Position numbers and translations under genes: made by a program | In this document: in pieces, positions 1 to 64,000 of the stretch | How positions within the stretch are numbered: position 1 is the stretch's first letter | How the letters are laid out: each line of letters begins with the position of its first letter | Sequence record: MT446415.1 | DNA: 64,000 bases | Strand: one strand, 5' to 3' | Source: Escherichia virus TH44 | Notes under the pieces: generated by a model | What the model was told of the DNA's origin: nothing | Databases searched by the model: none | What the model saw: the letters and a program-made list of their open reading frames with translations, nothing else

Positions 1-133
1 CTGAAGATGAATGCGAAGACGCTGATGAAGGTCAATTTGAACCCGGTGAATTCCCTTTGACCAAAATCACCATTTCTAATAACTCTGAAGCCTGGACCGT
101 TTACCAGATGTTGAAAGCACACTTTAAGGAATA
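1..133 (+). CDS. 3' end of upstream ORF (partial), hypothetical
   Basis: open frame from window edge to TAA 131-133; acidic C-terminus; no family recognised. Confidence 0.3.
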
Positions 134-135
134 AC

Positions 136-312
136 ATGCCACTTTATGACTACAAATGTCAATCCAATGACTGCGCAAAAGAATACGAAAAAATCAAGAA
201 AATCTCTGAAAGAGATAATGATGTTTGTCCTGATTGCCATCGGCTGGCTGTTCGGTTAGTCTCGGCTCCTAAACATGTTAATGGCGGTTTTTACGACCTG
301 CTCACTAAGTGA
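136..312 (+). CDS. small zinc-ribbon protein (58 aa, C-x4-C ... C-x2-C)
   Basis: ATG 136, stop 310-312; two Cys pairs typical of small Zn-ribbon proteins; not in ORF track (<60 aa). Confidence 0.45.
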   Translation: MPLYDYKCQSNDCAKEYEKIKKISERDNDVCPDCHRLAVRLVSAPKHVNGGFYDLLTK

Positions 313-318
313 GGAATT

Positions 319-579
319 ATGAAATACATTAATCGTTCTATTGCAGCACTGGTACTGGCGGTTTCATTGGCTGGTTGTACTGATGCAGATAATGCCATTC
401 GTGTATTAGATGCAAACGGCTATGAGCAAATCCAAATCACCGGATATAACTGGTTCTCTTGTGGTAAAGATGATTTCCAACATACTGGTTTTACGGCCGT
501 CGGGCCAACTGGTAAGAAAGTTGAAGGAACTGTTTGTTCTGGATTATTGTTCAAGAACAGTACCATCCGATTTGAATAA
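319..579 (+). CDS. predicted lipoprotein (signal peptide with LAGC lipobox)
   Basis: N-terminal hydrophobic segment ending L-A-G-C; SD tgagg 5 nt upstream of ATG. Confidence 0.6.
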   Translation: MKYINRSIAALVLAVSLAGCTDADNAIRVLDANGYEQIQITGYNWFSCGKDDFQHTGFTAVGPTGKKVEGTVCSGLLFKNSTIRFE

Positions 580-598
580 GGCCTTCGGGCCTTTTTGC
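578..598 (+). terminator. intrinsic terminator hairpin ggccttcgggcc + T-run
   Basis: perfect GC hairpin with ttcg loop followed by ttttt directly after stop of lipoprotein ORF. Confidence 0.55.
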
Positions 599-620
599 TT
601 TAAAATATGTGACTTATAAT
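594..620 (+). promoter_or_regulatory. candidate MotA-dependent middle promoter for gene 39
   Basis: ttTGCTTTA (596-602) then 12 nt then TATAAT (615-620); matches T4 middle promoter architecture. Confidence 0.45.
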
Positions 621-642
621 ACCTCCATACACAAGAGGAAAG

Positions 643-2475
643 ATGATGATTAATAATGAAATTAAAGTACTCTCGGACGTCGAGCATATCAAAAAACGCT
701 CCGGGATGTATATTGGTTCCAGTTCAAATGAAGCGCATGAGCGATTCTTGTTTGGTGAATATAAGTCCGTAAGCTATGTTCCTGGTATTGTAAAACTGAT
801 TGATGAAATTATCGATAACTCTGTTGATGAAGCAATTCGCACCAGTTTTAAATTTGCCAATAAAATTGATGTTCAAATTAAAGATAATCAGATTTCGGTT
901 TCTGATAATGGCCGTGGTATTCCACAGGCAATGGTTACAGACCAAAACGGTGAACAAATCCCCGGCCCTGTTGCAGCATGGACTATTCCAAAAGCTGGTG
1001 GCAACTTCGGCGATGATGCTGAACGTAAAACTGGCGGGATGAATGGTGTCGGGTCTTCTCTGACCAATATTTTCTCTGTATTGTTCACCGGGATTACCGC
1101 TGATGGTGCAAATGAAATCACCGTTAACTGCTCCAACGGTATGGAAAACAAAGGTTGGTCGACCAAGAAATCTAAGGGCAAAGGTACAACTGTTATATTT
1201 GTTCCAGATTTTAGTCACTTTGAAGAAAATAGTCTGTCCCAGATTTATCTGGATATTACATTGGACCGTCTGCAAACTCTTGCGGTTGTTTATCCGGATA
1301 TTCAGTTCACCTTTAATGGTAAAAAGGTTGATGGTAATTTCAAAAAGTTTGCCAAGCAATTCGGAACCGAAGTTGTTATCCAGGAAACTGATACAGTATC
1401 GATGGCCTTTACGACTAGTCCGGATGGTTTCCGTCAGCTGACTTATGTCAACAACATTCACACAAAGAATGGCGGACACCACGTTGAATGTGTTATGGAT
1501 GATATCTGTGAACACCTTCAGCCGGCGATTAAGCGCAAATATAAAGGCATCGAGGTGACCAAGGCACGAGTTAAAGAATGCCTCACCATGCTTATGTTCA
1601 TCCGCGATATGAGCAACATGCGATTTGATTCCCAGACCAAGGAGCGATTGACTTCTCCGGCCGGTGAAATCCGAAATCACATTAAGATTGATGCTAAGAA
1701 AATCGCGCAAGCTATTCTGAAAAATGAACCGCTGATTATGCCGATTGTTGAAGCTGCATTAGCCCGTAAATTGGCTGCAGAGAAAGCAGCAGAGACTAAG
1801 GCAAATAAGAAAGCTTCGAAGGCCAAGGTACAAAAGCATATCAAGGCCAACGAATGGGGTAATGATAAGCTGGAAACGACTCTGTTCCTGACCGAAGGGG
1901 ATTCTGCAACTGGTCCATTTATCAAGGTTCGTGACCGTGAATTGCAAGGTGCTTATCCGTTACGTGGTAAGTTTAAAAACACATGGGGTCTGAAAGCTGT
2001 CGAAGTTATGAAGAACGCTGAAGCCTTTGATGTGTGTGCGATTACTGGTTTAACGATTGGACAACCGGCCGAGAATATGAATTACCGAAACATTGCTATC
2101 ATGACAGATGCGGATGTGGATGGTGTCGGTAGTATCTATCCATCATTATTGGCGTTTTTCAGTAACTGGCCAGAGCTATTCCATGAAGGACGAATTCGCT
2201 TTGTGAAAACTCCTGTTATTATTGCGCAGCTCAAAGATAAACAAGAATGGTTCTATTCTCTTCCTGACTATGAAGAAGCTAAGGATAAACTTCCGAAGCA
2301 CACCATCCGATATATTAAGGGACTTGGTTCTCTGGAAGATGCCGAGTACAAACGCGTATTGCTCGAACCAGTATTCGAAGTTGTTCAATTGCCCGACAAC
2401 TGGAAAGAACTGTTCGAAATGCTATTCGGTAAAGATTCCCAGCAGCGTAAAGACTGGATGAATGCGACGCTATAA
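643..2475 (+). CDS. 39: DNA topoisomerase II large subunit (GyrB-like ATPase), fused 39+60 form
   Basis: 610 aa; N-terminus closely matches T4 gp39; length equals 39 plus 60, so no gene 60 bypass element. Confidence 0.95.
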   Translation: MMINNEIKVLSDVEHIKKRSGMYIGSSSNEAHERFLFGEYKSVSYVPGIVKLIDEIIDNSVDEAIRTSFKFANKIDVQIKDNQISVSDNGRGIPQAMVTDQNGEQIPGPVAAWTIPKAGGNFGDDAERKTGGMNGVGSSLTNIFSVLFTGITADGANEITVNCSNGMENKGWSTKKSKGKGTTVIFVPDFSHFEENSLSQIYLDITLDRLQTLAVVYPDIQFTFNGKKVDGNFKKFAKQFGTEVVIQETDTVSMAFTTSPDGFRQLTYVNNIHTKNGGHHVECVMDDICEHLQPAIKRKYKGIEVTKARVKECLTMLMFIRDMSNMRFDSQTKERLTSPAGEIRNHIKIDAKKIAQAILKNEPLIMPIVEAALARKLAAEKAAETKANKKASKAKVQKHIKANEWGNDKLETTLFLTEGDSATGPFIKVRDRELQGAYPLRGKFKNTWGLKAVEVMKNAEAFDVCAITGLTIGQPAENMNYRNIAIMTDADVDGVGSIYPSLLAFFSNWPELFHEGRIRFVKTPVIIAQLKDKQEWFYSLPDYEEAKDKLPKHTIRYIKGLGSLEDAEYKRVLLEPVFEVVQLPDNWKELFEMLFGKDSQQRKDWMNATL

Positions 2476-2517
2476 ATAGATACGGGAGAATATTCTCCCG
2501 TCTTATAGGAGAAGTCC

Positions 2518-2670
2518 ATGAAAAAGTGGTGGGTTACGTTGTCAAATGGCGAATACGGTTATCTGTGGGCCGATACTAAACCCCTGTTTGCATCCTTTGT
2601 CACCATTATGTGCGAGACCTGGGATGGTGAATACTATACTGCATATGGGCAAGTCTATAAAGTTGAGTAG
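2518..2670 (+). CDS. small hypothetical protein (50 aa)
   Basis: ATG 2518 preceded by aggagaag; between two hairpins; below ORF-track cutoff. Confidence 0.3.
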   Translation: MKKWWVTLSNGEYGYLWADTKPLFASFVTIMCETWDGEYYTAYGQVYKVE

Positions 2671-2672
2671 CC

Positions 2673-2698
2673 AAAAGGACCTTCGGGTCCTTTTTTAT
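2673..2698 (+). terminator. intrinsic terminator aaaaggaccttcgggtcc + T6
   Basis: GC hairpin with cttcgg loop followed by tttttt. Confidence 0.6.
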
Positions 2699-2746
2699 TA
2701 TGTACAAGCCATAAAAATTGCGTTAAGATGTCCTTGAGGTGAAAAT

Positions 2747-3031
2747 ATGATTATGTCTGATGGAAGTTTAGTTAATCTACAGAATGTTGCTCGTTGTATT
2801 ATGGAAGCAGGCCTGAGGAAGGTGCAGGAGCTCCCAGATAGTGACAGGAAGCGAAGTTACTTGTTGGCTGTAAGAGCATCAGCCATGAGCATTAAGGCTG
2901 GCCAGAAGGTCCCTGAGGAGCGAATTGAAGCACTCCTTGCATTGATATACCATGACCAAGAACATAAAGCTACCATGCGTAGTATGAGAAAAATATTACA
3001 GGAGATTGGAAATGACGAACTTCAAAGTTAA
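2747..3031 (+). CDS. hypothetical early protein (94 aa)
   Basis: ORF with SD gaggtgaaaat before ATG; position between 39 and rIIA. Confidence 0.5.
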   Translation: MIMSDGSLVNLQNVARCIMEAGLRKVQELPDSDRKRSYLLAVRASAMSIKAGQKVPEERIEALLALIYHDQEHKATMRSMRKILQEIGNDELQS

Positions 3032-3215
3032 TATGGAACTGTTTGATAAGGCTATCCATAAAGAATACCGTGTTATCCAACGATTTTTTGATATAAGAGA
3101 AGCTGAAGAGTTTAAAGAACGCTTCAAAGAAATCCGTATTAAAATAGCTTCAGACACCGCAACAAAGGATGAACTTCTTGAAGTTGCAGAATTAATCAAA
3201 CGTAACATAAAGTGA
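3012..3215 (+). CDS. hypothetical early protein (67 aa)
   Basis: ATG 3012 after ggagattgg SD; track ORF begins at an upstream TTG. Confidence 0.45.
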   Translation: MTNFKVNMELFDKAIHKEYRVIQRFFDIREAEEFKERFKEIRIKIASDTATKDELLEVAELIKRNIK

Positions 3216-3222
3216 GAAAAAC

Positions 3223-5457
3223 ATGATTTTAGAAACTGAAAAGGAAACAATCCTTGGTAATGGCGCCAAGGCATCAGCATTCACAATCCAGGCATCTCCG
3301 AAGGTGTTTAAGATTCTGACCAGCGACCTTTATACAAACAAGGTGCGCGCGGTTGTCCGTGAGCTGATTACCAATATGATTGATGCTCATATGCTCAATG
3401 GCTGTCAGGATAAATTCATTGTGCAAGCTCCTGGTGAACTGGACCCACGTTTTGTATGCCGTGACTTCGGTCCGGGTATGAGTGATTTCCAGATTCGTGG
3501 TGATGAAAATACCCCAGGTCTGTATAACAGTTTCTTTGCATCATCCAAGGCTGAATCCAACGATTTTATTGGTGGCTTTGGTCTGGGTTCTAAATCTCCG
3601 TTTAGTTATACAGAGACGTTTAGCCTGATTTCATATCATGATGGACAAGTTAATGGTTATGTCGCTTATATGGACGGCGATGGTCCACAGATTAAGCCAA
3701 CCTTTAGCGAACCAATGAAACCTGGTGACCGCACAGGGATTGAAGTTGTTGTCCCGGTTGATAGTAATGATTTCGGTAAGTTCCGTTATGAGATTGCATA
3801 TATCATGCGTCCATTTGCTGGGCTGGCTGAAGTGCAAGGCGTGAACGAAATTGAATACTTCCCGGAATTTGATGATTATTATGCTCCAGCGCGTATTAAT
3901 TATAGCAGTCCAGAACGTTATGGACTTTATGCAATTTACGGCGGTATTGTTTATCCGATTGGTGACGGTTATACAAAGAAAACCTGGATGACTGCCAAAA
4001 ATGATGTTGTCTTTATTAAGTTCCCGATGGGTTCGTTGGATATTGCACCTTCTCGCGAAGCATTATCGCTGGACAAACGTACGGTCGCAAATATCGTTGA
4101 ACGTATTGAATCGCTTGATAAGAAGGTCATGGAAGATGATTGTAAGAAATGGCAGGAATCAGAATGTCTCCGCCATACATATCGCGAATTGCAGAGTCTG
4201 AATTATGAAGCTCGTAATTTTCTGAAAGCTCGTAATGCTGAAACGAAATTTACGAAATCACAATTGACCTTTAACCAGATGTACGAAATGTTCGAGCTGG
4301 ACAAAGACCTTATTAATGCCGGGGTTGTCTATGATATCTATAGCACTACTCGTCTGAAACGTCTGCGTAACTCAAGCTCGAACACGAATACTGCAAGCCT
4401 GACAAGCATGTTTGGTATTCATAATGATACCTTGAATATTGTTATTGACGATGCTAAAGGGCGAATTGCGATGATTCGGGGCATCAGTTCAATGCTGTAT
4501 GACACCAGCGCGAAAGCCAAAAAGCTCAAAGCATCTGGTAAAGTCCCGACTGTACAAGGTAGTAGTCTATTGTTCGTTGACCCAACCAGCGAAATTCAAA
4601 CACGGTTGATGGTTCAACTCCAGGAACGATTTAAAGGCGATACGGTTAATATCTATCGTACGTCTGAACTGACTGCCCTTGTAAAAGACTGGATTCCGGT
4701 TGCGGACCCGAAAGAGCGTGTTAAGTCAAAGACTCCATCGGTGATTCGTTGGACTAAAACCAATGGTCGCTGGCAGTCTGTTGAAGAATTTACATGTGCA
4801 GCTGATGCAGAGGAAATCGATGGTTATGCTGTATTCATTAACCGCAGTAGCATTTCCCCTTTGAATCAAGAATATGGCACCACGACCTTCGGTACCCAGA
4901 CATTGTGTAAACTGGCGAATCTATTGGAAATCAATGAATTCTGTGTTATTCGTCCACAGCTTCAGAAAAAGGTTACAAAGCTGGCGCAGTGCGATTGTCT
5001 GATTGAAGCTGCAGTCAATCGTTATGTGGAATTGATTGATGCGGTTGATGCGGACCAGTACATTGCCGCTTCAAGCCGTTCGCGTTATTATATTCCTATC
5101 CTGTCTGAATATGCAGAACTGAATTTTATGTTCAAGTATTTTTATGCGAAAGATGTTCAGAAAGATGTGAATACTGATTATGCCGAACTAATGCAGTTCA
5201 ATAAGTTCTTTGCTTATAACGCATATAACAGTGGAACGGTTGATAAGACCATGCAGGAAACGCTGGTCCTTTGTAATAAGATTTATGACGACCTGACCAA
5301 AAACGCTTCGGTAACAAGCGATAAAATGGTTTTTGAATTTGAAAAGAATCACCCGATTGTTTCACACTTTTTATATAACCGTAACGCTATGTCAACTGAA
5401 CAAGTACAGAACGTTGCTCAAATCATGAAGGCCGTGGAAGCGGCCAATAAGGAATAA
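3223..5457 (+). CDS. rIIA: rIIA membrane-associated protein (lysis inhibition / exclusion-related, HATPase-like N-domain)
   Basis: 744 aa; synteny 39-rIIA-rIIB; length and N-terminal ATPase-like region as in T4 rIIA (725 aa). Confidence 0.9.
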   Translation: MILETEKETILGNGAKASAFTIQASPKVFKILTSDLYTNKVRAVVRELITNMIDAHMLNGCQDKFIVQAPGELDPRFVCRDFGPGMSDFQIRGDENTPGLYNSFFASSKAESNDFIGGFGLGSKSPFSYTETFSLISYHDGQVNGYVAYMDGDGPQIKPTFSEPMKPGDRTGIEVVVPVDSNDFGKFRYEIAYIMRPFAGLAEVQGVNEIEYFPEFDDYYAPARINYSSPERYGLYAIYGGIVYPIGDGYTKKTWMTAKNDVVFIKFPMGSLDIAPSREALSLDKRTVANIVERIESLDKKVMEDDCKKWQESECLRHTYRELQSLNYEARNFLKARNAETKFTKSQLTFNQMYEMFELDKDLINAGVVYDIYSTTRLKRLRNSSSNTNTASLTSMFGIHNDTLNIVIDDAKGRIAMIRGISSMLYDTSAKAKKLKASGKVPTVQGSSLLFVDPTSEIQTRLMVQLQERFKGDTVNIYRTSELTALVKDWIPVADPKERVKSKTPSVIRWTKTNGRWQSVEEFTCAADAEEIDGYAVFINRSSISPLNQEYGTTTFGTQTLCKLANLLEINEFCVIRPQLQKKVTKLAQCDCLIEAAVNRYVELIDAVDADQYIAASSRSRYYIPILSEYAELNFMFKYFYAKDVQKDVNTDYAELMQFNKFFAYNAYNSGTVDKTMQETLVLCNKIYDDLTKNASVTSDKMVFEFEKNHPIVSHFLYNRNAMSTEQVQNVAQIMKAVEAANKE

Positions 5458-5458
5458 T

Positions 5459-6433
5459 ATGTTTAATATCAAATGTATGTCTAAAGCCGAACAAGAACGA
5501 GTTGTCTCTCTTTATGAATCTGGTAACTATACGCAAGACGAACTTGCACTCGGTTTCGGTGTATCGGTTGACACCATTCGCCGCGTTTTGAAAAATGATA
5601 AAGAATCAAAATTAGCTAAAACCATTTCTGCATCATTGAAAGCCGCTGTCGGGGTGGCGATTAATGCTCCAGTGACAGTAACGGTTGAAGTTCCGATTGT
5701 TGAAGATACAATCGGCGGTAGCCGTCCAGAAATCGTATGGAACGCATCAAGCAAATTCGTTTCCATCACTGAAGGTCGTACAGTCTGGAACGCAACAAAA
5801 GACCATAAACACTTTGATGATATTATTCAGGCATTGATTGAATTCCGTTATGAAGATGCTATCGAGTTTATCTCAATCAAAGCTGCAGTACAAAAATATG
5901 TGAAAGGTGATGTGCGTATTGAAGGTGGTAGTCTGTTCTATCAGGGAATTGAACTGCGTTCTGGCCTGGTTACTCGTATCATTGATTCAATGCAAAATGG
6001 CGAAGACTTTGAATTCTATCTGCCGTTCCTTGAGAATCTCCTTGAGAACCCGAGTGAGAAAGCCGTACAGCGTTTGTTTGACTTCCTGGTTGCGAACGAT
6101 ATCGAAATCACCGAAGACGGTCATTTCATCGCATGGAAAATGGTTCGTGCAACTTACAAAGATTGCCACTCAAACACATTCGACAACAGCCCTGGTCAAT
6201 ATGTTAAAATGCCGCGCTCTCGTGTGAATGACAATGACGAACAGACCTGTTCAACCGGGTTGCATGTTTGCTCTAAAGGCTATATCGGAAGTGGTTTTGG
6301 TCATGGTGATGGACGCATCGTATCCTGTAAAGTTCACCCGCGTGATGTTGTAAGTATCCCGGTTGATTATAACGATTCCAAAATGCGGGTCTGTGGTTAC
6401 CTGGTTCTTGATGATGTAACTGAACAATTCTAA
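5459..6433 (+). CDS. rIIB: rIIB protein
   Basis: 324 aa; near-colinear similarity to T4 rIIB (e.g. GNYTQ, VSVDTIRRVLKN, FEFYLPFLENLLENPS). Confidence 0.95.
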   Translation: MFNIKCMSKAEQERVVSLYESGNYTQDELALGFGVSVDTIRRVLKNDKESKLAKTISASLKAAVGVAINAPVTVTVEVPIVEDTIGGSRPEIVWNASSKFVSITEGRTVWNATKDHKHFDDIIQALIEFRYEDAIEFISIKAAVQKYVKGDVRIEGGSLFYQGIELRSGLVTRIIDSMQNGEDFEFYLPFLENLLENPSEKAVQRLFDFLVANDIEITEDGHFIAWKMVRATYKDCHSNTFDNSPGQYVKMPRSRVNDNDEQTCSTGLHVCSKGYIGSGFGHGDGRIVSCKVHPRDVVSIPVDYNDSKMRVCGYLVLDDVTEQF

Positions 6434-6466
6434 ATTAATCGGGGCTTCGGCCCCTAATGAGGCTTT

Positions 6467-6664
6467 ATGTTAGGTTTCCAAGCACGTGTAGTTGAAGAAC
6501 ATGACCAGTTGGTTTTGAAAATTAATGCTCTTGAAGAATTTATTAAAGGCGGTGTTTTTGAAACTCTCGATGCTCGTCAACAAGGTCTTTTGATTGCACA
6601 ACTCGATGCGATGGGTGCTTATGCTCATGTACTGGCAGTCCGTATCTCTTATTTTGGTGAATAA
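6467..6664 (+). CDS. hypothetical protein (65 aa)
   Basis: ORF after hairpin ggggcttcggcccc and SD gagg. Confidence 0.5.
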   Translation: MLGFQARVVEEHDQLVLKINALEEFIKGGVFETLDARQQGLLIAQLDAMGAYAHVLAVRISYFGE

Positions 6665-6667
6665 ATT

Positions 6668-6988
6668 ATGATTAACTATATGAACGTTGGCGATGAATCT
6701 ATTAACGAAATTCGATTGCATGGTAATCATGTTGCGGATATTGTTTATTGTGTTGATTGTCATTATGCTTCTACAAAGTCAACTGGCCGGTTATATGCGA
6801 GAGACATCATTCTTGCAACGAAAGAAGAACTTCGTAGTCTGGACCATTCTACTCTAGCCGAAAGTGTCAGAATTTATTATGGCGTCGTTCATGTAGACAA
6901 AGTTTATATTGGCAGTGATTATCAAGAGCAAGCTGAGCAAAATTCTTTGGATACTGTCGAAAAATCCGATATGTATTTTAAAGGATGA
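6668..6988 (+). CDS. hypothetical protein (106 aa)
   Basis: ORF, tightly packed after previous gene. Confidence 0.5.
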   Translation: MINYMNVGDESINEIRLHGNHVADIVYCVDCHYASTKSTGRLYARDIILATKEELRSLDHSTLAESVRIYYGVVHVDKVYIGSDYQEQAEQNSLDTVEKSDMYFKG

Positions 6989-6992
6989 GCTG

Positions 6993-7586
6993 ATGATTCA
7001 GAAGAGTAAAACATGGGAGCATCTGAAAAAGATGCCCTCCTTCCTTTATACAAAGGAAGACTTAACCCCCGAATCCCTGCAAAAGATTGTAGACACTGCC
7101 AGGTATTCATTGCGTAAAGACCCAGGTCAGGACCGTGAGCAAGTCATGCAAAGATGTATGGTAGCCACAATGGCTGAACAAGCTATTGCTAAATGGACCT
7201 CCGGTTTTTTATGTGGCGGTGATGAAGATTACGATAATCCTTACTCCTTTGCATTTGATGTAGTTTCGAAGGAAGGGGTAAGAATCGAAGTCAAGACTCA
7301 TCAGTCTGGTTCCAAATGGATATCCGTACATACTGGCCACCAGGGCGATTATCCACATGGTTACGGGGTTAATCTTGGTCCCTTTATGCAGCACAAGCTT
7401 GCTGACCTTATGATTATGTTTAATGTAAAAGAGACTCTCAAAGGTTATAGATTTAAACCAAAATTCCTTGCTGGGCCTGGTGCTTTCGTTCCTGAGTCTG
7501 GTCTTGTGCAGAAGTCACAAGGGGATGGTTGGTACCTCCGTTCTTGTTCAGAAGAAAAATTTCCCTATCACCGGTTTACAAGCTGA
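6993..7586 (+). CDS. putative PD-(D/E)xK-type nuclease (T4 denB map position)
   Basis: ATG 6993 after aaaggatgagc SD; motif FAFDVV...RIEVK resembles D...ExK nuclease core; T4 has denB after rIIB; family assignment unverified. Confidence 0.4.
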   Translation: MIQKSKTWEHLKKMPSFLYTKEDLTPESLQKIVDTARYSLRKDPGQDREQVMQRCMVATMAEQAIAKWTSGFLCGGDEDYDNPYSFAFDVVSKEGVRIEVKTHQSGSKWISVHTGHQGDYPHGYGVNLGPFMQHKLADLMIMFNVKETLKGYRFKPKFLAGPGAFVPESGLVQKSQGDGWYLRSCSEEKFPYHRFTS

Positions 7587-7602
7587 ACCAACCATGTAAT
7601 AA
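7574..7602 (+). promoter_or_regulatory. early-type promoter (GTTTAC -35, 17-nt spacer, TAATAA -10)
   Basis: gtttac 7574-7579, taataa 7597-7602; lies just upstream of RBS-sequestering hairpin. Confidence 0.35.
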
Positions 7603-7633
7603 TGTCCTCACACCAACAAATGAGGACATTATC

Positions 7634-7909
7634 ATGGAACACGTTACTACTCACAACATCAAACAAATTCTTATCCAAGCACTCAAAAACAACAACATCA
7701 ATTTTCCAACCCATGAAATTTTTGATGTGGCATTCAACGAAGTCCAGGGTCAAGTTGCATATTATGACGTTATCGTTTATCTTTCAGAATTTGAAGTCTA
7801 CCACCTGACTGAAATTGCTTTCTATCTCTATCGTGGAACAGCAGATTTCACTGGGGTTGTGAATGCAGTTGGTGCATATAAAGAAGTTAAAGAACAAATG
7901 CACAATTAA
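7634..7909 (+). CDS. hypothetical protein (91 aa), RBS inside a 12-bp hairpin
   Basis: ATG 7634; SD gagga 7622-7626 is in the 3' arm of stem 7599-7610/7621-7632. Confidence 0.45.
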   Translation: MEHVTTHNIKQILIQALKNNNINFPTHEIFDVAFNEVQGQVAYYDVIVYLSEFEVYHLTEIAFYLYRGTADFTGVVNAVGAYKEVKEQMHN

Positions 7910-7911
7910 TT

Positions 7912-7987
7912 AAAAAGTAGTGTACATCAGTATGGAGTCTATGTATAATGATTCCATACTGAGTTACCAAACAGACTGGAGAATAAA
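7912..7987 (+). promoter_or_regulatory. early promoter cassette (PeSL-like), type A
   Basis: aaaagtagTGTACA (-35) 17 nt TATAAT 7944-7949, then gattccatactgagttac...ctggagaataaaATG; inverted repeat agtatgga/tccatact flanks -10. Confidence 0.6.
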
Positions 7988-8143
7988 ATGAAACCTGCTC
8001 AATATGCAATGACTTTATACCTTGAAGTTAATGGCGATATTACTGAATTTTTTAAATTAATGCAACAGCGCGGAAAAAGTTTTGCAGTTACTGAGCGTCA
8101 ATTTTACGCTTGCCGTAAAAATACATACAATCGTTATGCGTGA
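7988..8143 (+). CDS. small hypothetical protein (51 aa)
   Basis: ATG at end of cassette, stop 8141-8143. Confidence 0.35.
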   Translation: MKPAQYAMTLYLEVNGDITEFFKLMQQRGKSFAVTERQFYACRKNTYNRYA

Positions 8144-8153
8144 GGAAAACAAA

Positions 8154-8414
8154 ATGGATATCAAATTATATTACGCCAAGCACAAAGTTACAGGTAAAGT
8201 TGTTGCTGCCATGTATGATGCATCGGGTGAAGATGTTATTACGGAATTATCCCTTTCTAATTGTAGATTTCTTCGTCCTTTGATAGCGTCAAAAAAAGAT
8301 TTACAAAAACTTATCGACGGTAAATTAGATAATGTCGATGGTATAGATATCCATTATGAACTCCGCCATGCACTGAATGATGGGTTTATGGAAATAAAAG
8401 AGATAGTATTATGA
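8154..8414 (+). CDS. hypothetical protein (86 aa)
   Basis: ATG 8154 after gaggaaaacaaa SD. Confidence 0.5.
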   Translation: MDIKLYYAKHKVTGKVVAAMYDASGEDVITELSLSNCRFLRPLIASKKDLQKLIDGKLDNVDGIDIHYELRHALNDGFMEIKEIVL

Positions 8415-8501
8415 GCAGCAAAACCTGGTGTCTTATCTGGATATTGTGTATCCCAGTAATTTGCGTTTGTTTTAGTTTATTATTAATGAAACTTGCATAA
8501 A

Positions 8502-8559
8502 AAAGTGTACATCTCCAGTGGTTGTAGTATAATGAACCTATCAACTACTGGAGATGATT
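8502..8559 (+). promoter_or_regulatory. early promoter cassette (PeSL-like), type B
   Basis: aaaagTGTACa, TATAAT 8528-8533, then gaacctatcaactactggag motif. Confidence 0.55.
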
Positions 8560-8676
8560 ATGAAAAAGTTACTTAAAGCTATTTGGAACATGTTTGTGCT
8601 GTTTGTTGTCCTGAGCATTTTCCCAATTGTTTTTATGATTGACCATGTGCGTGTTTACTTTAACTATTTCTTTTGA
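8560..8676 (+). CDS. small hydrophobic membrane peptide (38 aa)
   Basis: ATG 8560 7 nt after ggag; one predicted TM segment. Confidence 0.3.
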   Translation: MKKLLKAIWNMFVLFVVLSIFPIVFMIDHVRVYFNYFF

Positions 8677-8686
8677 GGATAATATT

Positions 8687-8893
8687 ATGAATTACAATTC
8701 ACACTTTCAGAAATCCAATCGTCGCTTTGACTTTATGTTCAAGTTTATTGTAGCAATGATTATCCTGATTTTCATTGGTGCCATTGCAATGATTGGTTTC
8801 CAGGTCTGGATTGCTGCTGAAGTATTCACCCAAATCCAGGATAATGGTTTGAAGTCTGTTGTTGATGTAATTTGGAATGGAGCTAAGCAATGA
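8687..8893 (+). CDS. small membrane protein (68 aa)
   Basis: ATG 8687 after gaggataatatt; central hydrophobic helix. Confidence 0.45.
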   Translation: MNYNSHFQKSNRRFDFMFKFIVAMIILIFIGAIAMIGFQVWIAAEVFTQIQDNGLKSVVDVIWNGAKQ

Positions 8894-9135
8894 AACTTTT
8901 TAAAGACATTGCAGTTGGTGAAAAATTTGTCCTGGGTAATGGTCAACAACTGATTCGCATTTCGCCTTTAATGGATAACAGTGAACGCCCTGTGCGCACT
9001 GAAAACTGTTTGGATTATCCTTTTTATCAGAAGCGTTTTGCAATTGAAAATAATACTGAGTGTTTCACAGTTGATGAACTGATGGAATCATCAGAAGAAG
9101 TTGACTTGTGGGATGGCGCAGTTGATGTAGAATAG
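8890..9135 (+). CDS. hypothetical protein (81 aa)
   Basis: ORF with ATGA start-stop overlap to the previous gene. Confidence 0.5.
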   Translation: MKLFKDIAVGEKFVLGNGQQLIRISPLMDNSERPVRTENCLDYPFYQKRFAIENNTECFTVDELMESSEEVDLWDGAVDVE

Positions 9136-9203
9136 TGTACAAACTCTTGGGAGCAGAGTATAATGCTCCCAGTGGATAATAAAATTTAACTGAGGAAATC
9201 ATT
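9133..9203 (+). promoter_or_regulatory. early promoter cassette (PeSL-like), type C
   Basis: agTGTACAaactcttGGGAGCAgagTATAATgcTCCCagtgg; -10 sits in loop of gggagca/tgctccc inverted repeat. Confidence 0.6.
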
Positions 9204-9548
9204 ATGTCTAAAGTATTTTTTGGTAATCGCAACATTATGTTCTTTAAACAGATTAGCGTATCAGAAGCATTTGATTTAAGTTATTCGGGCGGCACAAAAG
9301 CTGTTAACCTTAAAAATTTGATGTCTGCAGAATTTGCATTCTATCAGGACCCTGAAACTGGTTTCTACAAATTTATTAAGTTCCGCATGACTATGGACCG
9401 CGATTATCGTGATGTTTATTATACAAGTTATGAAAGTGTTGTGAATGCAATTCGTGAAGCTTATGGATTGGATTCGTTATCTCTTGACCGCCTGTATAAT
9501 GCAAGCCTTTACACCAGCGGATTTATTTTAGAACAGCTTCAAAAATAG
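9204..9548 (+). CDS. hypothetical protein (114 aa)
   Basis: ORF after cassette and gaggaaatcatt SD. Confidence 0.5.
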   Translation: MSKVFFGNRNIMFFKQISVSEAFDLSYSGGTKAVNLKNLMSAEFAFYQDPETGFYKFIKFRMTMDRDYRDVYYTSYESVVNAIREAYGLDSLSLDRLYNASLYTSGFILEQLQK

Positions 9549-9621
9549 TGTACAAACTCTTGGGGTCAGAGTATAATGACCCCACTGGAGCACAAAACTT
9601 TAACTTACTGAGGAAATTAAT
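9546..9621 (+). promoter_or_regulatory. early promoter cassette (PeSL-like), type C
   Basis: near-identical to 9133 cassette: agtgtacaaactcttggggtcagagTATAATgacccc. Confidence 0.6.
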
Positions 9622-10071
9622 ATGAATACTTACATGACCCGTCGTGACGTACTGAATGCTGGCGCTACCACTGTTGCTTACATCCATAATGGTAATTATG
9701 TCGCCGGTCGCCCAACTAAAGAAGCTATCACCCAACCGGGTTTTTATTTTGTAGTTAAGGGTGAAGGTGAATCGCGTATTGTTGCGGCACGTTTTTACGT
9801 TGGTAACCAACGTTCACAACAAGGGTTTGACACTGTATTAAGTCACATCCGCAAACAGCGTTCACAACTGTCGCGCACAATGGCGAACAATGGTGTTATC
9901 TATGAAGTTCTGTTTGTTCCGGTTTCTAAAATGAAGCCTCTGACAACTGGTTATGGTAAAGGTCAAATTGCAATGGCGTTCACTCGCTCACATAGTTCTG
10001 ATTGCCAGACCCTTTCAGAAATGAATCGCATGCTTGCTGATAACTTTAAATTCATTCTGCAGAGCTATTAA
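9622..10071 (+). CDS. ndd: nucleoid disruption protein Ndd
   Basis: 149 aa; similarity to T4 Ndd incl. [23 protein letters not shown] and C-terminal [12 protein letters not shown]. Confidence 0.8.
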
Positions 10072-10072
10072 T

Positions 10073-10246
10073 ATGAGACATTTCTTTACAATGGGTTACT
10101 TATTTGTTTTAGCACTATTTGTTATTACAGGAGCCTTTATAGCCTTTGGCGCTCCATTTAATGATAAAGTTGCTGTTACTATGTGCTTTAGTGGCGGATT
10201 TATCTGTTTTGAACGTTTATGTAAAATGTGTGGTATATATGAGTAA
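10073..10246 (+). CDS. small membrane protein (57 aa)
   Basis: ATG 10073 overlapping ndd stop; hydrophobic. Confidence 0.4.
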
Positions 10247-10319
10247 TTTCCATAATGAACATGTGATGCAATGGCATCGCCATAATCTGAAATTAACTGG
10301 CGTCTTTGGACGCCCTTGA
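10239..10319 (+). CDS. stp: Stp peptide (26 aa; anti-restriction peptide that triggers PrrC anticodon nuclease)
   Basis: [26 protein letters not shown] is near-identical to T4 Stp; not in ORF track (<60 aa). Confidence 0.8.
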
Positions 10320-10326
10320 GGAAAAT

Positions 10327-10485
10327 ATGATTATTCTGGCTTTTATCGAACTTATTATTGCCGTGGTTTGTTCAGTCTGCTTCTTTTTAGGAGTCTGGAC
10401 TCCAAGCACATTTTTCATGGGCGCGATGTTTATTGCATGGGTTATTTCTGGAATTGTAAGTCTGGCGCGGTATGCGAAAAAATGA
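10327..10485 (+). CDS. small membrane protein (52 aa), candidate for T4 ac-like gene
   Basis: ATG 10327 after gaggaaaat; two hydrophobic segments. Confidence 0.35.
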   Translation: MIILAFIELIIAVVCSVCFFLGVWTPSTFFMGAMFIAWVISGIVSLARYAKK

Positions 10486-10622
10486 TTAAGAAAATCTTGG
10501 GCTACTCGTTAGCCCTTGCTGCCTTATTGGTAGCGCTGTATTATGGAGTTGTATTTGCATTAGTGCAGGTTGTGCTTTTTATTTCTGATGCTATAATGGC
10601 AGTACATTCGTTAATCTGGTAA
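10482..10622 (+). CDS. small membrane protein (46 aa)
   Basis: ATGA overlap with previous ORF; hydrophobic. Confidence 0.35.
   Translation: MIKKILGYSLALAALLVALYYGVVFALVQVVLFISDAIMAVHSLIW
10572..10598 (+). promoter_or_regulatory. candidate middle promoter for gene 52
   Basis: TGCTTTT 10573-10579, 13-nt spacer, TATAAT 10593-10598. Confidence 0.3.
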
Positions 10623-10630
10623 GGTGATAT

Positions 10631-12010
10631 ATGTCTGACGTTTTAAGTATGATGTCCAAACAGTTCAGTGATTCCATGGGGACCCTTAACCCACGCAGTC
10701 TAAAAGACATTATTGATGTGGAAGCATTATCATATGCTATCTACACTGTGGAAGGTCGCGCAATCCCAAACATGATTGATGGTTTTAAACCAGTTCACAG
10801 ATTTGTTATGGCGAGAGCATTAGACCTGGCACGTGGTGATAAGAATAAATTCCATAAGGTTGCATCCATCGCAGGTGGCGTAGCTGATTATGGTTATCAC
10901 CATGGCGAAGCATCAGCGGAAGAAGCAACTTCTGGTCTGGTCGCAACATATAAAAATGAATACCCCATGTTTGATGGACAAGGCAACTTTGGTTCCAGAA
11001 TGGTGCCAGAAGCATCATCAGCTCGTTATGTATTCGCACGGGTTTCAAAGAACTTTTATAACTTGTTTAAGGATACAGAATATGCTCCGGTCCATCCTGA
11101 TGAAGAACATAAGCCTCCTGCTTTTTATCTTCCTGTTATTCCTACTGTATTACTTAACGCCACTTCTGGGATTGCTGTTGGCTTCGCTACTGATATTCTG
11201 CCTCATTCGTTCCAGGACGTCAAGGAAGCTGTTAAAGCTATCGTGGAAGGTCGGGAGCCGGTTGCTCCGAAAGTAAAATATCCAGAATTCCGCGGTAAAG
11301 TTGTTGAGCTGGAAGAGCCTGGTAAGTATGAGCTTCATGGCACGTACAAAATGACTTCCAGGACCCAAATGGAAATTACTGAAATCCCGGTCCAATGGAA
11401 CCTGGAAAAGTATACAAGTAAAATCCTGGACCCGCTGGAAGAGAAAGGTTTTATCACCTGGAAAGATAACTGCGGCGAGCATGGTTTTGGGTTTAAGATT
11501 AAATTCCGCAAAGAATACAAGCTGGATGGCACCGAAGAAGAAAATCATGAGAAAATCATGAAAGACTTTGGTCTGATTGAGAAGCTCTCCCAGAACTTAA
11601 CAGTGCTTAATCACAAAGGCAAGCTGGCTGAATACACCAACACGCTTGACCTGATTCGTGATTTCGTTGATGTCCGTAAGACTTATGTTCAAGTGCGAAT
11701 TGACAGTAAGATTAAAGAAACTGAAGCGGCATTTAAACTGGCCCGGGCAAAAGTCTTCTTTATTAAAGAAGTGATTGATGGTAAAGTTGTTATCCAGGGG
11801 AAACCTCGTAAGAAGTTGATTGAGGAACTCCAGGCGAGTGAAATATATGGCGATTATGCAGAGAAGTTAGTGGCGATGAACATCTACCATATGACCTCTG
11901 ATGAAGCTAAGAAGCTTGCGGATGAAGCTAAGGCTAAGAAAGCTGAGCATGAGTACTGGAAGACAACTGACGTTAAAACTGAATATCTTAATGATTTGGA
12001 GGCTCTATGA
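10631..12010 (+). CDS. 52: DNA topoisomerase II medium subunit (GyrA-like)
   Basis: 459 aa; N-terminus matches T4 gp52 pattern. Confidence 0.9.
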   Translation: MSDVLSMMSKQFSDSMGTLNPRSLKDIIDVEALSYAIYTVEGRAIPNMIDGFKPVHRFVMARALDLARGDKNKFHKVASIAGGVADYGYHHGEASAEEATSGLVATYKNEYPMFDGQGNFGSRMVPEASSARYVFARVSKNFYNLFKDTEYAPVHPDEEHKPPAFYLPVIPTVLLNATSGIAVGFATDILPHSFQDVKEAVKAIVEGREPVAPKVKYPEFRGKVVELEEPGKYELHGTYKMTSRTQMEITEIPVQWNLEKYTSKILDPLEEKGFITWKDNCGEHGFGFKIKFRKEYKLDGTEEENHEKIMKDFGLIEKLSQNLTVLNHKGKLAEYTNTLDLIRDFVDVRKTYVQVRIDSKIKETEAAFKLARAKVFFIKEVIDGKVVIQGKPRKKLIEELQASEIYGDYAEKLVAMNIYHMTSDEAKKLADEAKAKKAEHEYWKTTDVKTEYLNDLEAL

Positions 12011-12096
12011 GCATAGAAAATGAATACGCAGTGATTTGTGCTGCTGTAGCTGGCCTGTTGATTGCCTGGGTTATTGGCAAAGTGATTGATTCTTAA
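12007..12096 (+). CDS. small hydrophobic peptide (29 aa)
   Basis: ATG overlaps gp52 stop; single TM-like segment; followed by terminator. Confidence 0.3.
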   Translation: MSIENEYAVICAAVAGLLIAWVIGKVIDS

Positions 12097-12101
12097 AAAC
12101 T

Positions 12102-12130
12102 AGGACCCTTCAGGGTCCTTTTTTATTTTA
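12102..12130 (+). terminator. intrinsic terminator aggacccttcagggtcct + T-run
   Basis: GC hairpin followed by ttttttatttt. Confidence 0.6.
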
Positions 12131-12217
12131 AAAAAGTAGTGTACAATCCCCTTGTCTTAGGACATAATGATTCCATACTGAGTTACACAATGAATCACAA
12201 AAACTTTGGAGAATAAA
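12131..12217 (+). promoter_or_regulatory. early promoter cassette (PeSL-like), type A
   Basis: aaaaagtagTGTACAa ... CATAAT 12163-12168, gattccatactgagttacac...ggagaataaaATG. Confidence 0.55.
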
Positions 12218-12433
12218 ATGTTTACTGCACAACAGAATGAAGGTCAAGAATACATCAACGCTAAATTCAAATCTAACAAAGAAGCTTGCTATTACTACTT
12301 TGATATGTTCAAACTGGCGAATTCTAAAGAAGAACGTAAACAAGCGATTGATGTGATTGTTTCTACTTCCCATATGAAACGTACTGTAGTACAATCATAT
12401 GCATCAAATTACATGAAATCTATTAAGGGATAA
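12218..12433 (+). CDS. hypothetical protein (71 aa)
   Basis: ATG 12218 at end of cassette. Confidence 0.5.
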   Translation: MFTAQQNEGQEYINAKFKSNKEACYYYFDMFKLANSKEERKQAIDVIVSTSHMKRTVVQSYASNYMKSIKG

Positions 12434-12435
12434 TT

Positions 12436-13044
12436 GTGAACAAGTTAAATTATATCGTTAAATGCTCCCAGAACGCGCTGCATGAGACTGATGTTAATGC
12501 TCTGGTGTTTGTATACAAAAACAACTTCGTGAGTCCAGAGGTTGTTTTAGACCAGCAGAATACATCAATTGATAGTGTGCAGACATTGTTGAATAACAAC
12601 TATGTTGAAGCTTCTGGTGATGGTTTGATGGTTACAGAAAAGGGTGTTGACCTTATTCTGGATGCAGCTGAACTTTGGGCGAATGAAAATAATCCTGACC
12701 TTCTGGAAGTGAAGAAGACAAGAACAAAACGCGGTGTGACTGATGAAATGGAAGCGACTGCAGAATATATCAAAGAGCAATTGTTGTCTATTGGTATTGA
12801 CTTTAAGAGCATTTCAGAAGACCGCAGCAATCTGATTGTGAAGTTCAAGCGTGTCAAGACATTAAAACAGATTGATGTTCGTCGTGATGGTCAGATTCGC
12901 GTACATGCGTATAATACTGAACAAAAGATAGTAAAACAGTTTACAGACGTGGGATTTAGCGTTAAAGTAGGTGGATTGAATACCTACATTGACAACGTTA
13001 TGTCAACTGAAAACATTCAACATGTTATTAACATCTTAAAGTGA
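12436..13044 (+). CDS. motA: middle transcription activator MotA
   Basis: 202 aa, GTG start; similarity to T4 MotA incl. SGDGL motif; position between 52 and asiA. Confidence 0.8.
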   Translation: MNKLNYIVKCSQNALHETDVNALVFVYKNNFVSPEVVLDQQNTSIDSVQTLLNNNYVEASGDGLMVTEKGVDLILDAAELWANENNPDLLEVKKTRTKRGVTDEMEATAEYIKEQLLSIGIDFKSISEDRSNLIVKFKRVKTLKQIDVRRDGQIRVHAYNTEQKIVKQFTDVGFSVKVGGLNTYIDNVMSTENIQHVINILK

Positions 13045-13051
13045 GGAAATT

Positions 13052-13384
13052 ATGAATAAGCTGAATATTGTTAATGAATTGCGTGCTTGTGTAGAACCTA
13101 CTCAAGAGGGTTGGGATGTTTGGTATCATGGCGCTTACCTTGGAACTATTGTCAAGGTCAAAGCTGGTCAGTATCTTATCCATCGTCAGGATGATGCAGT
13201 AGCTCCGTTTGGTGCACGCAAGAACTTCATGGCAGCGATTGGTGCCTTTGTTCCAGCAGCATATGAAGTATATAAAGCTGACTACAAAGAATATCAGGAA
13301 TCACAACCAGTTATTCGCTCAATTGGTGTTAATAAAGCTCAACAGAAAAGTCTGTGGCAACGTGTTAAAGGTTGGTTCAAATGA
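13052..13384 (+). CDS. hypothetical protein (110 aa)
   Basis: ORF after gaggaaatt SD. Confidence 0.5.
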
Positions 13385-13869
13385 ATCCATTAAAAGGTAA
13401 AGAATTATCCTTTAAAGACCGTATGGCCTTATTGGATAAAGCTCTTTCTCGCGAGACTCCCGAAAGTCTCGCTGCTAAATTACGGGCATATGGTGATTAC
13501 ACCGAATATACTGAAGAAGATGTTCTGGAAGAGGTTCCGGAAATCTGTTGGCAGATTGCTCATTGGAACAACAATGAAAAATATCAGCGCCGGATTGTAT
13601 GCGCTGCCAACCGCTTTAAGTTAAAAGATGGTGGGACTCTGGTTATTCCTGGTGCCAGACATTATTCCAAGGATATGGCAGAAGTGCTTGACCAGGTAAG
13701 TGATAAACTTGTGTCAGACCATGTTTGTGGTGATAACCAAGGGTTTATTGACCAATACAGCAATTACTGGACCCGTGAAGAAGCAATGATTATTGCGACT
13801 TATGCAAATCAGGTGCGTATTGAACGTGGCGGTAGTGAGAAAGAACTTTATTCAGAGGACCTTTATTAA
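13381..13869 (+). CDS. hypothetical protein (162 aa)
   Basis: ATGA overlap with previous gene; no family recognised. Confidence 0.5.
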
Positions 13870-14147
13870 TGAACCTTAAACAACTCCAAATTGATGCAAT
13901 CGAAAACCATATCAATCATATCAAACGTCTGAACACCATGATGGAAGACAACTGGGGAACTTATGTTAACCAGCCGGCTTGGGATGCGTTAGACCATGAA
14001 TATATAAAGGATATTAGTGATAACACGTATAGAGTTAGAGAAGGTCTGAAACCCTTCCTGCGTGATATGTATATTGCAACAAATAAAGCAATTATTAACT
14101 ATCTTGAATACAAATTAAGGGAATTGCATGAACAACCTGGTAGCTAA
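13869..14147 (+). CDS. hypothetical protein (92 aa); sits where T4 has arn, identity not established
   Basis: TAATG overlap with previous gene. Confidence 0.45.
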   Translation: MNLKQLQIDAIENHINHIKRLNTMMEDNWGTYVNQPAWDALDHEYIKDISDNTYRVREGLKPFLRDMYIATNKAIINYLEYKLRELHEQPGS

Positions 14148-14247
14148 GCACGATTTCAATAAGGCGTCTGTCCATAAGGATAAGAAGAAAACTGAAATGC
14201 AGTCCAAACGTAAGCAGAAGCACAAGGGGAATCACTATGAGTCATAA
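14128..14247 (+). CDS. small basic peptide (39 aa)
   Basis: lysine-rich; overlaps previous ORF end in another frame. Confidence 0.25.
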   Translation: MNNLVAKHDFNKASVHKDKKKTEMQSKRKQKHKGNHYES

Positions 14248-14401
14248 CTTAGAGAACACCATCACTGGTCAGCGTACACGCGAGCAGGCTTGCTTTGAGG
14301 AATTCCTTGGAGCTGATTTTAAGTTCCAGGAACCAGTTGAACAGATGTATCAGGAATATGTTGTACAGATGGAAAATCATGTGTACAACCCAGAGGAATA
14401 A
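14237..14401 (+). CDS. small acidic protein (54 aa)
   Basis: ATG 14237; below ORF-track cutoff. Confidence 0.3.
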   Translation: MSHNLENTITGQRTREQACFEEFLGADFKFQEPVEQMYQEYVVQMENHVYNPEE

Positions 14402-14459
14402 TAGTACAATATCCTTACTGAATAATTGAATGTCTTATTGAATACTTGAGTAAATTAAA

Positions 14460-14735
14460 ATGACTAAATTTGAAATCGTTTCTGAAATTGTTACTGTAAC
14501 TTCAATTTTGATTAAAACCGACCGGGAAGATATTACGATGAAGCGTGATGTGTTTATCGCGTTTTTGAATGAGTTGGGATTGAGGAATGAGAATGGTAAT
14601 GAGTTAAACAATGTATCGTTTAACAAGTTGTTTAAAAGTTTATCTGAAGATGAAATTGAACAAATCATTGAACAATTTAACGAAGGATTCGAAGATATAC
14701 ACCGTTATCTTATGATGTATACCTCCGGATTCTAA
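14460..14735 (+). CDS. asiA: anti-sigma-70 factor AsiA
   Basis: 91 aa; similarity to T4 AsiA (ASILIK..REDI, FIAFLNE, EQFNEGFE..YRYL.MYT). Confidence 0.85.
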   Translation: MTKFEIVSEIVTVTSILIKTDREDITMKRDVFIAFLNELGLRNENGNELNNVSFNKLFKSLSEDEIEQIIEQFNEGFEDIHRYLMMYTSGF

Positions 14736-15385
14736 CGTGTACGCCCGAGCGTACGACCTGCTTGTCCACACATAGCAGAAAGCCTATCAAAACTAAGGTT
14801 AGGTTTTTGCTTATACCAGTACAGCGAAACTGTGCCTGCATAAACGTTTTCCAAATTAAAGAATGGGCAGCTAAACATATATGCGAAGCTGCTTTTTTTC
14901 TTTGTTGGTAAGAATACAGATTCCGTACTGGATTCAAAATAATTACCATTAACCCCCGCCAAATATTCCGCCGAAGTTTTATCTATTGGAAACCCACCTA
15001 AATTTTTTTCGTCGACTGTATCAGGCAATATCCCCTCATATCCCACCATATCCACAAAGTAGTTAAGGTTAGTTGGTCTAAAAGAATATATTGCTGTAAA
15101 GTCTGCCCCACTTGACGAGTGGACTATCTGGATTTGCTCGATAGCTGCAATTTTAAATCTGTTATCCTGGTCTTGCCTTATCATTTCAGTGTATGAGGCA
15201 TATGAAGCATCCCTGTACGCATCTAAAAGTGCATCACCTTTATACCAGATTACCGCCATTAAAAATAATAGAACAATAACTAGTACCCGGGAAAAAACAA
15301 CTTTCCCGGTCGCATTATCTTTAAAAATTCTATCAAGAAGTCCAAAAAGTAGGTCGGGTATTGATATTCCTACTTTTGGTTCCAT
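14732..15385 (-). CDS. t: holin T
   Basis: 217 aa; strong similarity to T4 holin (FKDNATGKV, LEQLQIVH, VYSFRP.NLNYFVD, YMYSCP.FNL.N.YAGT). Confidence 0.9.
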   Translation of the reverse strand: MEPKVGISIPDLLFGLLDRIFKDNATGKVVFSRVLVIVLLFLMAVIWYKGDALLDAYRDASYASYTEMIRQDQDNRFKIAAIEQIQIVHSSSGADFTAIYSFRPTNLNYFVDMVGYEGILPDTVDEKNLGGFPIDKTSAEYLAGVNGNYFESSTESVFLPTKKKSSFAYMFSCPFFNLENVYAGTVSLYWYKQKPNLSFDRLSAMCGQAGRTLGRTR

Positions 15386-15403
15386 ACTTTTCTCCTTTAA
15401 AGA

Positions 15404-15411
15404 TATTTATA
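15404..15411 (-). promoter_or_regulatory. late promoter TATAAATA for t
   Basis: minus-strand TATAAATA 19 nt upstream of t start codon. Confidence 0.5.
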
Positions 15412-15422
15412 GCGCTTATGTA

Positions 15423-16205
15423 CTATAGCCAAGACCCATAGATAGTGCCTGTGGCGCCCCATGAAGGGGAACTTCCGAATACCGCGCGTCCGGCTCCGCC
15501 CTGCGAGCCGTATGTAACGCTTCGTCCATAAGCGCCTCCACCAGCCCCGCCCGCGTCGCCACCATTACCACCACCCCACTGTCCGCCAAAGCTACCACCG
15601 CCACCTGGTCCGGTATAACTAGCGTTGCCACCTGGGTTTACGGCACCATTAGTACCACCTAATCCATATGGTCTACCGCCACCGCCACCAGCAGTACCAG
15701 CTTCAAGCCAAGAGTTATTTGAAGCACATCCGGCACCACCGCCGCCACCTGAAGCTATAACACCATAGTTCCAAATACGGAGTCTGCCTCCAATGTCGTT
15801 TTGAATTACATCACCACCATTTGTATCGGCTATCCAAACACGGGTCCCACCATTACCGCCGCGTCCCCACATATGAACACCACCATGAATATTCAAAGTA
15901 ACGTATTCATTAGGAGTATCGCCGTACATAAAGAACAATGGAACATCTTTAGTATAAGATACTAAATCACCTGTGATATTAAACACAATAGGTGCAGCAC
16001 CGGCTTCAAAACAACGGTCTCTAAACCATTGTCCGTTAAAGTTGTGGTCCGCCCCAAGTGTATGAATTACTTCAACAGACCGACCTATCATATTACTCAT
16101 CCAAAACGGAATACCCATTCTCAATCGTTGGGCCGCGCCGCCCATCCAATTTTGTCCGGTATTAACTGCTGCAGACCATCCTACCCACGGTCCTTCAACT
16201 GCCAT
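15423..16205 (-). CDS. 38: gp38 receptor-binding adhesin, T2-type with glycine-rich motifs
   Basis: about 260 aa; C-terminal half made of poly-Gly motifs separated by short variable segments; ATG at 16203-16205 with GGAGG SD. Confidence 0.75.
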
Positions 16206-16236
16206 ATAAACCTCCAAGGGGCCGAAGCCCCTCTTA
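16206..16236 (-). promoter_or_regulatory. intercistronic hairpin GGGGC-UUCG-GCCCC between 37 and 38
   Basis: perfect 5-bp GC stem with UUCG tetraloop on the mRNA strand, directly upstream of gp38 SD; no U-run. Confidence 0.4.
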
Positions 16237-19200
16237 TTATTTTAACAATGATTTAATTAATGCTTTAAGTTCTTCAATCTCTGATTTCAATTCTGCTATT
16301 TCTGCAGTGTGCTCATTGATTGCAGCTGTATTTAAACCAATTACACCGTTATAGTTTAAACGAAGTAAAGCTTCACCATCAGGGTCACCTTCAACCAATT
16401 CAGGTAAAATAGCTTGAACTTCTTGAGCAATTAAACCAGCATTGGGTTCCCATTTCTGATTACCTTCTTCATCCAGCCCACGTTTCTGCATATAAGTGTA
16501 ACCGTTAATTTTAGAAAGCTTCTGAGAAGCATTTTCAAATTTAACAAGGTCTTTTTTAACACGAATATCAGAACGAACATAAACGTCACGAACAAATGTT
16601 GAATAGCTATCGCTCTGTTGGATTAAATGACCGAAAGAAATAATAGCTCTTCCGGTTTCAGTCCAAAGCGCACCATTTGTACCCCATAACCCAGTATGTT
16701 CATGATAAGCAGATGACCATGAAGCAATATGCATTCCATTTGCAACCATATTGATTCGGCCATCACCACCATGTGATAATCCTGTGTCGTTATCACCAAT
16801 AGCAATACTAGGAGAGCCTAATCCATTAACAGTACCAACACCAATTGCAGGAGTCTGGACTAAAGTCGGGGCATAAAATAAACCACTAGAGTGGAATTCG
16901 AAAATACCTACAGGACCATCACCCGTATCGGCATTACCAACACGAATTATGGCTTGTCCCCATGCTTGAGGAGTACGACGCGTACCTAATTCAACAGAAG
17001 TAGTATAACCCTGGCCATTAATTACAGATTTGCCTTTAATAATAGGATAATAACAGTCTTCACCTACGCCACCGAAATCAAGGAAATAAGGTGCTTCTTC
17101 TCGCCATTGGTCACCCCAGCCACCACCGTGACGTGCAATCCAGTTAGCACCGTTCATATGAATACGGTCGCGGTTTATATTGAATATTGAAACACCTTGT
17201 GGAGATAAAATAACCTCACCATTCGGGTTAATATTGATACCGCCTTGGGATTGGAAGCTCCAGAAGGCTAAACCGTTATCAGCGCCGTCATTACCTACAT
17301 ACCAGTTATCAACGCCACCTTTTTTACCCTTAACATAACCTGCTTCATCTGCCGGATAATCAATAACCACAGCGTCTGAGTTGGTTTTAAGAGTTAAGCG
17401 GCCTGTCATCGTGTCGCCTTCTTTAGAAACACGAGTAGCAACAGCATCAAGAAGGTTAGTTATATTACCTGCACCATTAAATCCGTTCCAGATATCAGAG
17501 AAAATGTTACCATTTCGGGCAATAGAAGCTTCGCCACCACCAACCACAACGTTATCCGGGAAATGCGGAATGCAGTTACTATCAAATTTAATAATTTTGT
17601 TTTCATCACCGGCGGCATTAATTCTATGGATTACAAAATCACCAGAATTAAGTTCGGTTCCCATAGACCACATTATACCGCCATTTAAGTATTTCTGTTT
17701 TATAATTGGAATATAAGCAGAAGCGGAATCATTATCAATTTCTTGATAAATAGGTGCCGCTTGTCCGTACTGATTAATATACAGCTCGGTACCATTACCA
17801 TGGCCTGTGAACTTAATAGAACCATTTGCGTTCATATCCAAATTAGTATTATCCATATTAGGAATACTTACTTTACCTGTATCAAGGTCCATACGGAACG
17901 GGCGAAGGGGTCCGATATTTCCAGTTTTACCTTGTCCAAACTCGGTAGGAATAATATGAAGACTGTTTTCTGAGCGACGGAAAATGACACCGTAATCATC
18001 GTTCCAAATTCTAAGAGCATTGACAGCATTACCAGCAATAGTGCCAGAGGCGTTAACTTCTTTACCGACATTTATGCTTTCGTTTACATTCATACCACCA
18101 TTTAAATGGGCTTCAACGTTATTATCAGTCTTACGCTGAATATAATGCATCCAACCAACGTCATCAGATATTTCCATTACGTTTTTGCGGTCACCGGCGA
18201 CATTAGTAAAGGTGTTACCCCAAACGTTAATAGTCATGTTATCAACTGAACTATTTCCTGTAGTATTTCCTCTGAACATCAGAGTAGATGCATTGTTGCG
18301 ACCGTCAATATTAACCGAACCACCAGCCACATCTATATTACCGGGGGTAACTAACAGACCACCTGCAGTGTTAACGTTTGTAGTACCCTTACCACGGAAA
18401 TAGTGATGATAATTACCGCCTTGATAATATCCTAAAAGTGTTTGACCGTCACCATATGCGTTATTATCATGGTAAGTAACAACAGTAGCCAATGCATAGT
18501 TTTCTGACGGAGGTGTGGTCAAATCTGTGCCGTTTACGGAGTAGCCCATGACCATTTTTCTAAGACTGGTTGTTTCTGCAGGGCCGGAAAGGAAAGTTCT
18601 TGTTCCGTTGTTTACATTAAAGAAATATCCGTCTTGGTACCATTGTAAGCCGGTATCATTATCGCCAAGAGCAATTGAAGCCGTTCCTAATTCAGAATAT
18701 CCTTTAGGGCCGTTCGGAAGACCTATAGAAACAGAATGATTGGCTTTCAATCCACCCGACCAAGTAAACGACCAAAGATAAGCGTCTAGGCCATCTCCGG
18801 CATACCAGGTTATCCCGTCATTATCTTTAACTTCGTGGAATATACCTGCTCCTACAGCATTTCGCATAACACGGAGGTGGTTAATAGCTGTTTCACTTTC
18901 TGCCAATGGGCTATTATCGGCCATTGAATAGATATCATAATCGCCAGCCTTCTTCCCGTTTGTAATAACTTTATCGGTCAGAATTTGTGGAGACGAAATA
19001 GATTTCCATGCCGATACTTCAGGTGAAGTGAACAAACCATTACCTGAAAATGCATAAGTGCTTTCACTACCAGCGGCATAATCTTGAACACGGATATTAA
19101 CTACCTGAGTTGTCAAACCTGCGTTATTAGGAGAAAAGATAATGCCACGTTCACGTGATGCACCGTCAAAGAATCTCAAATGAGAAGTTGAAGCACTCTT

Positions 19201-19539
19201 AGAAATAAGTTCTCCGCCTTCAGTCATTATCTGACCTGCAGCAATAATATCACGAGTTACACGAGCAATACCGGTTAAATTAAAATCACCTGTTTGGGTA
19301 AAGGTACCATTTAGGGTGTAATCACCGGTCTGGTTGTAATTTCCTTTATGAATAACGTTACCATCAATATTACCGCCTTTAGCAAAGCCAAGGTCGATGA
19401 TGGCGCCAGTGTCATCTTTAGTAAAAAGTAAGCGGTCTTTCAGGTTGATAGCCAGTTCACCTTCAGCAAGAACTGTTGGCGCCGGGCGAACGCCGGCAAC
19501 CTTACTTCTTTTAAATTGTATTTGTTTTAAAGTAGCCAT
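16237..19539 (-). CDS. 37: long tail fiber distal subunit gp37 with C-terminal intramolecular chaperone domain
   Basis: 1100 aa; N-terminus near-identical to T4 gp37 start; C-terminal about 110 aa show SDIRVKKD auto-cleavage-type motif and coiled-coil tail. Confidence 0.9.
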
Positions 19540-19547
19540 AATGCCTC

Positions 19548-20195
19548 TTAATAATATCCAAAATCTTGTACGGAGTCTTTAAGAACGATTTGGTCAAAAC
19601 GGGGCACGTGAGCCGGGTCTGATGCTGGGTTCCTAGAGAAGAAATTAGGTGCTGACAAGTTACCTGTCATTGTTTGCAATGTACTATTATTTAGTTCTAC
19701 CTGTTGCTGGTTAGTTACATTACCAAGACCAACTTGAGCTTTTGATGGAGTATTTCCTGGAGAAAATACACGACCTGTTTCATCATAAATTTGTCGAGCT
19801 AACGTATCACCCATAACAGTAAGACGTTTTGCTCCTGTTGTAGTGTCAGGGTCAAAAATAACGAATGGTGTTCCCGTTTCAGTCTCAAATCCAAACGGCC
19901 CCTTAATACGGAAAGATGCGGTAAATGGTGTGCCGCCTGTTCTCGCTCCCAACTTAATCCCGTAACCATTTGAATCATTAAATGTCAGGCCTTGTTCGAA
20001 ATATACGTTTGCTTTATAATTACCACCAAGAGCTTTAGAAACGAAATCGTTATCGACTGCTTGTGGCTTGTTATATTCGGAATAAATTTTATAAGTTTTG
20101 AAATATAAGTCATTACTGACTGGTGTTAATGGGAAATTACCTTGGTGCCAGAGGACCGAACCTCCGGCTGTTGAGCCTAGTTTTAAATCTGCCAT
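19548..20195 (-). CDS. 36: long tail fiber distal connector gp36
   Basis: 215 aa; position and size as T4 gp36. Confidence 0.8.
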   Translation of the reverse strand: MADLKLGSTAGGSVLWHQGNFPLTPVSNDLYFKTYKIYSEYNKPQAVDNDFVSKALGGNYKANVYFEQGLTFNDSNGYGIKLGARTGGTPFTASFRIKGPFGFETETGTPFVIFDPDTTTGAKRLTVMGDTLARQIYDETGRVFSPGNTPSKAQVGLGNVTNQQQVELNNSTLQTMTGNLSAPNFFSRNPASDPAHVPRFDQIVLKDSVQDFGYY

Positions 20196-20230
20196 TTATA
20201 AGTCCTCTTCAACCGGCATATGATATTTTG

Positions 20231-20238
20231 TATTTATA
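20231..20238 (-). promoter_or_regulatory. late promoter TATAAATA for 36-37
   Basis: minus-strand TATAAATA 36 nt upstream of gp36 start. Confidence 0.5.
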
Positions 20239-20240
20239 AC

Positions 20241-20265
20241 GAAAAAAGGACTCCGAAGAGTCCTA
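20241..20265 (-). terminator. intrinsic terminator after gene 35
   Basis: minus-strand hairpin ggactcttcggagtcc followed by U6. Confidence 0.5.
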
Positions 20266-21393
20266 TTGTTTTTCCCGTAGTTCGGCTGCATATATCTTGC
20301 CGGCTCTCGGAGCTTGCGCATCTGGTAATGTTACAATTGTATTGCCTGTATTTGCTGCATCGTTTGCGTATGACATCCTTATGCCGTTGACACCAAATTC
20401 AGCTGGTTTGAATGCCGAGTCACCTCTGGTTATCTCACCAATAACAATATTACGTATTGACCCAGTTCCCACAGCTACAGTCCTTGATGTTACTACTGTA
20501 AAGCCATCGGCTCCCGCCGGAATCTCGACATATCTTTCGAAACTCGCCCAAGCACCAGCTGGAACGTTTGTTGCAATATCGATGTTTGTATTTGATATTG
20601 GAGAAGTGCTAGGACTTTTAAAGAATCGAACCGAAGTCCTTACAGTCCCGATGGCTTTCAGTTCAGCGTCAAATGACATCTGAAACTTCAGGTAAAGCAC
20701 ATCCAAAGGTAAAAGGTTATAGGTGCTCATAGGAGTCACCAGGTCCTCTGTGGGGAACCTTCTAATTGCGGTTGATGTTCCATCACCTGTTGATGAATAC
20801 GTGCTCTCGTCTTCCGTTATGCGCACAGGATAGCCTGTTGCTCCTATATCACTAAAGGTATCATAAATTACTTCAAGTGGAGTCGAAACATCCTCAACTA
20901 ACTTCCCGTCATTATACTTAACATGCTCCGAAACAATTACGTTCCGGCCGGTTATGTAAAAAGCCGAGTACGATGTATCAACTTTATCAATCAGCCATTT
21001 CTCGGGGAATGCTCTTGAACCGCATTTACGAAACCAGTCAATTAATGTCTGTGAAGCATTTAATTTCCCAGAAGAAATAAAAGCAATCAATCTTCCGGCT
21101 GGTACAGATTCCACAAAGGTGATTAATGCCTGACTGATTACATCGTGTGTGCTGGTCAATGAATAGTTTTTCGTGTTAACAATTTTATTCGTAGTTGTAT
21201 CAATTTCTAATAGAGTCAAACCATTACCAAAAGTAGTTGGTCCGATTCGTTCATCCTGAAATTTGATATACGATTTCACCGTGGAAAGAGTACAGCTCCC
21301 TGCTATACTCATTTTAAATTTAACGGCATTATTTTCTGATATAACTGGCGTTTGGACGTATCCTTGTCCAAACTCTGCCATAAATTTTTCCAT
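20263..21393 (-). CDS. 35: long tail fiber hinge connector gp35
   Basis: 376 aa; position and size as T4 gp35. Confidence 0.8.
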   Translation of the reverse strand: MEKFMAEFGQGYVQTPVISENNAVKFKMSIAGSCTLSTVKSYIKFQDERIGPTTFGNGLTLLEIDTTTNKIVNTKNYSLTSTHDVISQALITFVESVPAGRLIAFISSGKLNASQTLIDWFRKCGSRAFPEKWLIDKVDTSYSAFYITGRNVIVSEHVKYNDGKLVEDVSTPLEVIYDTFSDIGATGYPVRITEDESTYSSTGDGTSTAIRRFPTEDLVTPMSTYNLLPLDVLYLKFQMSFDAELKAIGTVRTSVRFFKSPSTSPISNTNIDIATNVPAGAWASFERYVEIPAGADGFTVVTSRTVAVGTGSIRNIVIGEITRGDSAFKPAEFGVNGIRMSYANDAANTGNTIVTLPDAQAPRAGKIYAAELREKQ

Positions 21394-21401
21394 ATTACCT
21401 C

Positions 21402-24400
21402 TTATTCAACCCATTCAAACTTAACGGATTTAGTGGTCGGGTCTGGGATGATGCGTACGTTACCAATACGTAACCAATCGAGAATGGTTAAGTTCCCCAT
21501 CGTTGTGTTGTCAGCCGGTAATGCGCCAACATCCTCTGCAGACGGAGGGTTATCCGCGGTGTAAACCATTGCGAAAGTCGTCCATGCAGATTTATTTTTC
21601 TGCCACGTACGAGTATAACGAATAGTACCACCGTTCAATCCAGTTGGATAGCAAACCCAATCTTGATAGCACGAATCCAGCGTATTACCAAACTGAGTTA
21701 ATGTACCAGGATATTTAATTTGTTTATCACGAACCGAATAGTCAAACCAGGTTCCGCGCAGTTTTTGACCAGAGCTGCCTAATACTTCATCACCGAGTGT
21801 ACCATCGTCATTACGATAACGAATAGCAGGCGAGGCGAAAGTTCCATTTTCAGTTAACCAACCAGAAGCATTCCAAACTTCATCAGTTACCCCGACAGGT
21901 TTAGTTTGAACTGTATCAATGTTTACCTGACGTTTTAACTTCATTGTCCAATAACCAGGGAACTGGCTATAAGTCGGTTCATCATTGATATCGACAGACC
22001 AGAAGCCAACAGTATCTGCAGTCGGAGCTTGTGCGATAAGACTTGGTTTCGTACCGAATACACGGACCGGAGCATTCACACGGAGCACACCAGACATTGT
22101 ATCACCGGCTTGGTTAACAAAGTTTCTATCTACAATCTCAACAGCGTTTTTCTCGGTAAGGACTTTAAATGCACCGCCACCATTTGCTATGATATTACCA
22201 GCATCAAGAGTTTTAAGCACTAAATTCTGCGAGTTATCACCCAGAGACAGAGTTGCACCAGAAGTTTCACCCGTTGTGGTTGCGATAGTACGACCATTTA
22301 GAACGTAATTATTTTTGGCTTGAACATCATTTCCGGCGCTAAGGTTGTTCAATACAGCAGCATTACCCGAGGCGGTGTTTAATGTCAATACGTTAGTCGT
22401 ATCGCCAATAGTCATTGTCGTTCCGGTGGAAGGAGCGGTGATTTTCCACTTGTTAGTTCCGTTAACAACATTCACAGTTCCGAACGTCGAAGTGCCAGCC
22501 GTTACATCAGTAAACACTGCAGTGCTCGTCGATACAACCGGAGCAGAGATATTTGTCTGTTTAGTAAGAGTTAACGCACCTTCAACAGTCTGAGCAATAT
22601 CACGACGAATAAACTGGGTCGAATCAAGGCTATCAAGTTTTTCGGCATTAACAGCCATCGCATTTATCGGTAAGAAGTTTTGCAATACGCGGTTTAATTC
22701 GTAAGGCGAAACTGCATATCCAGATTTTGCATAGCTAACCAGTTTACTTGGGTCCGGAGTATACACACCATTTGCATATGTAAATCCTGCGCCTGTCGTT
22801 GTAGTTGCGGCCGAAGTAGCTGCACCAGAAGATAAACGAACAAATCCGCGCAGTGTTTCAGATGCTTCCCAGGTTGTTTCCGTTTGAGCAATATATTTCA
22901 GCGCCGACGGACTGATGGCCAATACTTTTGATGTACCTGCTGTTGCTTCTGCGTTTGTCGCGATTCGAACAATACCTTCGGCATTTTCAGTGGCTTTTTT
23001 CGACATCAATTTAAGCGGGGTAACGATTGTTTTATCGTCAGTGCCGGTATTGACTTCGCCCTGAGTTGCTAATCTTGCCGTGCCGCGTTGAGTCTCATTT
23101 GCTTCAAGAATATTCAGGCTATAATGGTCCCAGAGCGTCCCTGTTTCTACTAAACCACTTAATGCATTAACAGAAGTACGAGCAGTATTATTAAATCTAG
23201 TTTTAATTTTTAATGGAGTTGAGATACGAGTATCATCAGTTCCAGTATCAAATTCTGATTGCGTAGCAATCTCGGCTATGCCGGTTAACGTTTCTGATGC
23301 TTTACGGTCATTTAACGTTTTAGGAGTCACAGCTCTGGTATAATCGGTTCCTGCATCTGTTTCTACTTGAGTTGCAATCTCGATTAAACCGATACGGGAA
23401 TCAAGAGCAGTTTTGCGATGCAACATTTCTGGAGTAACGACTGCGTTTGCCCAGCCGGATTGAGAAGTACCAGCAATTACTTCACTTTCAACCGCAAGAA
23501 TAACTGCACCTTGCTGAGTGTAAGTAGCTTTGTACTGGTCAAGAGCTTTCGGAGAAACAACCAGATTAACCGTATTTTTATTATAAACGTTTGTACCATT
23601 TAATTCACGCGAAGCAGCAGGGGTTGCACCGGTTGTTGAAACGTAAGTTACAATACCAGATAGCGATTCCGAGCCCTGGCGCGCTTGCAGTTTCTTCGGA
23701 GTGATAATTGTGGTATCATCTACACCTGCATCGGTTTCTTGCTGTGTGGCGAGTTCTGCGAGCCCACGTCTCGTTTCTGTTGCTGTACGTTCATTGAGTT
23801 TTTTCGGAGAAATAATTACATCATCAACAAATGCAAAATCACTGTTCTGATTTACTTGAGCAGTCGTTGCGATTCTGGCAATACCTCGTTGGTTCTCTTT
23901 AGCGACACGGTTGGCCAAAGTCTGAGGGGTAATTGCGAGTTCTTTCTCTGGGTTATTTTCATGGTCAACGTTTGCCTGAGTCTGGTTTGCCAGAGCAATA
24001 ACACCAAGGCGTGCACGCGTGGAATCATTTAATGAGTCAACTCGTTCAACAGTAGGAACGTTTTGAGCGACAACCCAATAACTTTTTCCAGATACTTTAT
24101 CTTCCGCATATGACAATTCAATAACCGGAGTATAACTGATATTACCATTAAAGGTCAATGAATCAACCAGCACCCAAGTTGTATCCGGTGGATACTCGGA
24201 ACGTTTAGGGAATTGCAGCAATTTAATGTCAGATGCAATCTTATCACCAACAGCAGCTCTTATATTAACAGTCTGTGATTTACGGAGATAGTTCAGTGCA
24301 ATCTTAACAATGTCGCCTTGCAAAACATCAGTTGGTAAATCGATATTAATCGTTGCCGGAGTTGAATTATCTTCACCGAATACAATGATGCTTTCGTTTG

Positions 24401-25358
24401 GTAAAAGTTTAACACTATCGCGAATAATACGCAGACGAGTTTTATTATCACCGTCCCAAACATGCCAGAGTTTTTCGGCAGCATTATAAACGAAGAAACC
24501 ATCACCTGTAGTACGGAATTCCATTTGATGCTGGCCAGCTTTTCCAAGACTGGAACTGGTGTCAAAAGTTTCAACCATCAGGTGGAACGTTGGTCCCATG
24601 CCATCGATATCAACAGATTTGACAATATCGCCCTGGTTTGCATACTTAGGAAGAATGAAAGTAATCGGTGCACCAGTTGTATAACGACGCATAATAAAGT
24701 CGCCAGCTTGTGCATGGAAACGACCTGTCGATGGTTCTACTCTGATACCACGTTCTTCGTTGCCAGCTTCCCAAAATTGCCACAGGCGGTTTGAAAAGAT
24801 AAGCATGTTATAAGAGAATGGTTTGGTAATTAAAACTTCCGGATACTGATTACCAAAGCGAACAATCTTTTGGTTACCTGCCCCTGGTACGTTGCTTGAC
24901 TGGATTTTAATTTCATTGTAACCAACGTTCCCACCGATATCTTTAATAACGATGGTATCGCCATCAACCGGGTTTGGAGGCAATGTAAATGTGGTAAAGC
25001 TTGCAGCCGAGTCGACGGCGATAAATTCACCCGAGTTAAGCTGACGAGTTGGAGATGCAACAGTTTCCCATTTCGGGTCAGTACGAGTTGCTAACCAATA
25101 CTGAGGGGTAAATGCTCCAGCTGGTGCCGGAATATCACGTTGAGCAACCCAAATACGGTTATCGTTAATAACTGCAAAGTTCTTTTTGTATCCGCGCGTT
25201 GCATCATATTGTTGAACTGTGTTTTCTTCTATAAAGAAATCTACGTTAACGCCGTCTGATAAAACTGAGTAATCAGCTTTTGCGACATTAATGACTTTCT
25301 CACCAGCAGCATCGAGACCGGATGTTGCTCTGAATGCTGGTTTTAAAATATCGGCCAT
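21402..25358 (-). CDS. 34: long tail fiber proximal subunit gp34
   Basis: 1318 aa; repetitive fibre-like sequence; synteny. Confidence 0.9.
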   Translation of the reverse strand: MADILKPAFRATSGLDAAGEKVINVAKADYSVLSDGVNVDFFIEENTVQQYDATRGYKKNFAVINDNRIWVAQRDIPAPAGAFTPQYWLATRTDPKWETVASPTRQLNSGEFIAVDSAASFTTFTLPPNPVDGDTIVIKDIGGNVGYNEIKIQSSNVPGAGNQKIVRFGNQYPEVLITKPFSYNMLIFSNRLWQFWEAGNEERGIRVEPSTGRFHAQAGDFIMRRYTTGAPITFILPKYANQGDIVKSVDIDGMGPTFHLMVETFDTSSSLGKAGQHQMEFRTTGDGFFVYNAAEKLWHVWDGDNKTRLRIIRDSVKLLPNESIIVFGEDNSTPATINIDLPTDVLQGDIVKIALNYLRKSQTVNIRAAVGDKIASDIKLLQFPKRSEYPPDTTWVLVDSLTFNGNISYTPVIELSYAEDKVSGKSYWVVAQNVPTVERVDSLNDSTRARLGVIALANQTQANVDHENNPEKELAITPQTLANRVAKENQRGIARIATTAQVNQNSDFAFVDDVIISPKKLNERTATETRRGLAELATQQETDAGVDDTTIITPKKLQARQGSESLSGIVTYVSTTGATPAASRELNGTNVYNKNTVNLVVSPKALDQYKATYTQQGAVILAVESEVIAGTSQSGWANAVVTPEMLHRKTALDSRIGLIEIATQVETDAGTDYTRAVTPKTLNDRKASETLTGIAEIATQSEFDTGTDDTRISTPLKIKTRFNNTARTSVNALSGLVETGTLWDHYSLNILEANETQRGTARLATQGEVNTGTDDKTIVTPLKLMSKKATENAEGIVRIATNAEATAGTSKVLAISPSALKYIAQTETTWEASETLRGFVRLSSGAATSAATTTTGAGFTYANGVYTPDPSKLVSYAKSGYAVSPYELNRVLQNFLPINAMAVNAEKLDSLDSTQFIRRDIAQTVEGALTLTKQTNISAPVVSTSTAVFTDVTAGTSTFGTVNVVNGTNKWKITAPSTGTTMTIGDTTNVLTLNTASGNAAVLNNLSAGNDVQAKNNYVLNGRTIATTTGETSGATLSLGDNSQNLVLKTLDAGNIIANGGGAFKVLTEKNAVEIVDRNFVNQAGDTMSGVLRVNAPVRVFGTKPSLIAQAPTADTVGFWSVDINDEPTYSQFPGYWTMKLKRQVNIDTVQTKPVGVTDEVWNASGWLTENGTFASPAIRYRNDDGTLGDEVLGSSGQKLRGTWFDYSVRDKQIKYPGTLTQFGNTLDSCYQDWVCYPTGLNGGTIRYTRTWQKNKSAWTTFAMVYTADNPPSAEDVGALPADNTTMGNLTILDWLRIGNVRIIPDPTTKSVKFEWVE

Positions 25359-25388
25359 GTGCTTTATCCTTATTGATTGGTATATGTG

Positions 25389-25396
25389 TATTTATA
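25389..25396 (-). promoter_or_regulatory. late promoter TATAAATA for gene 34
   Basis: minus-strand TATAAATA 31 nt upstream of gp34 start, in divergent 34/rnh intergenic. Confidence 0.55.
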
Positions 25397-25453
25397 TTGC
25401 TTTAAAAATTTTATGCTAATATAATCGAGTCAACTAATTGAACAGAGGTTCAT

Positions 25454-26398
25454 ATGAATTTAGATTTTTTACTCCCTGAAGAAGACCGTCAAAAAGATGG
25501 TTTTCAGTTACTCGATTTTAGTCAGCTCATCATGGCTGCAGCCTTCCAGGAATTCGGCAAAGACGCGGGCTTTCCGAAGGTAACAACTGCAATGACCAGG
25601 CACCTGGTTCTAAACTCCATCCGAAAAAATATTGTACAGTTCAAGAAGCTCGGTTATACGATTCCGATTATTTGTGTTGATAACTCGAAGAACGGTTATT
25701 GGCGCCGGACTAAATCTTATTATTATAAGAAAAACCGTGCGAAAGCTCGTGAAGAGTCTCAATTCGATTGGGAAGGTCTACATGCTGCCATGCACATCAT
25801 CATCGATGAAATGGAAAAACATATGCCTTACATCGTGATGAATATGGATAAAGTCGAGGCTGATGACCATATTGCAGTATTAACGAAGTTGCTCACTGGT
25901 CTAGGACATCCGGTTATGATTGTTTCTTCGGATGGTGACTTTACACAGTTGCATAAATTCCCTGGGGTGAAACAATGGTCCCCGATGCAGAAAAAATATG
26001 TCAAAACTAAATCAGGCGATGCCCTTATGGATTGCGTGACAAAGGTTGTTAAAGGTGACAAAAAAGATAACGTGTCAAGCATCAAGGTTCGTGGTGATTT
26101 TTATTACACTCATGAAGAAGGTGAACGTACTCCATCGACCCGTGCAACCGAGCTTGAACAAATTGCACTCAACTATTACGACCATGACGTGCTGAAAACG
26201 CTTTTAACAGAAGAGCAATATAATAGATTCTGTGAAAACCAATTGTTGATTGATATGGACTTTATCCCAACGGAAATATCCGCTTCAATCTTAGAACGAT
26301 ATAATAACTACGTTATCCCAGCCAAAAGTAAAGTTTATCCTTACTTTGTTAAGTCTGGTCTGTCTAAACTAACTGCAAACATTGCTGAATTTTATTAA
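25454..26398 (+). CDS. rnh: RNase H (5'-3' exonuclease / flap endonuclease)
   Basis: 314 aa; extensive identity to T4 RNase H (GYWRR, YYKKNR.KAREES.WDWEG, SSDGDFTQLHK, KQWSPM). Confidence 0.95.
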   Translation: MNLDFLLPEEDRQKDGFQLLDFSQLIMAAAFQEFGKDAGFPKVTTAMTRHLVLNSIRKNIVQFKKLGYTIPIICVDNSKNGYWRRTKSYYYKKNRAKAREESQFDWEGLHAAMHIIIDEMEKHMPYIVMNMDKVEADDHIAVLTKLLTGLGHPVMIVSSDGDFTQLHKFPGVKQWSPMQKKYVKTKSGDALMDCVTKVVKGDKKDNVSSIKVRGDFYYTHEEGERTPSTRATELEQIALNYYDHDVLKTLLTEEQYNRFCENQLLIDMDFIPTEISASILERYNNYVIPAKSKVYPYFVKSGLSKLTANIAEFY

Positions 26399-26406
26399 GG
26401 TATATT

Positions 26407-26676
26407 ATGAAAGAGAAAAAAGTGAAAGTTGAATTTTGTCCCGATACTCATGGCGCTGAACTGGCCAAGCTGATTAAAGCTGCTTCCGATACCAAATTAA
26501 AAATGGAAGCATATGCAGACGAAATTAAAGACCTTAAAGACAAGGCAAAAACTGAATTAGGCGTTGACGGTAAGATGTTCAATACACAGCTCGGCCTGTA
26601 TCATAAAGGCACTCGTGAGCGTTTTGAAGATGAAAAAACCGAAGCTGTGGAGCTCTATGATGTCCTCTTTAGTTAA
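26407..26676 (+). CDS. dsbA: dsDNA-binding protein DsbA
   Basis: 89 aa; similarity to T4 DsbA (ELGVDGKMFN, LYHK, VELYD.LFS). Confidence 0.85.
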   Translation: MKEKKVKVEFCPDTHGAELAKLIKAASDTKLKMEAYADEIKDLKDKAKTELGVDGKMFNTQLGLYHKGTRERFEDEKTEAVELYDVLFS

Positions 26677-26950
26677 TTTTGATACACAGAAAACTGAATC
26701 GCCTTCCGGGGCGATTAGTAAGCAGCAAAACGGGCTTGATATTGAAGCCATGGTCGAGACAACTGAAATGTCTTATCTGGAAGCTGCGACTGCCTGGTTG
26801 GAAGAACGTGGAATTCCTGAAGGCAATTTTGCTCGATATATCCCTGCGGGAATCGTCGATAAGATTATGAATGAAGCATATGATGATAACTTGCTTCGCC
26901 CGAGTATGTCTCGTACACAGAAAACTAATACGCTGGACTTTTTGTTATGA
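26657..26950 (+). CDS. 33: late transcription accessory protein gp33
   Basis: ATG 26657 overlapping dsbA end; C-terminal TLDFLL; synteny dsbA-33-59. Confidence 0.75.
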   Translation: MMSSLVNFDTQKTESPSGAISKQQNGLDIEAMVETTEMSYLEAATAWLEERGIPEGNFARYIPAGIVDKIMNEAYDDNLLRPSMSRTQKTNTLDFLL

Positions 26951-27615
26951 TTACGATTCGCATGCCTCCAAATAACAACCGATATATAAATGGTAAATCA
27001 GTATATCAACTGTACTTATCCATCAAACAGCATTTTTCGGGTCGTTATGATATTATCAAATATAACTGGACCATGCGAATCTCCGATAGTGCTTATCAAA
27101 AACGTCGCGATAAGTATTTTTTCGAAAAGCTTAGCGATAAGTACACTCTTAAAGAATTAACGTTAATATTCATGTCAAACCTGGTCGCGAACCAGGATGC
27201 ATGGATAGGCGATATAAGTGATGCCGATGCTCTGATATTTTATAGAGAATACATTGGCAGACTTAAAAGAATTAGACAAGTATACGAAGATGATATAAAG
27301 AACATCTATTACTTCAGTAAGAAAGTCGAAGTCAAATCGCTCCAAGAGATTTTCGAGTATAATACTAAAGTGAATACAAGTTATATTTTCAAACTTCTCC
27401 AATCGAATGTTATCTCATTTGAAACGTTTTGTTTGCTTGATTCATTTTTAGGTATTATAAATAAACATGATGAACAGACTAACGACTTGGTTTGGGAAAA
27501 GTATTCAACCAAACTAAATGCCTATAAGAAAATCTTAAATATAGATTCTCTTGAAGCTCGTAAATTGTTCATCGAGACCGTTAAAAACTGTCAAATAACG
27601 CTTCAATCACTTTGA
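26947..27615 (+). CDS. 59: helicase loader gp59
   Basis: 222 aa; very high similarity to T4 gp59 throughout. Confidence 0.95.
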   Translation: MITIRMPPNNNRYINGKSVYQLYLSIKQHFSGRYDIIKYNWTMRISDSAYQKRRDKYFFEKLSDKYTLKELTLIFMSNLVANQDAWIGDISDADALIFYREYIGRLKRIRQVYEDDIKNIYYFSKKVEVKSLQEIFEYNTKVNTSYIFKLLQSNVISFETFCLLDSFLGIINKHDEQTNDLVWEKYSTKLNAYKKILNIDSLEARKLFIETVKNCQITLQSL

Positions 27616-27675
27616 AGTATAATTAATACGTAATCAAAACAACTGCTAAAAATCAAATAATCTAAGGAAAATCAT

Positions 27676-28587
27676 ATGTCTATGTTTAAACGTAAAAACC
27701 CTGCTGACCTGGCTGCTTCCCTTAATGCACTGAAAGGTGGTGCTGGTTTCTCTTCTGACGATAAAAAAGAATGGAAACTGAAAGATACTGATGGCGTCGG
27801 CTCTGCGGTTATTCGTTTCCTGCCTTCTAAGAATGAAGAAAATCCATCTCCATTCATCAAGCTCGTTAACCACGGCTTTAAAAATGCTGGTCAATGGTAT
27901 ATTGAAAACTGTACTTCTACTCACGGCGATTATGAAAACTGCCCTGTGTGTGCGTACATGAATAAGAATGACCTGTACAATACAAACGAATCCGAATATC
28001 GTAAACTGAAGCGTAATACTTCTTACTGGGCTAACATCCTGGTCATTAAAGACCCTGCTGTTCCGTCTAACGAAGGTCAAGTATTCAAATATCGCTTCGG
28101 TAAGAAAATCATGGACAAAATCAACCAGATGGTTGAAGTCGATGTTGACATGGGCGAAGAAGCTGTTGATGTAACTTGTCCGTTTGATGGTGCAAACTTC
28201 GTACTGAAATCTAAACTGGTTTCCGGTTATAAAAACTACGATGATTCCAAATTCATGAACCAGTCTGAAATCGCCGGCATCAATGATGAAGCATTCCAGA
28301 AAAAACTTTGGGACGACATGTCCGACCTGAATGAATTGCTGGTATTTAAATCTCTTGAAGAGAATCAGAAGAAATTCTCTAAAGTAATGGGTACAGCTGC
28401 TCTCGGTGGTGCTGCTTCTAAAGCTGCTGCACAAGCCGATAAACTGGGCGCTGACCTGGACGATTTTGATAAAGATATGGAAGACTTCACTTCCAGCAAA
28501 CCTGCTAAGTCTGAACGCACTGCGACTGCTCCAAGCACTCCAGAGCCTTCTGATGATGGTCTTGACGACCTTCTGGCTGGCCTTTAA
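27676..28587 (+). CDS. 32: ssDNA-binding protein gp32
   Basis: 303 aa; MFKRK...IRFLPSKN...[23 protein letters not shown]; acidic C-terminus. Confidence 0.95.
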
Positions 28588-28592
28588 TATAA

Positions 28593-28620
28593 GGGGACCT
28601 TCGGGTCCCTTTTTTATTTT
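28593..28620 (+). terminator. intrinsic terminator ggggaccttcgggtccc + T-run
   Basis: GC hairpin followed by tttttatttt. Confidence 0.6.
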
Positions 28621-28697
28621 CAAAAAGTAGTGTACAAGCCCCTTGAGCTAAGGCATAATGATTCCATCAACTACTGATAACAACTGAGGAAATAAAA
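28621..28697 (+). promoter_or_regulatory. early promoter cassette (PeSL-like), type B
   Basis: caaaaagtagTGTACAagcccctt ... CATAAT 28654-28659, gattccatcaactactga. Confidence 0.55.
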
Positions 28698-29060
28698 ATG
28701 GAAATCGGCAAAAAATATGAGTTCAATCCGCATCGTATTAAATCTTTCATTGGCATTAGTTCATCGAATGCTAGTATGGTCGACATCATCCAAGAAAATG
28801 GTGGTTGGTTTGAAGTTAAATCAATATCAAGTTTAGACGGCTATGATTATGTAACCGAAATCATTTGTGCTAATGGTGCAATCTATAATGATGATGGCAT
28901 GGGTGATGATTATTTTGAACTTAGTGAAGAAGAGTTTTATTGCTTCCGTGAATACTCCAATTATACAAAAACACCTTCGGGGGCGGTTTCTATTAATTGT
29001 GTTGTAGATGCTAATAACGTCGACCAAATCATTGAACTTCTACAAAAAGCTTTCAAATAG
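28698..29060 (+). CDS. hypothetical protein, paralog family (GK.Y / DYFELSEEEF)
   Basis: 120 aa; alignable with ORF 29410 and N-terminally with ORF 42428. Confidence 0.55.
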   Translation: MEIGKKYEFNPHRIKSFIGISSSNASMVDIIQENGGWFEVKSISSLDGYDYVTEIICANGAIYNDDGMGDDYFELSEEEFYCFREYSNYTKTPSGAVSINCVVDANNVDQIIELLQKAFK

Positions 29061-29061
29061 C

Positions 29062-29122
29062 AGTTTACAATGGGTCTATGGTTGAGATACTATAGACCTA
29101 TCAACTACATGAGGAAAATAAA
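29062..29122 (+). promoter_or_regulatory. early promoter cassette (PeSL-like), type B variant
   Basis: GTTTAC 29063-29068; inverted repeat ggtctat/atagacc around -10; gacctatcaactacatgagg. Confidence 0.5.
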
Positions 29123-29350
29123 ATGGCTAAGGTTAATATTGATATCGTTGATTTTGAATACACTTACGAAGTTATTCGTAATCGGTATCCTTCTTTGTGT
29201 ATGACTTACATTAAAGATACCCAATTCTTTAGTATTCAAATTGAAGTTCAAGGTCCTCTTGAAGACCTTACCCGCTTTATGCAAAATGAATATTGCGAAG
29301 GGATGCACCCGGAAGACGCTAAATTTTATATGAATTTGATTGAAGCTTAA
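29123..29350 (+). CDS. hypothetical protein (75 aa)
   Basis: ORF after cassette. Confidence 0.5.
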
Positions 29351-29409
29351 TATACAAACCAACGGGAACATGATAATATGTTCCCTCAATTGAATATGAG
29401 GAAATTAAA
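29351..29409 (+). promoter_or_regulatory. early promoter with hairpin-embedded -10
   Basis: gggaacat-GATAAT-atgttccc inverted repeat. Confidence 0.45.
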
Positions 29410-29784
29410 ATGATGGAAACTGGTAAATTTTACGTATTAGACCCTGCTGCTAAAAAACAATTCATCGCTGGTAGCCCTGATGATAATTATAATTCATGCA
29501 TGGTCAAGTTGATGGAACAGCATGGCAGTTCCTTCAAAGTCCTGGATATGAGTTATATTGAAGGTGATTATTTTGTTGAAAAAGTTGAAATGAAAGATGG
29601 CACTATCCTGAATAGTATGGGTGGACCTGATGAGTACTTTGAACTCGCTGAATGGGAATTCTGTCACTTCCTGGAAGTTGATGGCGATGCTCCTGATGTT
29701 GATACCCAAACCATTCATGTGCAAGTCAATCACAAAAATGCCGCAGAAGTCATTGCACTGATTAAAGCAACTTTTGGGGTCTAA
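29410..29784 (+). CDS. hypothetical protein, paralog of ORF 28698
   Basis: 124 aa; shared ME.GK.Y, FKV, EYFELAEWEF, C-terminal helix. Confidence 0.55.
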   Translation: MMETGKFYVLDPAAKKQFIAGSPDDNYNSCMVKLMEQHGSSFKVLDMSYIEGDYFVEKVEMKDGTILNSMGGPDEYFELAEWEFCHFLEVDGDAPDVDTQTIHVQVNHKNAAEVIALIKATFGV

Positions 29785-30040
29785 CATGACTAAAGATGAT
29801 TTCCTGGATGCAGTAGAAAAAGCAAGCGAACAATTTGAAGTAATGGGTGTACGAGTTCATAAAGACAGAAATTATGGTCTGGATGTTCAAACATACTCAT
29901 TATGGCTTGTTGGTGAACACAGTCTTGCAACCAATCTTGTTATGGGGGTTGATACTCATCCTTTATTAGTTAAGTTCAGAAGTATGGAAAAAGCCACCAA
30001 GGAAATGATTAAACTTGGCAAATGGCTTGATAAAATTTAA
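29774..30040 (+). CDS. hypothetical protein (88 aa)
   Basis: ORF overlapping previous stop. Confidence 0.5.
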   Translation: MGSNMTKDDFLDAVEKASEQFEVMGVRVHKDRNYGLDVQTYSLWLVGEHSLATNLVMGVDTHPLLVKFRSMEKATKEMIKLGKWLDKI

Positions 30041-30117
30041 AAAGTAGTGTACAACCAAATGGGGCTATGACATAATGGTCCCATACTGAGTTAACAACTA
30101 AAACACTGGAGAATAAA
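30041..30117 (+). promoter_or_regulatory. early promoter cassette (PeSL-like), type A
   Basis: aaaagtagTGTACAa ... CATAAT 30071-30076, ggtcccatactgagttaac...ctggagaataaaATG. Confidence 0.55.
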
Positions 30118-30357
30118 ATGAAATTACAACGTGAGAGCATCAAAGATTCAGAAGTTAAAGGCAAATGGTACTTTACAATCCAGGGTAACAATCCAGAAGC
30201 TCTGGAAAAAGCTGAAGAAACTTTATGTGCGATGGGTTGGAAAGATGAGTGTGATGGTTGTCCTCTTTATGAAGATGGTAGCTCATCTGGTTTCTGGATT
30301 CACCACTCTGATGTTGACCAATTTAAAGCTGACTGGAAAGTCGCTAAGAAAGCGTGA
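30118..30357 (+). CDS. hypothetical protein (79 aa)
   Basis: ORF at end of cassette. Confidence 0.5.
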   Translation: MKLQRESIKDSEVKGKWYFTIQGNNPEALEKAEETLCAMGWKDECDGCPLYEDGSSSGFWIHHSDVDQFKADWKVAKKA

Positions 30358-30367
30358 GGAAAATATA

Positions 30368-30705
30368 ATGCTTACTGAATACACTTGCTTTGCTAAAGAT
30401 GATGTGCATCCTGAACTGATTCTTGAAGTTAAGGTTAATACGCTTGAACAAAAATTTGATTGGAGCCTTTACATCTATCCTAAAAATAATATTGATGGTC
30501 CACAGAAATATACGCTTAATGACAAGTGCATTAGTGGTATCATTGGATATGGTACAAGTGAAAGCAAGTATTCATTAGAAGATATTCGCAATTCTCGTTG
30601 TGCGGTATCATATTTTGATACAGATATAATTAAACATCTTTATAAATTGGTTCTTGATATTCGCAAAGATTTTACTGCCGTTAAAAAGGCAGTTAAGGAA
30701 TTAAA

Positions 30706-30709
<4 letters not shown>
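30368..30709 (+). CDS. hypothetical protein (113 aa)
   Basis: ATG 30368 after gaggaaaatat SD; track ORF 30131 is an upstream extension overlapping previous gene. Confidence 0.5.
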
Positions 30710-32370
<1,661 letters not shown>

Positions 32371-32371
<1 letters not shown>

Positions 32372-32568
32372 TGAATATTCGTATAGTAAACAATAGATAC
32401 GGCACCAATGAGGTGCTGTTTGAAAAAATGAATATAAGTCTCGATGAACTGCCTAAAGAGAAAACAACGATTTTTGTCCAGGGTAAAGAACTTTATGTTA
32501 TGCGTGTTATTAAATCGTATGAACATGATGATTTCAATCGGTCTATCTGGTTTATTGTCGAGGTATAA
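32371..32568 (+). CDS. hypothetical protein (65 aa)
   Basis: ORF with ATG overlapping td stop. Confidence 0.45.
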
Positions 32569-32629
32569 TGAAAATTCAAATTGCCGGTATTTTATTTCTG
32601 ACCGTAATGGTCGGGCTTAACTTCCTATT

Positions 32630-32929
32630 ATGAAAGCCTGTCGGGTTGTTAACAAATATCAATCCGACTTTGATGTGAATATTCAACGGGGTACCATGTG
32701 GGGAAACCCATATAAAGATGGTACCCGAGAAGAAAACATAAAGAACTTTAAAGAATATTTCATAGCAAAGATTAAATCGGGTGAAATCAAAAGAGAACAC
32801 CTTGAAACTCTCCGCGGAATGCGATTAGCCTGCACATGCAAACCGAAGTCATGTCATGGCGATGTTATTGCTCTGGTCGTTAACAAACTTTTCAAAGACA
32901 CCTTTTCGCTCGAGGATTTGGGTACATAA
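32630..32929 (+). CDS. DUF4326-like protein (GNP motif, C.C...CHGD)
   Basis: 99 aa; WGNPY and CTCKPKSCHGDV resemble the DUF4326 family as recalled; function unknown. Confidence 0.45.
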   Translation: MKACRVVNKYQSDFDVNIQRGTMWGNPYKDGTREENIKNFKEYFIAKIKSGEIKREHLETLRGMRLACTCKPKSCHGDVIALVVNKLFKDTFSLEDLGT

Positions 32930-32988
32930 ATACGATTCCGCTTCAGGGCACTGTGATATAATTATTTAAAATTTAATGAGAGGAAATT

Positions 32989-33234
32989 ATGAATTTACGA
33001 TTTAAACGCCAGTCAGGCGAAGTCATTTTTGAAATGCCACAATTTACCGAACAGGATTTACCTGCCCCAAATTCTTATATCACTATTGACGGAATCAAAT
33101 TTCGGGCCAAACGACATGAACGTGTCTACTGTCATGATTCAGCCGGTGATGTCCAGTCATATTTTGACATCACTGTCCAGTCAGAAGAAGAATATAATGA
33201 TGAAATGACTTCGGAACTACCAGAGACAATTTAA
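32989..33234 (+). CDS. hypothetical protein (81 aa)
   Basis: ORF after gagaggaaatt SD. Confidence 0.5.
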   Translation: MNLRFKRQSGEVIFEMPQFTEQDLPAPNSYITIDGIKFRAKRHERVYCHDSAGDVQSYFDITVQSEEEYNDEMTSELPETI

Positions 33235-33267
33235 GGTTCCCAACCCTTTTGAACTATAGAGGAAAAC

Positions 33268-35523
33268 ATGCAAGTACAAAAAAGTAGTGGTGTATCCCAA
33301 GATTTTGATGGCCAGAAAATTATTAAAGTTCTTTCTTGGTCATGTGAAGGAACCAATATCGACCCATACGAATTATACGAAACAATCAAACCACATCTGC
33401 GCGATGGTATGACTACTCGCGATATTCAGACGGTTATCATCAAAGTGTCTGCTGGGCTTATCTCGGTTGAAGAACCAGATTACCAATACGTTGCAGCGAA
33501 GGCTACGATGTTTGCTCTGCGTAAAGATGTTTATGGACAATTTGAGCCGCGTTCTTTTATTGACCAGATTTCTTATTGTGTTAATGAAGGCAAATATGAC
33601 CCGGAGCTGTTGTCAAGCTACTCCGCCGAAGAGATTACTTACCTGGAATCTCGCATCAAACACGAACGTGATTTTGACCTGACTTATGCGGGCGCGATGC
33701 AACTTAAAGAGAAATACCTGGTTAAAGATAAAACCACTGGTAAAATCTACGAGACTCCGCAATTCGCTATCATGGCTATCGGCATGGCACTGCACCAGGA
33801 TGAACCAACGGACCGTCTGAAGCACGTTTGTCGTTTTTATGATGCAGTATCCACCCGACAGGTTTCGTTGCCCACACCTATCATGGCGGGCGCCAGAACA
33901 CCTACCAGGCAGTTCAGTTCCTGTGTGGTTATCGAAGCGGCTGACTCCCTGAAGTCAATTAATAAGACTGCTAATTCAATCATCGAATATATCAGTAAGC
34001 GTGCAGGTATCGGTATCAACGTTGGCATGATTCGTGCCGAAGGTTCGAAAATCGGTATGGGCGAAGTCAAGCATACTGGTGTTATTCCGTTCTGGAAACA
34101 TTTCCAAACGGCTGTTAAATCATGTTCACAAGGTGGAATCCGTGGCGGCGCTGCTACTGCTTATTATCCTATTTGGCATTTGGAAGTTGAAAATTTACTC
34201 GTTCTGAAGAACAACAAGGGCGTTGAAGAAAACCGCATCAGACATATGGACTATGGCGTCCAGCTGAATAACCTGATGATGGAGCGACTGGCTAAGAATG
34301 ATTACATTACTCTGTTTAGTCCGCACGAAGCTGGCGGTGAATTGTATTATTCATATTTTGATAACCCGGATAAATTCCGCGAGTTATATGAAGCTTTAGA
34401 AAAAGACCCGACGGTTCGTAAGAAGCGCATCAAAGCAAAAGATGTATTCGAATTATTCATGACCGAACGTTCCGGGACAGCTAGGGTTTATCCACAGTTC
34501 GTTGATAACGTGAATGACTACACTCCGTTCATCCGTGATAAGGCTCCGATTCGTCAATCAAACCTTTGCTGCGAAATTGCAATCCCGACTACTGATGTGA
34601 ACAGCGAAGATGCTGAAATCGGATTGTGCACATTGTCTGCATTTGTTCTGGATAGTTTTGACTGGCAGGACCAAGATAAAATTAACGAGCTGGCCGAAGT
34701 ACAAGTTCGTGCTCTTGATAATCTGTTGGACTACCAGGGTTATCCGGTTAAAGAAGCTCTGAAAGCCAAAAAACGGCGCAACCTGGGTGTTGGGGTTACT
34801 AACTATGCTGCATGGTTGGCAAGCAATTTCGCTTCCTACGCTGATGCAAACGATTTAACGCATGAACTGTTTGAGAGATTACAATATGGCCTTATCCGTG
34901 CATCAATCAAGCTCGCCAAAGAAAAAGGACCTTGCGAATATTATTCAGACACTCGTTGGGCTCGAGGCGAACTACCTATCGACTGGTACAATAAAAAGAT
35001 TGACCAAATCGCAGCTCCAAACTACGTTTGTGACTGGGCGCAGTTGCGGGAAGACCTGGTTGAATATGGCATCCGTAATAGCACATTATCAGCACTTATG
35101 CCTTGTGAGTCATCTTCCCAAGTTTCTAACAGTACAAACGGTATCGAACCTCCGCGTGGACCAGTCTCTATTAAAGAGTCAAAAGAGGGTTCCTTTAATC
35201 AAGTCGTGCCCAATATTGAGCACAATAAAGGATTGTACGATTACGCATGGGTGCTAGCTAAGCAAGGTAACAAACCTTATCTGACACAAGTCGCGATTAT
35301 GTTGAAATGGATTTGTCAGTCAGCATCAGCCAATACATATTATGACCCGCAGAATTATCCGAAAGGAAAAGTTCCGATGTCAGTTATGCTTGACGACCTG
35401 ATGTACTTCTGGTATTTTGGTGGAAAAAACCTTTATTATCATAACACTAGAGATGGTTCCGGAATAGACGATTACGAAATCGAAGCTCCTAAAGCAGAAG
35501 ACTGCTCCGCCTGTAAACTTTGA
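33268..35523 (+). CDS. nrdA: ribonucleotide reductase large subunit (class Ia)
   Basis: 751 aa; ATP-cone N-terminus; C-terminal CSACKL-type tail; synteny. Confidence 0.95.
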   Translation: MQVQKSSGVSQDFDGQKIIKVLSWSCEGTNIDPYELYETIKPHLRDGMTTRDIQTVIIKVSAGLISVEEPDYQYVAAKATMFALRKDVYGQFEPRSFIDQISYCVNEGKYDPELLSSYSAEEITYLESRIKHERDFDLTYAGAMQLKEKYLVKDKTTGKIYETPQFAIMAIGMALHQDEPTDRLKHVCRFYDAVSTRQVSLPTPIMAGARTPTRQFSSCVVIEAADSLKSINKTANSIIEYISKRAGIGINVGMIRAEGSKIGMGEVKHTGVIPFWKHFQTAVKSCSQGGIRGGAATAYYPIWHLEVENLLVLKNNKGVEENRIRHMDYGVQLNNLMMERLAKNDYITLFSPHEAGGELYYSYFDNPDKFRELYEALEKDPTVRKKRIKAKDVFELFMTERSGTARVYPQFVDNVNDYTPFIRDKAPIRQSNLCCEIAIPTTDVNSEDAEIGLCTLSAFVLDSFDWQDQDKINELAEVQVRALDNLLDYQGYPVKEALKAKKRRNLGVGVTNYAAWLASNFASYADANDLTHELFERLQYGLIRASIKLAKEKGPCEYYSDTRWARGELPIDWYNKKIDQIAAPNYVCDWAQLREDLVEYGIRNSTLSALMPCESSSQVSNSTNGIEPPRGPVSIKESKEGSFNQVVPNIEHNKGLYDYAWVLAKQGNKPYLTQVAIMLKWICQSASANTYYDPQNYPKGKVPMSVMLDDLMYFWYFGGKNLYYHNTRDGSGIDDYEIEAPKAEDCSACKL

Positions 35524-35561
35524 TATAATTATGCTCATGGATGAGCTATTGAGGAAATAAA

Positions 35562-36740
35562 ATGAGTACAGTTTTTAATACCACTCCGGTGGATGTTTTA
35601 GCCGAGCCGATGTTTTTTGGTTCAGGATTGGGCATCGCACGTTATGATATCCAGCGTCATAAAGTTTTCGAAGAATTAACAGAAAAGCAATTATCATTCT
35701 TCTGGCGACCAGAGGAAGTCAACCTGATGATGGATGGGGCCCAATTTAATAAGCTTCCTGAACATCAACAAAATATTTTTACCAACAACCTGAAATACCA
35801 ATCACTCCTGGACAGTATCCAGGGTCGTGCTCCAGCTGCAGCATTAGCCGCATTAGTTTCTGACCCAAGTCTTGATACATGGATTCAGACCTGGACATTC
35901 AGCGAGACAATTCACTCTCGTTCTTATACGCACATCATGCGAAATCTCTATACGGACCCGGCGAAGGTATTCGACGAAATCCTGTTGGATGATGCAATCA
36001 TGAAGCGAGCTGAATCCATCGGTCATTACTATGATGATGTTCTGAATAAAACTCGTCAATGGCAAAACCAGATTGCTTTTGTTGAACTGGCCAAAGAAAC
36101 TCCCGAAGCAGACGAACGTTTGGAACGAGCTATCAAACAAGAAGCTATCGCCAAACGAGCATTGATGAAGTCTCTTTATCTCTGCCTGCATGTTATCAAC
36201 GCCCTGGAAGCTATTCGTTTTTATGTATCTTTTGCATGTACTTTCAACTTCCATAAGAATATGGAAATCATGGAAGGCAATGCGAAGATAATGAAGTTCA
36301 TCGCCCGTGATGAACAACTTCACCTTAAGGGGACCCAATATATTCTTCGTCAGTTGCAGACTGGTACCGACGGTGACGAATGGGTTAAAATTGCTCAAGA
36401 ATGTGAAGCAGAAGCTGCAGCCATTTTCATGGAAGTTAATCGCCAGGAAAAAGAATGGGCCGTGCATCTGTTTAAAGACGGTGGACTCCCTGGGTTGAGC
36501 GTCGAGATTCTTAACCGCTTCATCGATTACCTGACAGTTTCTCGTATGAAGCAATGCGGTCTCCCCTGTGAAATCGTGTTAGAATCTACTAAGCACCCGA
36601 TTCCATGGATTCGTGAATATCTCAACTCTGATAATGTGCAATCTGCCCCACAAGAAGTTGAGTTGTCTGCTTACCTGGTAGCCCAGATTGACAATGACGT
36701 CGATGAGAATGTTCTTGCTGGTTTCCGTAAATATCTATAA
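35562..36740 (+). CDS. nrdB: ribonucleotide reductase small subunit, uninterrupted
   Basis: 392 aa contiguous; diiron/tyrosyl-radical protein length; no intron. Confidence 0.95.
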   Translation: MSTVFNTTPVDVLAEPMFFGSGLGIARYDIQRHKVFEELTEKQLSFFWRPEEVNLMMDGAQFNKLPEHQQNIFTNNLKYQSLLDSIQGRAPAAALAALVSDPSLDTWIQTWTFSETIHSRSYTHIMRNLYTDPAKVFDEILLDDAIMKRAESIGHYYDDVLNKTRQWQNQIAFVELAKETPEADERLERAIKQEAIAKRALMKSLYLCLHVINALEAIRFYVSFACTFNFHKNMEIMEGNAKIMKFIARDEQLHLKGTQYILRQLQTGTDGDEWVKIAQECEAEAAAIFMEVNRQEKEWAVHLFKDGGLPGLSVEILNRFIDYLTVSRMKQCGLPCEIVLESTKHPIPWIREYLNSDNVQSAPQEVELSAYLVAQIDNDVDENVLAGFRKYL

Positions 36741-36743
36741 GGA

Positions 36744-36763
36744 AAGGGCTTCGGCCCTTTTTG
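36744..36763 (+). terminator. hairpin aagggcttcggccctt + T-run
   Basis: GC hairpin then ttttt directly before denA ATG. Confidence 0.5.
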
Positions 36764-36766
36764 CCC

Positions 36767-37177
36767 ATGAAACAAATCGCTGATGAATACAGTTTTATAA
36801 AATACGCGGAGTTGGAGTTAGTCGATGGTAAAATCCCTATCCTTACTCTCGCAAACAAGAAAAATGTTATCTATGCTATTTCAGTTGATGATGAACTAGT
36901 GTATATTGGTAAGACGAACAACCTTAAGAAGCGTATCAACTATTACCGGACTGCAATTAACCGAATCGAACAGACGAGTGATTCAAACAAATCCCGGATG
37001 ATACATGAAGCTTTACAAGAAGGCAAAAAGGTGGTATTCTATGCACGGCAATGTTTCAATCTGTCAATGACCAATGAACTTGGCACAATGTCAGTCGAAA
37101 CGATGTCTCTGGAAGAGCCGATGTTCATCAAGCTTTTTAATCCCCCGTGGAATTACCAACATAAGGTGAAGAAATGA
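36767..37177 (+). CDS. denA: endonuclease II (GIY-YIG family)
   Basis: strong similarity to T4 EndoII (EYSFIKY.ELEL, NVIYAI..DDELVYIGKT.NL.KRINYYRTAINR, FYARQCFNLSMTNELGTM). Confidence 0.85.
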   Translation: MKQIADEYSFIKYAELELVDGKIPILTLANKKNVIYAISVDDELVYIGKTNNLKKRINYYRTAINRIEQTSDSNKSRMIHEALQEGKKVVFYARQCFNLSMTNELGTMSVETMSLEEPMFIKLFNPPWNYQHKVKK

Positions 37178-38310
37178 TTGAATTATATGATAACTTAATG
37201 AAGCTTTGCGCCGAATCCGATAAAGGTAAGTTTTTCTATACGGATTTTGTTTCTCCATTTGAAACTAAGTTCCGCATCTTTAGCTATAACTATGCTTCCT
37301 ATAGTGATTGGCTTCTTGATGATGCGCTGGAGTGTCGTGGTATTATGTTTGAAATGGATGCTAATGGCCCAGTTCGCATTGCCGCCCGTCCTATGGAAAA
37401 ATTCTTTAATCTGGGTGAGAATCCAATGACCATGGACCTTAACCTTGATGAGGTTGTCCTGGTTACTGCAAAAGCTGATGGTAGTTTGGTTTCTACTTAT
37501 ATGGACCAGACTAATATCGCCTTTAAATCCAAAGGGTCAATCAAAAGCTCCCAGGCTGCTGAATCCTTGCAGGTGTTTAAACAAGAGCATCGCAGTGCAT
37601 TCAGGGCTCGCGTAACTGAAATCACTGAAGCTGGTTATACATGCAATATGGAATATGTTGCACCAACCAACCGCATTGTTTTGCCTTACCAGGAACGTGA
37701 CCTGATTTTACTGAACGTTCGTCATAATGAAACGGGCGAATATATTCCTTATCAGGAACTGTTCAAAGATGCTGCACTCCGTCCTTTCCTGGTTGAAGCA
37801 TATGACCCGGCGAGCATTGAGAATGTTCGTGGTATGAAAGAGATTGAAGGCTTCGTCTACGAGTTGGCAAGTGGTCAGAAGTTCAAGATGAAAACAGAAT
37901 GGTATTGTGCTCTGCATCATACTAAAGACTCCATTAATAATAATGAGCGACTGTTTGAAGTTGTTGTTGCTGGCGGGGCAGATGATGTTATTGCCATGTT
38001 TACTGGCGATAATTATGCTCGCGAAAAAGTTAATGCCTTTACTGTAACGCATCTGGATTATCTGTCCAATACGCTGGGATTGTTGCTTGATGCTCAGAAA
38101 CAATTGGCAGGAAAAGACCGTCGCGAGTTTGCGATTAAAGGTCAAGAGTTGTGCAAACCATACCCGGGATTGTTCTCCGTATTAATGAACACCTATCAAC
38201 GCCCACAGGAAACTGAACAAACGATTGCTCAAATCAATAAAGTTTTCCTTAAAAATCATAAACTTTACATTCCGTCGGACTACCAAGCGGAAGTAATCCT
38301 TCCTGAATAA
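37174..38310 (+). CDS. rnlA: RNA ligase 1 (tail fiber attachment catalyst)
   Basis: 378 aa; similarity to T4 gp63 (FRIFSYNYASYSDWLL.DALECRGIMFEMD, KEDGSLVSTY). Confidence 0.9.
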   Translation: MIELYDNLMKLCAESDKGKFFYTDFVSPFETKFRIFSYNYASYSDWLLDDALECRGIMFEMDANGPVRIAARPMEKFFNLGENPMTMDLNLDEVVLVTAKADGSLVSTYMDQTNIAFKSKGSIKSSQAAESLQVFKQEHRSAFRARVTEITEAGYTCNMEYVAPTNRIVLPYQERDLILLNVRHNETGEYIPYQELFKDAALRPFLVEAYDPASIENVRGMKEIEGFVYELASGQKFKMKTEWYCALHHTKDSINNNERLFEVVVAGGADDVIAMFTGDNYAREKVNAFTVTHLDYLSNTLGLLLDAQKQLAGKDRREFAIKGQELCKPYPGLFSVLMNTYQRPQETEQTIAQINKVFLKNHKLYIPSDYQAEVILPE

Positions 38311-38315
38311 TAAAA

Positions 38316-38381
38316 AAGGGGTGTACAAGCCCCTTCTTTCTATACATAATGGTTCCATCAACTACTGATGAGGACCAAAAC
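38316..38381 (+). promoter_or_regulatory. terminator-promoter composite (PeSL-like, type B)
   Basis: hairpin aagggg-tgtacaag-cccctt holds the -35 in its loop; CATAAT 38345-38350; ggttccatcaactactgatgagg. Confidence 0.5.
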
Positions 38382-38615
38382 ATGTTAAACTTAATTACAA
38401 ATGACAGAGTTACACAGGCATATGGTGACAGAAATGATGGAATCTATGTCTACAAGGGAGACCACCGGATTGGTTTCATTACTGACCTGAAGGCCAAATT
38501 GTTAAAAGAACTGAAAGCTCAAACAGGTGATTCTGGGTTTAGAGCAAGAGCCAAAAAGAAAGATGAGCGCCTAGGTGCCAACTCTTTTGGTCCCCGGGGT
38601 TACAACCGCTACTAA
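38382..38615 (+). CDS. Alc N-terminal-domain paralog (77 aa)
   Basis: NLITNDRVTQAYGDRNDGIYVYKGDHRIGFITDLKAKL aligns with Alc residues 3-40. Confidence 0.5.
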   Translation: MLNLITNDRVTQAYGDRNDGIYVYKGDHRIGFITDLKAKLLKELKAQTGDSGFRARAKKKDERLGANSFGPRGYNRY

Positions 38616-38628
38616 TGAGGAAAATATT

Positions 38629-39132
38629 ATGGATATGCAACTGATTTCAAATGAAATGATTGTCAATGAATATGGTGACCGTCATGACGGAATTTATGTC
38701 TATAAAGGGACCAAGAAAATTGGTCTCATGACTGACCTGCGGAAAAAACTCGCCTCCAATAAAAAGTTGAAAGCGAAACAAAAAGAATATCGTGATAAAA
38801 AATCAGAAGAGCGGAAAGAAGCACTGCATGAATCTGTTCCTGAAATGGTTGACTTCTTAAAGAACCATTTGGTTAAATATGATGCAGAAGTGTTCATCAA
38901 TCAGACCCAACCTAATGTGCATATCAATGGATGTGTTTGTTATGTTGTGGTTGAACCCCTGACACTTCAACACCGCCTGGGAATTAAACACCCAGTGTTA
39001 ACCCAGGATGATATGGCGGATGAAGTTGGTAATCAGTTCCGCATTTCAGCATCTGACAGTACAAATCACATCCTCCTGAATGGTTTATCCCAGGATGATA
39101 TTGTTGAGGTAATCATCAAGTTATGCAAATAA
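38629..39132 (+). CDS. alc: Alc (transcription terminator on unmodified C-DNA / host nucleoid unfolding)
   Basis: 167 aa from MDMQLISNEM, same length as T4 Alc; synteny rnlA-alc-spanins-pseT. Confidence 0.8.
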   Translation: MDMQLISNEMIVNEYGDRHDGIYVYKGTKKIGLMTDLRKKLASNKKLKAKQKEYRDKKSEERKEALHESVPEMVDFLKNHLVKYDAEVFINQTQPNVHINGCVCYVVVEPLTLQHRLGIKHPVLTQDDMADEVGNQFRISASDSTNHILLNGLSQDDIVEVIIKLCK

Positions 39133-39476
39133 GTAATCTCACCGCAGGGCTTATGCTCGCCCTGGTAGTAACTGCTGGTAGTGGTTTCTATCTAAAAGCA
39201 AAAGTGGATAATCTCAAGACAGCGGTGGCGGAAGTCACCAAAGTCGCAGAAGATAATGCGAAAAATCTGCAATCAGTAAAAGACCAGGTTAATCAAATTA
39301 ATCTCCTTGACCAACAGCGCCAGGAATATGTTGAACACCTGCAGAAGGAAAATGATAAACTTCGTGCAGATGCAAAACGTACTAAGGTTGTGGCAGCGAA
39401 GCCTAAATTAGTTGAAAAACAGATTAATCAGTCTTTTGATAAGTTCGCCCAGGACTTCCAGGAGCTCACCAAATGA
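39123..39476 (+). CDS. i-spanin (inner membrane spanin subunit)
   Basis: N-terminal TM then coiled-coil; precedes a lipoprotein ORF with 4-nt overlap. Confidence 0.7.
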   Translation: MQISNLTAGLMLALVVTAGSGFYLKAKVDNLKTAVAEVTKVAEDNAKNLQSVKDQVNQINLLDQQRQEYVEHLQKENDKLRADAKRTKVVAAKPKLVEKQINQSFDKFAQDFQELTK

Positions 39477-39763
39477 TGAAATCTATCATGGCAGTATGTT
39501 TGGCTATTGGACTCGTTTCATGCGCCCAGAAGCCCGTTGTGGAGCCCACAATCCAAGTTCATCCTAATTGGCCTGTTGCATTGGCTGATTACAAACAGCA
39601 ATGGGAAGTGAAGGTAATTGAGGGCCAAGCCTGGGTTGGCATGCCTTTTGAAGCATCGCAAGAATTCAGGATTTGGATGAATGATGTAAAAAGGTATGTA
39701 CATGACCAAAAAGGTATGTTATGTTATTATCGTTCTGAACTAAAAGAGGAACGTTGCAAATGA
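39473..39763 (+). CDS. o-spanin (outer membrane lipoprotein spanin subunit)
   Basis: signal peptide with lipobox LVSC; several Cys. Confidence 0.7.
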   Translation: MMKSIMAVCLAIGLVSCAQKPVVEPTIQVHPNWPVALADYKQQWEVKVIEGQAWVGMPFEASQEFRIWMNDVKRYVHDQKGMLCYYRSELKEERCK

Positions 39764-39860
39764 TAGAGACCTGTAGCCTTGGTTGGGATATTGTTAGATT
39801 TGGTGCATTCTGTTTTTGTTTTGGAATTACGGCCACTTTATGTGTTCAAGGTCTTTTTGG

Positions 39861-39929
39861 AAAGTAGTGTACAAACTTATGGGAGCAGAGTATAATGCTC
39901 CACGGATTATAAAATTTGAGGAATTGAAT
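39861..39929 (+). promoter_or_regulatory. early promoter cassette (PeSL-like), type C
   Basis: agtagTGTACAaacttatGGGAGCAgagTATAATgCTCCacgg. Confidence 0.55.
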
Positions 39930-40387
39930 ATGAAAATATTATGGTATGTTGAGAACGCTAATAATATCATGAAGTGTAAAGACGAATTCTTCCAAAAGCT
40001 GGCCCGAATTGGCTCTTGCCGCAAAACACCTTTGGAAGGTAAAGCTCGATTCTTTATTAAAGAATGTAAAGGTGGAGCTATTACAGAAGTCGAATATTAT
40101 GCTCCATGGAATGATTTCCCAAGCCGAGTGTTAGAATTATCCGAGCCTATTCCTTCTGATGTATGGAATTCAATCTTAGATGTTACGGCGTGCTATGAAG
40201 AAAACCAATCACTTCATGAAGAAAAAGAACGTATTCGTGAGCTAGTAAAAAGTTTTGAATACGCGGCTAAACGCCATGGTCAAATGCAATCTGCCGCTGC
40301 ACTTGGTGATGTTTCTGAAAGTGCAGCTTATGAAACTGGTAAAATCCTTAAAACCTGTCGCGAAGAACTTTATAAGGAGCTTGGTGT

Positions 40388-40391
<4 letters not shown>
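39930..40391 (+). CDS. hypothetical protein (153 aa)
   Basis: ATG 39930 after gaggaattgaat SD; track ORF 39816 includes the promoter. Confidence 0.5.
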
Positions 40392-41609
<1,218 letters not shown>

Positions 41610-41610
<1 letters not shown>

Positions 41611-41807
41611 TGAATAATATCGAAAAGATTTTTCGTACAATCGAAGAAATTGAAAAACGTTACGAATACTTTTTCAGCGTATGGCCTTTAACCGATGGAC
41701 GTATTGGCCTGGATGTGATGGACTATAAAGATGAAGACAAGGTCGATGGTGGTATTTTTAAATCCGCTCCTGAACTCCTTGCCTTCTTGGAAGAACATTA
41801 TGTATAA
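41610..41807 (+). CDS. hypothetical protein (65 aa)
   Basis: TAATG overlap with pseT. Confidence 0.45.
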
Positions 41808-42015
41808 CAAACACCATGAAGTTGAAGAAGAAGCTTATAAAGAGCTTCAGAAACTGGTAGGGCAGAATATGTCTCCTGCTCTTATCAACAGCCTGGCTGC
41901 ACTGCGCAATGATATCAACGAACGATACAAGGGCGAATATTATGTTGAATTCGTTCCGCTGACTGAAGTCATTGACCGATTTATCGTTAATGTCAAGGTA
42001 CATACCGTCCATTAA
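41800..42015 (+). CDS. hypothetical protein (71 aa)
   Basis: ATG 41800 overlapping previous stop. Confidence 0.45.
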   Translation: MYNKHHEVEEEAYKELQKLVGQNMSPALINSLAALRNDINERYKGEYYVEFVPLTEVIDRFIVNVKVHTVH

Positions 42016-42029
42016 CGCTTTAAAAATTT

Positions 42030-42088
42030 TATGTTATAATGGGGTCTAGGTCCTTTGGATAACTCCAATAACTAAGCGAGAAAAGAAA
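42030..42088 (+). promoter_or_regulatory. early promoter (TATAAT 42035-42040)
   Basis: atgtTATAATggggtctaggtcc; inverted repeat flanking. Confidence 0.4.
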
Positions 42089-42367
42089 ATGTTTCCTACG
42101 TATTCTGAAATTGTTAAAGTAGTTTTTAGTCAGATTGTATCTGATTATCTATACGAAAGCGTCGACACGTCGACTGAACTAAAGGTGCATGGTCGTTTGT
42201 CTGCTATTCTGGAAATCATGTTCCCGGATGCAGTTGATGCAATCACTGTTCAACTCACGCCTGGCGCAGCATTTGCAATTGTTCCGTTTAAAATTGATAA
42301 CCACATTTTGGCTATTTCATGCAAAATGGACTTCCAGAAACAAACAGTAGTTGTTGAAGCAATTTAA
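42089..42367 (+). CDS. hypothetical protein (92 aa)
   Basis: ORF after gagaaaagaaa SD. Confidence 0.5.
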   Translation: MFPTYSEIVKVVFSQIVSDYLYESVDTSTELKVHGRLSAILEIMFPDAVDAITVQLTPGAAFAIVPFKIDNHILAISCKMDFQKQTVVVEAI

Positions 42368-42427
42368 GTGTTTACTTTCACCACGGATGGTGTATAATGA
42401 ATTTCATCAACACATGAGGAAAACAAA
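42368..42427 (+). promoter_or_regulatory. early promoter (GTTTAC -35, TATAAT -10)
   Basis: gtttac 42370-42375, tataat 42393-42398. Confidence 0.5.
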
Positions 42428-42970
42428 ATGAGCAATTTCTTTGAAGAAGGTAAGTTTTACAAATTCGTATCCGAAAATGCCAAAAAACGCTTTGTCTCCG
42501 GTGGATGGGCAGCTAATTACCAAATTGCTGGATATATCGGTATGACTCCGTTTGAAGTAAAGCTTGAGCCTGATAATATTAGCGGCGGTAAAAAAGTTTG
42601 TGAGATTCGTTTGATTGATGAAAATAATTTTGTGGATTTGGCAAAAATATCTGGTGCACAAAACAGGCATCATGGAGCAATGTTTGTTTCCAATGGTCCG
42701 TTATCAGATGAATTTGAATATTTCATCCAGGTAGAAGTTGGTGTTAAGCCAGAAGTTGAGCCCCCGCCAGCGAAACTTGCATCAGATTGGAAATTGCTTG
42801 TGGTTAAAAATGGCAAGATTGAGATTAACTCTCGTCATGTGTCAAAAGAGCGAGCGGAAGGCGAAGCAGAGCGCCTGTTAAAAAGTGGTACTGCAGAAGA
42901 TTGCTATATTATCAAAGGTGATATCACAAAAGCTTCTATCGTTAAACAAATAAAACAGGAGACAATCTGA
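42428..42970 (+). CDS. hypothetical protein (180 aa), N-terminus related to ORFs 28698/29410
   Basis: EEGKFYKF...KKRFVSG resembles ETGKFYVLDPAAKKQFIAG. Confidence 0.5.
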   Translation: MSNFFEEGKFYKFVSENAKKRFVSGGWAANYQIAGYIGMTPFEVKLEPDNISGGKKVCEIRLIDENNFVDLAKISGAQNRHHGAMFVSNGPLSDEFEYFIQVEVGVKPEVEPPPAKLASDWKLLVVKNGKIEINSRHVSKERAEGEAERLLKSGTAEDCYIIKGDITKASIVKQIKQETI

Positions 42971-43215
42971 TGCTTAGCGAAACCCCAATTACTGTTGAAG
43001 AGTTTCACGAAAAAGTGAAGGCATTTGCTCAAGAGATGATTAACCGTGTATCACAGCGATTCCCTGCTGCGACTTTGCAAGTTATTCAGGAATCTGCACG
43101 CAGTTTTATGATTGTCATTAATCCGAAAATTACTCTAAAAGGTGGTGACCAGCTTACCCAACTGAAATTGGGTTCTGATGGTCTGGTTGAAGCACAGCGA
43201 GTGTATATTCAATGA
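42970..43215 (+). CDS. hypothetical protein (81 aa)
   Basis: ORF. Confidence 0.5.
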   Translation: MLSETPITVEEFHEKVKAFAQEMINRVSQRFPAATLQVIQESARSFMIVINPKITLKGGDQLTQLKLGSDGLVEAQRVYIQ

Positions 43216-43547
43216 TGAATTTAATGGATATTTTCCAGGAAGCACTTAAAAATGATTTGGGTGACCATCGTAAGTTGGACCCGGAGACAGCTGCATTTAT
43301 CAAAGTAACGCTTGCGAATGATGCTCTGTTTAAAAGTATTCACCCAAGTAATTATGATGCGGTTGTTATCACAGAAGCTCCTGTAGAAATTGGTGAGCGA
43401 ATGTTTGGAGTGATTTTTGACGATAAGAAAAAACGCTTCAGTGACGGTGATAGTATAATTACAACACATGTTAAGAGCATTACTAAATTGCGACATGAAT
43501 TATATCGTGTTGAAACTATTAAAACCAATTATCTCGTGGTGATGTAA
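43212..43547 (+). CDS. hypothetical protein (111 aa)
   Basis: ORF. Confidence 0.5.
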   Translation: MMNLMDIFQEALKNDLGDHRKLDPETAAFIKVTLANDALFKSIHPSNYDAVVITEAPVEIGERMFGVIFDDKKKRFSDGDSIITTHVKSITKLRHELYRVETIKTNYLVVM

Positions 43548-44129
43548 ATGAAACCAACTACTGTTCTGCAAATCGCATACCTTGTATCTCAAGAATCCAA
43601 ATGTTGCTCCTGGAAAGTGGGAGCTGTTATTGAAAAGAATGGCCGCATTATTTCTACAGGGTATAATGGTTCCCCTGCAGGTGGGGTTAACTGTTGCGAG
43701 CATGCGGAAGAGCAAGGTTGGTTACTGAATAAACCTAAACCTGTTCTTATCCCTGGTCATAAGCCAGAATGCGTGAGATTCAGTCAGGTTGACCGTTTTG
43801 TATTGGCGAAAGCTCATCGCGAAGCTCATTCGGCCTGGTCAAAGAACAACGAAATTCATGCCGAGCTTAATGCGATTCTGTTCGCAGCCAGAATGGGTTC
43901 GTCAATTGAAGGCGCTACTATGTATGTGACGCTTTCTCCTTGCCCTGATTGTGCAAAGGCAATTTCTCAATCAGGAATCAAGAAATTGGTTTACTGTGAA
44001 ACGTATGATAAGAATATTCCTGGTTGGGATGATATCCTGAAGAATGCGGGAATTGAGGTGTTCAATGTGCCTAAGCGTAGTCTAGACAAATTGAACTGGG
44101 AAAACATTAACGAATTTTGTGGTGAATAA
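43548..44129 (+). CDS. cd: dCMP deaminase
   Basis: 193 aa; zinc-deaminase motifs HAE...PCPDC; same length as T4 Cd. Confidence 0.9.
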   Translation: MKPTTVLQIAYLVSQESKCCSWKVGAVIEKNGRIISTGYNGSPAGGVNCCEHAEEQGWLLNKPKPVLIPGHKPECVRFSQVDRFVLAKAHREAHSAWSKNNEIHAELNAILFAARMGSSIEGATMYVTLSPCPDCAKAISQSGIKKLVYCETYDKNIPGWDDILKNAGIEVFNVPKRSLDKLNWENINEFCGE

Positions 44130-44362
44130 TGAAATTTCGTATGGTTAAAATAACCGGTCTTAGTCCACGAGGGACTGGTATAATCTCTTTTTCGGTGGAA
44201 TACAAAAAGTATTTCTTCTCTCGCTGGAAGTCTTACTATAAATCCGAATGGATTGATGAAAGCATTAAGTATAAAACGGACCCAGTTTTTGAAAAATGCA
44301 AAGACCTGCTGAGTGCTTTACAAAAGCGCGGCACAACTACCATTAAAACTGTTTTGGAATAA
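44129..44362 (+). CDS. hypothetical protein (77 aa)
   Basis: ORF. Confidence 0.5.
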   Translation: MKFRMVKITGLSPRGTGIISFSVEYKKYFFSRWKSYYKSEWIDESIKYKTDPVFEKCKDLLSALQKRGTTTIKTVLE

Positions 44363-44364
44363 TT

Positions 44365-44664
44365 ATGATTTTAACTGAACAAGAAACAATTCGTCTCCGT
44401 GAAAAAGTCAAGACTATTTTGTCTGTTGGTTTTCACGAAGTTCTGTTTGAAAAAGCAGATGGTAGCATCCGTCGTATGACTTGTACTCGTGACCTGGACC
44501 TGCTACCGTATAAAGAAATCCAGGCACCTGGACCAGAAGCCAATAAAGAACCAGTTAGCTATATCCGGGTATTTGATACCAAGCTTAATGAATGGCGTTC
44601 ATTCTGTTTCAATAAATTGATTTCCGTGAATGGACTGCAGACCGAGACTCTGCTTGTCCTTTAA
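44365..44664 (+). CDS. hypothetical protein (99 aa)
   Basis: ORF. Confidence 0.5.
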   Translation: MILTEQETIRLREKVKTILSVGFHEVLFEKADGSIRRMTCTRDLDLLPYKEIQAPGPEANKEPVSYIRVFDTKLNEWRSFCFNKLISVNGLQTETLLVL

Positions 44665-44695
44665 TGCTTCAAACGGTGCGTGTTATTATTAATAC

Positions 44696-45043
44696 ATGAC
44701 CAAACAACATGGATTAAATATGGAATTACCAATTAAAGCAGTAGGTGAATATATTATTTTGGTTTCTGAGCCAAAGCAAGCTGGTGATGAAGAAACTACG
44801 GCATCAGGTATTGTTATCGGAAAACTCCATCAGGGTGAAATCCCGGAGATGTGCGAAGTATTTTCGGTTGGTCCGGATGTTCCTGAAGGTTTCTGTGAAG
44901 TGGGTGATTTGACTCCTCTTCCGGTTGGCAAGATTGCAAACGTTCCGCATCCTCTGGTTGCTCTGGGACTTAAGCAGGCTAAAGAAGTTAAGCAGAAATT
45001 TGTGACCTGTCATTATAAAGCTGTTCCTTGTCTTTATAAGTAA
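44696..45043 (+). CDS. 31: co-chaperonin gp31 (GroES analog for capsid folding)
   Basis: very high similarity to T4 gp31 ([54 protein letters not shown]). Confidence 0.9.
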
Positions 45044-45052
45044 AATTAGCGT

Positions 45053-45060
45053 TATAAATA
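45053..45060 (+). promoter_or_regulatory. candidate late promoter TATAAATA upstream of rIII
   Basis: exact TATAAATA 10 nt after gp31 stop; 155-nt leader with 7-bp long-range inverted repeat ggtggac/gtccacc. Confidence 0.4.
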
Positions 45061-45214
45061 ATAATATGGATTGGTTGATGTCATACAGAGCTTTGCTGGT
45101 GTATGGGGTTAGCCAATCCTAAACGGTGGACTACAACTGAGAGACTTGCCGAAAGGAAGTGAAATTCAGAAGAACGTGTCCACCAAATATTCACCTCATA
45201 TTGAGGCTTCTAAA

Positions 45215-45469
45215 ATGTCTTTAAACAAACAATTACAACACGCTCTTGAACTGCAACGCACTGCATGGAATAACGGTCACGAAAACTACGGCGCATCTAT
45301 TGATGTTGAAGCCGAAGCACTGGAAATTCTGCAGTATTTCAAACATCTTAACCCGGTTCAAACCGACCTTCGCGCAGTGCTCGAAGCAAAAGATGAACTG
45401 AAATTTGCTAAGCCGCTGGCATCTGCTGCCCGCAAAGCTGTTCGCCATTTTGTCGTAACCCTGAAGTAA
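45215..45469 (+). CDS. rIII: rIII lysis inhibition accessory protein
   Basis: 84 aa from MSLNKQLQ; size and position as T4 rIII (82 aa). Confidence 0.7.
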   Translation: MSLNKQLQHALELQRTAWNNGHENYGASIDVEAEALEILQYFKHLNPVQTDLRAVLEAKDELKFAKPLASAARKAVRHFVVTLK

Positions 45470-45866
45470 GTTTTAGGTGATTCGCTACCTTAGTGCGGCT
45501 AGAAAATCGAGGAGCCACCGAATTATCTGATTAATGATTTGCGAATCATTATAGTTTTAGACCCCGATAATTTTGTGGTGTACCTCTTGAATGTTATTCT
45601 TATAGCGGCAAGTGCATGCTACCCCGAGGTGATGGCCAATCGGGAGTACGCCTCAAGGCCTATATATCCATCAGTATATATCTTATCCTCGAGAAATCGA
45701 ACCCGGAACCTTTAAGCTAACGGTGTGCAACAGATAAGAGCTATAAGGTATGATGACGAGGTTTATGGTTATCCTGTCGTTAAATATCCGAAACCTAATG
45801 TTCCCTTCGAGGGCTTGCGCAGGCAATGTCAATAAGTCCTGCATTCTATTTTAAAGAGAATTTAAT
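45470..45866 (+). other. non-coding structured island (no ORF of 60 aa or more in six frames)
   Basis: 397 nt without coding capacity; GC-richer; hairpin 45532-45551; CGAGG at 45508, 45625, 45757, 45808. Confidence 0.5.
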
Positions 45867-46028
45867 ATGGCTAAGAAAGAAGTTAAAGTTGTTGATGGCT
45901 CCTCCAAACGCGCTGGTTACAAGCGTGGGTCCAACAAGCGAATCAATCAGGTAACTGATAAACTTCAGGCTCGTGCTCGTGCGGTATTGCGTGCCGATGC
46001 AGCTTGCTTTGGTAAGCCGAAAGCATAA
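45867..46028 (+). CDS. small basic protein (53 aa, K/R-rich)
   Basis: ATG 45867 after aaagagaattta; followed by strong terminator. Confidence 0.4.
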   Translation: MAKKEVKVVDGSSKRAGYKRGSNKRINQVTDKLQARARAVLRADAACFGKPKA

Positions 46029-46032
46029 GTTC

Positions 46033-46060
46033 AGGGACTCTTCGGAGTCCCTTTTTATTT
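46033..46060 (+). terminator. intrinsic terminator gggactcttcggagtccc + T-run
   Basis: GC hairpin followed by tttttatttt. Confidence 0.6.
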
Positions 46061-46142
46061 TCCATAAAGGGGTTTACAACAGGGTTGGTCCAGTGCATAA
46101 TGATTCCATACTGAGTTACACAATAAAACACTGGAGAATAAA
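46061..46142 (+). promoter_or_regulatory. early promoter cassette (PeSL-like), type A
   Basis: ggGTTTACaac ... CATAAT 46096-46101, gattccatactgagttacac...ctggagaataaaATG. Confidence 0.55.
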
Positions 46143-46511
46143 ATGAAAATCAATCTTAACTCATACATCAAAGGTAAAGACCACGACGGCTACAAAGCAA
46201 TCGAAACTAAAGAGATGCAATGGCACTTGTATAAAGAACAATTTGAATTCGTTTCTTGCATGACTCCAGAAGGTCCTTCTGATGACTTCTCCTGGAAAAT
46301 TATGGTAACAAACTTTTTTACTGGCGACACATATGAATTGAAAACTTTGATTCTTGGTAAGATTCGTTGTAAGACCTATGAAGATGAAGAAACTGGTTAT
46401 TCTGAAGATGTTACATGGTATCAAAATGGTCGCACTACTGCTGATGATTTGATTGAAAAAATGAAAGCTAAGGGTGAATTAAATTTAGATAATTGGATTA
46501 AAGTCGCATAA
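46143..46511 (+). CDS. hypothetical protein (122 aa)
   Basis: ORF at end of cassette. Confidence 0.5.
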   Translation: MKINLNSYIKGKDHDGYKAIETKEMQWHLYKEQFEFVSCMTPEGPSDDFSWKIMVTNFFTGDTYELKTLILGKIRCKTYEDEETGYSEDVTWYQNGRTTADDLIEKMKAKGELNLDNWIKVA

Positions 46512-46582
46512 AACAGTTTACTTTGGTACAGGTTATGATATTATAAACCTGTACCAACAAATGAAAACAACTGGAGAATAAA
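46511..46582 (+). promoter_or_regulatory. early promoter with hairpin-embedded -10
   Basis: GTTTAC 46516-46521; 8-bp inverted repeat ggtacagg/cctgtacc around ttatgatattataaa; ctggagaataaaATG. Confidence 0.5.
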
Positions 46583-46948
46583 ATGAACTATATCAACTTT
46601 GAACGCAAATATGTTTCTATCGGTGCAGTTGGTTCTAACGAGTATATGAGCTTATGGGAACATAAAAATGGTTCAGTATGTGAAATTGACCATTGGGTTT
46701 CTCCTGACTACGTTTATATGCGATTTGAAAATGGTATCACTCTTTCAATCACTAAAGAAGGTTCTAATTTTAAAATTGCTTTAGATGATGATTTCCGTCA
46801 ACGTGATTTGGGTACTCATCCTTGCTGGAATGGTGTTAATCGCAAGCTTCTGGTTAAAACTTGGATTCGTCATATCCTGAGCAACAAAGCAAAACCTGAA
46901 CACCTGGAAGCAATCTTTGATGTAGTTCTTAATGAATTTGATATCTAA
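46583..46948 (+). CDS. hypothetical protein (121 aa)
   Basis: ORF. Confidence 0.5.
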   Translation: MNYINFERKYVSIGAVGSNEYMSLWEHKNGSVCEIDHWVSPDYVYMRFENGITLSITKEGSNFKIALDDDFRQRDLGTHPCWNGVNRKLLVKTWIRHILSNKAKPEHLEAIFDVVLNEFDI

Positions 46949-46984
46949 TCTTAAATGGGGCGAAAGCCCCTTGAGGAAAATACT

Positions 46985-47272
46985 ATGTTTATGACTACTT
47001 ACTTTGATACACGTAAAAATTTCTGTGAAGTTGTTTTCTCTAAAAAAGGCCCTAATGTTCCTGCCGGGTGTGAACCAACTAAAGAATCCATTAAAAACTA
47101 TGTGGATGTAGTTTGCCCAGTTGAATTCAGGACTGTTAATGGACGTGATACGCTGGCAATCACCAAGCTTAGACGCGACATTGATATTGACCCAATTGCA
47201 GCACGTGAAGTCAATTCGTCTGATATTAATGGCGGTAATGTTAAATCACACGGTTTCCGGATGAGGTTCTAA
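46985..47272 (+). CDS. hypothetical protein (95 aa)
   Basis: ATG 46985 after gaggaaaatact; upstream hairpin ggggcgaaagcccc. Confidence 0.5.
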   Translation: MFMTTYFDTRKNFCEVVFSKKGPNVPAGCEPTKESIKNYVDVVCPVEFRTVNGRDTLAITKLRRDIDIDPIAAREVNSSDINGGNVKSHGFRMRF

Positions 47273-47466
47273 TGCAACTATTCTTATCACAAACTGTCCA
47301 GTTAAAAGGCATAGGTATTCCTGGAATGATTTCTAAGGTCTTGCCTGCTTTTCAATTAGGCAATATTTCCATTAAAGAAGCATATGCAGTCCTGTGGGTT
47401 GACGGAACAGAAGACGTTCGCATGGGTGGTGAGTTGTCTGTAATCAAATGTTTAAAGCGAGGATAA
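47272..47466 (+). CDS. hypothetical protein (64 aa)
   Basis: ORF. Confidence 0.45.
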   Translation: MQLFLSQTVQLKGIGIPGMISKVLPAFQLGNISIKEAYAVLWVDGTEDVRMGGELSVIKCLKRG

Positions 47467-47467
47467 T

Positions 47468-47680
47468 ATGTTTAAGAAACTGATTCAGAAAATTTTGGGA
47501 ACAGAAATGGTTGAAGTTACTTATCGTGTAACAGACGTGAGCCCATGGGCCCGAAATATTGAACCATATACTAAAACAATTAAAATGCTGAAATCTGACG
47601 GTGGATTGTCTATTAAAGACCGTCTACCTGGTTATGGTCATTGGGCTGATGTAGAGATTATCAGCGTCAAAGATATTTAA
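47468..47680 (+). CDS. hypothetical protein, tandem paralog 1 (70 aa)
   Basis: about 45-50 percent identical to next ORF (EMVEVTYRV, SIK.RLP, IISVKD). Confidence 0.55.
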   Translation: MFKKLIQKILGTEMVEVTYRVTDVSPWARNIEPYTKTIKMLKSDGGLSIKDRLPGYGHWADVEIISVKDI

Positions 47681-47689
47681 GGAATCTTC

Positions 47690-47902
47690 ATGATTAAGAA
47701 ATTATTTAAAAAGCTGTTTGGCTTGGAAATGGTTGAAGTGACTTATCGTGTTATTGATTTATCACCGCCATATGCTTGCGATGAAGATGCTATTAAAACT
47801 GTTGTTATGCGAAAAACATATCGCGGGCGGTCAATTAAAGAAAGATTGCCAGACCATGGCATGTGGTATGCAACCAAGATTATCAGTGTCAAAGATGTCT
47901 GA
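47690..47902 (+). CDS. hypothetical protein, tandem paralog 2 (70 aa)
   Basis: see paralog 1. Confidence 0.55.
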   Translation: MIKKLFKKLFGLEMVEVTYRVIDLSPPYACDEDAIKTVVMRKTYRGRSIKERLPDHGMWYATKIISVKDV

Positions 47903-48353
47903 GTTAGAAATCAGAAGCAATTTCCCATGGCCGTCATGTGCATTAAGTAACTTTGCTAAATGGCCTTTTGTTATGGATGGCATCCAGTTTGGAGGTCTTG
48001 AAGGCTTCCTCCAAGGGTGCAAGGTGAGAAATAATGAACAACAAAAACGTATATTTGGGATGTCCGGATTGGCCGCCCAGCAAAGTGGAAGAGCTTATGC
48101 AAGAGCTGCGGACCGTGGGACGCTTTTCTGGCTTGGAATTCCCTTTTCAAGATACTCTACATCATGGAAAGAGTTGTATACAAATGCATATTTTGAAGCA
48201 GCGCTCCAAAACAAAGGATTCCGCGACGCATTACAAGCCACAAAGGGCAAAGTTTTAAAGCATTCGATGGCGAGCCACCTTACTGTTCATGATACAATAT
48301 TGACTGAACAAGAATTTATTGACATACTTAACCAATTGAGAGATGCATTATGA
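47895..48353 (+). CDS. NADAR/YbiA-like domain protein (putative ADP-ribose or N-glycoside hydrolase)
   Basis: LSNFAKWPF..DG..F...EGFLQGCK resembles NADAR core motif (SNFA.WP...DG....SEHYFQA.K); ATG 47895 overlaps previous stop. Confidence 0.5.
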   Translation: MSELEIRSNFPWPSCALSNFAKWPFVMDGIQFGGLEGFLQGCKVRNNEQQKRIFGMSGLAAQQSGRAYARAADRGTLFWLGIPFSRYSTSWKELYTNAYFEAALQNKGFRDALQATKGKVLKHSMASHLTVHDTILTEQEFIDILNQLRDAL

Positions 48354-49174
48354 AACCCGTTATTTTAACAGATATTGATGGCGTATGTTTGTCATGGCAG
48401 TCTGGCTTGCCTTATTTCGCCCAAAAATATAATTTACCCCTGGAACATATCCTTAAGATGATTCAGGATGAAAAATTTGTGACCCCTGGTAAACTGTTCA
48501 ATTGTGATGAAGAGTTGGGAGCACAGTTGATTGAGAAATATAACTGTTCAGATTTTATTCGCTATTTGTCTCCTTACGCGGATGCGTTAAGGGTTATTAA
48601 TAACCTCAAAGAGCAATATGATTTTGTGGCTGTTACGGCTCTGGGTGATTCCATTGATGCCCGTCTGAATCGTCAATTCAACCTGAATGCTTTGTTCCCT
48701 GGTGCATTTAAAGAAGTGATGATGTGTGGTCATACAGCCTCTAAAGAAGAGTTATTTCAGAAAGCGAAGACCAAATATAATGTCGTTTGTTATATTGATG
48801 ACCTTGCACACCATTGCGACCATGCGAGTGAAATCCTTGAAGTCCCGGTTTATTGGATGGCCCGTGGTGAACGTGATGCTATTCCTAAAACAGCTTCCAA
48901 AGTTTTTAATTGGGACGATGTAGCCGGACAGCTTAAACTGAAACACAAAGATGAACCAGTCAAACCAGAATTCACCCCTGATGAACTCCGTAAACTGGAA
49001 GAGCTGTTTCGTGAAACTCGCCGTCTTCAACAACAAATGCAGCAAGGCTGGCAGCCAGGTCAACCATGGACCCCTGGATATAATCCAGCATATCCATATC
49101 AATATGGCCCACGCGTAGGTACCGGCATTGAATATTGGTACAATCAACCGACCGGTGGCCAAGGGGGTAATTGA
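48350..49174 (+). CDS. HAD-superfamily hydrolase, likely 5'(3')-deoxyribonucleotidase-like, with Q/P/Y/G-rich C-terminal tail
   Basis: N-terminal ILTDIDGV (DxDGV HAD motif I); C-terminal 60 aa low complexity. Confidence 0.5.
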   Translation: MKPVILTDIDGVCLSWQSGLPYFAQKYNLPLEHILKMIQDEKFVTPGKLFNCDEELGAQLIEKYNCSDFIRYLSPYADALRVINNLKEQYDFVAVTALGDSIDARLNRQFNLNALFPGAFKEVMMCGHTASKEELFQKAKTKYNVVCYIDDLAHHCDHASEILEVPVYWMARGERDAIPKTASKVFNWDDVAGQLKLKHKDEPVKPEFTPDELRKLEELFRETRRLQQQMQQGWQPGQPWTPGYNPAYPYQYGPRVGTGIEYWYNQPTGGQGGN

Positions 49175-49452
49175 TGTTTGTCGTTCATACTATTTCAGAC
49201 CGTGGTCCAGTTACCACGATGGATTACGGTCATGTTAACCAGTTTATTCGTCATGTGAATCATAATTACTCGTTTGATATTAATCCGGCTAAAGATAATC
49301 CTGTTTGGCGTGAATGTGTTGAGCAAGGATTTATCTATGTTCACTTCATGACTAAAATGAAACCGGATGGGGCGACTAAATTTGTGTTCACTTATCACAA
49401 ACGCCTGGATTTGCTTTTGGAAGATGTGGCATATAATAGAGCCAACGACTAA
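49171..49452 (+). CDS. hypothetical protein (93 aa)
   Basis: ORF. Confidence 0.5.
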   Translation: MMFVVHTISDRGPVTTMDYGHVNQFIRHVNHNYSFDINPAKDNPVWRECVEQGFIYVHFMTKMKPDGATKFVFTYHKRLDLLLEDVAYNRAND

Positions 49453-49455
49453 GAG

Positions 49456-50994
49456 GTGATTATGATTTTAGATATTTTAAATGAAATTGCTGCAACCGAT
49501 TCCACTAAAGAGAAACAAGCTATTCTGGAATCGTATTCTGACAATGAAACCCTCAAACGTGTGTATCGTTTGACATATTCCAAAGGCATCCAGTTCTATA
49601 TTAAGAAATGGCCTAAACCTGGTACAACGTCTCAAAGCTTTGGCATGTTGAATATCGATGATATGCTTGACTTTATCGAATTTACATTAGCCTCTCGTAA
49701 ATTAACAGGTAATGCTGCAATCGAGGAATTATCTGGCTATATTGCTGATGGTAAAAAAGCAGATGTTGAAGTCCTGCGGCGTGTTATGATGCGTGACCTG
49801 GAATGCGGGGCATCCGTATCCATTGCAAATAAGGTTTGGAAAGGTTTAATTCCTGAACAACCGCAGATGCTCGCTTCTTCCTATGATGAAGCCGGTATTG
49901 CCAAGAACATTAAGTTCCCGGCCTTTGCACAATTGAAAGCCGACGGCGCTCGGTGTTTTGCTGAAGTTCGTGGCGATGAGTTAGATGATGTTCGATTGTT
50001 ATCCCGAGCTGGCAACGAATACCTCAAGCTTGACCTCCTTAAAAAGGAATTGATTGAAGCTACCCGTGAAGCGCGTGAGAGACATCCTGAGGGCGTTTTG
50101 ATTGACGGCGAGTTAGTATATCATGAACAGAAAGTAGCTCCCCAGAATGACGGTTTGGGCTTCCTTTTTGACGATTCAGATGAGATTGCCCCTGCACAAG
50201 AAACTGCGGAATCAAGAACCTTTTCAAATGGTCTGGCCAACAAATCATTGAAAGGAACTATTTCTGCAACAGAAGCTGCTTGTATGAAATTCCAGGTTTG
50301 GGATTATGTTCCACTAATTGAAGTCTATTCTGATGTTAAGATTCTCAATCCATTGAAATACGATGTGCGTTTTGCTGTTCTGGAAAAGATGATTGCAGAT
50401 AACGTGGTGCTGCATGGTTTCGACCGCATGATTCTGATTGAAAACCATGTTGTTAACAATCTTGATGAAGCGAAAGTTATCTATAAGAAATATGTTGATG
50501 AAGGTCTTGAGGGTATTATCCTTAAGAATATGGCATCGATTTGGGAAAACAAGCGCTCAAAGAACTTGTATAAGTTCAAAGAAGTAATTGACATTGCAAT
50601 GGAAATCATTGGATATTACGAGCACGATAAAGACCCGAATAAGATTGGTGGTGTTGTGCTTCGTTCTTCTTGTGGTAAGATTACAAATAACTGTGGTTCT
50701 GGTTTTAAAGACACAACTCAAGTTAAAGATAAGAAAACCAAAAAATGGGTTACTATTCCGATTGAGGAGCGTCATGAAATGGACCGTGAAGCCTTGATGG
50801 TTAAAGCTCGTAAAGGTGAATTGGTTGGAATGATTGCCGACTGTGAATGTAATGGTTGGTTGACTTCCGAGACTCGTAAAGATAATACGGTTGCATTGTT
50901 CCTGCCGATTATCAAAGGGTTCCGTTTCGATAAAGACCATGCAGACACATTCGAAGATGTATTTGGCGACTGGTCAAAGACCGGGTTAAAATAA
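49456..50994 (+). CDS. 30: ATP-dependent DNA ligase
   Basis: 512 aa; high similarity to T4 ligase (LKADGARCFAEVRGDELDDVRLLSRAGNEY, KFQVWDYVPL). Confidence 0.95.
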   Translation: MIMILDILNEIAATDSTKEKQAILESYSDNETLKRVYRLTYSKGIQFYIKKWPKPGTTSQSFGMLNIDDMLDFIEFTLASRKLTGNAAIEELSGYIADGKKADVEVLRRVMMRDLECGASVSIANKVWKGLIPEQPQMLASSYDEAGIAKNIKFPAFAQLKADGARCFAEVRGDELDDVRLLSRAGNEYLKLDLLKKELIEATREARERHPEGVLIDGELVYHEQKVAPQNDGLGFLFDDSDEIAPAQETAESRTFSNGLANKSLKGTISATEAACMKFQVWDYVPLIEVYSDVKILNPLKYDVRFAVLEKMIADNVVLHGFDRMILIENHVVNNLDEAKVIYKKYVDEGLEGIILKNMASIWENKRSKNLYKFKEVIDIAMEIIGYYEHDKDPNKIGGVVLRSSCGKITNNCGSGFKDTTQVKDKKTKKWVTIPIEERHEMDREALMVKARKGELVGMIADCECNGWLTSETRKDNTVALFLPIIKGFRFDKDHADTFEDVFGDWSKTGLK

Positions 50995-50997
50995 CAA

Positions 50998-51018
50998 AAG
51001 GGCTTCGGCCCTTTTTTA
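50998..51018 (+). terminator. intrinsic terminator gggcttcggccc + T6
   Basis: GC hairpin followed by tttttt. Confidence 0.6.
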
Positions 51019-51019
51019 G

Positions 51020-51027
51020 TATAAATA
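51020..51027 (+). promoter_or_regulatory. late promoter TATAAATA for alt
   Basis: exact TATAAATA 25 nt upstream of alt ATG; consistent with Alt as a late, virion-packaged protein. Confidence 0.55.
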
Positions 51028-51052
51028 CATCATATTTTATAAGGAACCTATT

Positions 51053-53113
51053 ATGTCTGAACAATTAAATGAACTCTTTGACAAATATATCGAAGCCTTC
51101 GGTTATCCTGTCATTAATATGAATCCAAAATACAAGGTCCCACAGGTTTGGCAATTCGGTGTTCCTGGGACCAATTCTCTTATGGCCCGTTTGATGCAAT
51201 TCACGGGCAAAGAAACAGTTAAACAATATAAACGTGGTGATGCAATTGCCGAGGTATTCCTGCTCTCCGGGACTTCACATGGCCATGCTGTTCCTCTGAA
51301 GGGTGGTCTAGGTGAAAAACCTCTTGATGCGATTAACCTGATTTTTGTTACAGTCTGGGAAAGCATTAAACTAGGCAAACCTGATGTAGTCTTGTTCCGT
51401 TTCCCATCCAAAAAGATGAAAGGACAAGACCAAGCTGTTATTCGTATTATGAATCGACTGATTCAAATGAAAACTAGCGGACGTTATCATGTTCTTCCGA
51501 ATGCTTCTGGCCTCGGTAAAAAGAACGCTTATGTAATTATGTACAAAAAGGGTGTTGACCTGCTTTCGGTTGATGGTATGCCACCGGTCCCTGAGAAATA
51601 TCAAAAAGTTGAAACTAAAGTTGGCGATGTATTCACCAATAAAGATACAGGTGCACAAGTCTCCAAACAAGAAATCGCAGCCGAAGTTCTGATTGATGCA
51701 GCAAACAAAAAGACCGATGCTGCTGTTGCCCAGAAAACTAAAATCAGTCGCCGAGCTATTGCACAAGCCCAGTATGCTCCAAGTGATTCCGTGCCAGACG
51801 GTTGGGACGAAATTGATGCAGAAGCTGCTAAGTTTAGTCGACCGGCTACGGCAGAACTTATCGATGATTATGAAGAACTGGAAATTTTTGTTCGACCTTC
51901 CGAAACGAATACTATGGCTCGTATGCGCGCAGCAGATGAGGCTATGCGAGCAAATGGTGTTTGGAAAGAAGAAATTCGTGTTGAAGACTCTGACCCAATT
52001 TTTAACCGTATGCATCGTGAACTTAAACGTGCCCCTGTTGGCAGTATGAAGCAGATGCAGATTTTTGCCGAATCATGTGCAGAGATTCTTAACCTTCGCA
52101 AAGCTGCATTTATCGAAAGAAAAATGAATGATGCACCTCCTAACCTGGATGCAGCCACTTATGCAGCCTCGCTCTGGGAAAAAGAATACACAAGCGCCAT
52201 TCGTGTTGCAGTTAAAGACTTTGCCGAAGAAGCATCAGAAAATACTCTTAATTTCACAGCAGGGTATACTGACAACCGTTTCCATTATGGCCAGCGAGAA
52301 GCAATCGCAGATTATTGTGGAGCAAACTATGCCGATATTAATAATTATTTGATGGGCAAATATTATGAAGAAGAAGCTGAATTCCTAAATCTAGACAGAG
52401 TTGTCGAAACAATTAAGGAATTGGATTCGGCCTTTGAAATTGGACATAAGTTGCCGCCGAATACAACTCTTTGGCGTGGTCAATATTTAAACGTTCCTAC
52501 ATTTGATAAAATTAAGAAATCTAAATTATTTTATTTCAGGAACTATGTATCAACGTCGTTTAAACCGATTATCTTTGGTGGCTGGGTGGCGAACGTTGCT
52601 ATGGCTGCAGTTCATCAGGACTATCGTGATGGGACATCTTTCCAGGCTGATGACGAAATTGTTTTACCAGATATGCCGGATGCACGCCGCGACCACGTAA
52701 TGATGCATGTTGGTTGGAAAATTTCCGGGGCGGACTTAATTAACGTAATTGTTCCTGGGGAATTGTCGAGCAACCCGTCCGAGCAGGAAGTTATTCTTCC
52801 TCGTGGGACCGTAGTTAAGATTACCAAAATTACTGATGCTTCGTATCAAGGAAACGCGAACGTCAAAATGCTGGAAGCTGATATCCAGACTACGGACCAA
52901 CTGGATGAAAATGCAGTTATCTATGATGGCGATGTGTTGATGGAAACTGGTGAGCTTGTCGTTTATCAGGGCGAGGAACCAGAAGAGCCAGTAGAATCTG
53001 TTGACTTTGCATCGTTTGCATCCTCTGGGGTAACGAAGAAAGTCAATCAAGGTCTTGGTATTCTTGCTAGTTGTATTAATTTGGAAGCTATTCCTCCTAA
53101 ATTCCTTTCGTAG
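51053..53113 (+). CDS. alt: Alt ADP-ribosyltransferase (packaged; modifies host RNA polymerase)
   Basis: 686 aa; size and position as T4 Alt (682 aa). Confidence 0.85.
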   Translation: MSEQLNELFDKYIEAFGYPVINMNPKYKVPQVWQFGVPGTNSLMARLMQFTGKETVKQYKRGDAIAEVFLLSGTSHGHAVPLKGGLGEKPLDAINLIFVTVWESIKLGKPDVVLFRFPSKKMKGQDQAVIRIMNRLIQMKTSGRYHVLPNASGLGKKNAYVIMYKKGVDLLSVDGMPPVPEKYQKVETKVGDVFTNKDTGAQVSKQEIAAEVLIDAANKKTDAAVAQKTKISRRAIAQAQYAPSDSVPDGWDEIDAEAAKFSRPATAELIDDYEELEIFVRPSETNTMARMRAADEAMRANGVWKEEIRVEDSDPIFNRMHRELKRAPVGSMKQMQIFAESCAEILNLRKAAFIERKMNDAPPNLDAATYAASLWEKEYTSAIRVAVKDFAEEASENTLNFTAGYTDNRFHYGQREAIADYCGANYADINNYLMGKYYEEEAEFLNLDRVVETIKELDSAFEIGHKLPPNTTLWRGQYLNVPTFDKIKKSKLFYFRNYVSTSFKPIIFGGWVANVAMAAVHQDYRDGTSFQADDEIVLPDMPDARRDHVMMHVGWKISGADLINVIVPGELSSNPSEQEVILPRGTVVKITKITDASYQGNANVKMLEADIQTTDQLDENAVIYDGDVLMETGELVVYQGEEPEEPVESVDFASFASSGVTKKVNQGLGILASCINLEAIPPKFLS

Positions 53114-53176
53114 GGGTTTACAAGCACAAGGAAGTGCGATACAATGTTCATATCAATTGCACATGAGGAAAACAAA
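53114..53176 (+). promoter_or_regulatory. early promoter (GTTTAC -35)
   Basis: ggGTTTACaagcacaaggaagtgcGATACAATg then gaggaaaacaaaATG. Confidence 0.45.
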
Positions 53177-53467
53177 ATGAAATCATCTTTTCGCTTTAAT
53201 GGTCAGGAACTGGTAGTTGAGAATGTTATCCCGGCTTCAGAAGAGTTTGACAGCGCGGTGGGTAATGAACTGCGGCGCGTGTTTGGTGAAGATAAGAAGT
53301 TTGACCTTCGCCCTGTTGAAAACTTTGTAAATTCTGAACAAACAGAAAATATTTTTAATGGTGTGGTAACTGGGCAACTTGAATCTGAAGCACCAATTGC
53401 AATTACAGTCTTTGCTAAGAAAGAAGTTGTAATGACTGCAGCAGGTTTCATTTCATTCCGCAAATAA
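53177..53467 (+). CDS. hypothetical protein (96 aa)
   Basis: ATG 53177; track ORF 53144 is an upstream extension. Confidence 0.5.
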   Translation: MKSSFRFNGQELVVENVIPASEEFDSAVGNELRRVFGEDKKFDLRPVENFVNSEQTENIFNGVVTGQLESEAPIAITVFAKKEVVMTAAGFISFRK

Positions 53468-53497
53468 AAAAGGGACCTTCGGGTCCCTTTCTTTTTA
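53461..53497. terminator. bidirectional intrinsic terminator at early/late convergence
   Basis: hairpin agggaccttcgggtccct flanked by A-run upstream and T-run downstream; serves plus ORF 53177 and minus gene 54. Confidence 0.6.
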
Positions 53498-54454
53498 TAA
53501 TATACGTTGACTTCCACCAGAGACTGTTCTCCCAGAACCAGTGAACGTATTGTATAGACTTGTTAATCCAGATTGAGCACCAGACAAGCGACTCAATTTA
53601 GCAACTTCTGCGTTCAAGTTGTTATCTGAACTAATACCAGATACACCCTTAATAACCTTATCTTCCAACCATTCCAGTGCAGCAGCTCTTCCCACCGCCC
53701 CAGTTGACATAACGCGATAAGCAAAAGTTACATCAAATGTAGCTATCTGATTATCCCCTTCATAACTCAATTCAGGCGCTGATACACTTACAGGAACACA
53801 ACCAGTTAACATAACAACCGTGTGCGGTAACCCATTACGTGAGTGAAGGTTAACCTGAATATCAGCTTCAACGTCTTCAGGCAAGGCCCTTAGCTGGGTA
53901 ACTGGGTCCTGTACAGAGTTGACCCAATCGTTAAATGCTCTAAAGTTCCCTGCCTCTGAATCCATTCTAAAGCTCAATACCAATGGAGAATATTCTCTCC
54001 CGGTTATCTTGATATTTGGTGCATTATGGTTAAGGTCCATTTCGTAGTTCAATGTGTTATCCGGAAGCTTAACAGAGTGAACTAATAGACCAGCCGTTGG
54101 ATAAGCCATATTAAAGAAATCAAGCAGGTAAGTACCAACCTCAAATTCCCCTAATAACGATTGCACAACACGGTTACTCATTGCCCCGATAAGATATTTG
54201 CTTATCCCTGATTTGCGAATAAGCTTTTGTGTCCCGGCAGTAACAAGAGTTGTTATCCCCTGAGTTAAGTCACCTTGTGTTAATCCGAACCAATCTGAGT
54301 TAACAGGAAGGTTGCTGAATAATGCGCCACCGAACTGGTCCAGAAGATTCTGAGATTTGGAGGAAGGTGTGGTCGCGAAGACCACACTAAAAAGGTTATT
54401 CCTCTGTAAGTCGATATTAATCGCTTGTGTTTGAAATTCTTGTAAAGTAAACAT
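53495..54454 (-). CDS. 54: baseplate tail tube initiator gp54
   Basis: 319 aa; strong similarity to T4 gp54 (QAIN.D.QRNN.FS.VFATTPS, ITTL.TAGTQKLIRKSG.SKYLIGAMS). Confidence 0.9.
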   Translation of the reverse strand: MFTLQEFQTQAINIDLQRNNLFSVVFATTPSSKSQNLLDQFGGALFSNLPVNSDWFGLTQGDLTQGITTLVTAGTQKLIRKSGISKYLIGAMSNRVVQSLLGEFEVGTYLLDFFNMAYPTAGLLVHSVKLPDNTLNYEMDLNHNAPNIKITGREYSPLVLSFRMDSEAGNFRAFNDWVNSVQDPVTQLRALPEDVEADIQVNLHSRNGLPHTVVMLTGCVPVSVSAPELSYEGDNQIATFDVTFAYRVMSTGAVGRAAALEWLEDKVIKGVSGISSDNNLNAEVAKLSRLSGAQSGLTSLYNTFTGSGRTVSGGSQRIL

Positions 54455-55548
54455 TAGAAACCTTCCGCATATAGTGAGCCACGGTTAAGCGTAATGATTT
54501 CACGGAAAGTGATTTCAAGTACAAAAGTCGATGGCAGGTTAGGAGCAATAGCTAATCCACCGAAATGACCATCCGGAGATTTATCAAATCTTATGCTCTG
54601 AATCTGACATGGCCCAAATAGCTCCCCACGGCCATCGTATGAGCTTGTATCACCGAAGTTGCGGATATACCAGATGGTAGGGTTAGAGACCACCAGAACG
54701 TTCGTTAGGAAGCTTGTTATCTCTTCACCGAGCAACTTGCCGTCAAAGTTATCGATTGCTTCTTTTTTGAAGGTGGATTTATACCATGTATCGATTTTTT
54801 CTTTCAGCTCGGAAGCAAACGAACTTTTACCAGTTTCCCCATAAGAGTAATAGTTAAAAATCTCATATATCTTCACTATCTGGATTAAGTCTTGTGCCGA
54901 GCGTGGAGTCATTTCCCAGGTATAAACTTTTGTCCTGTTATCCGGGCCAGCATACATACTTCGTGCGGTTGTGTAAATCTGTTCGCCATGGTCAGCCATT
55001 ACACCGTTTGTAACTGATTCGAGTGCGCCGAAAACTGCAGTCGATGCGATGTTACTAAGAATACCTGTAGCTGAGCCGCCACCTTTCGTAATAAGAGATT
55101 CACCAACATCGTTGAATCGGTGCGATACAGATTCTACATCAGACTTCGAACGAGGCAACAGGATATTTGCAACAGCGTTTGAATCAAAACTTTTACCTGT
55201 TGAGCCAGCGCCGGTTAATTTCGATTTAGCAAAAGATGTTAAACTTTTAACCGGGTTAAATGAAGCACCATTGGAAACTTTCTTTAATGAAGTCAATTGG
55301 CTTGACCTGTCTGAGCGTAATTCCGGAGATGTTCTTGAACTGAAATTGTATGCCGTGAATAACAGACCATTTTTATAAAGGTCATTAACTCGCATATCAT
55401 CTGAAGAATCATTACCGGAAGCTCGTTCTGCTGGATATTGCGCCACAATAGTAGCTTGAGTCTGGGCAGCTTTTGACTGCCCAGCGGAGGTCTTAGAACC
55501 TCCGTTAAATAAACCCGCAATATCAATATCGAGTTCTTTTACTTTCAT
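54454..55548 (-). CDS. 48: baseplate tail tube cap gp48
   Basis: 364 aa, same as T4 gp48; synteny 29-48-54. Confidence 0.85.
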   Translation of the reverse strand: MKVKELDIDIAGLFNGGSKTSAGQSKAAQTQATIVAQYPAERASGNDSSDDMRVNDLYKNGLLFTAYNFSSRTSPELRSDRSSQLTSLKKVSNGASFNPVKSLTSFAKSKLTGAGSTGKSFDSNAVANILLPRSKSDVESVSHRFNDVGESLITKGGGSATGILSNIASTAVFGALESVTNGVMADHGEQIYTTARSMYAGPDNRTKVYTWEMTPRSAQDLIQIVKIYEIFNYYSYGETGKSSFASELKEKIDTWYKSTFKKEAIDNFDGKLLGEEITSFLTNVLVVSNPTIWYIRNFGDTSSYDGRGELFGPCQIQSIRFDKSPDGHFGGLAIAPNLPSTFVLEITFREIITLNRGSLYAEGF

Positions 55549-55556
55549 GTTATTCC

Positions 55557-57302
55557 TTAGTTAATTCTCGTGGCCTGTCTCATGCCAGGGGCAGGGGTTG
55601 AACTTTGAGGAGGCATATTGTATTGCGTCCTGGAAGTCTTCTGAATATTATTGACCGTGTTAATTTGTGCCTGAGTTGGTGCATCCTTGTATTTATTTTC
55701 TTTGGCCTTCATGCCTTCGTCAACCTTCGCGGCTTGTTGTGCATCCGGAGAAGTCTTAACATCCGGCGGTTTAACTTTCGGTTCGTCTTTGAACTTCTCG
55801 AGAGACTTATCAAGTTTTTCCAACAGGGCGCGCATATTCAGGTCTTTCGGAGCTCCACCTTTTGCCATAGCTGGGTCAGCTAATTGTTTTTCAATGTTAG
55901 CTCTCATTTCCATCGCATTCTTTTTATCGGTTGCGTCTGGCTTCATTAGGTTGTCAGCAGTTTGGGTCAAACGAATAATATCAGCCTGTGCTTTGTCACG
56001 CTTCTTGAAATAGTCCAGACGTTCTTCTTCCGGAAGGTCTCTGAAGCTTGTGTCAATACCGCCCGCGCGAAGCTGGTCAGCTTGTTCCTTGGTAAGGTTA
56101 CCATATTTTTCGGCTTGATTAATTAGTTCAGGTTTATCCTTATACTTCTTATTCATCTTCTCCGCAGCTTCCAATGCTTCGGCCGAACGTTTGTCATGAT
56201 ATTTTGCTATCTTGGTTTGGTCTTCATCATCCAGAGTTGCCCCTGTATTTTGCTGATAAGACATCAAAGCTGAGGCTTCCACATTATCGGCTAAATCGCC
56301 CATCCCGGGGATTTTGCTTAAGATAGCTGAAATCAGTTTCGAAATCCCAAGCATAAGAAGTTGAGCCATGTTCTTCGTTAAGTTGACCATCCCGCGGATA
56401 ATAGCTTCAGCTAATCCCAACCAGTTCCTTTCACTAAACATCGCTTCGGCGTTCTTAGCCCAGGTCATTAGTCCTTCAAGCAACGGTCCCCATTCTTTGA
56501 ACTTATCATTAAATTCGGCCCATCCTTTTTCGAATTGCTTCATGAAATATTGGAAGTAAACTCGTATCGCATCGATACCGAATACCAACAACAATAATCC
56601 ACCAATAAGCTTGGCTGCTTCGGCTGCTGCCGTAATTGTATATTTGAACAACATTCCGGAGATTCGGTCAGCAACAGAAACCGATGCCTTAAATCCTTTT
56701 TCGGTTATCTTCGAAAGGGTATCAAGCTTATCGCCAAGTGACCAGGTATTAGTCTCTTTACCTTCTGCATCGGTTTTTGGCTGTTCTGGTTCTGGAATGA
56801 AGTCAGCGTCGGGTTTTTGTTCTTCAGGCGGTATGAGCTCTGGAACGCTCGCTGTGGGCTTATTCTCTTCAGGCTCTGGTAGTGCATCCTCCACGGGTTT
56901 AAGGCTTTCAGAACCAGCCACAGGAGACGTGACGCCTAGTTTACCGCTTATCATTGCACTGAGTTTGTCGAGCTTATCCGAGAGAATATCCGTGAGGTTT
57001 TTAATCCCTTGTTGAGTCTTCTCGGTGGCTTCGGCCGTCAGTTCAACCCCAGCACTGATATCCTGGAGGACTCCATTGTTGGTCTGGATATTCTCAATAA
57101 TCTGATTGCCCTTATCCTCAATAGCTTCGGACACAAGTTCGGTTGCAGCTTGAGTATTTGTAAGAGTCGTATTCAGATTCGATAGTTCGTCATTCTGTTC
57201 AGCAGAGAGGGCTTCTGCCCTCCTTTGTGGTGCTAATTCTTCGATAAGCTTTTTATTAGGTCCACCGCGTCTGAAGCTTGTTTGTTCGGAGTTCTTATTC
57301 AT
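55557..57302 (-). CDS. 29: baseplate hub / tail length tape measure gp29
   Basis: 581 aa; size and position as T4 gp29. Confidence 0.8.
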   Translation of the reverse strand: MNKNSEQTSFRRGGPNKKLIEELAPQRRAEALSAEQNDELSNLNTTLTNTQAATELVSEAIEDKGNQIIENIQTNNGVLQDISAGVELTAEATEKTQQGIKNLTDILSDKLDKLSAMISGKLGVTSPVAGSESLKPVEDALPEPEENKPTASVPELIPPEEQKPDADFIPEPEQPKTDAEGKETNTWSLGDKLDTLSKITEKGFKASVSVADRISGMLFKYTITAAAEAAKLIGGLLLLVFGIDAIRVYFQYFMKQFEKGWAEFNDKFKEWGPLLEGLMTWAKNAEAMFSERNWLGLAEAIIRGMVNLTKNMAQLLMLGISKLISAILSKIPGMGDLADNVEASALMSYQQNTGATLDDEDQTKIAKYHDKRSAEALEAAEKMNKKYKDKPELINQAEKYGNLTKEQADQLRAGGIDTSFRDLPEEERLDYFKKRDKAQADIIRLTQTADNLMKPDATDKKNAMEMRANIEKQLADPAMAKGGAPKDLNMRALLEKLDKSLEKFKDEPKVKPPDVKTSPDAQQAAKVDEGMKAKENKYKDAPTQAQINTVNNIQKTSRTQYNMPPQSSTPAPGMRQATRIN

Positions 57303-57813
57303 TTAGGAGTTCCATTATTTTCAGTAACCCCTTAACAGGACCATTTGGACCCGGGATTGCTAATGTGCTTGTGATATCGTCTGCCCACTTAGCAACAAAA
57401 GCAGGCATATCCAGAAAGTCTGGAACATCTTCCCCGAGATAAAGGGTCTCCAGGAGATTGTCAACTGGTCCGAATTCTTCATACGGTTTATTGGAGCGGA
57501 ATTTAAATGTCTTTCCTTGATAAGAGAATTCAAGGCGCTGACAGATATAAACATCATCCAGCTTATATGTAAATCCATTAATCTCGCGTTTGTCTTTTAG
57601 CTTACCATTGAATTCCAGAAGATGTAAAGATACAAAGTCGGATTCGGCTGCTGTAAGATTAGGGAATATCGATTGCATAATCTTTCTTAATGCCGCATAA
57701 GGGTTAGCTTCGTTTTTAATCAGATTGTGGTGCTTAAGTCCAAGCTTAGGAACGTGAATCTCTTTATCACCCAGCTGTATTTTCTTCGTCGGCAGAATCA
57801 GTTTTAAGTTCAT
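57295..57813 (-). CDS. 28: baseplate distal hub subunit gp28
   Basis: start MNLKLIL as in T4 gp28 MKLIL; overlaps gp27 3' end by about 47 nt. Confidence 0.75.
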
Positions 57814-58936
57814 TTTTAACCTTCGGTGGTTCTTCAACTTCGATAGGCTTACCATTGGTAAACATATAGAGGTTTGTAATTGATGTATTGTTACTCACTT
57901 CATGAATAACTTCGTCTACGTAAAAATCATATTTGAATTGGTTCTTAGGGTCAAAGAAATTTATCTTATCACCCGGGGTCAGTTCAAAGTTCCCGTATGT
58001 TTTGCAATGCGCGTAACCGTCATATTGTGACATGGTTATCAATCGTTGTGCTTCCTCGAAACCATTTCGGTATGTATAATCTGCATAGCCACCGGAACGA
58101 GATACCAGAATACTGTTTTGACCTTCCCCAAAAGTTATTCTGGTTGCGTTCTTATCAAGGAATGAATGCGCATACACGGTTGCGTTTTCGTATGGTTTTC
58201 TTGTGTGTTGGTTTGCCTTTGTTAACCATTCAAAATCGAAGGCTAAAGGAGTAGTCAGGTTTTGTACAAATTGACCAACCAATCGAGGTTCCCCCACCAC
58301 AAAATTAATTGGCTCTTGTGATGTTAACCATTCATAATCCTGGATACTTATCCCATCAATATCTTCCCATACAAAAACAAATTTATCAGTTTCTACCGAC
58401 AGGCCAACTTCCCTTATGAATTCCATATATTGGTTCATCGAATCACACCATGGAACGTTAGGAGCATAAACGTTTATGCCGTTTATTGGTGGGGAAAGTA
58501 ATGGTCTATCTTGATAAATTACCCCGGTCATTTCGACTAATGTTTCCTGTACGCTCGGGTAAAACATACGACTAAATTTCAAGTCTTCAATTTCGTGAAT
58601 AGGAGCCAACTGAATTGTAATTATGTTATCACCCTTTGAATCCACGGAAACAGCAAAGTGCTTACTTCCATATATTCTGGATTGGGTTCGGTCAGAGTTG
58701 GCATTCTTAACGGAAATCTGAATAACCTGTTCACCATTCATTTTTGTATGCAGGTTTTTCGTATCATAGAATTGCAAGAGCCCCTCGTTTCTTCCATAAA
58801 GGGAATCACGCATGGTTAACGTTGTAAAGGTAGCAGCTAGTTCCACAAAACGGTGCTCAAGCCATGCATCATAATCTTCGTAAAGGCGGATGCTGATATT
58901 AGGAAAGCCTTCGCGCTGCATAGATTTAACTGTCAT
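57767..58936 (-). CDS. 27: baseplate hub subunit gp27
   Basis: 389 aa vs T4 391 aa; synteny. Confidence 0.85.
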
Positions 58937-59685
58937 TTTTTCAAGTCCTTCTCAACTAGTGATAAAGCAATACCCCGTTCAATAGGAATCATATGCATGA
59001 TGCTATCCAGCGAATATTGATTCTTTACCAGCAAGTGGTTAATTTGATAAAATACAAAGACTTCATCCGGGTTAAGGATAAGCTTAAAGACGTCAAGCAG
59101 GTCAGTATATTCGGTTTTGTGCTTTTCACAACAGCCATATGTAAATGGAATATAAACTGAATGCATTTTCTTAAGGAGCTCTTCGAGGCTCTCTATATCA
59201 ATTGCATCAATAACCTGCATCTTCGTTTCTTCAGGAAGGTCTTCCCAATTGTATTTTTGTTCCGAGTCTTCGACAGTCTGGATGGTGTTTAGAACAAGCT
59301 CCGACTTATCTTTATATTCCACTTCGGGGAACTTAAATTGTATTTTTATCCCGGCGGTTTCCATTGTCGGATTTATCAATGGACCTTGACTCATATTAAA
59401 CAAAGTCTGCTTTGTCTTTTTACATTTTTGACATTCGAACGCTACCGGGACTTTTGTCTTACCTATAGAGGAAGTGAATACCTTCAGGAATATGTAAGGC
59501 CTCCATGCTTTTGGATACTCTCCAAAATAATCTTCCAACAGTTCGTCTAATAATTGTTTTTGTTCTTCGACGGGTTTGTTGTTCATGTCGTTTCGCACAA
59601 GCAGTAAATCACGGTAATCAGCGACTGTAAACGGTTTGAAACGATGAACTCCGTCTGGCATTTCACATCTTACGATATTGGCCAT
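58933..59685 (-). CDS. 51: baseplate hub assembly catalyst gp51
   Basis: 250 aa; strong similarity to T4 gp51 ([40 protein letters not shown]). Confidence 0.9.
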
Positions 59686-59709
59686 AGAATCCCCTTTTAT
59701 CTTTATTGA

Positions 59710-59717
59710 TATTTATA
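59710..59717 (-). promoter_or_regulatory. late promoter TATAAATA for gene 51 operon
   Basis: minus-strand TATAAATA 25 nt upstream of gp51 start; overlaps plus-strand late promoter. Confidence 0.55.
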
Positions 59718-59721
59718 AATA
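59714..59721 (+). promoter_or_regulatory. late promoter TATAAATA for genes 26-25
   Basis: exact TATAAATA 17 nt upstream of gp26 ATG. Confidence 0.55.
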
Positions 59722-59738
59722 CAGTAAAGGAGCAAATT

Positions 59739-60362
59739 ATGACTTATGAATTTATTGTCCAAATTAAAAATAAAACTATAAATTGTAGGGCTTTTACCTT
59801 GCGCGAATATAAAGATTTGCTTCAGGCAAAATTAGAAAAGCGCATGGAACCTGCAATAATTGAACTGCTTAATAAATGCACTGATGCTAAAGGGTTAAAC
59901 AAACAGGAAGCTGAACTGCTTCTTATTAATCTCTGGGCAAATAGTCTCGGAGCTGTTAATGTCGAGCATACATGGGTATGCGAGTGTGGAAAGGAACAAG
60001 ATATTCCTGTGACTATAAGTCGTGCAAGCATCGTGGATGAGTCTGAAGTTATTCGCGATTTCGGAGCATTTAAAATTAAATTCCGTTATCCTGGACTATT
60101 TGAAGACGGTGATAAAGGAAAAATGATTGCTTGTTGTATCGAATATATTATCACGGAAGGTGGTGAGCGCATCGTTGTTGATGACTTAAATGAAGCTGAA
60201 ATCGAGGACCTGTACAATGCAATTACCCTCGATGATATAAATGCACTAACAGAAGAACTTCTCAAGCCACAGGTCCAAATGGCTATTCCTATCTCTTGCG
60301 AGTGTGGAGCACATTCTGTCCATGTAATTAAGGGGCTTAAAGAATTCTTTAAGTTTATGTAA
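59739..60362 (+). CDS. 26: baseplate hub subunit gp26
   Basis: 207 aa from MTYEF; position between 51 and 25; ATG follows aaaggagcaaatt SD. Confidence 0.8.
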   Translation: MTYEFIVQIKNKTINCRAFTLREYKDLLQAKLEKRMEPAIIELLNKCTDAKGLNKQEAELLLINLWANSLGAVNVEHTWVCECGKEQDIPVTISRASIVDESEVIRDFGAFKIKFRYPGLFEDGDKGKMIACCIEYIITEGGERIVVDDLNEAEIEDLYNAITLDDINALTEELLKPQVQMAIPISCECGAHSVHVIKGLKEFFKFM

Positions 60363-60752
60363 ATGAATATAAACAAAATGTATAGCGATGTGTCTCCCGA
60401 CTTATCTACAAGTTGGGATAAAGACGTTGCTAAAGTAACCGGTGCAAGGTCTGTTAAGAACAGCCTTCTGGGAATAATCACCACAAGAAAAGGGTCAAGA
60501 CCTTTTATGCCTGAATTTGGATGTGATATAAGTAATCAGCTTTTTGAGAATATCACTCCATTAATCACAGATACCATTAAACGCAACATCGTCTCCGCGG
60601 TGCGGAACTTTGAACCAAGGATAAGCAATCTACAAGTTGCAGTTGTCCCTATGTATGATGATAACTCCATTATCGTAACAGTTCAGTTCAGCATTGTTGA
60701 TGACCCTGATACCCTCGAACAAATCAGGATTCAGCTAAGTCAAAACGGTTAA
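60363..60752 (+). CDS. 25: baseplate wedge protein gp25
   Basis: 129 aa; size and position as T4 gp25 (132 aa). Confidence 0.85.
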   Translation: MNINKMYSDVSPDLSTSWDKDVAKVTGARSVKNSLLGIITTRKGSRPFMPEFGCDISNQLFENITPLITDTIKRNIVSAVRNFEPRISNLQVAVVPMYDDNSIIVTVQFSIVDDPDTLEQIRIQLSQNG

Positions 60753-60778
60753 TGCTTTAATTTTATGGCTGTATAATG
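60752..60778 (+). promoter_or_regulatory. MotA-dependent middle promoter for uvsY
   Basis: aaTGCTTTA (MotA box 60752-60760), 12-nt spacer, TATAAT 60773-60778. Confidence 0.6.
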
Positions 60779-60805
60779 GTTCTAGACCCTTACATTGGAT
60801 ACATT

Positions 60806-61240
60806 ATGAAAACAGAGATTGAATATAAGTTAGAAGTCTTTCAGGATGAGTTGGATGCAGATTTAAAAATTGATGGTACACAACTCCAATATGAAACACA
60901 AAACAACGTTTTGTTGCATAGCAAATGGTTGAGATTGTATACTAACTGCAAGAAAGAAATAATGCGTCTTGAGATTCAGAAGAAAACTGCACTGAAAAAA
61001 CGACTAGACCATTATACAGGAAGGGGAGACCCGGGGGAAGAAGTATGCATGGATGTATACGAGAAGTCAGAATTGAAAACAGTCATGGCCGCGGATTCAA
61101 GTGTATTGAAGATTGATACTTCAATTCAGTATTGGGCATTGCTCCAGGACTTCTGTAGCGCTGCATTAGATGGTGTTAAGTCACGAAGTTTCGCACTTAA
61201 ACATATGTTAGAAATAAGACAATTCGAGGCGGGCAAGTAA
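60806..61240 (+). CDS. uvsY: recombination mediator UvsY
   Basis: strong similarity to T4 UvsY (QLQYE..NNV.L.SKWL, L.I..QKK.ALK.RLD.Y.GRGD, YEKSE.KTV, LQDFCS.ALD..KSR.FA.KH). Confidence 0.9.
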   Translation: MKTEIEYKLEVFQDELDADLKIDGTQLQYETQNNVLLHSKWLRLYTNCKKEIMRLEIQKKTALKKRLDHYTGRGDPGEEVCMDVYEKSELKTVMAADSSVLKIDTSIQYWALLQDFCSAALDGVKSRSFALKHMLEIRQFEAGK

Positions 61241-61473
61241 TGCGATATTCTATCGACGATGCGTTTAACCAAGACGAAGAGTTCGAAGAAGAAATTAAGT
61301 ATATGATGAAGGAATGGAAATTGAATCGTGCAGATATTCGTATCTGCGCTGACCACCCTTGTGGTGAAGATGTTATCTATGTTAAAGGTAAATTTGCAGG
61401 ATACATCGATGATGCGTTCTATTCTCACAATATGGGAATAGATACCGGTATGAGATACTTTAAGGAAAATTAA
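61240..61473 (+). CDS. hypothetical protein (77 aa)
   Basis: ORF overlapping uvsY stop. Confidence 0.5.
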   Translation: MRYSIDDAFNQDEEFEEEIKYMMKEWKLNRADIRICADHPCGEDVIYVKGKFAGYIDDAFYSHNMGIDTGMRYFKEN

Positions 61474-61584
61474 ATGAAAAATATTAGTAAGATTCTCGAC
61501 GAGATGGTTATCTCTGCAAACCGAATAACTGAAATTGTTAATGAGATGAAAGCTCGTGCTGCTATTATGAAGAGCACTAAATAG
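61474..61584 (+). CDS. small hypothetical protein (36 aa)
   Basis: ATG directly after previous stop. Confidence 0.3.
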   Translation: MKNISKILDEMVISANRITEIVNEMKARAAIMKSTK

Positions 61585-61612
61585 ATATGTAAGTTTAACT
61601 GAGGAGACAATC

Positions 61613-61780
61613 ATGTCAGATAAGATTTGTGTTGTCTGTAAAACTCCAATCGATTCTGCATTGGTTGTGGATACAGACCAAGGTCCGGTGCATCCGGGCG
61701 CATGTTATAATTATGTTCAGAGTTTGCCAGTTACGGAAAATACAGAAGAGCAACTGAACGAGACCCAACTTTTAATTTAG
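61613..61780 (+). CDS. small Cys-containing protein (55 aa)
   Basis: ATG after gaggagacaatc SD; CVVC ... GAC motif. Confidence 0.35.
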   Translation: MSDKICVVCKTPIDSALVVDTDQGPVHPGACYNYVQSLPVTENTEEQLNETQLLI

Positions 61781-61805
61781 CTAGTGTTGTTAACCATTTT
61801 TGGTT

Positions 61806-61838
61806 TTGCCCCTTCCTTTTGGTTGGGGCCTTTTTATT
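61806..61838 (+). terminator. terminator-like hairpin gcccc...ggggcc + T-run
   Basis: GC inverted repeat followed by tttttattt between convergent plus ORFs and uvsW.1. Confidence 0.4.
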
Positions 61839-62065
61839 TAGAAATCTTCGTCTTCTTCGTCGTCCATATCCTCAAGCTCGGCGCGTTTACCGGCAAGAGC
61901 ATCGCGAACACTGATATCATCGGAATCTTTCAGTTCAGCTTCTTTGCTGCGTTTCTTATAATAGCCTTCCAACTCCTTCAGACCGTCCATGGTCTGACAG
62001 GAACCAATCTTAGCCATAAAGCCTTCAATTGATGCTTCGTACATAATTTCTTCGAAGGATTTCAT
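61838..62065 (-). CDS. uvsW.1: UvsW.1 helicase accessory protein
   Basis: 75 aa acidic protein directly downstream of uvsW, as T4 UvsW.1 (76 aa). Confidence 0.75.
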   Translation of the reverse strand: MKSFEEIMYEASIEGFMAKIGSCQTMDGLKELEGYYKKRSKEAELKDSDDISVRDALAGKRAELEDMDDEEDEDF

Positions 62066-63564
62066 TATATTTCCACCTGTTTAATTACATAATTGAATTT
62101 TTCGTCTGCATACCGCTGGATACGTTCTAATGCATGTTTAAGCGCAAAGTTAATATGAACATATTTCTTTTTAGCGTTTGCTGATTTGGGTTTGACCCCC
62201 ATATCATCCACAATGTCCCACACGTTTGCGGTCGATTTGGATTCATGTTTTCGAAGCACACGACCAATTGTCTGGAGTACAATTACCTTTGACTTGACCG
62301 GGTGAGCGAAAATAATATGATGGAGGTTTTTAACGGAAATTCCCGTCGAGAATACACCATATGAAGCTACAACAATAATCCCCTTTCCATTCTCTGCCAT
62401 GACCTTCAGAGCATTACGGGTTTCGGTATCAACTTCCCCGGAAACATAATACACTTTCTCATGGCCAGCTTCTTTAATCATTTCAAACATCGATTTACCG
62501 TGCTCGATATTCTTAAACATCAAAAAGACGTTTTCATCTTTTTTAGAAAGCTTGAGGGCAAGGTTTGTTACCCATTTATTTCTGCGTGTAGCTTTTGTAA
62601 TTACCTTGATTTCATCCTGATAAGTTTTACCTTTCATTTTAACGGTGAATTCATCAGGGTAACGAAGGAAAATACTATTTATTTTAAGGTCAGTAACCTG
62701 ACCATCTTCCATTAATTTAGATGTTGATACTGGTTTAAAGATATCACCAAACAGACCCATATATTGCATAAGGTTGGCTTTGCCATCACGGAGTGAACCT
62801 GACAAACCAAATTTAAACATGCAATTCGTAAGGCCTTCGATAACCGTCGAAATCGATTTACCGGTCGCCATATGACATTCGTCATTCATAAACTGGCCAA
62901 ACTGTTCAAACCATTCTTTAGGTTGTTTTACAGCCGTCTGATAAGTCGATACATAAATCATCGCATCAGAATCGCGTTTAGTCCCGGAACGAATACCCAG
63001 ACAAGCTGCACGAGGGAAAAGCCGATAATCAACAAAGTCATTAATCATCTGGTCAACAAGGGCAGTTGTAGGAACAAGGATAAGCACCTTGCCTTCATAG
63101 TTCTCGAGATAATATCGCGCCAGAAGCGCCTGGATGAGGCTTTTACCTGCAGACGTAGGTAAGTTCAGAATCTTTCTTCTGTTGACCAGACCATCATATA
63201 CGGCGTCAGATTGATACCAATGGGGCGTTATCTTGGTATTGCCTGAATAGATTTCTTTTGACTCGACCCATTTGTCGAATTCTTCGCGAGAGATTTCTTC
63301 TTTCTCGGTGATTTGTGGGTCAATCCAGAATGAATAACCAAACTGGTCAGCGAACTTTTTAATTTGATTAACCAAACCGTATGGTAATTTACGATTGTAA
63401 TCCAGGAGGCGGATTCGTCCGTCCCAAACTCCCTGCTTGAACTTTGGATTGAAGCGATAGTTTTCAGCTTCGAAGCTGAAGTAATCACGGAGTTCGTAGA
63501 AGATTCCATCTTCACATTCAACATGCACGTGACTAAAATTTAGAAAGTTGATTTTAATATCCAT
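62065..63564 (-). CDS. uvsW: UvsW DNA helicase (SF2)
   Basis: about 500 aa from MDIKINF; helicase motifs LPTSAGKS, DECH; track ORF start at 63603 would overlap its own late promoter. Confidence 0.9.
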   Translation of the reverse strand: MDIKINFLNFSHVHVECEDGIFYELRDYFSFEAENYRFNPKFKQGVWDGRIRLLDYNRKLPYGLVNQIKKFADQFGYSFWIDPQITEKEEISREEFDKWVESKEIYSGNTKITPHWYQSDAVYDGLVNRRKILNLPTSAGKSLIQALLARYYLENYEGKVLILVPTTALVDQMINDFVDYRLFPRAACLGIRSGTKRDSDAMIYVSTYQTAVKQPKEWFEQFGQFMNDECHMATGKSISTVIEGLTNCMFKFGLSGSLRDGKANLMQYMGLFGDIFKPVSTSKLMEDGQVTDLKINSIFLRYPDEFTVKMKGKTYQDEIKVITKATRRNKWVTNLALKLSKKDENVFLMFKNIEHGKSMFEMIKEAGHEKVYYVSGEVDTETRNALKVMAENGKGIIVVASYGVFSTGISVKNLHHIIFAHPVKSKVIVLQTIGRVLRKHESKSTANVWDIVDDMGVKPKSANAKKKYVHINFALKHALERIQRYADEKFNYVIKQVEI

Positions 63565-63592
63565 GATGATTCCAAGGTAATAAATATATCTA

Positions 63593-63600
63593 TATTTATA
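63593..63600 (-). promoter_or_regulatory. late promoter TATAAATA for uvsW
   Basis: minus-strand TATAAATA 29 nt upstream of uvsW ATG. Confidence 0.5.
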
Positions 63601-63618
63601 CACTAACCGAGGTTCATC

Positions 63619-64000
63619 ATGATTGACAAGAACTACATTGAGGAAATTCGTGTCCTCGAGAAAAAAGAAGCCAAAGAAAAATTAGCTGAATATGCAGCAT
63701 CACTTGGTGTTGATGTTAAGAAAACAAAAACCTTTGATAATATGTTGGCTGACCTGGAAGCAGGACTTAAAGCATTTGCTGACATGCCTATGCCTGATGA
63801 TAATGAAGGCCTGAGCATCACTGACCTTATCGATGCCGATGATGAATTGTCAGGTGCTAAATTTGATGGCGATGAGTCAGCTAAAGAAGAAGCTAAGCTC
63901 TTATTTGATGCTCCAACCGAAGCAAAGGTTGAAGTTGTTGAAATCGAAGAACCAGTTGTTTTGGTCGAAGAAGATGTTCCTTTTGTCGAAGAAAAGTTCG
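63619..64000 (+). CDS. acidic hypothetical protein, 5' partial (runs off window)
   Basis: ATG 63619 after gagg SD; open to window end; D/E-rich; no confident family. Confidence 0.45.
   Translation, partial: MIDKNYIEEIRVLEKKEAKEKLAEYAASLGVDVKKTKTFDNMLADLEAGLKAFADMPMPDDNEGLSITDLIDADDELSGAKFDGDESAKEEAKLLFDAPTEAKVEVVEIEEPVVLVEEDVPFVEEKF

Follow-up and report, generated by a model that had tools for sequence, protein, structure and literature searches.

The genome of Escherichia virus TH44 (MT446415.1) carries similar promoter-like modules ahead of many small early genes, which raises the question of whether these are mobile cassettes that bring in new genes or resident promoters of the early regulon. 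The window analysed here, a stretch of 64,000 nucleotides of that record, is from a T4-type coliphage of the VR7/SP18 genus (Gaprivervirus) and encodes both motA and asiA. An initial annotation had listed 16 near-identical modules, likened them to promoter-early stem-loop (PeSL) elements, and proposed that each is a likely recombination breakpoint and marks the gene behind it as horizontally acquired. The repeats are very probably the early promoters of this T4-like coliphage, most of them fused to a hairpin or a terminator. PeSLs are a known element type, and the cassettes of the window, which add to the already described class of PeSLs and T4 early promoters, are mostly old, fixed parts of the genome that occasionally serve as recombination joints; they are a poor marker of newly acquired genes.

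The modules themselves are real. At 16/16 coordinates a promoter-like module stands on the early-gene strand immediately 5' of a + strand ORF, and 15 of these are predicted sigma-70 early-promoter cassettes ahead of early genes, the exception being 42030. An unguided repeat search recovered them independently as families D1, D2, D3 and D7, whose members are 60-86% identical to the reference copies. Exact matches to the core GTKTACA-N17-YATAAT number 9 (0.01 expected), none of them on the - strand, and a looser promoter pattern gave 23 sites on + and 6 on - (expected 4.3 +/- 2.1 per strand). The cassettes are confined to the early clusters denB-ndd, 52-motA, 32-frd, rnlA-pseT, cd and rIII-30; the ORFs behind them, of 38-180 aa and mostly annotated as hypothetical, are for the most part conserved across T4-like phages and not ORFans. 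At least two early-type sites had been missed, one before asiA (14382) and one at 2671..2746 that is probably a further, weaker member of the family. The features, with promoters and terminators as predicted, are the following.

2671..2746, + strand: unlisted intergenic terminator hairpin (GGACCTTCGGGTCC and a T run), then TGTACA-N17-TAAGAT and SD-ATG.
7912..7987, + strand: early promoter with subtype A leader; -35 TGTACA 7921-7926, -10 TATAAT 7944-7949; 13-bp hairpin 7927-7962 spanning the -10 (z -4.8); SD GGAG; ATG 7988.
8502..8559, + strand: early promoter before ndd.4; -35 TGTACA at 8506, 16-nt spacer, -10 TATAAT; 16-bp hairpin 8512-8554 over the -10 (z -5.2), SD within its 3' arm.
9133..9203, + strand: subtype C early promoter of repeat family D3; -10 inside GGGAGCA/TGCTCCC (z -3.6).
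9546..9621, + strand: subtype C early promoter before ndd; doubly compensated stem GGGGTCA/TGACCCC (z -4.0).
12102..12217, + strand: terminator (12102-12119 and a T run; a top terminator prediction), then early promoter (12131) with subtype A leader, before a small ORF upstream of motA.
14382..14459, + strand: unlisted early-type promoter before asiA; TGTACA-N17-TACAAT.
28591..28697, + strand: gene 32 terminator (28591-28612; a top terminator prediction), then early promoter (28621) with subtype B leader, before frd.2a.
29062..29122, + strand: early promoter before frd.3; GTTTACA, -10 TACTAT; 12-bp hairpin overlapping the -10 (z -4.4).
29351..29409, + strand: early promoter before frd.2b; TATACA, -10 TAATAT; 9-bp hairpin GGGAACAT/ATGTTCCC around the -10 (z -2.3).
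30041..30117, + strand: early promoter before frd.1, subtype A-like leader; 10-bp hairpin over the -10 (z -3.1).
38316..38381, + strand: early promoter before the alc N-terminal ORF, subtype B leader; stem AAGGGG/CCCCTT over the -35; second stem GGTTCCATCA/TGATGAGGACC containing the SD.
39861..39929, + strand: subtype C early promoter before ORF 39930-40391; GGAGCA/TGCTCC around the -10 (z -2.8).
42012..42088, + strand: MotA-box middle promoter before cd.3 (listed as 42030); AACGCTTTA-N12-TATAAT.
42368..42427, + strand: early promoter downstream of cd.3; GTTTACT-N16-TATAAT; weak 5-bp spacer stem (z -0.4).
46033..46142, + strand: terminator (46033-46052; terminator prediction), then early promoter (46061) with subtype A leader, before 30.8.
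46511..46582, + strand: early promoter before 30.7; GTTTACT-N16-TATTAT; 14-bp hairpin over the -10 (z -5.5).
53114..53176, + strand: early promoter before alt.-3; GTTTACA-N17-TACAAT; true start codon at 53177.
53469..53490, + strand: terminator hairpin of the GGGACC-TTCG-GGTCCC family (terminator prediction), closing the early block ahead of convergent late genes.

Upstream of the -35, the 25 nt are 52-80% A+T (genome ~59%); of the 13 listed sites that the promoter scan picked up, 11 reach 64-80%, and most of the tracts hold an A5-6 run, e.g. AAAAAGTAG. In 15/16 sites the -35 is T(G/T)TAC(A/T) or TATACA, the spacer measures 16-18 nt and the -10 agrees with TATAAT at 4-6 of 6 positions; 42030 does not fit. 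The description of the -10 as TATAAT or CATAAT suits many sites but not 29062, 29351, 46511 and 53114, which read TACTAT, TAATAT, TATTAT and TACAAT. GGAG or GAGG lies 6-9 nt 5' of the ATG at the 15 early-type sites, whose predicted leaders are 20-43 nt long. The leader ending reported as conserved, CTGGAGAATAAAATG (TTTGGAGAATAAAATG at 12131), occurs in 5 sites, the remaining ones ending GAGGAAA..AAAATG. Three subtypes had been proposed, and their signatures were found: the subtype A leader CCATACTGAGTTA has 4 exact occurrences in cassettes (0.09 expected), the subtype B leader ATCAACTACTGA has 2 exact copies and one with a single mismatch, and the subtype C inverted repeats lie at 9133, 9546 and 39861. 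The hairpin-embedded -10, however, extends beyond subtype C to nine sites. Near-identity likewise applies inside subtypes only (60-86%); in the anchored comparison of copies the subtypes cohere at 0.60-0.73, but the mean over all cassette pairs is 0.43.

This low overall identity, with conserved columns that are mainly functional motifs, would suit a pure convergence of the copies on a functional consensus, without shared descent or exchange. Such an origin is extremely improbable, since non-functional spacer and leader sequence is shared too (9133 vs 9546, 84% over 57 nt; 12107 vs 28598, 86% over 70 nt), and since close relatives show chimeric cassettes, which already disfavour it, and the insertion of a promoter alone.

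A stable stem spans the -10 in nine cassettes (z -2.3 to -5.5), and the MFE of the cassette cores is -12.0, vs -7.1 in 71 plain gene-upstream segments (p=0.0014). The other stems are the one over the -35 at 38316 and two weak spacer stems. The initial annotation was right that some cassettes adjoin a terminator hairpin: exactly three do, at 12102-12119, 28591-28612 and 46033-46052. These terminators are top-ranking predictions of canonical intrinsic form, and folding of the three cassettes linked to them gave no core stem (z +0.3 at 12131). The -10-spanning stems have no following U tract and are thus not canonical intrinsic terminators. Their arm sequences differ completely among copies, with position and pairing potential kept; two compensated pairs separate the stem of 9133 from that of 9546, and stem variants in relatives are wobble-compatible (G.U/U.G pairs), as with an A->G variant at 8502 that yields a G.U pair.

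The palindromes could in principle act as DNA, either as a cruciform, as an off switch for early promoters bound by a dimeric regulator of phage or host origin, or as a structure-specific recombination target. Being centred on the -10 they occupy an ideal place for an operator, and Arbiol et al. speculated that a DNA-binding protein may recognise GGGG...CCCC stems (PMC2839356). We nevertheless hold a DNA-level role to be very unlikely, because arms that differ wholly among copies offer no common protein recognition sequence and because the natural G.U and U.G variants are tolerated in RNA but mismatched in DNA. The palindrome is missing from cassettes preceded by an RNA terminator, which suggests a shared role at the RNA level. 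One such role would be that of a translational gate, where the RBS is hidden in read-through RNA and translation proceeds only from transcripts of the embedded promoter. The 8502 cassette behaves in this way on folding, its SD having an unpaired probability of 0.46 in its own transcript vs 0.00 in read-through RNA; partial SD-masking effects appear at 39861, 46061, 29062 and 38316, and the T4 alc and alt.-3 promoters appear, on reading their sequences by eye, to have a long imperfect stem whose 3' arm includes the SD. The masking is, however, decisive at 8502 only, and at 7912, 9133, 9546, 29351, 30041 and 46511 the 3' arm ends 15-25 nt 5' of the SD and leaves its accessibility unchanged. Gating is therefore unlikely as the function of the hairpins in general.

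Site 42030 had been counted as an early cassette, but its pattern is that of a middle promoter, and it is placed outside the early-cassette family, in the MotA-box class. A MotA-dependent middle promoter lacks a -35 and has a Mot box, (a/t)(a/t)TGCTT(t/c)A, that precedes TAnnnT by 11-13 nt; in T4 the box, TGCTTtA, stands about 12 nt from the -10. Site 42030, the sole such case among the 16 listed, has this layout with one mismatch in the box (42014 reads CGCTTTA, not TGCTTTA), and so do five other + strand sites, at 594, 25396, 27597, 44663 and 60751; it is near-identical to the one at 25396, upstream of rnh. Overall, the MotA-type pattern occurs 10 times on + and 4 times on -, with 1.1 expected. 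The SD-like sequence of 42030 is GAGAAAAG, and a fold of the full region gave no significant structure (z -0.4).

How old the cassette positions are can be judged from T4. Nine cassettes, eight of the listed ones and that of asiA, have T4 positional counterparts, at ndd.4, motA, asiA, post-gene 32, alc, cd.2, 30.8, 30.7 and alt.-3, and an extended consensus is shared at these orthologous positions. Before motA, after gene 32 and before 30.8, T4 too has a terminator followed by an early promoter. An early-type promoter precedes asiA in T4 as well, early promoters precede ndd.4, alc and alt.-3, the T4 record names Pe133295 at the position of 42368 (the cd.3/cd.2 junction), and the 30.7 promoter is common to both phages together with its hairpin, GGTACAGG..CCTGTACC. 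Conserved T4-family genes behind cassettes are ndd.4, ndd, the ORF before motA, frd.1/.2/.3, the alc N-terminal ORF, 30.7, 30.8 and alt.-3. With most downstream genes thus conserved and so many promoters at T4-orthologous positions, the proposal that a cassette marks its gene as horizontally acquired is not supported. Among ten relatives of the phage, cassette 9546 is kept in 10/10, 14382 is ~100% conserved, and so is 42368, the gene behind it being 83-94% identical. The 46511 cassette varies by <=1 base across the nine relatives that retain 30.7 (DK-13 is without it), and 8502, 38316 and 53114 show no breakpoint among the 10.

It could still be argued that the cassettes are primarily mobile recombination modules, each a recent horizontal insertion, and that recombination between them is what mainly drives the differences in gene content. 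We compared the same 10 relatives for structural breakpoints at 16 cassette and 56 cassette-free junctions, and clear cassette-mediated events exist. In VR7 and VR25, frd.3 with the 3' two-thirds of the 29062 cassette is located at another cassette site, ~330 nt (frd.3) being inserted within the 30041 cassette; in VR7 the cassette in front of the relocated frd.3 is a chimera whose crossover falls at the -35. Breakpoints occur at 28621 in VR7, VR25 and TH15, cassette 29351 is swapped for other or chimeric cassettes in SP18, VR7 and TH15, the last of which carries a chimeric promoter/leader, and deletions between 28621, 29062 and 29351 are found among relatives. At the 46061 site, SP18 has gp30.6A between two terminator copies, and a DK-13 deletion begins within the leader. 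At 39861, 10/10 relatives have breakpoints at 39923-39935, and a JS98-like allele starts at this cassette: segment 39930-40230 is otherwise confined to Dhakavirus phages and a single unclassified record, and in JS98 this cassette stands at the same place. Cassette 9133 is restricted to the window, SP18 and DK-13, and ndd.1 is joined directly to the RBS in six relatives, which makes 9133 a promoter-only indel. The 51-aa ORF behind 7912 is missing from 8/10 relatives, with the joint at SD-ATG, and the spacer of the 12131 cassette is hypervariable among relatives.

Breakpoint matches per junction are ~2x higher at cassettes (21 over 16 junctions vs roughly 35 over 56 plain ones, the latter hand-counted), and the identity step is borderline larger (0.135 vs 0.106, p=0.057). 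Counted by whether a junction has any breakpoint, however, 8/16 cassette junctions and 25/56 plain ones are affected (Fisher OR 1.24, p=0.78), and eight cassettes are free of breakpoints in all 10 relatives. Indel joints fall in SD-ATG microhomology at cassette and cassette-free junctions alike, and several of the large indels consist of homing-endonuclease genes (segG-like, mobE-like) that have no relation to the cassettes. Individual breakpoints at cassettes are thus borne out, but the claim that each cassette is a likely breakpoint is not, and the lack of a significant excess over plain junctions weakens the 'shuffling driver' component of the PeSL model. Set beside the T4-orthologous positions and the conserved genes, these results make it rather unlikely that the cassettes are primarily mobile modules.

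The reading we prefer, and hold with considerable confidence, is that the cassettes are host-sigma-70-dependent early promoters of a Gaprivervirus phage, each coupled to a stem-loop in the PeSL architecture; their activity, strength and start sites are as predicted from the sequence. The composite unit would consist of an A-rich UP-like tract, a G(T/G)TACA -35, a 16-18 nt spacer, a TATAAT-like -10, a conserved start site and leader, and SD-ATG. Where the hairpin arms flank the -10, as in nine cassettes, the hairpin would form only in RNA read through from upstream; three other cassettes would rely on a classical intrinsic terminator immediately upstream, and in one the stem lies over the -35. 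A hairpin across the -10 and a terminator ahead of the promoter may be complementary solutions, both insulating the unit against transcription that runs in from upstream, whether through termination, attenuation or the formation of a 3' end, and the hairpin would also hide the SD in read-through RNA at 8502 and partly at 38316.

According to this reading, the promoter positions are largely ancestral and common to T4, and the cassette sequences would have been homogenised within the lineage; subfamilies within the genome score 0.68-0.78, their positional orthologs 0.38-0.50. Copies occasionally recombine with each other, and the adjacent gene is thereby moved, lost, gained or exchanged, or the promoter is copied without it. 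We infer gene conversion as the cause of the homogenisation; the similarity within the lineage could also come from shared selection for a lineage-specific optimal promoter. One may tentatively speculate further that fixed, ancient positions evolve in concert, with subtypes spreading by ectopic gene conversion, promoter-only copies entering new junctions (9133), and hairpin and terminator being interchangeable for insulation. If this speculation is true, cassette conversion, not point mutation, continually rewires the early regulon, with gene shuffling as a by-product.

PeSLs have been described as combining an A/T-rich tract, sigma-70-like -35 and -10 boxes separated by 16-18 nt, and an SD with ATG; their stem-loop lies upstream or downstream, within the spacer, or across the -35 or the -10 (PMC2839356, PMC4122927). 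'PeSL-like sequences' near g43 of JS98 are the sole mention close to our case, Gaprivervirus being outside the phages analysed (PMC2839356, PMC4122927). The depositors of one relative, for their part, annotated a homologous element as terminator plus promoter. The likening to PeSLs is upheld, as the cassette anatomy fits that of Arbiol et al. 2010 and Comeau et al. 2014. Here too an A/T-rich region precedes the -35, sigma-70-like hexamers are spaced by ~17 nt, a stem-loop occupies one of the five positions, and the SD and start codon of the downstream gene form the 3' end. The cassettes also share the preferred location, hyperplastic regions 5' of small early ORFs of unknown function, and some are demonstrably recombination joints, with some indels, replacements and one gene displacement between close relatives jointed inside the elements. 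Unlike PeSLs, they mostly have a GTGTACA -35 (vs TTGACA in RB49/phi1 and TTTACW in PST/T4), stems that are not of the poly-G/poly-C type, joints mostly in the SD-ATG or -35 portion instead of the AT-rich tract, and junctions that are not significantly more often breakpoints than plain ones.

The extended T4 early consensus, as reportedly described by Liebig & Ruger (1989) and Miller et al. (2003), combines an A-rich upstream region with a GTTTAC -35 and a TAnnAT -10. The T4 early promoters and the cassettes have the leader ATCAACTACTGA, the terminator-promoter arrangement and the 30.7 hairpin in common; they differ in that AAAAAGTAGTGTACA ... CATAATGATTCCAT here stands against TTCACAAAACGGTTTACA ... 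GGTACTATACAACTATC in T4, and in that subfamily membership is reshuffled between positions. For T4 e, soc, 49 and I-TevI, translation is released by a promoter that lies within a hairpin masking the RBS. The 8502 promoter before ndd.4 resembles these genes, being inside a hairpin whose 3' arm includes the SD, but the embedded promoter here is early, not late, and the arrangement is exceptional among the cassettes. The T4 MotA-dependent middle promoters, finally, are matched by 42030 and the five other + strand sites, and concern only 1/16 of the listed modules.

A 3-kb probe from the window was up to 96.7% identical to T4-type coliphages of the VR7/SP18/VR20/CJ20 group (Gaprivervirus, Tevenvirinae); in all it hit 295 records, spread over several T4-like genera. 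Genes were called as strand-restricted ORFs, fixed manually from the relatives' annotation, and named from the annotation of the regions syntenic in SP18, CJ20 and VR7. By this synteny the early and middle genes lie on the plus strand:

Plus strand, first block: rIIA/rIIB, denB, ndd cluster, 52, motA, asiA
Plus strand, second block, start: rnh, 59, 32, frd cluster, td, nrdAB, denA, rnlA
Plus strand, second block, end: alc, pseT, cd cluster, 31, rIII, 30.x cluster, 30, alt
14.7-25.4 kb and 53.5-59.7 kb, minus strand: late tail-fibre/baseplate genes

A promoter-like module was found directly 5' of a plus strand ORF at all 16 sites where the initial annotation had placed an early-promoter cassette, each named here by its start coordinate (the start codon after cassette 53114 was corrected to 53177). 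The strict core GTKTACA-N17-YATAAT occurs nine times in the window, always on the plus strand, against 0.01 expected, and a looser promoter pattern 23 times on the plus and 6 times on the minus strand, with 4.3 expected per strand. The leader defining subtype A is present in four exact copies (0.09 expected) and that of subtype B in two, plus one with a single mismatch. These counts, and a repeat search that independently recovered the cassette families (copies 60-86% identical to the reference copies), show that the family is genuine, strand-specific and far from random. The modules had been called near-identical, which holds inside subtypes (anchored identity 0.60-0.73) and fails over all pairs (0.43). 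A generic sigma-70 consensus scan, of which the listed sites are the top plus strand matches, was rejected as a discriminator since its counts were near expectation (33, 64 and 50 sites against 24.6, 54.7 and 47.4), and was kept for terminators and for confirming rank. Mobile elements of the MITE/REP or integron attC kind were considered by analogy only, and the relatives' annotations list no transposase or integrase there; promoters fit because the relation of strand and position to gene starts is strict.

The 16 sites do not form a single early-promoter family, as had been proposed. One of them is excluded below, and at least two early-type sites had been missed:

14382, plus strand: early-type site before asiA
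2671-2746, plus strand: early-type site, terminator followed by TGTACA

Since site 42030 has no -35 and shows the Mot-box layout AACGCTTTA-N12-TATAAT, it falls outside the cassettes and is predicted to be a middle promoter. Its copy at 42014 is nearly identical over 27 nt to that at 25396, before rnh, and similar to four others:

42014-42040, 594, 25396, 27597, 44663 and 60751, plus strand: MotA-box middle-promoter-like sites

These sites sit 5' of gene 39, rnh, 32, cd.3, 31 and the gene at 60806, and the pattern (A/T)(A/T)nGCTT(T/C)A-N11-13-TAnnnT occurs 10 times on the plus and 4 times on the minus strand, against 1.1 expected. T4-type late promoter motifs (TATAAATA) were also seen in two places. 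At 50995-51052 they follow a terminator upstream of alt, which would fit a late expression of Alt, a packaged protein; at 59686-59738 they lie in the divergent gap that precedes the 59739 gene. The extra ORF 7988-8143 has a weak promoter-like site, TTTACG-N17-TACAAT with GAGGAAAACAAAATG, at its 3' end (8103-8153), so that this inserted ORF seems to have brought or kept its own ribosome-binding region for the downstream gene. The Shine-Dalgarno (SD) sequence is GGAG at cassettes 7912, 8502, 12131, 30041, 46061 and 46511 and GAGG at the others; GGAG is the motif at which the T4 RegB endoribonuclease cuts early mRNAs, and a regB gene of this phage, if there is one, would be located outside the window.

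Folding was restricted to the core of each cassette, which runs from just after the -35 to 28 nt beyond the -10, and stability was scored against shuffles. In nine cassettes a hairpin flanking the -10 is far stabler than shuffles (z -2.3 to -5.5):

7912, 8502, 9133, 9546, 29062, 29351, 30041, 39861 and 46511: cassettes with a -10-spanning hairpin

Cassette cores as a set have a mean MFE of -12.0, compared with -7.1 for 71 plain gene-upstream segments (p=0.0014), and a mean z of -2.3 compared with -0.4. The cores of 12131, 28621 and 46061 have no stem (z>0), and exactly these three adjoin a GC-rich UUCG-type hairpin with a T run, the scanner's top terminator matches. Cassette 38316 has a stem over the -35, and 42368 and 53114 have weak spacer stems only. 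The terminators belong to a family:

12102-12119, 28591-28612, 46033-46052, 53469-53490, ~2677-2696 and 50996-51015: intrinsic terminators

Members take the form GGGACC-TTCG-GGTCCC, with a UUCG-like loop and a T run. The T4 counterpart 5' of 30.8 has swapped arms (GGACTCC-TTCG-GGAGTCC), and SP18 has both versions, flanking gp30.6A.

Between copies the arms of the stems occupy the same position with wholly different sequence; 9133 and 9546 are set apart by two pairs, both fully compensated (GGGAGCA/TGCTCCC and GGGGTCA/TGACCCC). As the -10-spanning stems are out of register between copies, no single covariation model was attempted for all of them; shuffles, plain-junction controls and ortholog variants were used. 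Rfam at its gathering threshold matched no family anywhere in the window, and the stems thus correspond to no curated RNA family. Relatives' variants at 8502 and 46511 turn pairs into G.U pairs, which favours a structure that would act at the RNA level, and because its 5' arm lies upstream of the start site, the -10-spanning hairpin would exist only in read-through RNA. One role for such a hairpin could be to mask the SD. At 8502, before ndd.4, the modelled unpaired probability of the SD falls from 0.46 to 0.00 in read-through RNA, but masking is decisive only here and partial at a few other cassettes; it was rejected as a general role, and translational gating would be a special case. The -10-spanning stems are followed by no U tract. 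The upstream terminators and these stems are complementary across cassettes, which suggests that they may share an insulating role, a simple and testable idea of what the stems are for.

Each cassette had further been proposed as a likely recombination breakpoint. Syntenic sequence (about 50 kb, 89-95% identical) of 10 relatives was aligned to the window and the alignments chained. In the early regions this gave 43 distinct structural differences that were 30 nt or longer. Among 72 gene junctions, a breakpoint was found at 8 of the 16 with a listed cassette and at 25 of the 56 plain ones (OR 1.24, p=0.78), which does not bear the proposal out. Events per junction were about twice as frequent at cassettes, an excess driven by the 32-frd region and measured with a wider catch zone for cassettes, and the identity step across the junction was borderline (0.135 against 0.106, one-sided p=0.057). 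Microhomology of 7-17 nt, located at the SD-ATG and first codons, marks the joints both at cassettes and elsewhere:

Between cassettes 29062 and 29351: joint microhomology ATGAGGAAAaTAAAATG
30721/30933, plain joint: joint microhomology AAAATGATT
10084/10237: joint microhomology ATATGAG

A 57-aa ORF at 10073-10246, missing in 8 of the 10 relatives, appears as an insertion at a cassette-free junction via ATATGAG microhomology at its start codon. None of the 10 relatives has a breakpoint at eight cassettes, those of ndd.4, ndd, the pre-motA ORF, the alc N-terminal ORF, cd.3, ORF42428, 30.7 and alt.-3. Given this junction-level control, cassettes are at most slightly more recombinogenic than ordinary junctions, whose short SD-ATG microhomology does the same job; this tempers the hypothesis built on promoter-early stem-loop (PeSL) elements. 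Homing-endonuclease genes account for several of the large indels and make gene content differ independently of the cassettes; the window has empty sites for them:

27585-27616, 35532-35551 and 41610-41611: empty homing-endonuclease sites

In relatives such genes are found between 59 and 32 (segG-like), between nrdA and nrdB (DK-13) and beside pseT (mobE-like). Tandem 70-aa paralogous ORFs, 30.4-like and 76% identical at the 5' end, occupy 47468-47680 and 47690-47902; 8 of the 10 relatives have one copy only, the junction there showing an 18-nt overlap.

Cassettes do sometimes act as recombination substrates. In the window frd.3 is flanked by frd.2a and frd.2b, but in VR7 and VR25 by ORF254c and frd.1, and there its cassette is chimeric, with TAAAAAGTAGTGTACA from the frd.1-type cassette, the rest from the window-type frd.3 cassette, and the crossover at the -35. 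Deletions or replacements in SP18, VR7 and VR25 end in cassettes 28621, 29062 and 29351, SP18 carries gp30.6A between two terminator-hairpin copies 5' of the 30.8 promoter, and TH15 has the post-32 promoter fused to a subtype A leader. The window shares cassette 9133 with SP18 and DK-13 alone; in six relatives ndd.1 runs straight into the next ribosome-binding site. The difference is a promoter-only indel, and the copy involved matches the adjacent cassette 9546 at 84% identity. Behind cassette 39861 the similarity between the window and each of the 10 relatives breaks off exactly at the ATG. The first 300 nt of the ORF there (39930-40230) occur elsewhere only in Dhakavirus (JS98, JS10 and others, 93-95%) and one unclassified record, and in no other Gaprivervirus record of the phage collection; the left edge of this inter-genus mosaic segment is the start codon and its right edge lies inside the gene. 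Because JS98 has the same subtype C cassette (-10 inside an inverted repeat) at the same place and the relatives diverge at its ATG, 39861 is a conserved flank beside an inter-genus allele exchange. Cassettes 46511 and 42368 are ~100% conserved, with genes behind them only 76-94% identical in nearly all relatives.

Nor do the cassettes as a class mark horizontally acquired genes, as had been suggested; most genes downstream bear T4 names in curated relatives, and many cassettes are ancestral rather than mobile. T4 promoters were located by pattern and by eye, the T4 GenBank record having no promoter features except one misc_feature note. In T4, early-type promoters occupy the corresponding places before ndd.4, motA, asiA, alc, cd.2, 30.8, 30.7 and alt.-3 and after the gene 32 terminator, which puts nine cassettes, eight of them listed, at ancestral positions. 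A terminator and promoter occur together in T4 before motA (after gene 52) and before 30.8, the T4 record names an early promoter, Pe133295, at the cd.3/cd.2 junction, the T4 30.7 promoter has the same -10-spanning hairpin (GGTACAGG...CCTGTACC), and ATCAACTACTGA is common to T4 leaders and subtype B. Tight promoter subfamilies, however, are genome-specific. Mutual identity is 0.71-0.73 among the motA, 30.8 and frd.1 promoters of the window, 0.72-0.78 among the motA, ndd.6 and post-32 promoters of T4, and 0.78 between T4 alc and alt.-3, whereas subfamily members with a T4 counterpart are only 0.38-0.50 identical to their positional orthologs and all nine orthologous pairs average 0.49. This suggests that promoter copies may be under concerted evolution or lineage-specific selection. 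In T4 the early promoters of alc and alt.-3 hardly differ over ~55 nt and have, as read by eye, a long imperfect hairpin over the -10 with the SD in its 3' arm; they would represent homogenisation of cassettes within T4, possibly with gating of the ribosome-binding site. Three points merit attention: the complementarity of terminator and hairpin, the promoter-only copy 9133, and the way in which promoters at conserved positions are homogenised within a lineage.

A PeSL element combines an AT-rich tract with a sigma-70-like promoter and a stem-loop, for which there are five possible positions (the spacer and the -10 being the commonest), and has an SD and ATG at its 3' end; such elements occupy hyperplastic regions, where they go together with indels that distinguish close relatives (PMC2839356, PMC4122927). 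The match to PeSLs drawn in the initial annotation agrees with the cassette anatomy in every sequence-level feature, and we regard the elements as probable T4-type early promoters of PeSL type, each a composite of promoter and stem-loop. The kind of element is known, and is not catalogued for Gaprivervirus in PMC2839356 and PMC4122927; the literature searched gave no promoter analysis specific to VR7 or JS98, and the VR7 genome papers may list such promoters. In Morganella phage MP1 the depositors label a homologous element 'rho-independent terminator' and 'putative promoter'. By BLAST, a 109-nt unit of terminator and cassette is present in 9-13 copies per genome, essentially only in Gaprivervirus, in keeping with a distinct promoter flavour in each T4-like lineage. 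The PeSL/T4 early-promoter architecture is thereby extended to the VR7/SP18 genus, used in phage-therapy collections, with an early-promoter and terminator map usable for its annotation.

Follow-up and report, generated by a model that had tools for sequence, protein, structure and literature searches.

Introduction

Stp of bacteriophage T4 (NP_049878; Pfam PF08133, "Anticodon nuclease activator family") inhibits the type Ic restriction systems EcoprrI and EcoR124I, has no such effect on type Ia systems, and activates the anticodon nuclease PrrC (PMC3014915; PMC12707154). The N-proximal 18 residues of the peptide are critical, while the C-terminal 8 are largely dispensable (PMC3014915; PMC12707154), and suppressor mutations in stp, which abolish PrrC activation, cluster at residues 4–14 (PMC3014915). 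In T4 the surrounding genes stand in the order ndd-stp-ac-52.1-52. Ac renders T4-infected cells sensitive to acriflavine, an acridine sensitivity phenotype that was genetically defined in T4, and one proposal is that the protein blocks the AcrAB-TolC pump (bioRxiv 10.1101/2025.06.30.662393).

The window considered here, the whole 64,000-nt stretch of DNA that was analyzed, derives from a Gaprivervirus, a T4-like coliphage, and includes the ndd-to-gene-52 early segment. We consider it very probable that this segment is an ordinary T4-like early block in which ndd is followed by five small genes and which encodes a bona fide Stp together with early small membrane proteins.

Materials and Methods

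Loci for comparison were obtained by an Ndd-anchored search (15 loci), by tblastn searches against the phages in GenBank, and by scanning with a degenerate DNA pattern. Promoters and terminators were called as consensus matches only.

Results

Gene Order and Coding Capacity

Four stacked micro-genes occupy the plus strand between ndd and gene 52 (Table 1), in the order ndd-X-stp-Y-52.1-52; these open reading frames, as well as the peptides at 8560 and 12007, are present exactly where the sequence-only reading had placed them. All four are conserved protein-coding genes: each micro-ORF matches a PHROG family from end to end (E = 1e-19 to 1e-23), and dN/dS against diverged homologues ranges from 0 to 0.46. 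None of the four peptides has a model in NCBIfam. Very short genes (26–57 codons) that are missed by length-limited ORF tracks are, in this segment, real.

Table 1. Features of the ndd-to-gene-52 segment and related features elsewhere in the window.
Feature	Position	Strand	Basis
ndd, nucleoid disruption protein, 149 aa	9622..10071	+	99% identity to annotated Ndd of VR25, UPEC01; 61% to T4 Ndd
Gene X, 57-aa membrane protein	10073..10246	+	phrog_5941 match, dN/dS
stp, 26 aa, B-type allele	10239..10319	+	PF08133, phrog_6763, VR25 identity
RNA hairpin in stp codons 21–25	10299..10314	+	MFE fold, pairing kept in variants
Gene Y, 52 aa	10327..10485	+	phrog_9347 match, dN/dS
Gene 52.1, 46-aa membrane protein, DUF7396	10482..10622	+	PF24129, T4 gp52.1 identity
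Gene 52, DNA topoisomerase II medium subunit; bounds the cluster downstream	10631..12010	+	
29-aa single-span hydrophobic peptide	12007..12096	+	phrog_28787, full-length match
Ndd.4 homologue, single-span membrane peptide, 38–40 aa by ATG choice (8554 or 8560)	8554..8676	+	
rnlA (RNA ligase 1) homologue	37174..38283	+	tblastn with T4 RnlA
pseT (polynucleotide kinase/phosphatase) homologue	40708..41607	+	tblastn with T4 PseT
Early-promoter-like site, TGTACA-17-TATAAT	9549..9577	+	Consensus match
Terminator-like hairpin, bidirectional	12102..12119	.	AGGACCC-TTCA-GGGTCCT, then T-run

A Stp Family Peptide of a Distinct Allele

The Pfam and PHROG matches of the 26-aa product, and its location with ndd on one side and gene 52 on the other, identify it as a genuine Stp family member. 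It matches PF08133 with 55.3 bits (gathering score 25; E = 4.4e-15) over model positions 1–25 of 26 and phrog_6763 with E = 2e-19, and it is a free-standing peptide of 26 codons with its own start (ATG at 10239, TGA at 10317–10319), for which the sequence predicts a soluble, basic, and His-rich character. The sequence-only reading had described this peptide as near-identical to T4 Stp and had quoted for it the inhibition of type Ic restriction and the triggering of PrrC, the role that the literature gives to T4 Stp (PMC3014915; PMC12707154). When the alignment with T4 was run it held, the first 11 residues being identical, and family membership stands; near-identity does not, since only 20 of 26 residues (77%) are shared and the peptide is a separate allele.

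The six substitutions relative to T4 are F12W, Y13H, N15H, T19L, K20T, and Q26P; both peptides have 26 residues, of which 1–11, 14, 16–18, and 21–25 are common to the two. The differences are clustered in codons 11–20, with codons 1–10 and 21–25 almost unchanged, and the Pfam score is lower here than for T4 Stp (55 vs. 75 bits). Within the N-proximal 18-residue core 15 positions are identical to T4, and the three that differ (12, 13, and 15) vary too in other family members above the Pfam threshold; the invariant core residues of the family are all intact.

This B-type allele (W12, H13, H15, L19, T20, P26) is perfectly conserved. The peptides of the Gaprivervirus phages VR7, VR20, and VR25 and that of the first stp copy in JS98-like Dhakavirus phages are 100% identical to the one in the window, B-type copies differ by 0 nonsynonymous and up to 5 synonymous changes, and dN/dS against the T4 type is 0.12–0.17. 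The allele is unchanged across two phage genera and is therefore, as far as conservation can tell, functional; its adaptation may be to another variant of the target. The cluster as such is already known and contains nothing new: in RefSeq the identical Stp of VR25 is already annotated as "activator of host PrrC lysyl-tRNA endonuclease" (YP_009210023).

Distribution of Stp Alleles

Stp alleles are discrete. The peptide matched 740 phage records, 39 at ≥99% identity and 441 at 80–90%, with only two at 90–99%. Both alleles occur in Dhakavirus, where JS98-like phages carry an intact B copy and a start-less A copy, an arrangement that looks like allele replacement. Stp-family peptides, mostly unannotated, are also common in siphophages of ~45–50 kb, and in Drexlerviridae the Stp-family genes adjoin pnk.

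A broader reading, which we advance only tentatively and regard as possible rather than probable, is that Stp, far from being peculiar to T-even phages, constitutes a pan-phage anti-restriction family in which tiny cassettes carrying the alleles pass among unrelated phages (Tevenvirinae, Kagunavirus, Drexlerviridae, and Cedarrivervirus-like phages), the present allele (W12-H13-x-H15...L19-T20) being a specificity variant. As part of the same tentative reading, the variable residues 12–20 would pick the type I complex or PrrC-like sentinel, and the invariant MS[NS][FW]HNEH[VI]MQ head would provide a common binding mode. If this were true, the pairing of Stp with pnk in Drexlerviridae would mean that the trigger-and-repair arms race over tRNA is widespread, beyond T4 and E. 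coli CT196; the survey itself suggests that Stp-family peptides are far more widespread than the searchable literature indicates.

Positions 12 and 13 fall in the stretch of residues 4–14 in which T4 mutations abolish PrrC activation, and because of this the B-type peptide might not trigger PrrC, or might recognize a different target. B-type Stp would then be an escape or re-targeted allele, which either performs anti-restriction without tripping PrrC or is directed at another type I family or sentinel. This we judge unlikely. In its favor are the clustering of the differences in codons 11–20, with two of them in the hot zone for PrrC activation, the discreteness of the alleles, the presence of both in Dhakavirus, and the replacement-like pattern of the JS98 group; against it, the invariant core of the family is untouched, and the phage keeps intact pnk and rnlA genes, as would be expected if PrrC-type damage still threatened. 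Pnk and RNA ligase 1 repair the damage done by PrrC. The PseT homologue in the window is 78% identical to T4 PseT over 301/301 residues (E = 3e-160), and the RnlA homologue is 51% identical to T4 RnlA over 374/374 residues (E = 8e-123).

Gene X and the Start of stp

The ATG of gene X lies 1 nt past the ndd stop codon. Its product has a long hydrophobic run at residues 3–30, a shorter one at residues 33–46, and a conserved tail, FERLCKMCG(I/V)Y(E/K), and it matches phrog_5941 with E = 2e-23 over 57/57 positions. Matches were found in 221 phage records, with no less than 80% of the query covered in every one and identities of 33–98% among the matches listed, in many of which ndd is annotated at or beside the X match. 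Klebsiella phages account for 161 of the 221 records; Marfa, the one examined in detail, is without stp.

The stp frame is open upstream as far as an ATG at 10161, and two GenBank records, UPEC01 and UPEC07, annotate a 52-aa Stp that begins there. Taken at face value, Stp would be an N-terminally extended protein with a hydrophobic leader (10161–10319), and the overlapping 57-aa frame X would be no gene. We regard this as very improbable. Over the overlap, dN/dS of the stp frame is mostly near or above 1 (0.34–2.0 across comparisons), whereas substitutions in the X frame are concentrated at third codon positions and give dN/dS of 0.03–0.37; calculated over X, the other two frames give ~0.3–2, mostly near or above 1. 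The full-length match of X to its family and its recurrence in 221 records are also at odds with a spurious frame, and no Shine-Dalgarno sequence precedes 10161. Finally, where phages lack X, the start of stp follows immediately on the ndd stop, and the conserved unit is therefore one of 25–26 aa. The 52-aa annotation probably stems from gene callers whose output leaves out very short genes; stp and its neighbors are frequently unannotated or mis-annotated, with UPEC01 and UPEC07 calling stp as a 52-aa fusion.

Gene Y, Gene 52.1, and Other Small Membrane Peptides

The hydropathy profile of Y has two peaks split by a GVWTP turn and is followed by a basic C-terminal tail. Y matches phrog_9347 (E = 5.5e-20) and was found in 87 phage records, each match spanning 80% or more of the query (36–98% identity among the matches listed), with dN/dS of 0.07–0.46. 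The 52.1 product scores 71.8 bits against PF24129 (DUF7396; cut-off 27), and its dN/dS is ~0.1 against the T4 and Dhakavirus copies. Upstream of the cluster, the Ndd.4 homologue matches phrog_3098 (E = 2e-23) and is 59% identical to T4 Ndd.4; a tblastn search of the window with T4 MotA.1 gave no match, so no similarity of MotA.1 to the 12007 peptide was found.

Among these small neighbors of stp the best 19-residue Kyte-Doolittle windows reach 2.3–2.9 and charge-free runs extend for 14–39 residues, in agreement with the sequence-only reading, which had called the flanking ORFs of 46–57 aa hydrophobic; one or two membrane spans are predicted for each of X, Y, and 52.1. That reading had also termed the membrane peptides unassigned, which remains apt for their function but not for their families: X and Y belong to phrog_5941 and phrog_9347, respectively, 52.1 to the gp52.1/PF24129 family, and the peptide at 8560 is the Ndd.4 homologue. 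The products of X, Y, and 52.1 are small proteins of the inner membrane, made early in infection and with one or two predicted spans, and so are the Ndd.4-, Ndd.6-, and 12007-type peptides. It is hardly credible that stp is the only gene and that the hydrophobic micro-ORFs stay open by chance in AT-rich intergenic DNA: they are indeed short, mostly missing from standard gene calls, and often unannotated in GenBank, but each has dN/dS well below 1 and full-length family matches (at least 80% cover down to ~33–40% identity, in many genera), the geometry of translational coupling is preserved, and 52.1 belongs to a curated Pfam family.

The sole functional clue is Ac, which occupies the corresponding slot in T4; by analogy with it, the most likely role that we infer for the membrane peptides is to bind host inner-membrane machinery (transport, efflux, or envelope-linked defense or exclusion) and to modulate it. 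The analogy is weak, since none of the peptides is related to Ac or to any of the others (hhalign probability <1%). A mutual relationship of X, Y, Ac, and 52.1 was rejected on these probabilities, all of which were <1%, and so was the derivation of Y from Ac by divergence: Ac belongs to phrog_2501 and Y to phrog_9347, with an hhalign probability of 0.4%. No Ac-type gene was found in the window.

Expression Signals and the Hairpin at the 3′ End of stp

The early-promoter-like site listed in Table 1 is the last such site upstream of ndd and is nearly identical to one at 9136–9164; none lies inside the cluster. Promoter-like sites in the region number 19, which is not above the shuffled expectation of 14.9 ± 4.1, and the MotA-box middle-promoter pattern was not found in 8000–12600. 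The site at 9549 is the likely start of a transcript that would span the cluster, and the bidirectional hairpin downstream of the 12007 peptide the likely end of the transcription unit. The stp ATG lies inside the last X codons (8-nt overlap), Y is preceded by a strong ribosome-binding site (GAGGA, 10318–10322), and the ATG codons of 52.1 and of the 12007 peptide overlap the stop codons of Y and gene 52, respectively (ATGA in both cases).

Codons 21–25 of stp, which encode GVFGR, form an RNA hairpin, GGCGUC-UUUG-GACGCC; downstream of it come the stp stop, then the Shine-Dalgarno sequence, and the Y ATG. Its minimum free energy (MFE) is −10.8 kcal/mol, it is the sole such site in the window, and 6/6 pairs are kept in all 7 sequence variants of T4-like loci; the junction at the 3′ end of stp, ...TGAGGAAAATATG, is conserved regardless of the downstream gene. 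An Rfam search (E up to 1) gave weak matches only, to implausible families and all far below gathering scores. The possibility that the C-terminal GVFG(R) of Stp is kept solely for the RNA hairpin was rejected: Kagunavirus-type copies keep KTKGVFG, written in other codons and forming no hairpin, and the peptide itself must therefore be under constraint. In T-even phages, to which it is specific, the hairpin comes on top of this.

Discussion

The locus places the textbook interface of anti-restriction and abortive infection (Stp, type Ic restriction-modification with PrrC, Pnk plus Rnl1) in a Gaprivervirus phage. If the ordinary T4-like early block favored above functions as T4 does, transcription would probably run from the promoter upstream of ndd to the terminator at 12102, and the small genes would be translated by coupling or from their own ribosome-binding sites. 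Early in infection Stp would bind host type Ic restriction-modification complexes (EcoprrI, EcoR124I) via its N-proximal 18 residues and block DNA cleavage. In the rare hosts that carry prrC within the type Ic locus, the same binding would release the latent anticodon nuclease specific for tRNA-Lys, and the phage polynucleotide kinase and RNA ligase 1, both encoded in the window, would undo the damage to the tRNA. A phage without an ac-type gene may, in addition, be naturally insensitive to acriflavine, a prediction only.

Among phages of this type the ndd-to-52 locus is a recombination mosaic with visible scars. In VR-type phages gene X is missing and the Y family is represented by its VR7-gp281 subtype, and the closest relatives over the whole locus, TH40 and EAWsc9, have an extra scar and an Ac-like gene that are absent here. 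As in the hyperplastic regions of T4-like phages, where promoter early stem-loop (PeSL) shuffling has been described (Arbiol, 2010; Comeau, 2014, PMC4122927), whole small genes vary between close relatives and scars are present; early-promoter elements are repeated (8506, 9136, and 9549), and the stem-loop, Shine-Dalgarno sequence, and ATG form a conserved junction. Unlike a complete PeSL, in which a sigma-70-type early promoter stands between the stem-loop and the Shine-Dalgarno sequence with its start codon, the junction at the 3′ end of stp has a stem-loop and a Shine-Dalgarno sequence but no promoter, for which there is no room because the gap from hairpin to ATG is only 12 nt. Judging from the scars, recombination took place within coding segments of stp and 52.1 that are conserved, and not at PeSLs.

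Compared with T4 itself, in which stp is coupled directly to ndd, the 57-aa gene X is here inserted between the two, and stp overlaps its 3′ end. Y takes the position of T4 Ac between stp and 52.1 and comes close to it in length (52 vs. 51 aa) and in the two peaks of its hydrophobic profile; the two families occur together in EcS1, JS98, and TH40 and are thus not simple alternatives. The 52.1 product is 40/46 identical (87%) to T4 gp52.1, also of 46 aa and likewise placed directly upstream of gene 52, with nothing notable that differs. As in T4, stp stands between ndd and small membrane genes upstream of gene 52, and the same phage encodes Pnk and Rnl1 as well as Stp.

Locus Layout and Coding Evidence

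By megablast the window belongs to Gaprivervirus (Straboviridae, Tevenvirinae); no identical record was found in the phage collection, and the best relatives show 93-96% identity across 86-97% of its first 25 kb. In T4 these genes run ndd, stp, ac, 52.1, 52, whereas the window has ndd, X, stp, Y, 52.1, 52, where X and Y are small ORFs. The sequence-only reading had placed Stp amid a cluster of tiny hydrophobic peptides; PHROG and Pfam matches, hydropathy and low dN/dS show the cluster to be real and rightly interpreted, and the coordinates, including those of peptides near 8560 and 12007, are all right. RefSeq records of the closest relatives already annotate stp, and its neighbors fall in known families; further work might pay on Stp allele structure, on the mosaic of cassettes and on how far Stp-like peptides have spread into siphophages. 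With the Ndd.6-like, Ndd.2a-matching and Ndd.1-like genes upstream, the run of small membrane-peptide genes spans at least 8411 to 12096.

Features of the window around stp, with the tRNA-repair homologues
Feature	Position	Strand	Length	Match
Ndd.6-like	8411-8500		29 aa	T4 ndd-region homologue, 46% identity
Early-promoter-like repeat	8506-8533
8554 ORF				phrog_3098, E = 2.3e-23
68-aa protein	8687-8893		68 aa	C-terminal part matches Ndd.2a
Ndd.1-like	8890-9135			51% identity
Early-promoter-like repeat	9136-9164
Early-promoter-like repeat	9549-9577
ndd	9622-10071	+	149 aa
X	10073-10246	+	57 aa	phrog_5941, E = 2e-23
stp	10239-10319	+	26 aa	phrog_6763, E = 2e-19
stp 3′ hairpin segment	10299-10329
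Y	10327-10485	+	52 aa	phrog_9347, E = 5.5e-20
52.1	10482-10622	+	46 aa	phrog_3595, E = 1.8e-23; PF24129/DUF7396, 71.8 bits
Topoisomerase gene 52	10631-12010	+
12007 ORF	12007-12096	+	29 aa	phrog_28787, E = 1.9e-23
Bidirectional terminator-like hairpin	12102-12119
rnlA	37174-38283			full-length homologue, 51% identity
pseT	40708-41607			full-length homologue, 78% identity

Each micro-ORF matches its PHROG family end to end, and the 46-aa product is identical to T4 gp52.1 at 40 of 46 positions. X occurs in 221 phage records (161 from Klebsiella phages), with at least 80% of its length covered in all and 33-98% identity among the matches listed; Marfa, the one of these Klebsiella phages examined in detail, lacks stp. 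Y occurs in 87 records. Nei-Gojobori estimates of dN/dS against homologues are 0.03-0.37 for X, with differences mostly at third codon positions, 0.07-0.46 for Y, and about 0.1 for 52.1 against the T4 and Dhakavirus copies.

Identity and Allele Structure of Stp

The 26-aa ORF had been read as Stp, and this is borne out by its phrog_6763 match, by 55.3 bits on Pfam PF08133 ("Anticodon nuclease activator family"; gathering score 25; T4 Stp, 75.3 bits), and by 100% identity to the VR25 gene named "activator of host PrrC lysyl-tRNA endonuclease" in RefSeq. Alignment with T4 Stp upholds the family but not the description "near-identical to T4," which overstates 20 identical positions of 26; residues 1-11 are the same, and the substitutions are F12W, Y13H, N15H, T19L, K20T, and Q26P. 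The peptide is hydrophilic (GRAVY -0.87, net charge +2, four histidines) and without a hydrophobic run. By tblastn, 740 phage records match it, 39 at ≥99% identity and 441 at 80-90% (the T4 type), with only two between 90 and 99%; judged from these alignments, the window carries a second, discrete allele (B-type) distinct from that of T4. B-type copies from two genera differ by no nonsynonymous and up to five synonymous changes, and dN/dS between B-type and T4 type is 0.12-0.17. Because W12, H13, and H15 each recur in other family members above the Pfam threshold and the allele is perfectly conserved, the B-type is probably functional, possibly with shifted specificity.

In T4, Stp is necessary and sufficient for activating the latent tRNA-Lys anticodon nuclease PrrC, and relieves restriction by EcoprrI and EcoR124I, both type Ic, but has no such effect on type Ia enzymes; most loss-of-activation mutations lie at residues 4-14, inside the N-proximal 18 residues, removal of the eight C-terminal codons lowers activity only moderately, and the cut tRNA is repaired by polynucleotide kinase and RNA ligase 1 (PMC3014915; PMC12707154). 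The function first quoted for T4 Stp, type Ic inhibitor and PrrC trigger, agrees with this literature. Since full-length homologues of pseT and rnlA are present, we infer that the same circuit of Stp, type Ic restriction, PrrC and tRNA repair would operate in this phage; the uncertainty rests with the allele, changed at positions 12 and 13 of the mutation-sensitive zone.

The stp frame stays open upstream as far as an ATG at 10161, and a 52-aa N-extended stp is annotated in two GenBank records, UPEC01 (L002 2062-2220) and UPEC07 (L004 3062-3220; L-numbers denote comparison loci from other phages, in their own coordinates). The extended product is taken to be an annotation artefact, because dN/dS of the stp frame across the X overlap is mostly near or above 1 (0.34-2.0 over comparisons), no Shine-Dalgarno sequence (SD) was found ahead of ATG 10161, and in phages without X stp begins immediately after ndd. 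Many Gaprivervirus and Tequatrovirus records (EAWsc9, ECML-359, the TH-series and others) lack annotation of stp, X, and Y altogether; there the tblastn match is assigned to no feature ("none") or to that of ndd.

Expression Signals and a Hairpin at the End of stp

The genes are tightly packed: X starts one base past the end of ndd, and stp has its ATG within X, eight bases short of the X stop. A GAGGA motif stands five bases in front of the Y start codon. The start of 52.1 shares bases with the Y stop (ATGA), as does that of the 12007 ORF with the stop of gene 52. The only early-promoter-like consensus match near the cluster is the 9549 repeat upstream of ndd; the consensus scan gave none within it. 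Past the 12007 ORF stands a strong terminator-like hairpin, likewise a consensus match. We infer that the cluster is co-transcribed.

Codons 21-25 of stp (GGC GUC UUU GGA CGC) fold into a hairpin of six pairs (-10.8 kcal/mol); immediately behind it come the stop codon and then the next gene's SD and ATG. The block GGCGTCTT(C/T)GGACGC..TGAGGAAAATATG is kept irrespective of the downstream gene, and all seven sequence variants seen retain six pairs, via G-U wobbles. The loop is UUUG in the window and UUCG in most relatives; the C(UUCG)G loop type is stable and occurs in T4 transcripts. The peptide itself is under constraint as well, since copies of the Kagunavirus type encode the same KTKGVFG by different codons and have no hairpin. 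Possible roles for the hairpin are mRNA stabilization, processing, or a recombination junction.

Membrane Peptides and the ac Position

In X, residues 3-30 form a run free of charged residues; a shorter run (33-46) follows, and after it the conserved tail FERLCKMCG(I/V)Y(E/K). Y is uncharged throughout residues 9-47, and this long stretch shows two hydropathy peaks with a dip between them at a GVWTP motif, a profile that fits a two-helix hairpin; in 52.1 (charge-free residues 5-35) such a hairpin is less clear because the dip at the YYG motif near the middle is much weaker, both topologies being estimates from hydropathy. The Ndd.4-like, Ndd.6-like, and 12007 peptides have a single charge-free run each. 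The membrane peptides of the cluster had been called unassigned, which holds for function but not for family, as they belong to recognized PHROG and Pfam families.

The sole functional lead, by analogy, would be the acridine-sensitivity protein Ac of T4, whose expression sensitizes E. coli to acriflavine and which has been proposed to interfere with the AcrAB-TolC pump (2025 preprint, bioRxiv 10.1101/2025.06.30.662393). T4 Ac belongs to phrog_2501 and Y to phrog_9347; when alignments assembled from the loci were compared profile to profile, Y and Ac scored a probability of 0.4%, and no other pairing of X, Y, Ac, and 52.1 reached 1%. Ac-type and Y-type genes occur together in EcS1, JS98, and TH40. 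Queries with T4, UPEC01, JS98, and KP179 Ac found no Ac-type gene anywhere in the window; natural insensitivity of the phage to acriflavine is therefore predicted, provided that no other small membrane protein stands in for Ac.

Stp-Like Peptides beyond T4-Like Phages

A scan of IMG/VR with a DNA pattern encoding HNEH[VI]MQ gave 69 loci with 71 matches. Start-anchored Stp-like ORFs account for 57 of these; almost all have 25-27 codons, and 44 are found outside T4-type contexts. A third subtype, MSNWHNEHIMQWYRRRIKAI(I/T)NSYE.., is found unannotated in Shigella phage Sf11 (NC_054636; L030 966-1046) and in about 25 IMG/VR loci (L035, L039, and L058 among them); it occupies a gap left unannotated in siphophages of 45-48 kb and has a strong SD (AAGGAG). 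In Drexlerviridae, unannotated ORFs of 25-26 aa overlap the stop of the preceding gene: MSSWHNEHVMQFYRQRIKKILNSTNC in the Escherichia BASEL phage JohannLBurckhardt (MZ501085; L102 2109-2189), about 480 bp upstream of a polynucleotide kinase gene (pnk), and the related MSSHHNEHVMQLYRHNLKSLGRLGK in P818 (ON062054; L031 2501-2578), 1.8 kb upstream of pnk. Stp and Pnk are thus paired outside T4-like phages too, pnk being 0.5-1.8 kb downstream; a full-text search of the open-access literature returned no paper linking Stp with Drexlerviridae. Scores on PF08133 are 35-41 bits over residues 1-18 (1-24 in P818), namely 35 for the Sf11 type and 36-41 for Drexlerviridae, and 70 for a nearly T4-type Stp in Kagunavirus siphophages (Raoultella phage RP180, L086 12484-12561; also L070, L079, L080), encoded close to holin and endolysin genes. 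Across their first 18 codons the RP180 and T4 stp genes agree at 48 of 54 nucleotides, a similarity that suggests the gene moved fairly recently from one phage family to another, unrelated one. In L068, loss of the stop codon fuses Stp to the following gene, giving a 74-aa product.

A Modular Locus

Comparison of 25 T4-like loci indicates that the ndd-to-52 segment is built from optional modules, for instance stp-Ac-52.1 in T4, stp-Y2-52.1 in VR25 (Y2 being its occupant of the Y position), X-stp-Ac'-52.1 in UPEC01, X-stp-Y-52.1 in the window, X-Y-52.1 in Marfa and X-Ac-Y-52.1-like in EcS1. TH40 (L020 1483-1582) and EAWsc9 (L021 1314-1413) carry a recombination scar between Y and an Ac-like gene, made of a 52.1 fragment (residues 1-14) and then an stp fragment (10-26 or 12-26); an entire 52.1 comes after the Ac-like gene. 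Taking this 255-bp block out of TH40 gives the arrangement of the window, as would result if sequence between the two 52.1 segments had been deleted. JS98-like Dhakavirus phages have an intact B-type stp and a second, T4-type copy (L008 ~3360-3490; L010 ~3192-3322) with its ATG lost (CGG), F4S, and a 52.1 fragment in front, likewise a recombination scar. This mosaic behavior fits the hyperplastic regions described in T4-like phages (PMC4122927). The three early-promoter-like repeats are near-identical (TGTACA-N16/17-TATAAT), the 9136 and 9549 copies having the hexamers and most of the spacer in common (TGTACAAACTCTTGGG..CAGAGTATAAT), and each stands upstream of a small-gene module; they resemble the repeated promoter elements of T4-like phages that are said to drive module shuffling (PMC4122927).

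Follow-up and report, generated by a model that had tools for sequence, protein, structure and literature searches.

A T2/S16-type gp38 adhesin and a predicted self-cleaving gp37 at the long tail fibre tip of a Dhakavirus-like phage

Introduction

Genes 37 and 38 of Escherichia virus TH44 raise the question of which protein at the long tail fibre's tip recognizes the host: gp37 itself, as in T4, or a separate gp38 adhesin that caps a processed gp37, as in T2. FadL/OmpF is the receptor of T2 gp38. T2 gp37 undergoes C-terminal processing, and a gp38 of about 260 amino acids forms its cap (Drexler, Riede and Henning 1986; Trojet et al. 2011; PMC3157838); for T6 as well as T2, both the proteolytic cleavage of gp37 and the capping by gp38 have been described (PMC3157838). 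The same gene pair with the same architecture is found in Salmonella phage S16, for which the structure of the gp37–gp38 tip has been solved (PDB 6F45; Dunne et al. 2018). An initial annotation of the TH44 locus, made from the DNA letters and a list of open reading frames, proposed a T2-type adhesin, a self-cleaving gp37 and a UUCG hairpin between the two genes. Here, these proposals were examined by computational analysis of the locus within a stretch of 64,000 nucleotides of the phage genome (sequence record MT446415.1), referred to below as the window.

Results

Gene order and transcription

The source phage of the window is a Dhakavirus-like (JS98-group) T-even phage, and its flanking genome is 92–96% identical to Dhakavirus-type phages. 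The genes are arranged as 34-35-36-37-38-t followed by the convergent gene asiA, which is the T-even order. Gene 38 (15423–16205) lies between gene 37 (16237–19539) and the holin gene t (14732–15385), the product of which matched Pfam Phage_holin_T (1.2e-66). A pattern search found late promoter boxes before genes 34, 36 and t only. The T4-type box upstream of gene 36, TATAAATA, is located at 20231–20238 on the minus strand; the search detected none between 20231 and gene 38, and the next box after 20231, at 15404–15411, precedes gene t. Genes 36, 37 and 38 are probably cotranscribed from the late promoter at 20238–20231.

gp38 belongs to the T2/S16-type adhesins

Gene 38 (15423–16205, minus strand) encodes a protein of 260 amino acids, from the ATG at 16205–16203 to the stop codon at 15425–15423, which Pfam and PDB matches identify as a tail-fibre tip adhesin. 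A mechanical list of open reading frames had placed the start at TTG 16217. This codon was rejected and the ATG at 16205 preferred, because the TTG lies within the stem of a hairpin and upstream of the Shine–Dalgarno (SD) sequence. The SD sequence read from the DNA, GGAGG (16211–16215, minus strand), stands 5 nt before the ATG and is conserved in relatives as GGAG or AGGA. From its first residue onwards, gp38 aligns with S16 gp38 and with Pfam Gp38_N.

The Pfam search showed that gp38 matches GP38 (PF05268) over the full model (positions 1–218; 267.7 bits, 1.1e-79) and Gp38_N (PF21721) with 71.8 bits (4.5e-20), both above the curated cut-off of 25 bits that applies to each family. Full-length alignments were also obtained with the solved adhesins of PP01 (9V85, 1e-74) and S16 (6F45_D, 4.8e-49). 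These matches bear out the proposed T2/S16-type assignment, and by its sequence gp38 is a member of this adhesin family. In virions it would be located at the fibre tip and bind a host outer-membrane receptor. Identity over the full length is 49% to S16 gp38, which has the same three tryptophans and the same glycine-rich motifs, and overall identity is 45% to T2 gp38, in which glycine-rich motifs likewise alternate with hypervariable segments (PMC3157838).

Three regions can be distinguished in gp38. The attachment domain at the N-terminus (residues 1–44; 16074–16205, minus strand) contains W7, W20 and W35, which are invariant in a 12-sequence panel that includes S16; in S16 gp38, the three conserved tryptophans fit into pockets of gp37 (PMC6851490). 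The central conserved region (residues 45–112; 15870–16073, minus strand), for which homology with the S16 and PP01 proteins predicts a beta-helix, is 96–99% identical to the corresponding part of P8, JS98, PhAPEC2, IME281 and FL31, and 91% identical to the PP01 receptor-binding domain. The specificity domain (residues 113–245; 15471–15869, minus strand) was delimited by composition and panel alignment, and consists of glycine motifs and hypervariable segments. Glycine makes up 38% of residues 113–245 versus 12.5% of residues 1–112, in agreement with the earlier description of the C-terminal half as glycine-rich motifs split by variable segments. The motifs, among them GRGGNGG, GGGGGAG, GGGGG, GLGG, GPGGGG, GGGNGG, GGAGGG and GGAG, are invariant across the 12-sequence panel, whose variation falls in the intervening segments. 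The domain can be aligned over its length to 6F45_D and 9V85, in both of which the aligned part is a polyglycine-II sandwich, and this is the fold predicted for it.

gp37 carries a Peptidase_S74 chaperone domain

Gene 37 (16237–19539, minus strand) encodes the distal subunit of the long tail fibre as a precursor of 1100 amino acids with Pfam Gp34_trimer and Peptidase_S74 matches, and matching phage records annotate the gene as long tail fibre distal subunit. The Peptidase_S74 match (PF13884) covers residues 990–1049 and model positions 1–57 of 58, with 47.5 bits against a cut-off of 22 bits. It begins at the motif SDIRVKKD, which starts at residue 990 of 1100 (S990 codon 16572–16570; R989 codon 16573–16575); from S990 to K1100 there are 111 residues (16240–16572, minus strand), where the initial annotation had estimated roughly 110. 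In 12 aligned gp37 C-termini, the S, D, R and K of SDIRVK are invariant, and S990 and K995 are the putative Ser–Lys pair of the S-D-x-R-x-K pattern.

The comparison with S74 domains suggested in the initial annotation was carried out with a profile built from the 12 gp37 C-termini. It reached the PDB entries 7DC3, the self-cleaving domain of MYRF (9e-11), 8JOV (7e-8) and 3GUD, the chaperone of the GA-1 neck appendage (1.5e-3). In these alignments, SDIRVK of gp37 corresponds to SDRRIK of S16, ADLRAK of MYRF 7DC3 and SDERHK of 3GUD, and the 3GUD chain starts, as its residue 1, at the serine that aligns with the motif serine of gp37. S74 chaperones such as those of the K1F endosialidase, GA-1 and MYRF share with gp37 a position at the C-terminus of a trimeric fibre, the S-D-x-R-x-K start and a long terminal helix; however, their passenger is a sialidase or a transcription factor, whereas here it is a T-even tail fibre with predicted self-cleavage. 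Taken together, the Pfam score and the profile matches support the S74-like chaperone proposed for gp37, and the C-terminus is, on this sequence evidence, a Peptidase_S74 intramolecular chaperone domain.

The last 29 residues (1072–1100; 16240–16326, minus strand) show hydrophobic residues at 3–4 spacing, the heptad pattern of the coiled-coil tail that had been proposed, and can be aligned to the regions of 6F45_A and MYRF 7DC3 that hold their terminal helices. A single-sequence AlphaFold model of the 111-residue domain was poor (pLDDT 64.9, pTM 0.36) and gives no independent evidence for the fold; the terminal 29 residues were its only confidently helical part (pLDDT of about 90).

The C-terminus of gp37 matched 6F45_A at 1.4e-42. 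Its chaperone domain shares 51% identity with the C-terminus of S16 gp37, where the S-D-x-R-x-K-K motif likewise occurs and marks the cleavage site that has been published; identity to the T2 gp37 C-terminus is lower, at 35%. S16 gp37 cleaves itself at DLNVS^SDRRIKK and releases a domain of 113 residues (PMC7917993). The equivalent position in gp37 reads DVYVR^SDIRVKK, and self-cleavage between R989 and S990 with release of 111 residues is most likely on this analogy. By comparison with S16, T2 and T6, autoproteolytic release would follow trimerization.

A T4-type tip is not supported

Several matching phage records name gp38 a 'distal long tail fiber assembly catalyst', which would make it a T4-style assembly chaperone that is absent from the virion and leave receptor binding to gp37 itself. 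However, such names were taken from gene 38 of T4 because of the position of the gene, and gp38 matches adhesin families only, namely Pfam GP38, Gp38_N and the crystallized adhesins of S16 and PP01. In gp37, a phmmer search of the C-terminal 187 amino acids against all PDB chains found no T4-type tip structure at E ≤ 1, the only matches being 6F45_A and 7DC3, and the terminal domain is a predicted self-cleaving chaperone. Pfam gp37_trimer appeared in gp37 only below threshold (17 bits versus a cut-off of 21.7) and in the shaft, at residues 732–774. In addition, adsorption of Dhakavirus LHE83 is blocked by antiserum to its gp38 homologue (PMC10987938). The T4-style role for gp38 is extremely unlikely and was rejected on the family matches, the adhesin structures and the gp37 C-terminus matches. 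The lack of a T4-type tip match is consistent with the earlier statement that host range is not set by gp37 as in T4.

A conserved UUCG hairpin separates genes 37 and 38

The features listed in the initial annotation were all present, on the minus strand. The UUCG hairpin between genes 37 and 38 was indeed found just upstream of the gene 38 SD sequence, but the positions given for it, 16206–16236, are those of the entire 31-nt intergenic spacer; the C(UUCG)G stem-loop itself occupies 16233–16216 and is followed by the SD at 16215–16211. Its core is GGGGC-UUCG-GCCCC (16231–16218, minus strand). The 71-nt region folded with −18.5 kcal/mol (z = −2.35; 3 of 200 shuffles were as good), and the SD was unpaired in the predicted fold.

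The hairpin is kept in 16 distinct 37/38 junctions. Each junction was folded individually, with the loop as the anchor for counting base pairs, because a MAFFT alignment of the junctions had put the stems out of register. The results showed G-C to C-G and G-C to A-U exchanges: pair 2 is G-C in 11 junctions and C-G in five, and pairs 4 to 6 swap between G-C and A-U. These compensatory changes imply that the hairpin is more than a chance structure. In the window as a whole, 14 UUCG hairpins were counted versus 2.0 ± 1.3 in shuffles; about ten of them are intergenic and in sense orientation relative to the genes around them, and the one between genes 35 and 36 (20264–20247) is terminator-like. 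A search of the whole window with Rfam at gathering thresholds gave no family match; the hairpin thus falls outside the curated RNA families.

The T2 37/38 junction has a UUCG hairpin at the same place. Hairpins of the C(UUCG)G type in T4 mRNAs were reportedly the subject of work by Tuerk et al. in 1988. Their history is covered in PMC4371310. The 37/38 copy resembles these T4 hairpins in its GC stem, its C-G pair closing a UUCG loop, its intergenic location and its sense orientation, but differs from them in adjoining the SD of the next gene and in having no U-run after it on the sense strand. It is a classic T-even feature. Its role in late mRNA, where it would act just before the gene 38 ribosome-binding site, is most likely that of a barrier to 3′ decay or of a weak attenuator.

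Other roles for the hairpin were weighed against this one. It might act mainly on the plus strand, as an intrinsic terminator for early asiA transcripts running antisense to t and gene 38: asiA and t converge, overlapping by 4 nt, and no terminator separates them, and a scan marked the plus-strand copy (16217–16232, followed by CTTATTATTT) as terminator-like but left the minus-strand copy unmarked. Across the 16 distinct junctions, the mean T count in the 8 nt beyond the stem is 5.1 in antisense versus 2.8 in sense, although this T-richness is partly forced, since the genome is AT-rich and the antisense strand carries the complement of stop and Lys codons. The loop itself points the other way. 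In most junctions UUCG, or another U-starting tetraloop, is in the sense orientation and the antisense loop would read CGAA, which to our knowledge is not a specially stable tetraloop; every other strong UUCG hairpin of the window has the sense orientation of its neighbouring genes. We consider a mainly antisense role unlikely.

It is also conceivable, if rather doubtful, that the hairpin is a damper, transcriptional or translational, which lowers the output of gp38 relative to gp37 to one gp38 per gp37 trimer. The means might be partial termination, or crowding of the 30S site by the 3′ end of the hairpin, which touches the SD; in 16 of 16 distinct junctions the stem ends 0–4 nt before the SD and 10–16 nt before the AUG. 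No late promoter belongs to gene 38 alone, and the structure of the S16 tip shows a 3:1 stoichiometry of gp37 to gp38 (PMC6851490). Nevertheless, the predicted fold leaves the SD unpaired, and hairpins of the same kind follow many unrelated genes in the window, so a general function as a 3′ barrier or terminator of mRNAs suffices without any appeal to stoichiometry.

The gp38 allele is a JS98-type specificity domain on a different docking module

The closest relatives of gp38 are those of Escherichia phage JS98, Yersinia phage vB_YenM_P8, MN01 and EAWsc9, with 90–97% identity (P8 97%, JS98 90%). In the specificity domain, JS98 and P8 are 97–98% identical to the protein studied here, but JS98 shows only 55% identity in the gp38 N-terminal domain and 65% in the gp37 tip and chaperone domain. 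A near-identical specificity domain beside a divergent N-terminal domain and gp37 tip shows a mosaic of modules, in which a JS98-type specificity domain is joined to an IME281/FL31/P8-type docking module (N-terminal domain and gp37 tip). The result of experimental chimeras, in which the N-terminal part of gp38 must match gp37 (PMC12892980), fits this mosaic. At high coverage, the JS98-type set of hypervariable loops was present in 8 of 842 matching phage records. The closest bearer of these loops, P8, was isolated on Yersinia enterocolitica, and the loops might conceivably account for adsorption across genera.

The variable segments were aligned with those of receptor-typed adhesins, as had been suggested, and the alignment named no receptor. 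The panel (OmpA, OmpC, OmpF, FadL and Tsx types) contained no close hypervariable-segment match; identity over the specificity domain was 65–68% to the nearest, the OmpF types, 53% to PP01 (OmpC), 47–49% to the FadL, Tsx and OmpA types, and 44% to S16, which binds Salmonella OmpC. We found no published receptor in the literature for JS98, P8, PhAPEC2 or a Dhakavirus gp38 of the JS98-type allele, and OmpF was mentioned by the authors of vB_YenM_P8 as speculation only. Judging from the sequences, the gp38 receptor is not assignable by alignment. By homology, host range would be set by the variable segments of gp38.

Discussion

The findings are consistent with a T-even long tail fibre of the T2/JS98 type whose receptor-binding tip is built of two proteins, a gp37 that cleaves itself and a gp38 that caps it. 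We consider this model very probable, and no sequence evidence contradicting it was found. Its observed part consists of the membership in the protein families, the conservation of the motifs and of the hairpin, and the order of the genes; what we infer is the cleavage, the 3:1 stoichiometry, the location in the virion, the class of receptor and the role of the hairpin. In this model, the 1100-residue gp37 would trimerize with the aid of its own C-terminal Peptidase_S74 domain, which would then cut between R989 and S990 by means of S990 and K995 and be released as 111 residues. The exposed gp37 tip would be capped by one gp38 molecule, docked by the helical domain at its N-terminus, the prongs of which would be W7, W20 and W35. 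In the C-terminal half of gp38, the glycine-rich motifs would fold into a polyglycine-II sandwich, and the hypervariable loops between them would bind an outer-membrane protein and so confer adsorption specificity.

The initial interpretation of a T2-type adhesin with a self-cleaving gp37 is supported, and what it describes is already known, well-described biology; the use of the present analysis lies mainly in annotation and phage engineering, and no open question is resolved by it. Departures from the familiar picture are conceivable, such as JS98-type loops that bind a protein outside the OmpA/OmpC/OmpF/Tsx/FadL set, or a 37/38 hairpin that tunes gp38 to 1:3 or serves as a bidirectional terminator against convergent early transcription, but we regard them as improbable.

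For annotation, host recognition of the source phage would be placed in gp38, and the protein should be named an adhesin rather than the 'assembly catalyst' or 'peptidase' of several public records. Mature gp37 is to be taken as residues 1–989. For engineering, the domain mosaic marks where specificity may be swapped while gp37–gp38 docking is spared; such a swap appears feasible because the docking and specificity modules have been inherited separately, in agreement with the published chimeras.

Genomic setting of genes 37 and 38

Genes 37 (16237-19539) and 38 (15423-16205) are housed in the late tail-fibre block of a T-even phage, on the minus strand, together with genes 34 (21402-25358), 35 (20263-21393) and 36 (19548-20195) and the holin gene t (14732-15385). 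The early genes asiA (14460-14735), motA (12436-13044) and that of a topoisomerase subunit (10631-12010) are on the plus strand, asiA being convergent with the tail-fibre block. Genes t and asiA overlap by 4 nt (14732-14735) with no terminator between them, and early transcripts running past asiA would enter t and gene 38 antisense. Dhakavirus-type (JS98-group) coliphages are 92-96% identical to the first 25 kb of the window, for which the sequence matches included no identical public record. The 37-38 stretch is more diverged than its flanks, with 82-89% identity over 79-93% of its length in the best records.

Two further domain matches were seen in the block. Residues 57-128 of the hinge protein gp35 (20263-21393, minus) match Pfam ILEI (interleukin-like EMT inducer, FAM3-type; E = 1.4e-6) with a score of 29.1 bits, just above the cut-off of 27, and no solved structure is related to gp35 in sequence. 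The gp37 shaft (residues 447-548; 17896-18201, minus) matches Pfam Gp34_trimer (29.9 bits, cut-off 27), a module that it has in common with the proximal fibre protein gp34.

gp38 is a T2/S16-type adhesin

Gene 38 starts at the ATG at 16205, 5 nt after a GGAGG, and stops at 15425-15423, encoding 260 aa. Pfam assigned the product to GP38 (1.1e-79, full model) and Gp38_N (4.5e-20), and its two PDB relatives were 9V85 (1e-74), which is the PP01 gp38 receptor-binding domain (PMC12892980), and S16 gp38 (6F45_D, 4.8e-49, aligned end to end). These matches bear out the T2/S16-type adhesin proposed in the initial annotation, as does the glycine content, which is 12.5% in the N-terminal 112 residues and 38% in residues 113-245, where short non-glycine segments separate the motifs GRGGNGG, GGGGGAG, GGGGG, GLGG, GPGGGG, GGGNGG, GGAGGG and GGAG. 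When gp38 was aligned with 11 adhesins, some from phages with experimentally assigned receptors, W7, W20 and W35 were the same in all, as was each glycine motif, and variation fell in the segments between motifs. Trojet et al. (PMC3157838) described just such an alternation of glycine-rich motifs with hypervariable segments. The solved S16 adhesin packs 10 glycine-rich motifs into a polyglycine-II sandwich, and a role in receptor binding has been proposed for five distal loops (PMC6851490). In many phage records this adhesin is annotated as 'distal long tail fiber assembly catalyst', 'tail protein and peptidase' or 'hypothetical protein', which is misleading; the first is the name of T4 gp38, and such names have been transferred by gene position.

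gp37 carries a C-terminal chaperone domain with a predicted cleavage site

The 1100-residue gp37 has its SDIRVKKD motif from residue 990 onwards; the stretch from there to the C-terminus is 111 residues long, close to the 110 or so initially estimated, and its last 29 residues are heptad-patterned. Comparison with S74 profiles, suggested in the initial annotation, gave a Pfam Peptidase_S74 match at residues 990-1049 (47.5 bits, cut-off 22; model positions 1-57 of 58). A PDB search with the last 187 residues retrieved the S16 gp37 construct 6F45_A (1.4e-42) and, as sole other match, the MYRF self-cleaving domain 7DC3; no T4-type tip structure was matched at E ≤ 1, in agreement with the earlier view that this tip is not as in T4. 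A profile of 12 gp37 C-termini reached 7DC3 (now at 9e-11), the tail-fibre protein 8JOV and the GA-1 neck appendage chaperone 3GUD, in which the residue aligned with the serine of the motif is the first of the chain (SDERHK). The S, D, R and K of S-D-x-R-x-K were invariant in 12/12 of these C-termini, despite several unrelated flanking tip types. The chaperone domain came out poorly in a single-sequence structure model, its terminal helix excepted.

S16 gp37 sheds its C-terminal 113 residues by autocleavage between the two serines of DLNVS^SDRRIKK, exposing the gp38 docking surface, and the same authors predicted DVYIR^SDGRLK as the site in related phages (PMC7917993). The gp37 studied here reads DVYVR^SDIRVKK, so the cut is predicted to fall at R989^S990. 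It is established that gp37 of T2 and T6 is proteolytically processed and then capped by gp38 (PMC3157838, citing Drexler et al. 1986).

Docking and specificity modules have different affinities

The gp38 specificity domain (residues 113-245) is 97-98% identical to those of JS98 and P8 and 89% to that of PhAPEC2, and only 65-68% to those of IME281 and FL31. The gp37 tip and chaperone domain are 93-95% identical to those of P8, IME281 and FL31 and 64-65% to those of JS98 and PhAPEC2, following the gp38 N-terminal domain in their affinities. Thus the gp37 tip, chaperone domain and gp38 N-terminal domain are of IME281/FL31/P8 type, and the gp38 specificity domain is of JS98/PhAPEC2 type. Compared with five phage loci (L005, L007, L008, L009 and L010), 15423-16650 reads as a recombination mosaic. 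The differing affinities mean that a docking module (gp37 tip plus gp38 N-terminal domain) is inherited separately from a specificity module. This mosaic agrees with published chimeras, in which the N-terminal 113 residues of gp38 must match the resident gp37 (PMC12892980).

Receptor of the specificity allele

Of the 842 phage records with a match, only 8 carry the specificity-domain allele at high coverage (P8, MN01, EAWsc9, TH40, two of JS98 and two of PhAPEC2), a rough indicator only, as the BLAST low-complexity filter shortens other matches. A literature search found no experimental receptor for P8, MN01, EAWsc9, TH40, JS98 or PhAPEC2. The aligned panel included the S16 adhesin, whose receptor is OmpC, and gp38 of T2 and T6. 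Typed adhesins are those of IME341 (FadL), IME339 (Tsx), IME340 (OmpA) and IME281 (OmpF) (PMC6499177), and FL31 uses OmpF/TolC (PMC12032242). Identity of the specificity domain was 65-68% to OmpF alleles, 53% to PP01 (OmpC), 44% to S16 (OmpC) and 47-49% to FadL, Tsx and OmpA alleles. The alignment with typed adhesins, as initially suggested, showed hypervariable segments unlike those of every typed allele compared, and no receptor name was assignable from the OmpF, OmpC, FadL, Tsx and OmpA alleles. By analogy, the receptor is expected to be an outer-membrane beta-barrel protein; OmpF is a weak guess.

UUCG hairpins

The initial annotation rightly placed a UUCG hairpin between the two genes, upstream of the gp38 SD, but its interval of 16206-16236 is the whole 31-nt spacer; the stem-loop (GAGGGGC-UUCG-GCCCCUU) occupies 16233-16216 and is directly followed by the SD (16215-16211). 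GC-rich stem-loops occur at the equivalent position in 16 distinct 37/38 junctions, drawn from reference phages and from IMG/VR contigs retrieved with the gp38 alignment. Eight of the 16 have a UUCG loop; in others UACG, CUCG, UUAG or a triloop takes its place. Double substitutions occur in the stem: at pair 2, 11 junctions have G-C and 5 have C-G, and G-C alternates with A-U at pairs 4-6. The stem ends 0-4 nt ahead of the SD in all 16. The GC hairpin was absent from the junction in more distant gp38 loci (33-44% identity; IMG/VR loci L029 and L033-L043), where stop codon and SD are just a few nt apart. Among the loci sampled, the hairpin is therefore restricted to those with closer relatives of gp38, and no Rfam family was found at it.

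Watson-Crick UUCG hairpins numbered 14 in the window, compared with 2.0 ± 1.3 in shuffles, and the strong ones follow closely on the 3' ends of genes, in the intergenic gaps and in sense orientation. GC-rich C(UUCG)G hairpins of this kind were seen on the plus strand, intergenic and sense to the local genes, at 578-593, 2673-2694, 6441-6454 (a 14-nt sequence identical to the 37/38 hairpin), 28594-28609, 36743-36760, 46033-46052, 50996-51015 and 53469-53490 (between convergent genes). On the minus strand, AGGACUC-UUCG-GAGUCCU (20247-20264), followed by UUUUUUCG, comes directly after the gene 35 stop (20263), and a short way downstream lies the late-promoter box of gene 36 (20238-20231). This hairpin resembles the terminator of a 34-35 transcription unit. 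UUCG hairpins of T4 mRNA were reportedly described by Tuerk et al. in 1988. The tetraloop was discovered in T4 mRNAs (PMC4371310), and the hairpins of the window are this classic feature.

Minus-strand late-promoter boxes (TATAAATA) were found only before genes 34, 36 and t, so gene 38 most likely belongs to a 36-37-38 transcript, with the 37/38 hairpin internal. No sense-strand U-run follows this hairpin; its reverse complement has a T-rich tail behind it and was flagged as terminator-like in a terminator scan. Among candidate roles, the hairpin may foremost be a sense-strand decay barrier or weak attenuator; ranked behind this, it may damp gp38 expression, and, last, it may act in antisense to terminate transcripts that read through from asiA.

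Taken together, the observation in the initial annotation is confirmed, and its interpretation found support wherever it could be tested. The 37/38 pair is a textbook T2/S16-type arrangement, already known, and, with near-identical alleles present in public phage genomes, it therefore adds little that is new.

Follow-up and report, generated by a model that had tools for sequence, protein, structure and literature searches.

The short open reading frame (ORF) that precedes alc in Escherichia virus TH44 is, judged from its pattern of substitutions, a real gene kept by selection. We call it alcB, after 'alcb' in phage SP18. It very probably originated in an old partial tandem duplication of alc, the short copy of which turned into a stand-alone gene for the N-terminal module (N-module) of Alc. 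As an explanation of the whole we favor, with moderate confidence, a maintained early gene whose N-module protein may tune or complement the shut-off exerted by Alc.

The window, a 64,000-nucleotide stretch of sequence record MT446415.1, comes from a T4-like phage of the genus Gaprivervirus (Straboviridae, Tevenvirinae). Its rnlA-pseT.3 stretch (37174-39476) is 98.6% identical to those of Escherichia phages TH41 and UPEC01, and 90-98% identical to those of SP18, VR7, VR20, VR25, and VR26, all of which belong to Gaprivervirus. The features of the region are listed in Table 1. An 88-aa version of AlcB, starting at the in-frame ATG at 38349, was rejected: this ATG falls partly within the -10 hexamer of the promoter-like site, no ribosome-binding site precedes it, and all annotated relatives start at the 77-aa form. 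An Rfam scan of positions 38000-39400 gave a sub-threshold chance match only.

Table 1 Coordinates of genes, signals, and alcB segments in the window
Feature	Position	Strand	Description
nrdB	35562-36740		Local gene order
denA	36761-37177		Local gene order
rnlA	37174-38310		Local gene order
Terminator-like hairpin	38316-38335	+	Just 3' of the rnlA stop; 7-bp stem with 4 GC pairs, weak T tail
Sigma-70-type promoter-like site, TGTACA-17-CATAAT	38322-38350	+	9/12 match, alone not above chance
5' leader of alcB (left end, duplication copy 1)	38351-38381	+	24/34 identical to 38598-38631
alcB (short ORF)	38382-38615	+	77 aa plus stop; Pfam and BLASTP matches to Alc, full-length match to phrog_17715, purifying selection
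Head, codons 1-40 (Alc N-module)	38382-38501	+	z=23.8; all invariant residues; AlphaFold2 pLDDT ~90 for residues 11-40
Tail, codons 41-77	38502-38612	+	Basic (net +6); no significant Alc similarity; predicted disordered after ~residue 53
C-terminal 12-mer ANSFGPRGYNRY	38577-38612	+	Consensus [AR]N[ST]FGPxxxN[KR][FY]-COOH in four lineages
Left end, duplication copy 2	38598-38628	+	Encodes GYNRY and stop TAA (38613-38615); carries the alc GAGGA (38617-38621)
alc	38629-39132	+	167 aa; PF17527 full length, 166 bits
pseT.3	39123-39476		Local gene order
pseT.2	39473-39763		Local gene order
pseT	40705-41610		Local gene order

The coordinates and translations of both ORFs in the initial annotation are exact, and its central observation, homology of the short ORF with the N-terminal ~40 residues of the alc product next to it, is borne out alike by BLASTP, Pfam, and shuffled controls. 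BLASTP aligns the 77-aa product with the 167-aa Alc at 31 identical residues out of 64 (E=2e-16), and the two copies are ~48% identical in protein. The Pfam family PF17527 (ALC) matches the short ORF over profile positions 3-62 of 177 with 38.5 bits (E=1.2e-9; gathering cut-off 25 bits), and the Alc family phrog_1253 matches it at E=4.8e-12. In Smith-Waterman alignments with Alc, residues 1-40 score far above chance (z=23.8; the real score was reached by 0 of 2000 shuffles). The demonstrable homology is confined to the first ~40-45 residues, because residues 41-77 alone score at the level of 2000 shuffles (z~1, not significant). The alignment program MAFFT set the tail residues 'RLG...' under the invariant 'HRLGI' of Alc, which we rejected as an artefact of gap placement, since the tail scores against Alc are at shuffle level.

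All invariant residues of the Alc N-module (I6, G16, D20, G21, I22, G32, D36, and L37) are present in AlcB as I5, G15, D19, G20, I21, G31, D35, and L36. In the Alc-family alignment, G15, D19, G20, I21, and G31 are invariant and I5, D35, and L36 nearly so (AlcB numbering). The full-length architecture of Alc, in which a helix extends to residue ~80 and is followed by a C-terminal α/β domain (~87-166), is absent from the 77-aa AlcB. Each copy has its own Shine-Dalgarno sequence, as had been noticed initially: GAGGA is located 7 nt before both ATGs (38370-38374 and 38617-38621). Phage T4 indeed has a single alc after rnlA, separated from it by a gap of 64 bp.

The gene itself was already on record. 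In the GenBank entry of phage SP18 (GQ981382), the short ORF is named 'alcb, inhibitor of host transcription, similar to N-terminal region of bacteriophage JS98 Alc' (protein ADO19581), and the long gene 'alca'. The VR7 counterpart is gp243, or VR7ORF243c (ADR32618), labelled 'similar to bacteriophage T4 Alc'. In RefSeq and several other records, both genes carry the product name 'inhibitor of host transcription'. The short ORF also has a PHROG family of its own, phrog_17715 ('inhibitor of host transcription', 77 positions), which it matches over positions 1-77 of 77 at E=5.1e-53. SP18 alcb, VR7 gp243, and phrog_17715 represent the same gene as the short ORF of TH44, with proteins 95-98% identical, and these names stem from annotation transfer only. 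No discussion of the short paralog was found in the literature library searched. Judged by the initial annotation's own yardstick, the ORF is not new, being a conserved gene with separate names (alcb, VR7ORF243c, and phrog_17715); its suggestion of a recent duplication in decay is not supported either. Its reading of the ORF as a separate tandem homologue of the Alc N-terminus, with its own ribosome-binding site and absent from T4, stands. The role of modulator, decoy, or dominant-negative partner that it put forward would be a reasonable hypothesis, and agrees with a protein that keeps the N-module and has lost the C-terminal domain. The sequence observation is already known from GenBank and PHROGs, and what is added here over the catalogue entries is evidence on selection, age, the conserved tail motif, and expression context.

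A blastn search with the 318-bp rnlA-alc interval matched 33 phage records, each at least 94.7% identical, and nothing outside these close relatives. The matched records that were retrieved all belong to Gaprivervirus, and the 33 include each of its six named species. The gene order rnlA-alcB-alc is common to SP18, VR7, and 14 other genomes. In other genera (Tequatrovirus, Mosigvirus, Dhakavirus, Karamvirus, and others), tblastn gave one Alc match only and no second copy. Several records deviate in annotation or content. In UPEC01 (L011), DCP80 (L012), P8 (L014), and protein P0003, alc is called from an upstream in-frame GTG or TTG; the resulting 189-aa product, the gene of which overlaps the last ~50 nt of alcB, probably has an over-extended start. 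In phage 212 (L008, PQ765507), product names are shifted by one gene, and 'RNA ligase' is placed on alcB. In the 141-kb DCP80 record (PQ671644), pseT.2 is missing entirely and pseT.3 for the most part on the downstream side of alc, and the record represents either a deletion variant or an incomplete genome.

Selection within the genus was analyzed using alcB from TH44 and 15 relatives (n=16). All 16 copies have 77 codons, no frameshift, and a stop, either TAA or TGA, at the same place. The Nei-Gojobori dN/dS of alcB is 0.13, and its neighbors have values of 0.10 (alc), 0.09 (pseT.3), 0.105 (pseT.2), and 0.07 (rnlA). The variants in the annotated frame comprise 16 synonymous and 8 non-synonymous changes (binomial p=4e-6 versus neutrality), as opposed to synonymous to non-synonymous counts of 3:21 and 4:21 in the other two frames of the same DNA. 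The marks of a pseudogene, namely frameshifts or internal stops, dN/dS near 1, and lack of a frame-specific synonymous excess, were not observed in the 16 genomes. The strongest constraint within the genus is on the tail (codons 41-77), which has 13 synonymous and 3 non-synonymous changes (p=2e-6) and a dN/dS of 0.047. The head (codons 1-40) has 3 synonymous and 5 non-synonymous changes, which are too few for interpretation and indistinguishable from neutrality; the difference between head and tail has a Fisher p of 0.058. The constraint on the head therefore rests on the comparison across lineages.

The adjacent alc is itself divided in its variation. Within Gaprivervirus (TH44, L001, and L003-L016), alc codons 1-60 form two allele types, with a dS of 0.42 and nearly all of the amino-acid changes, and codons 61-167 of the same genomes are almost invariant (dS 0.07). 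This split implies that a recombination edge runs through alc at about codon 57-60 and that the N-module is the part of Alc that evolves fast. Inspected by eye, the alcB alleles of the 16 genomes showed no co-variation with either type of Alc N-terminal allele.

Relatives of the gene pair occur in metagenomes. A search with Alc identified two closer metagenomic Alc proteins, P0006 (75% identity) and P0005 (77%), and their contigs, L017, L018, and L022, have the rnlA-alcB-alc layout, with short ORFs of 77 or 78 aa that match Pfam ALC. A profile search with the short family added a further lineage, protein P0036 on contig L025, where the gene before the ORF is cut and the sequence stops at the alc start codon. 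The four contigs derive from uncultured T4-like lineages; L017 is ENA ERZ27239205 k119_62969. We thus compare four lineages, Gaprivervirus and three metagenomic ones, two of which show the full rnlA-alcB-alc layout. Their short proteins are 47-65% identical overall and keep the length of 77 or 78 aa. M1, N3-L4-I5, Y14-G15, D19, I21, K25-G26, R29, G31-F32, and D35-L36 are kept in all four, which also have in common a tail net charge of +5 or +6 and the C-terminal block [AR]N[ST]FGPxxxN[KR][FY].

Several comparisons bear on the age of the pair. Alc of L017 is 75% identical to that of TH44, versus 56% for T4 Alc, in a genome that is otherwise distant: its rnlA is 53% identical to that of TH44, versus 52% for T4, and its pseT, pseT.2, and pseT.3 are farther from TH44 than those of T4 (41-55% versus 48-78%; pseT 55%, pseT.3 41%). 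The alcB-alc pair therefore either predates deep splits or travels as a cassette. The short ORF is absent from T4 and from contigs L019-L021, which encode Alc proteins 63% identical to that of TH44, and the rnlA-alc spacer in these is ~62-64 bp. Neighbor-joining on the N-terminal 48 residues places the short proteins in a group separate from the Alc proteins, with bootstrap support below 50%.

A HMMER search of 1.84 billion representatives returned nothing beyond the short family, Alc proteins, and repeat-rich surface proteins of Bacteroidetes type. The scores of the latter are sums over multiple stretches, and we consider these matches repeat artefacts. Among them, P0027, P0029, and P0031 are repeat proteins of 645-1387 aa that match the 77-aa query in 6-11 stretches, with E-values between 1e-6 and 1e-9; in P0029 and P0031, the repeats include DNTDGTYTYTSEDG, which has a loose likeness to the Alc hairpin GDRNDGIYVYKGD. 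Two further metagenome-derived sequences are disrupted, and neither forms a family. In P0002, a Gaprivervirus alcB from one contig, the tail has suffered an internal deletion and a frameshift. P0030 is a T4-type Alc truncated by a frameshift after ~48 residues, reminiscent of laboratory alc mutants.

The AlphaFold2 model of Alc, calculated from a 22-sequence alignment, has a pLDDT of 92. It is composed of a helix (residues 8-15), a β-hairpin (23-33), a 47-residue helix (34-80) that is basic and highly charged, and an α/β domain (87-166). The model of AlcB, built on a mixed alignment, contains a helix (residues 7-14), a hairpin (22-32, pLDDT ~90), a helix extending to residue 53, and a disordered tail (pLDDT ~50). 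A sequence search of solved structures with Alc gave no match. The fold search with the AlcB model likewise gave none (best E=4), and no homologue or fold match of the tail was detectable. The best fold match of the Alc C-terminal domain was the C-terminal domain of MotA.

Alc acts through the elongating RNA polymerase of E. coli, and terminates transcription on DNA containing dC but not on modified DNA (PMC2988021, PMC2939025). The paf mutations affect R368 and P345/P372 of the β subunit, which lie at the opening of the main channel; Alc docked at this site would be able to read the DNA downstream or the non-template DNA (PMC2939025, PMC2988021). In the mechanism that we propose, AlcB would be an Alc N-module, comprising the short helix, the β-hairpin, and the start of the long helix, fused to a basic and largely disordered tail. 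The Alc C-terminal domain, with its predicted resemblance to the MotA DNA-binding domain, is the likely reader of cytosine versus modified cytosine, and it is missing from AlcB. Because every invariant residue of the N-module is kept, AlcB should bind the partner of the N-module; that the two proteins share a partner is a proposition we hold to be evenly balanced. The likeliest partner would be the β subunit of the host RNA polymerase near the paf positions (R368, P372), and the N-module could instead mediate self-association of Alc or another contact. Without the DNA-reading domain, AlcB would tune or complement Alc-dependent shut-off rather than terminate transcription itself, and the conserved basic tail with its C-terminal motif would add a contact of its own. 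That AlcB modulates Alc is a tentative part of this proposal. A selected paralog consisting of the N-module alone would mark the module as an independently useful unit, and would offer an experimental handle on binding to RNA polymerase and the paf site and on competition with Alc.

The alternative that survives best, though we consider it rather unlikely, is that AlcB works independently of Alc: the N-module would serve only to dock AlcB onto RNA polymerase or a different host protein, and the tail and its motif would carry a new activity directed at nucleic acid or a second host factor. This would agree with the tail being the most constrained part of the protein within the genus (dN/dS 0.047; 13:3), with the retention of the C-terminal 12-mer and the +5/+6 charge in four lineages, and with the lack of observed co-variation with Alc alleles. 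However, the tail has no detectable homologue or fold match, and alcB is located directly upstream of alc wherever downstream sequence exists, with its stop at the alc ribosome-binding site. This placement points to a functional pair.

Such a pair might also act through direct contact, AlcB binding Alc via the N-module and helix as a dominant-negative or hetero-oligomeric partner that alters the activity or timing of Alc. The N-module and the first part of the long helix are common to AlcB and Alc, and the two genes are probably co-transcribed and translationally coupled, which would fix the stoichiometry. Nothing indicates that Alc oligomerizes, though; its helix 34-80 is highly charged and not coiled-coil-like, and no allele co-variation was seen, which makes this arrangement unlikely.

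The tuning of Alc that we favor might also be related to the chemistry of phage DNA. Two comparative studies report that dCMP hydroxymethylase is absent from Gaprivervirus, in which alc, denA, denB, and the dCTPase gene are retained, and propose an unknown base (PMC8056088, PMC12115623). Comparison of the uvsX-imm region of VR7 (L024, 19000-34000) with that of T4 (L023, 22000-31000) detected neither gene 42 nor the β-glucosyltransferase gene (beta-gt) in VR7, at the position that both occupy in T4. We speculate, at long odds, that AlcB is a governor of Alc, an antagonist or timing device that evolved in T4-like lineages that lost gene 42, and that it occupies the Alc docking site on RNA polymerase and thereby protects the transcription of a phage genome that differs from T4 in its cytosine chemistry. 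The link between alcB and the missing gene 42 is speculation based on a single clade; the metagenomic contigs are too short to bear on it. If true, this would make AlcB a naturally evolved 'anti-terminator of a phage terminator', useful as a tool for telling the polymerase-binding half of Alc from the DNA-reading half. Gaprivervirus is the one genus of Tevenvirinae coliphages reported to lack the hydroxymethylcytosine pathway and yet carry anti-cytosine weapons, which makes the alcB-alc pair a reasonable place to study how such phages spare their own transcription.

The DNA around both start codons points to how the pair arose. Similarity of the two copies begins at GGTT (38351 and 38598) and continues, at an offset of 247 bp, through the leader and the ribosome-binding site into the coding sequence. 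The left edge of the duplication lies directly after the -10 hexamer of the promoter-like element, which aligns with the GTTTACA...TATAGT block before T4 alc and is a positional homologue of a T4-type early-promoter-like element. T4 and L019 have the block GT[T/G]TACA...TAnnaT before alc; TH44, VR7, L017, and L022 have it before the short ORF. Because it precedes alc where there is no duplication and the short ORF where there is one, the promoter appears to have remained unduplicated, with the short copy proximal to it. The -35 hexamer of the promoter-like site is placed in the loop of the terminator-like hairpin, so that terminator and promoter signals overlap (38316-38350).

The former alc leader now supplies the last five codons and the stop of alcB. 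This stop either directly adjoins the alc ribosome-binding site or is inside it (TGAGGA) in every lineage, 10-13 nt from the alc ATG. The right breakpoint, sought by comparing the 3' end of the short ORF with alc codons ~60-77 and the leader, is marginal for TH44 (3 of 300 shuffles) and not significant for VR7, L017, and L022; a hand alignment of TCT-TTT-GGT-CCT (SFGP) with alc TCT-GTT-CCT (SVP) is suggestive only. The likely origin is a single old tandem duplication of ~247 bp that comprised the alc leader, the ribosome-binding site, and roughly the first 70 codons. It would have left the short copy beside the early promoter, with alc 10-13 nt behind.

It is improbable that the short copy is instead a 5' alc fragment acquired horizontally, through recombination at the rnlA-alc junction with a different T4-like phage. 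The region is mosaic, with the recombination edge inside alc and the L017 cassette in a distant genome, and AlcB is about equally far from its own Alc and from those of other genera (45-59% over the N-terminal 48 aa). Such equal distances are also predicted by an old duplication, however, and the likeness of the leaders and ribosome-binding sites (24/34) together with the strict tandem register fits a local event. The close junction of the two genes, with the stop at the alc ribosome-binding site and the 10-13-nt spacer in every lineage, could further suggest a cis-acting leader ORF, the translation of which alone sets alc expression by coupling while the peptide is functionless. We regard this as very improbable, since the synonymous excess in this frame only shows selection on the amino-acid sequence, and the length, the invariant residues, and the tail motif are kept at 47-65% identity across lineages. 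The decay of a recent duplicate, suggested in the initial annotation, and a chance ORF can be dismissed: despite the near-neutral head counts within the genus (3 synonymous, 5 non-synonymous) and the frameshifted P0002 in one contig, the ORF is intact everywhere else, including 16 of 16 Gaprivervirus genomes, has a dN/dS of 0.13 and homology far above chance, differs from alc at about half of its aligned residues (~48% identity), and occurs in three deeply diverged metagenomic lineages that attest to its old origin.

An old, maintained duplicate of the N-module can be compared with several known systems. T4 Alc (PF17527, phrog_1253), which site-specifically terminates host RNA polymerase on cytosine-containing DNA, resembles AlcB in the N-terminal ~40 residues, and the two genes share the rnlA-pseT.3 locus and the early-promoter-like element. 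With 77 aa rather than ~167, AlcB has neither the C-terminal α/β domain nor the distal half of the long helix. Unlike T4 Alc, it ends in a basic, disordered tail bearing a conserved C-terminal motif of its own. The C-terminal 'double-wing' domain of T4 MotA (PDB 1kaf, 5jlt) may resemble the Alc C-terminal domain, in fold only, at ~10-14% identity and with weak scores, and this domain is absent from AlcB.

A further comparison is with truncated-paralog regulators. MicroProteins and dominant-negative short paralogs are regulators of this kind. AlcB likewise keeps the putative interaction module and lacks the putative effector domain, and its gene adjoins the full-length gene and is probably co-expressed with it. 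The decoy architecture fits, given the interaction and effector roles that we infer for the Alc modules. In contrast to such regulators, AlcB carries an extra conserved tail, a hint at something beyond simple competition.
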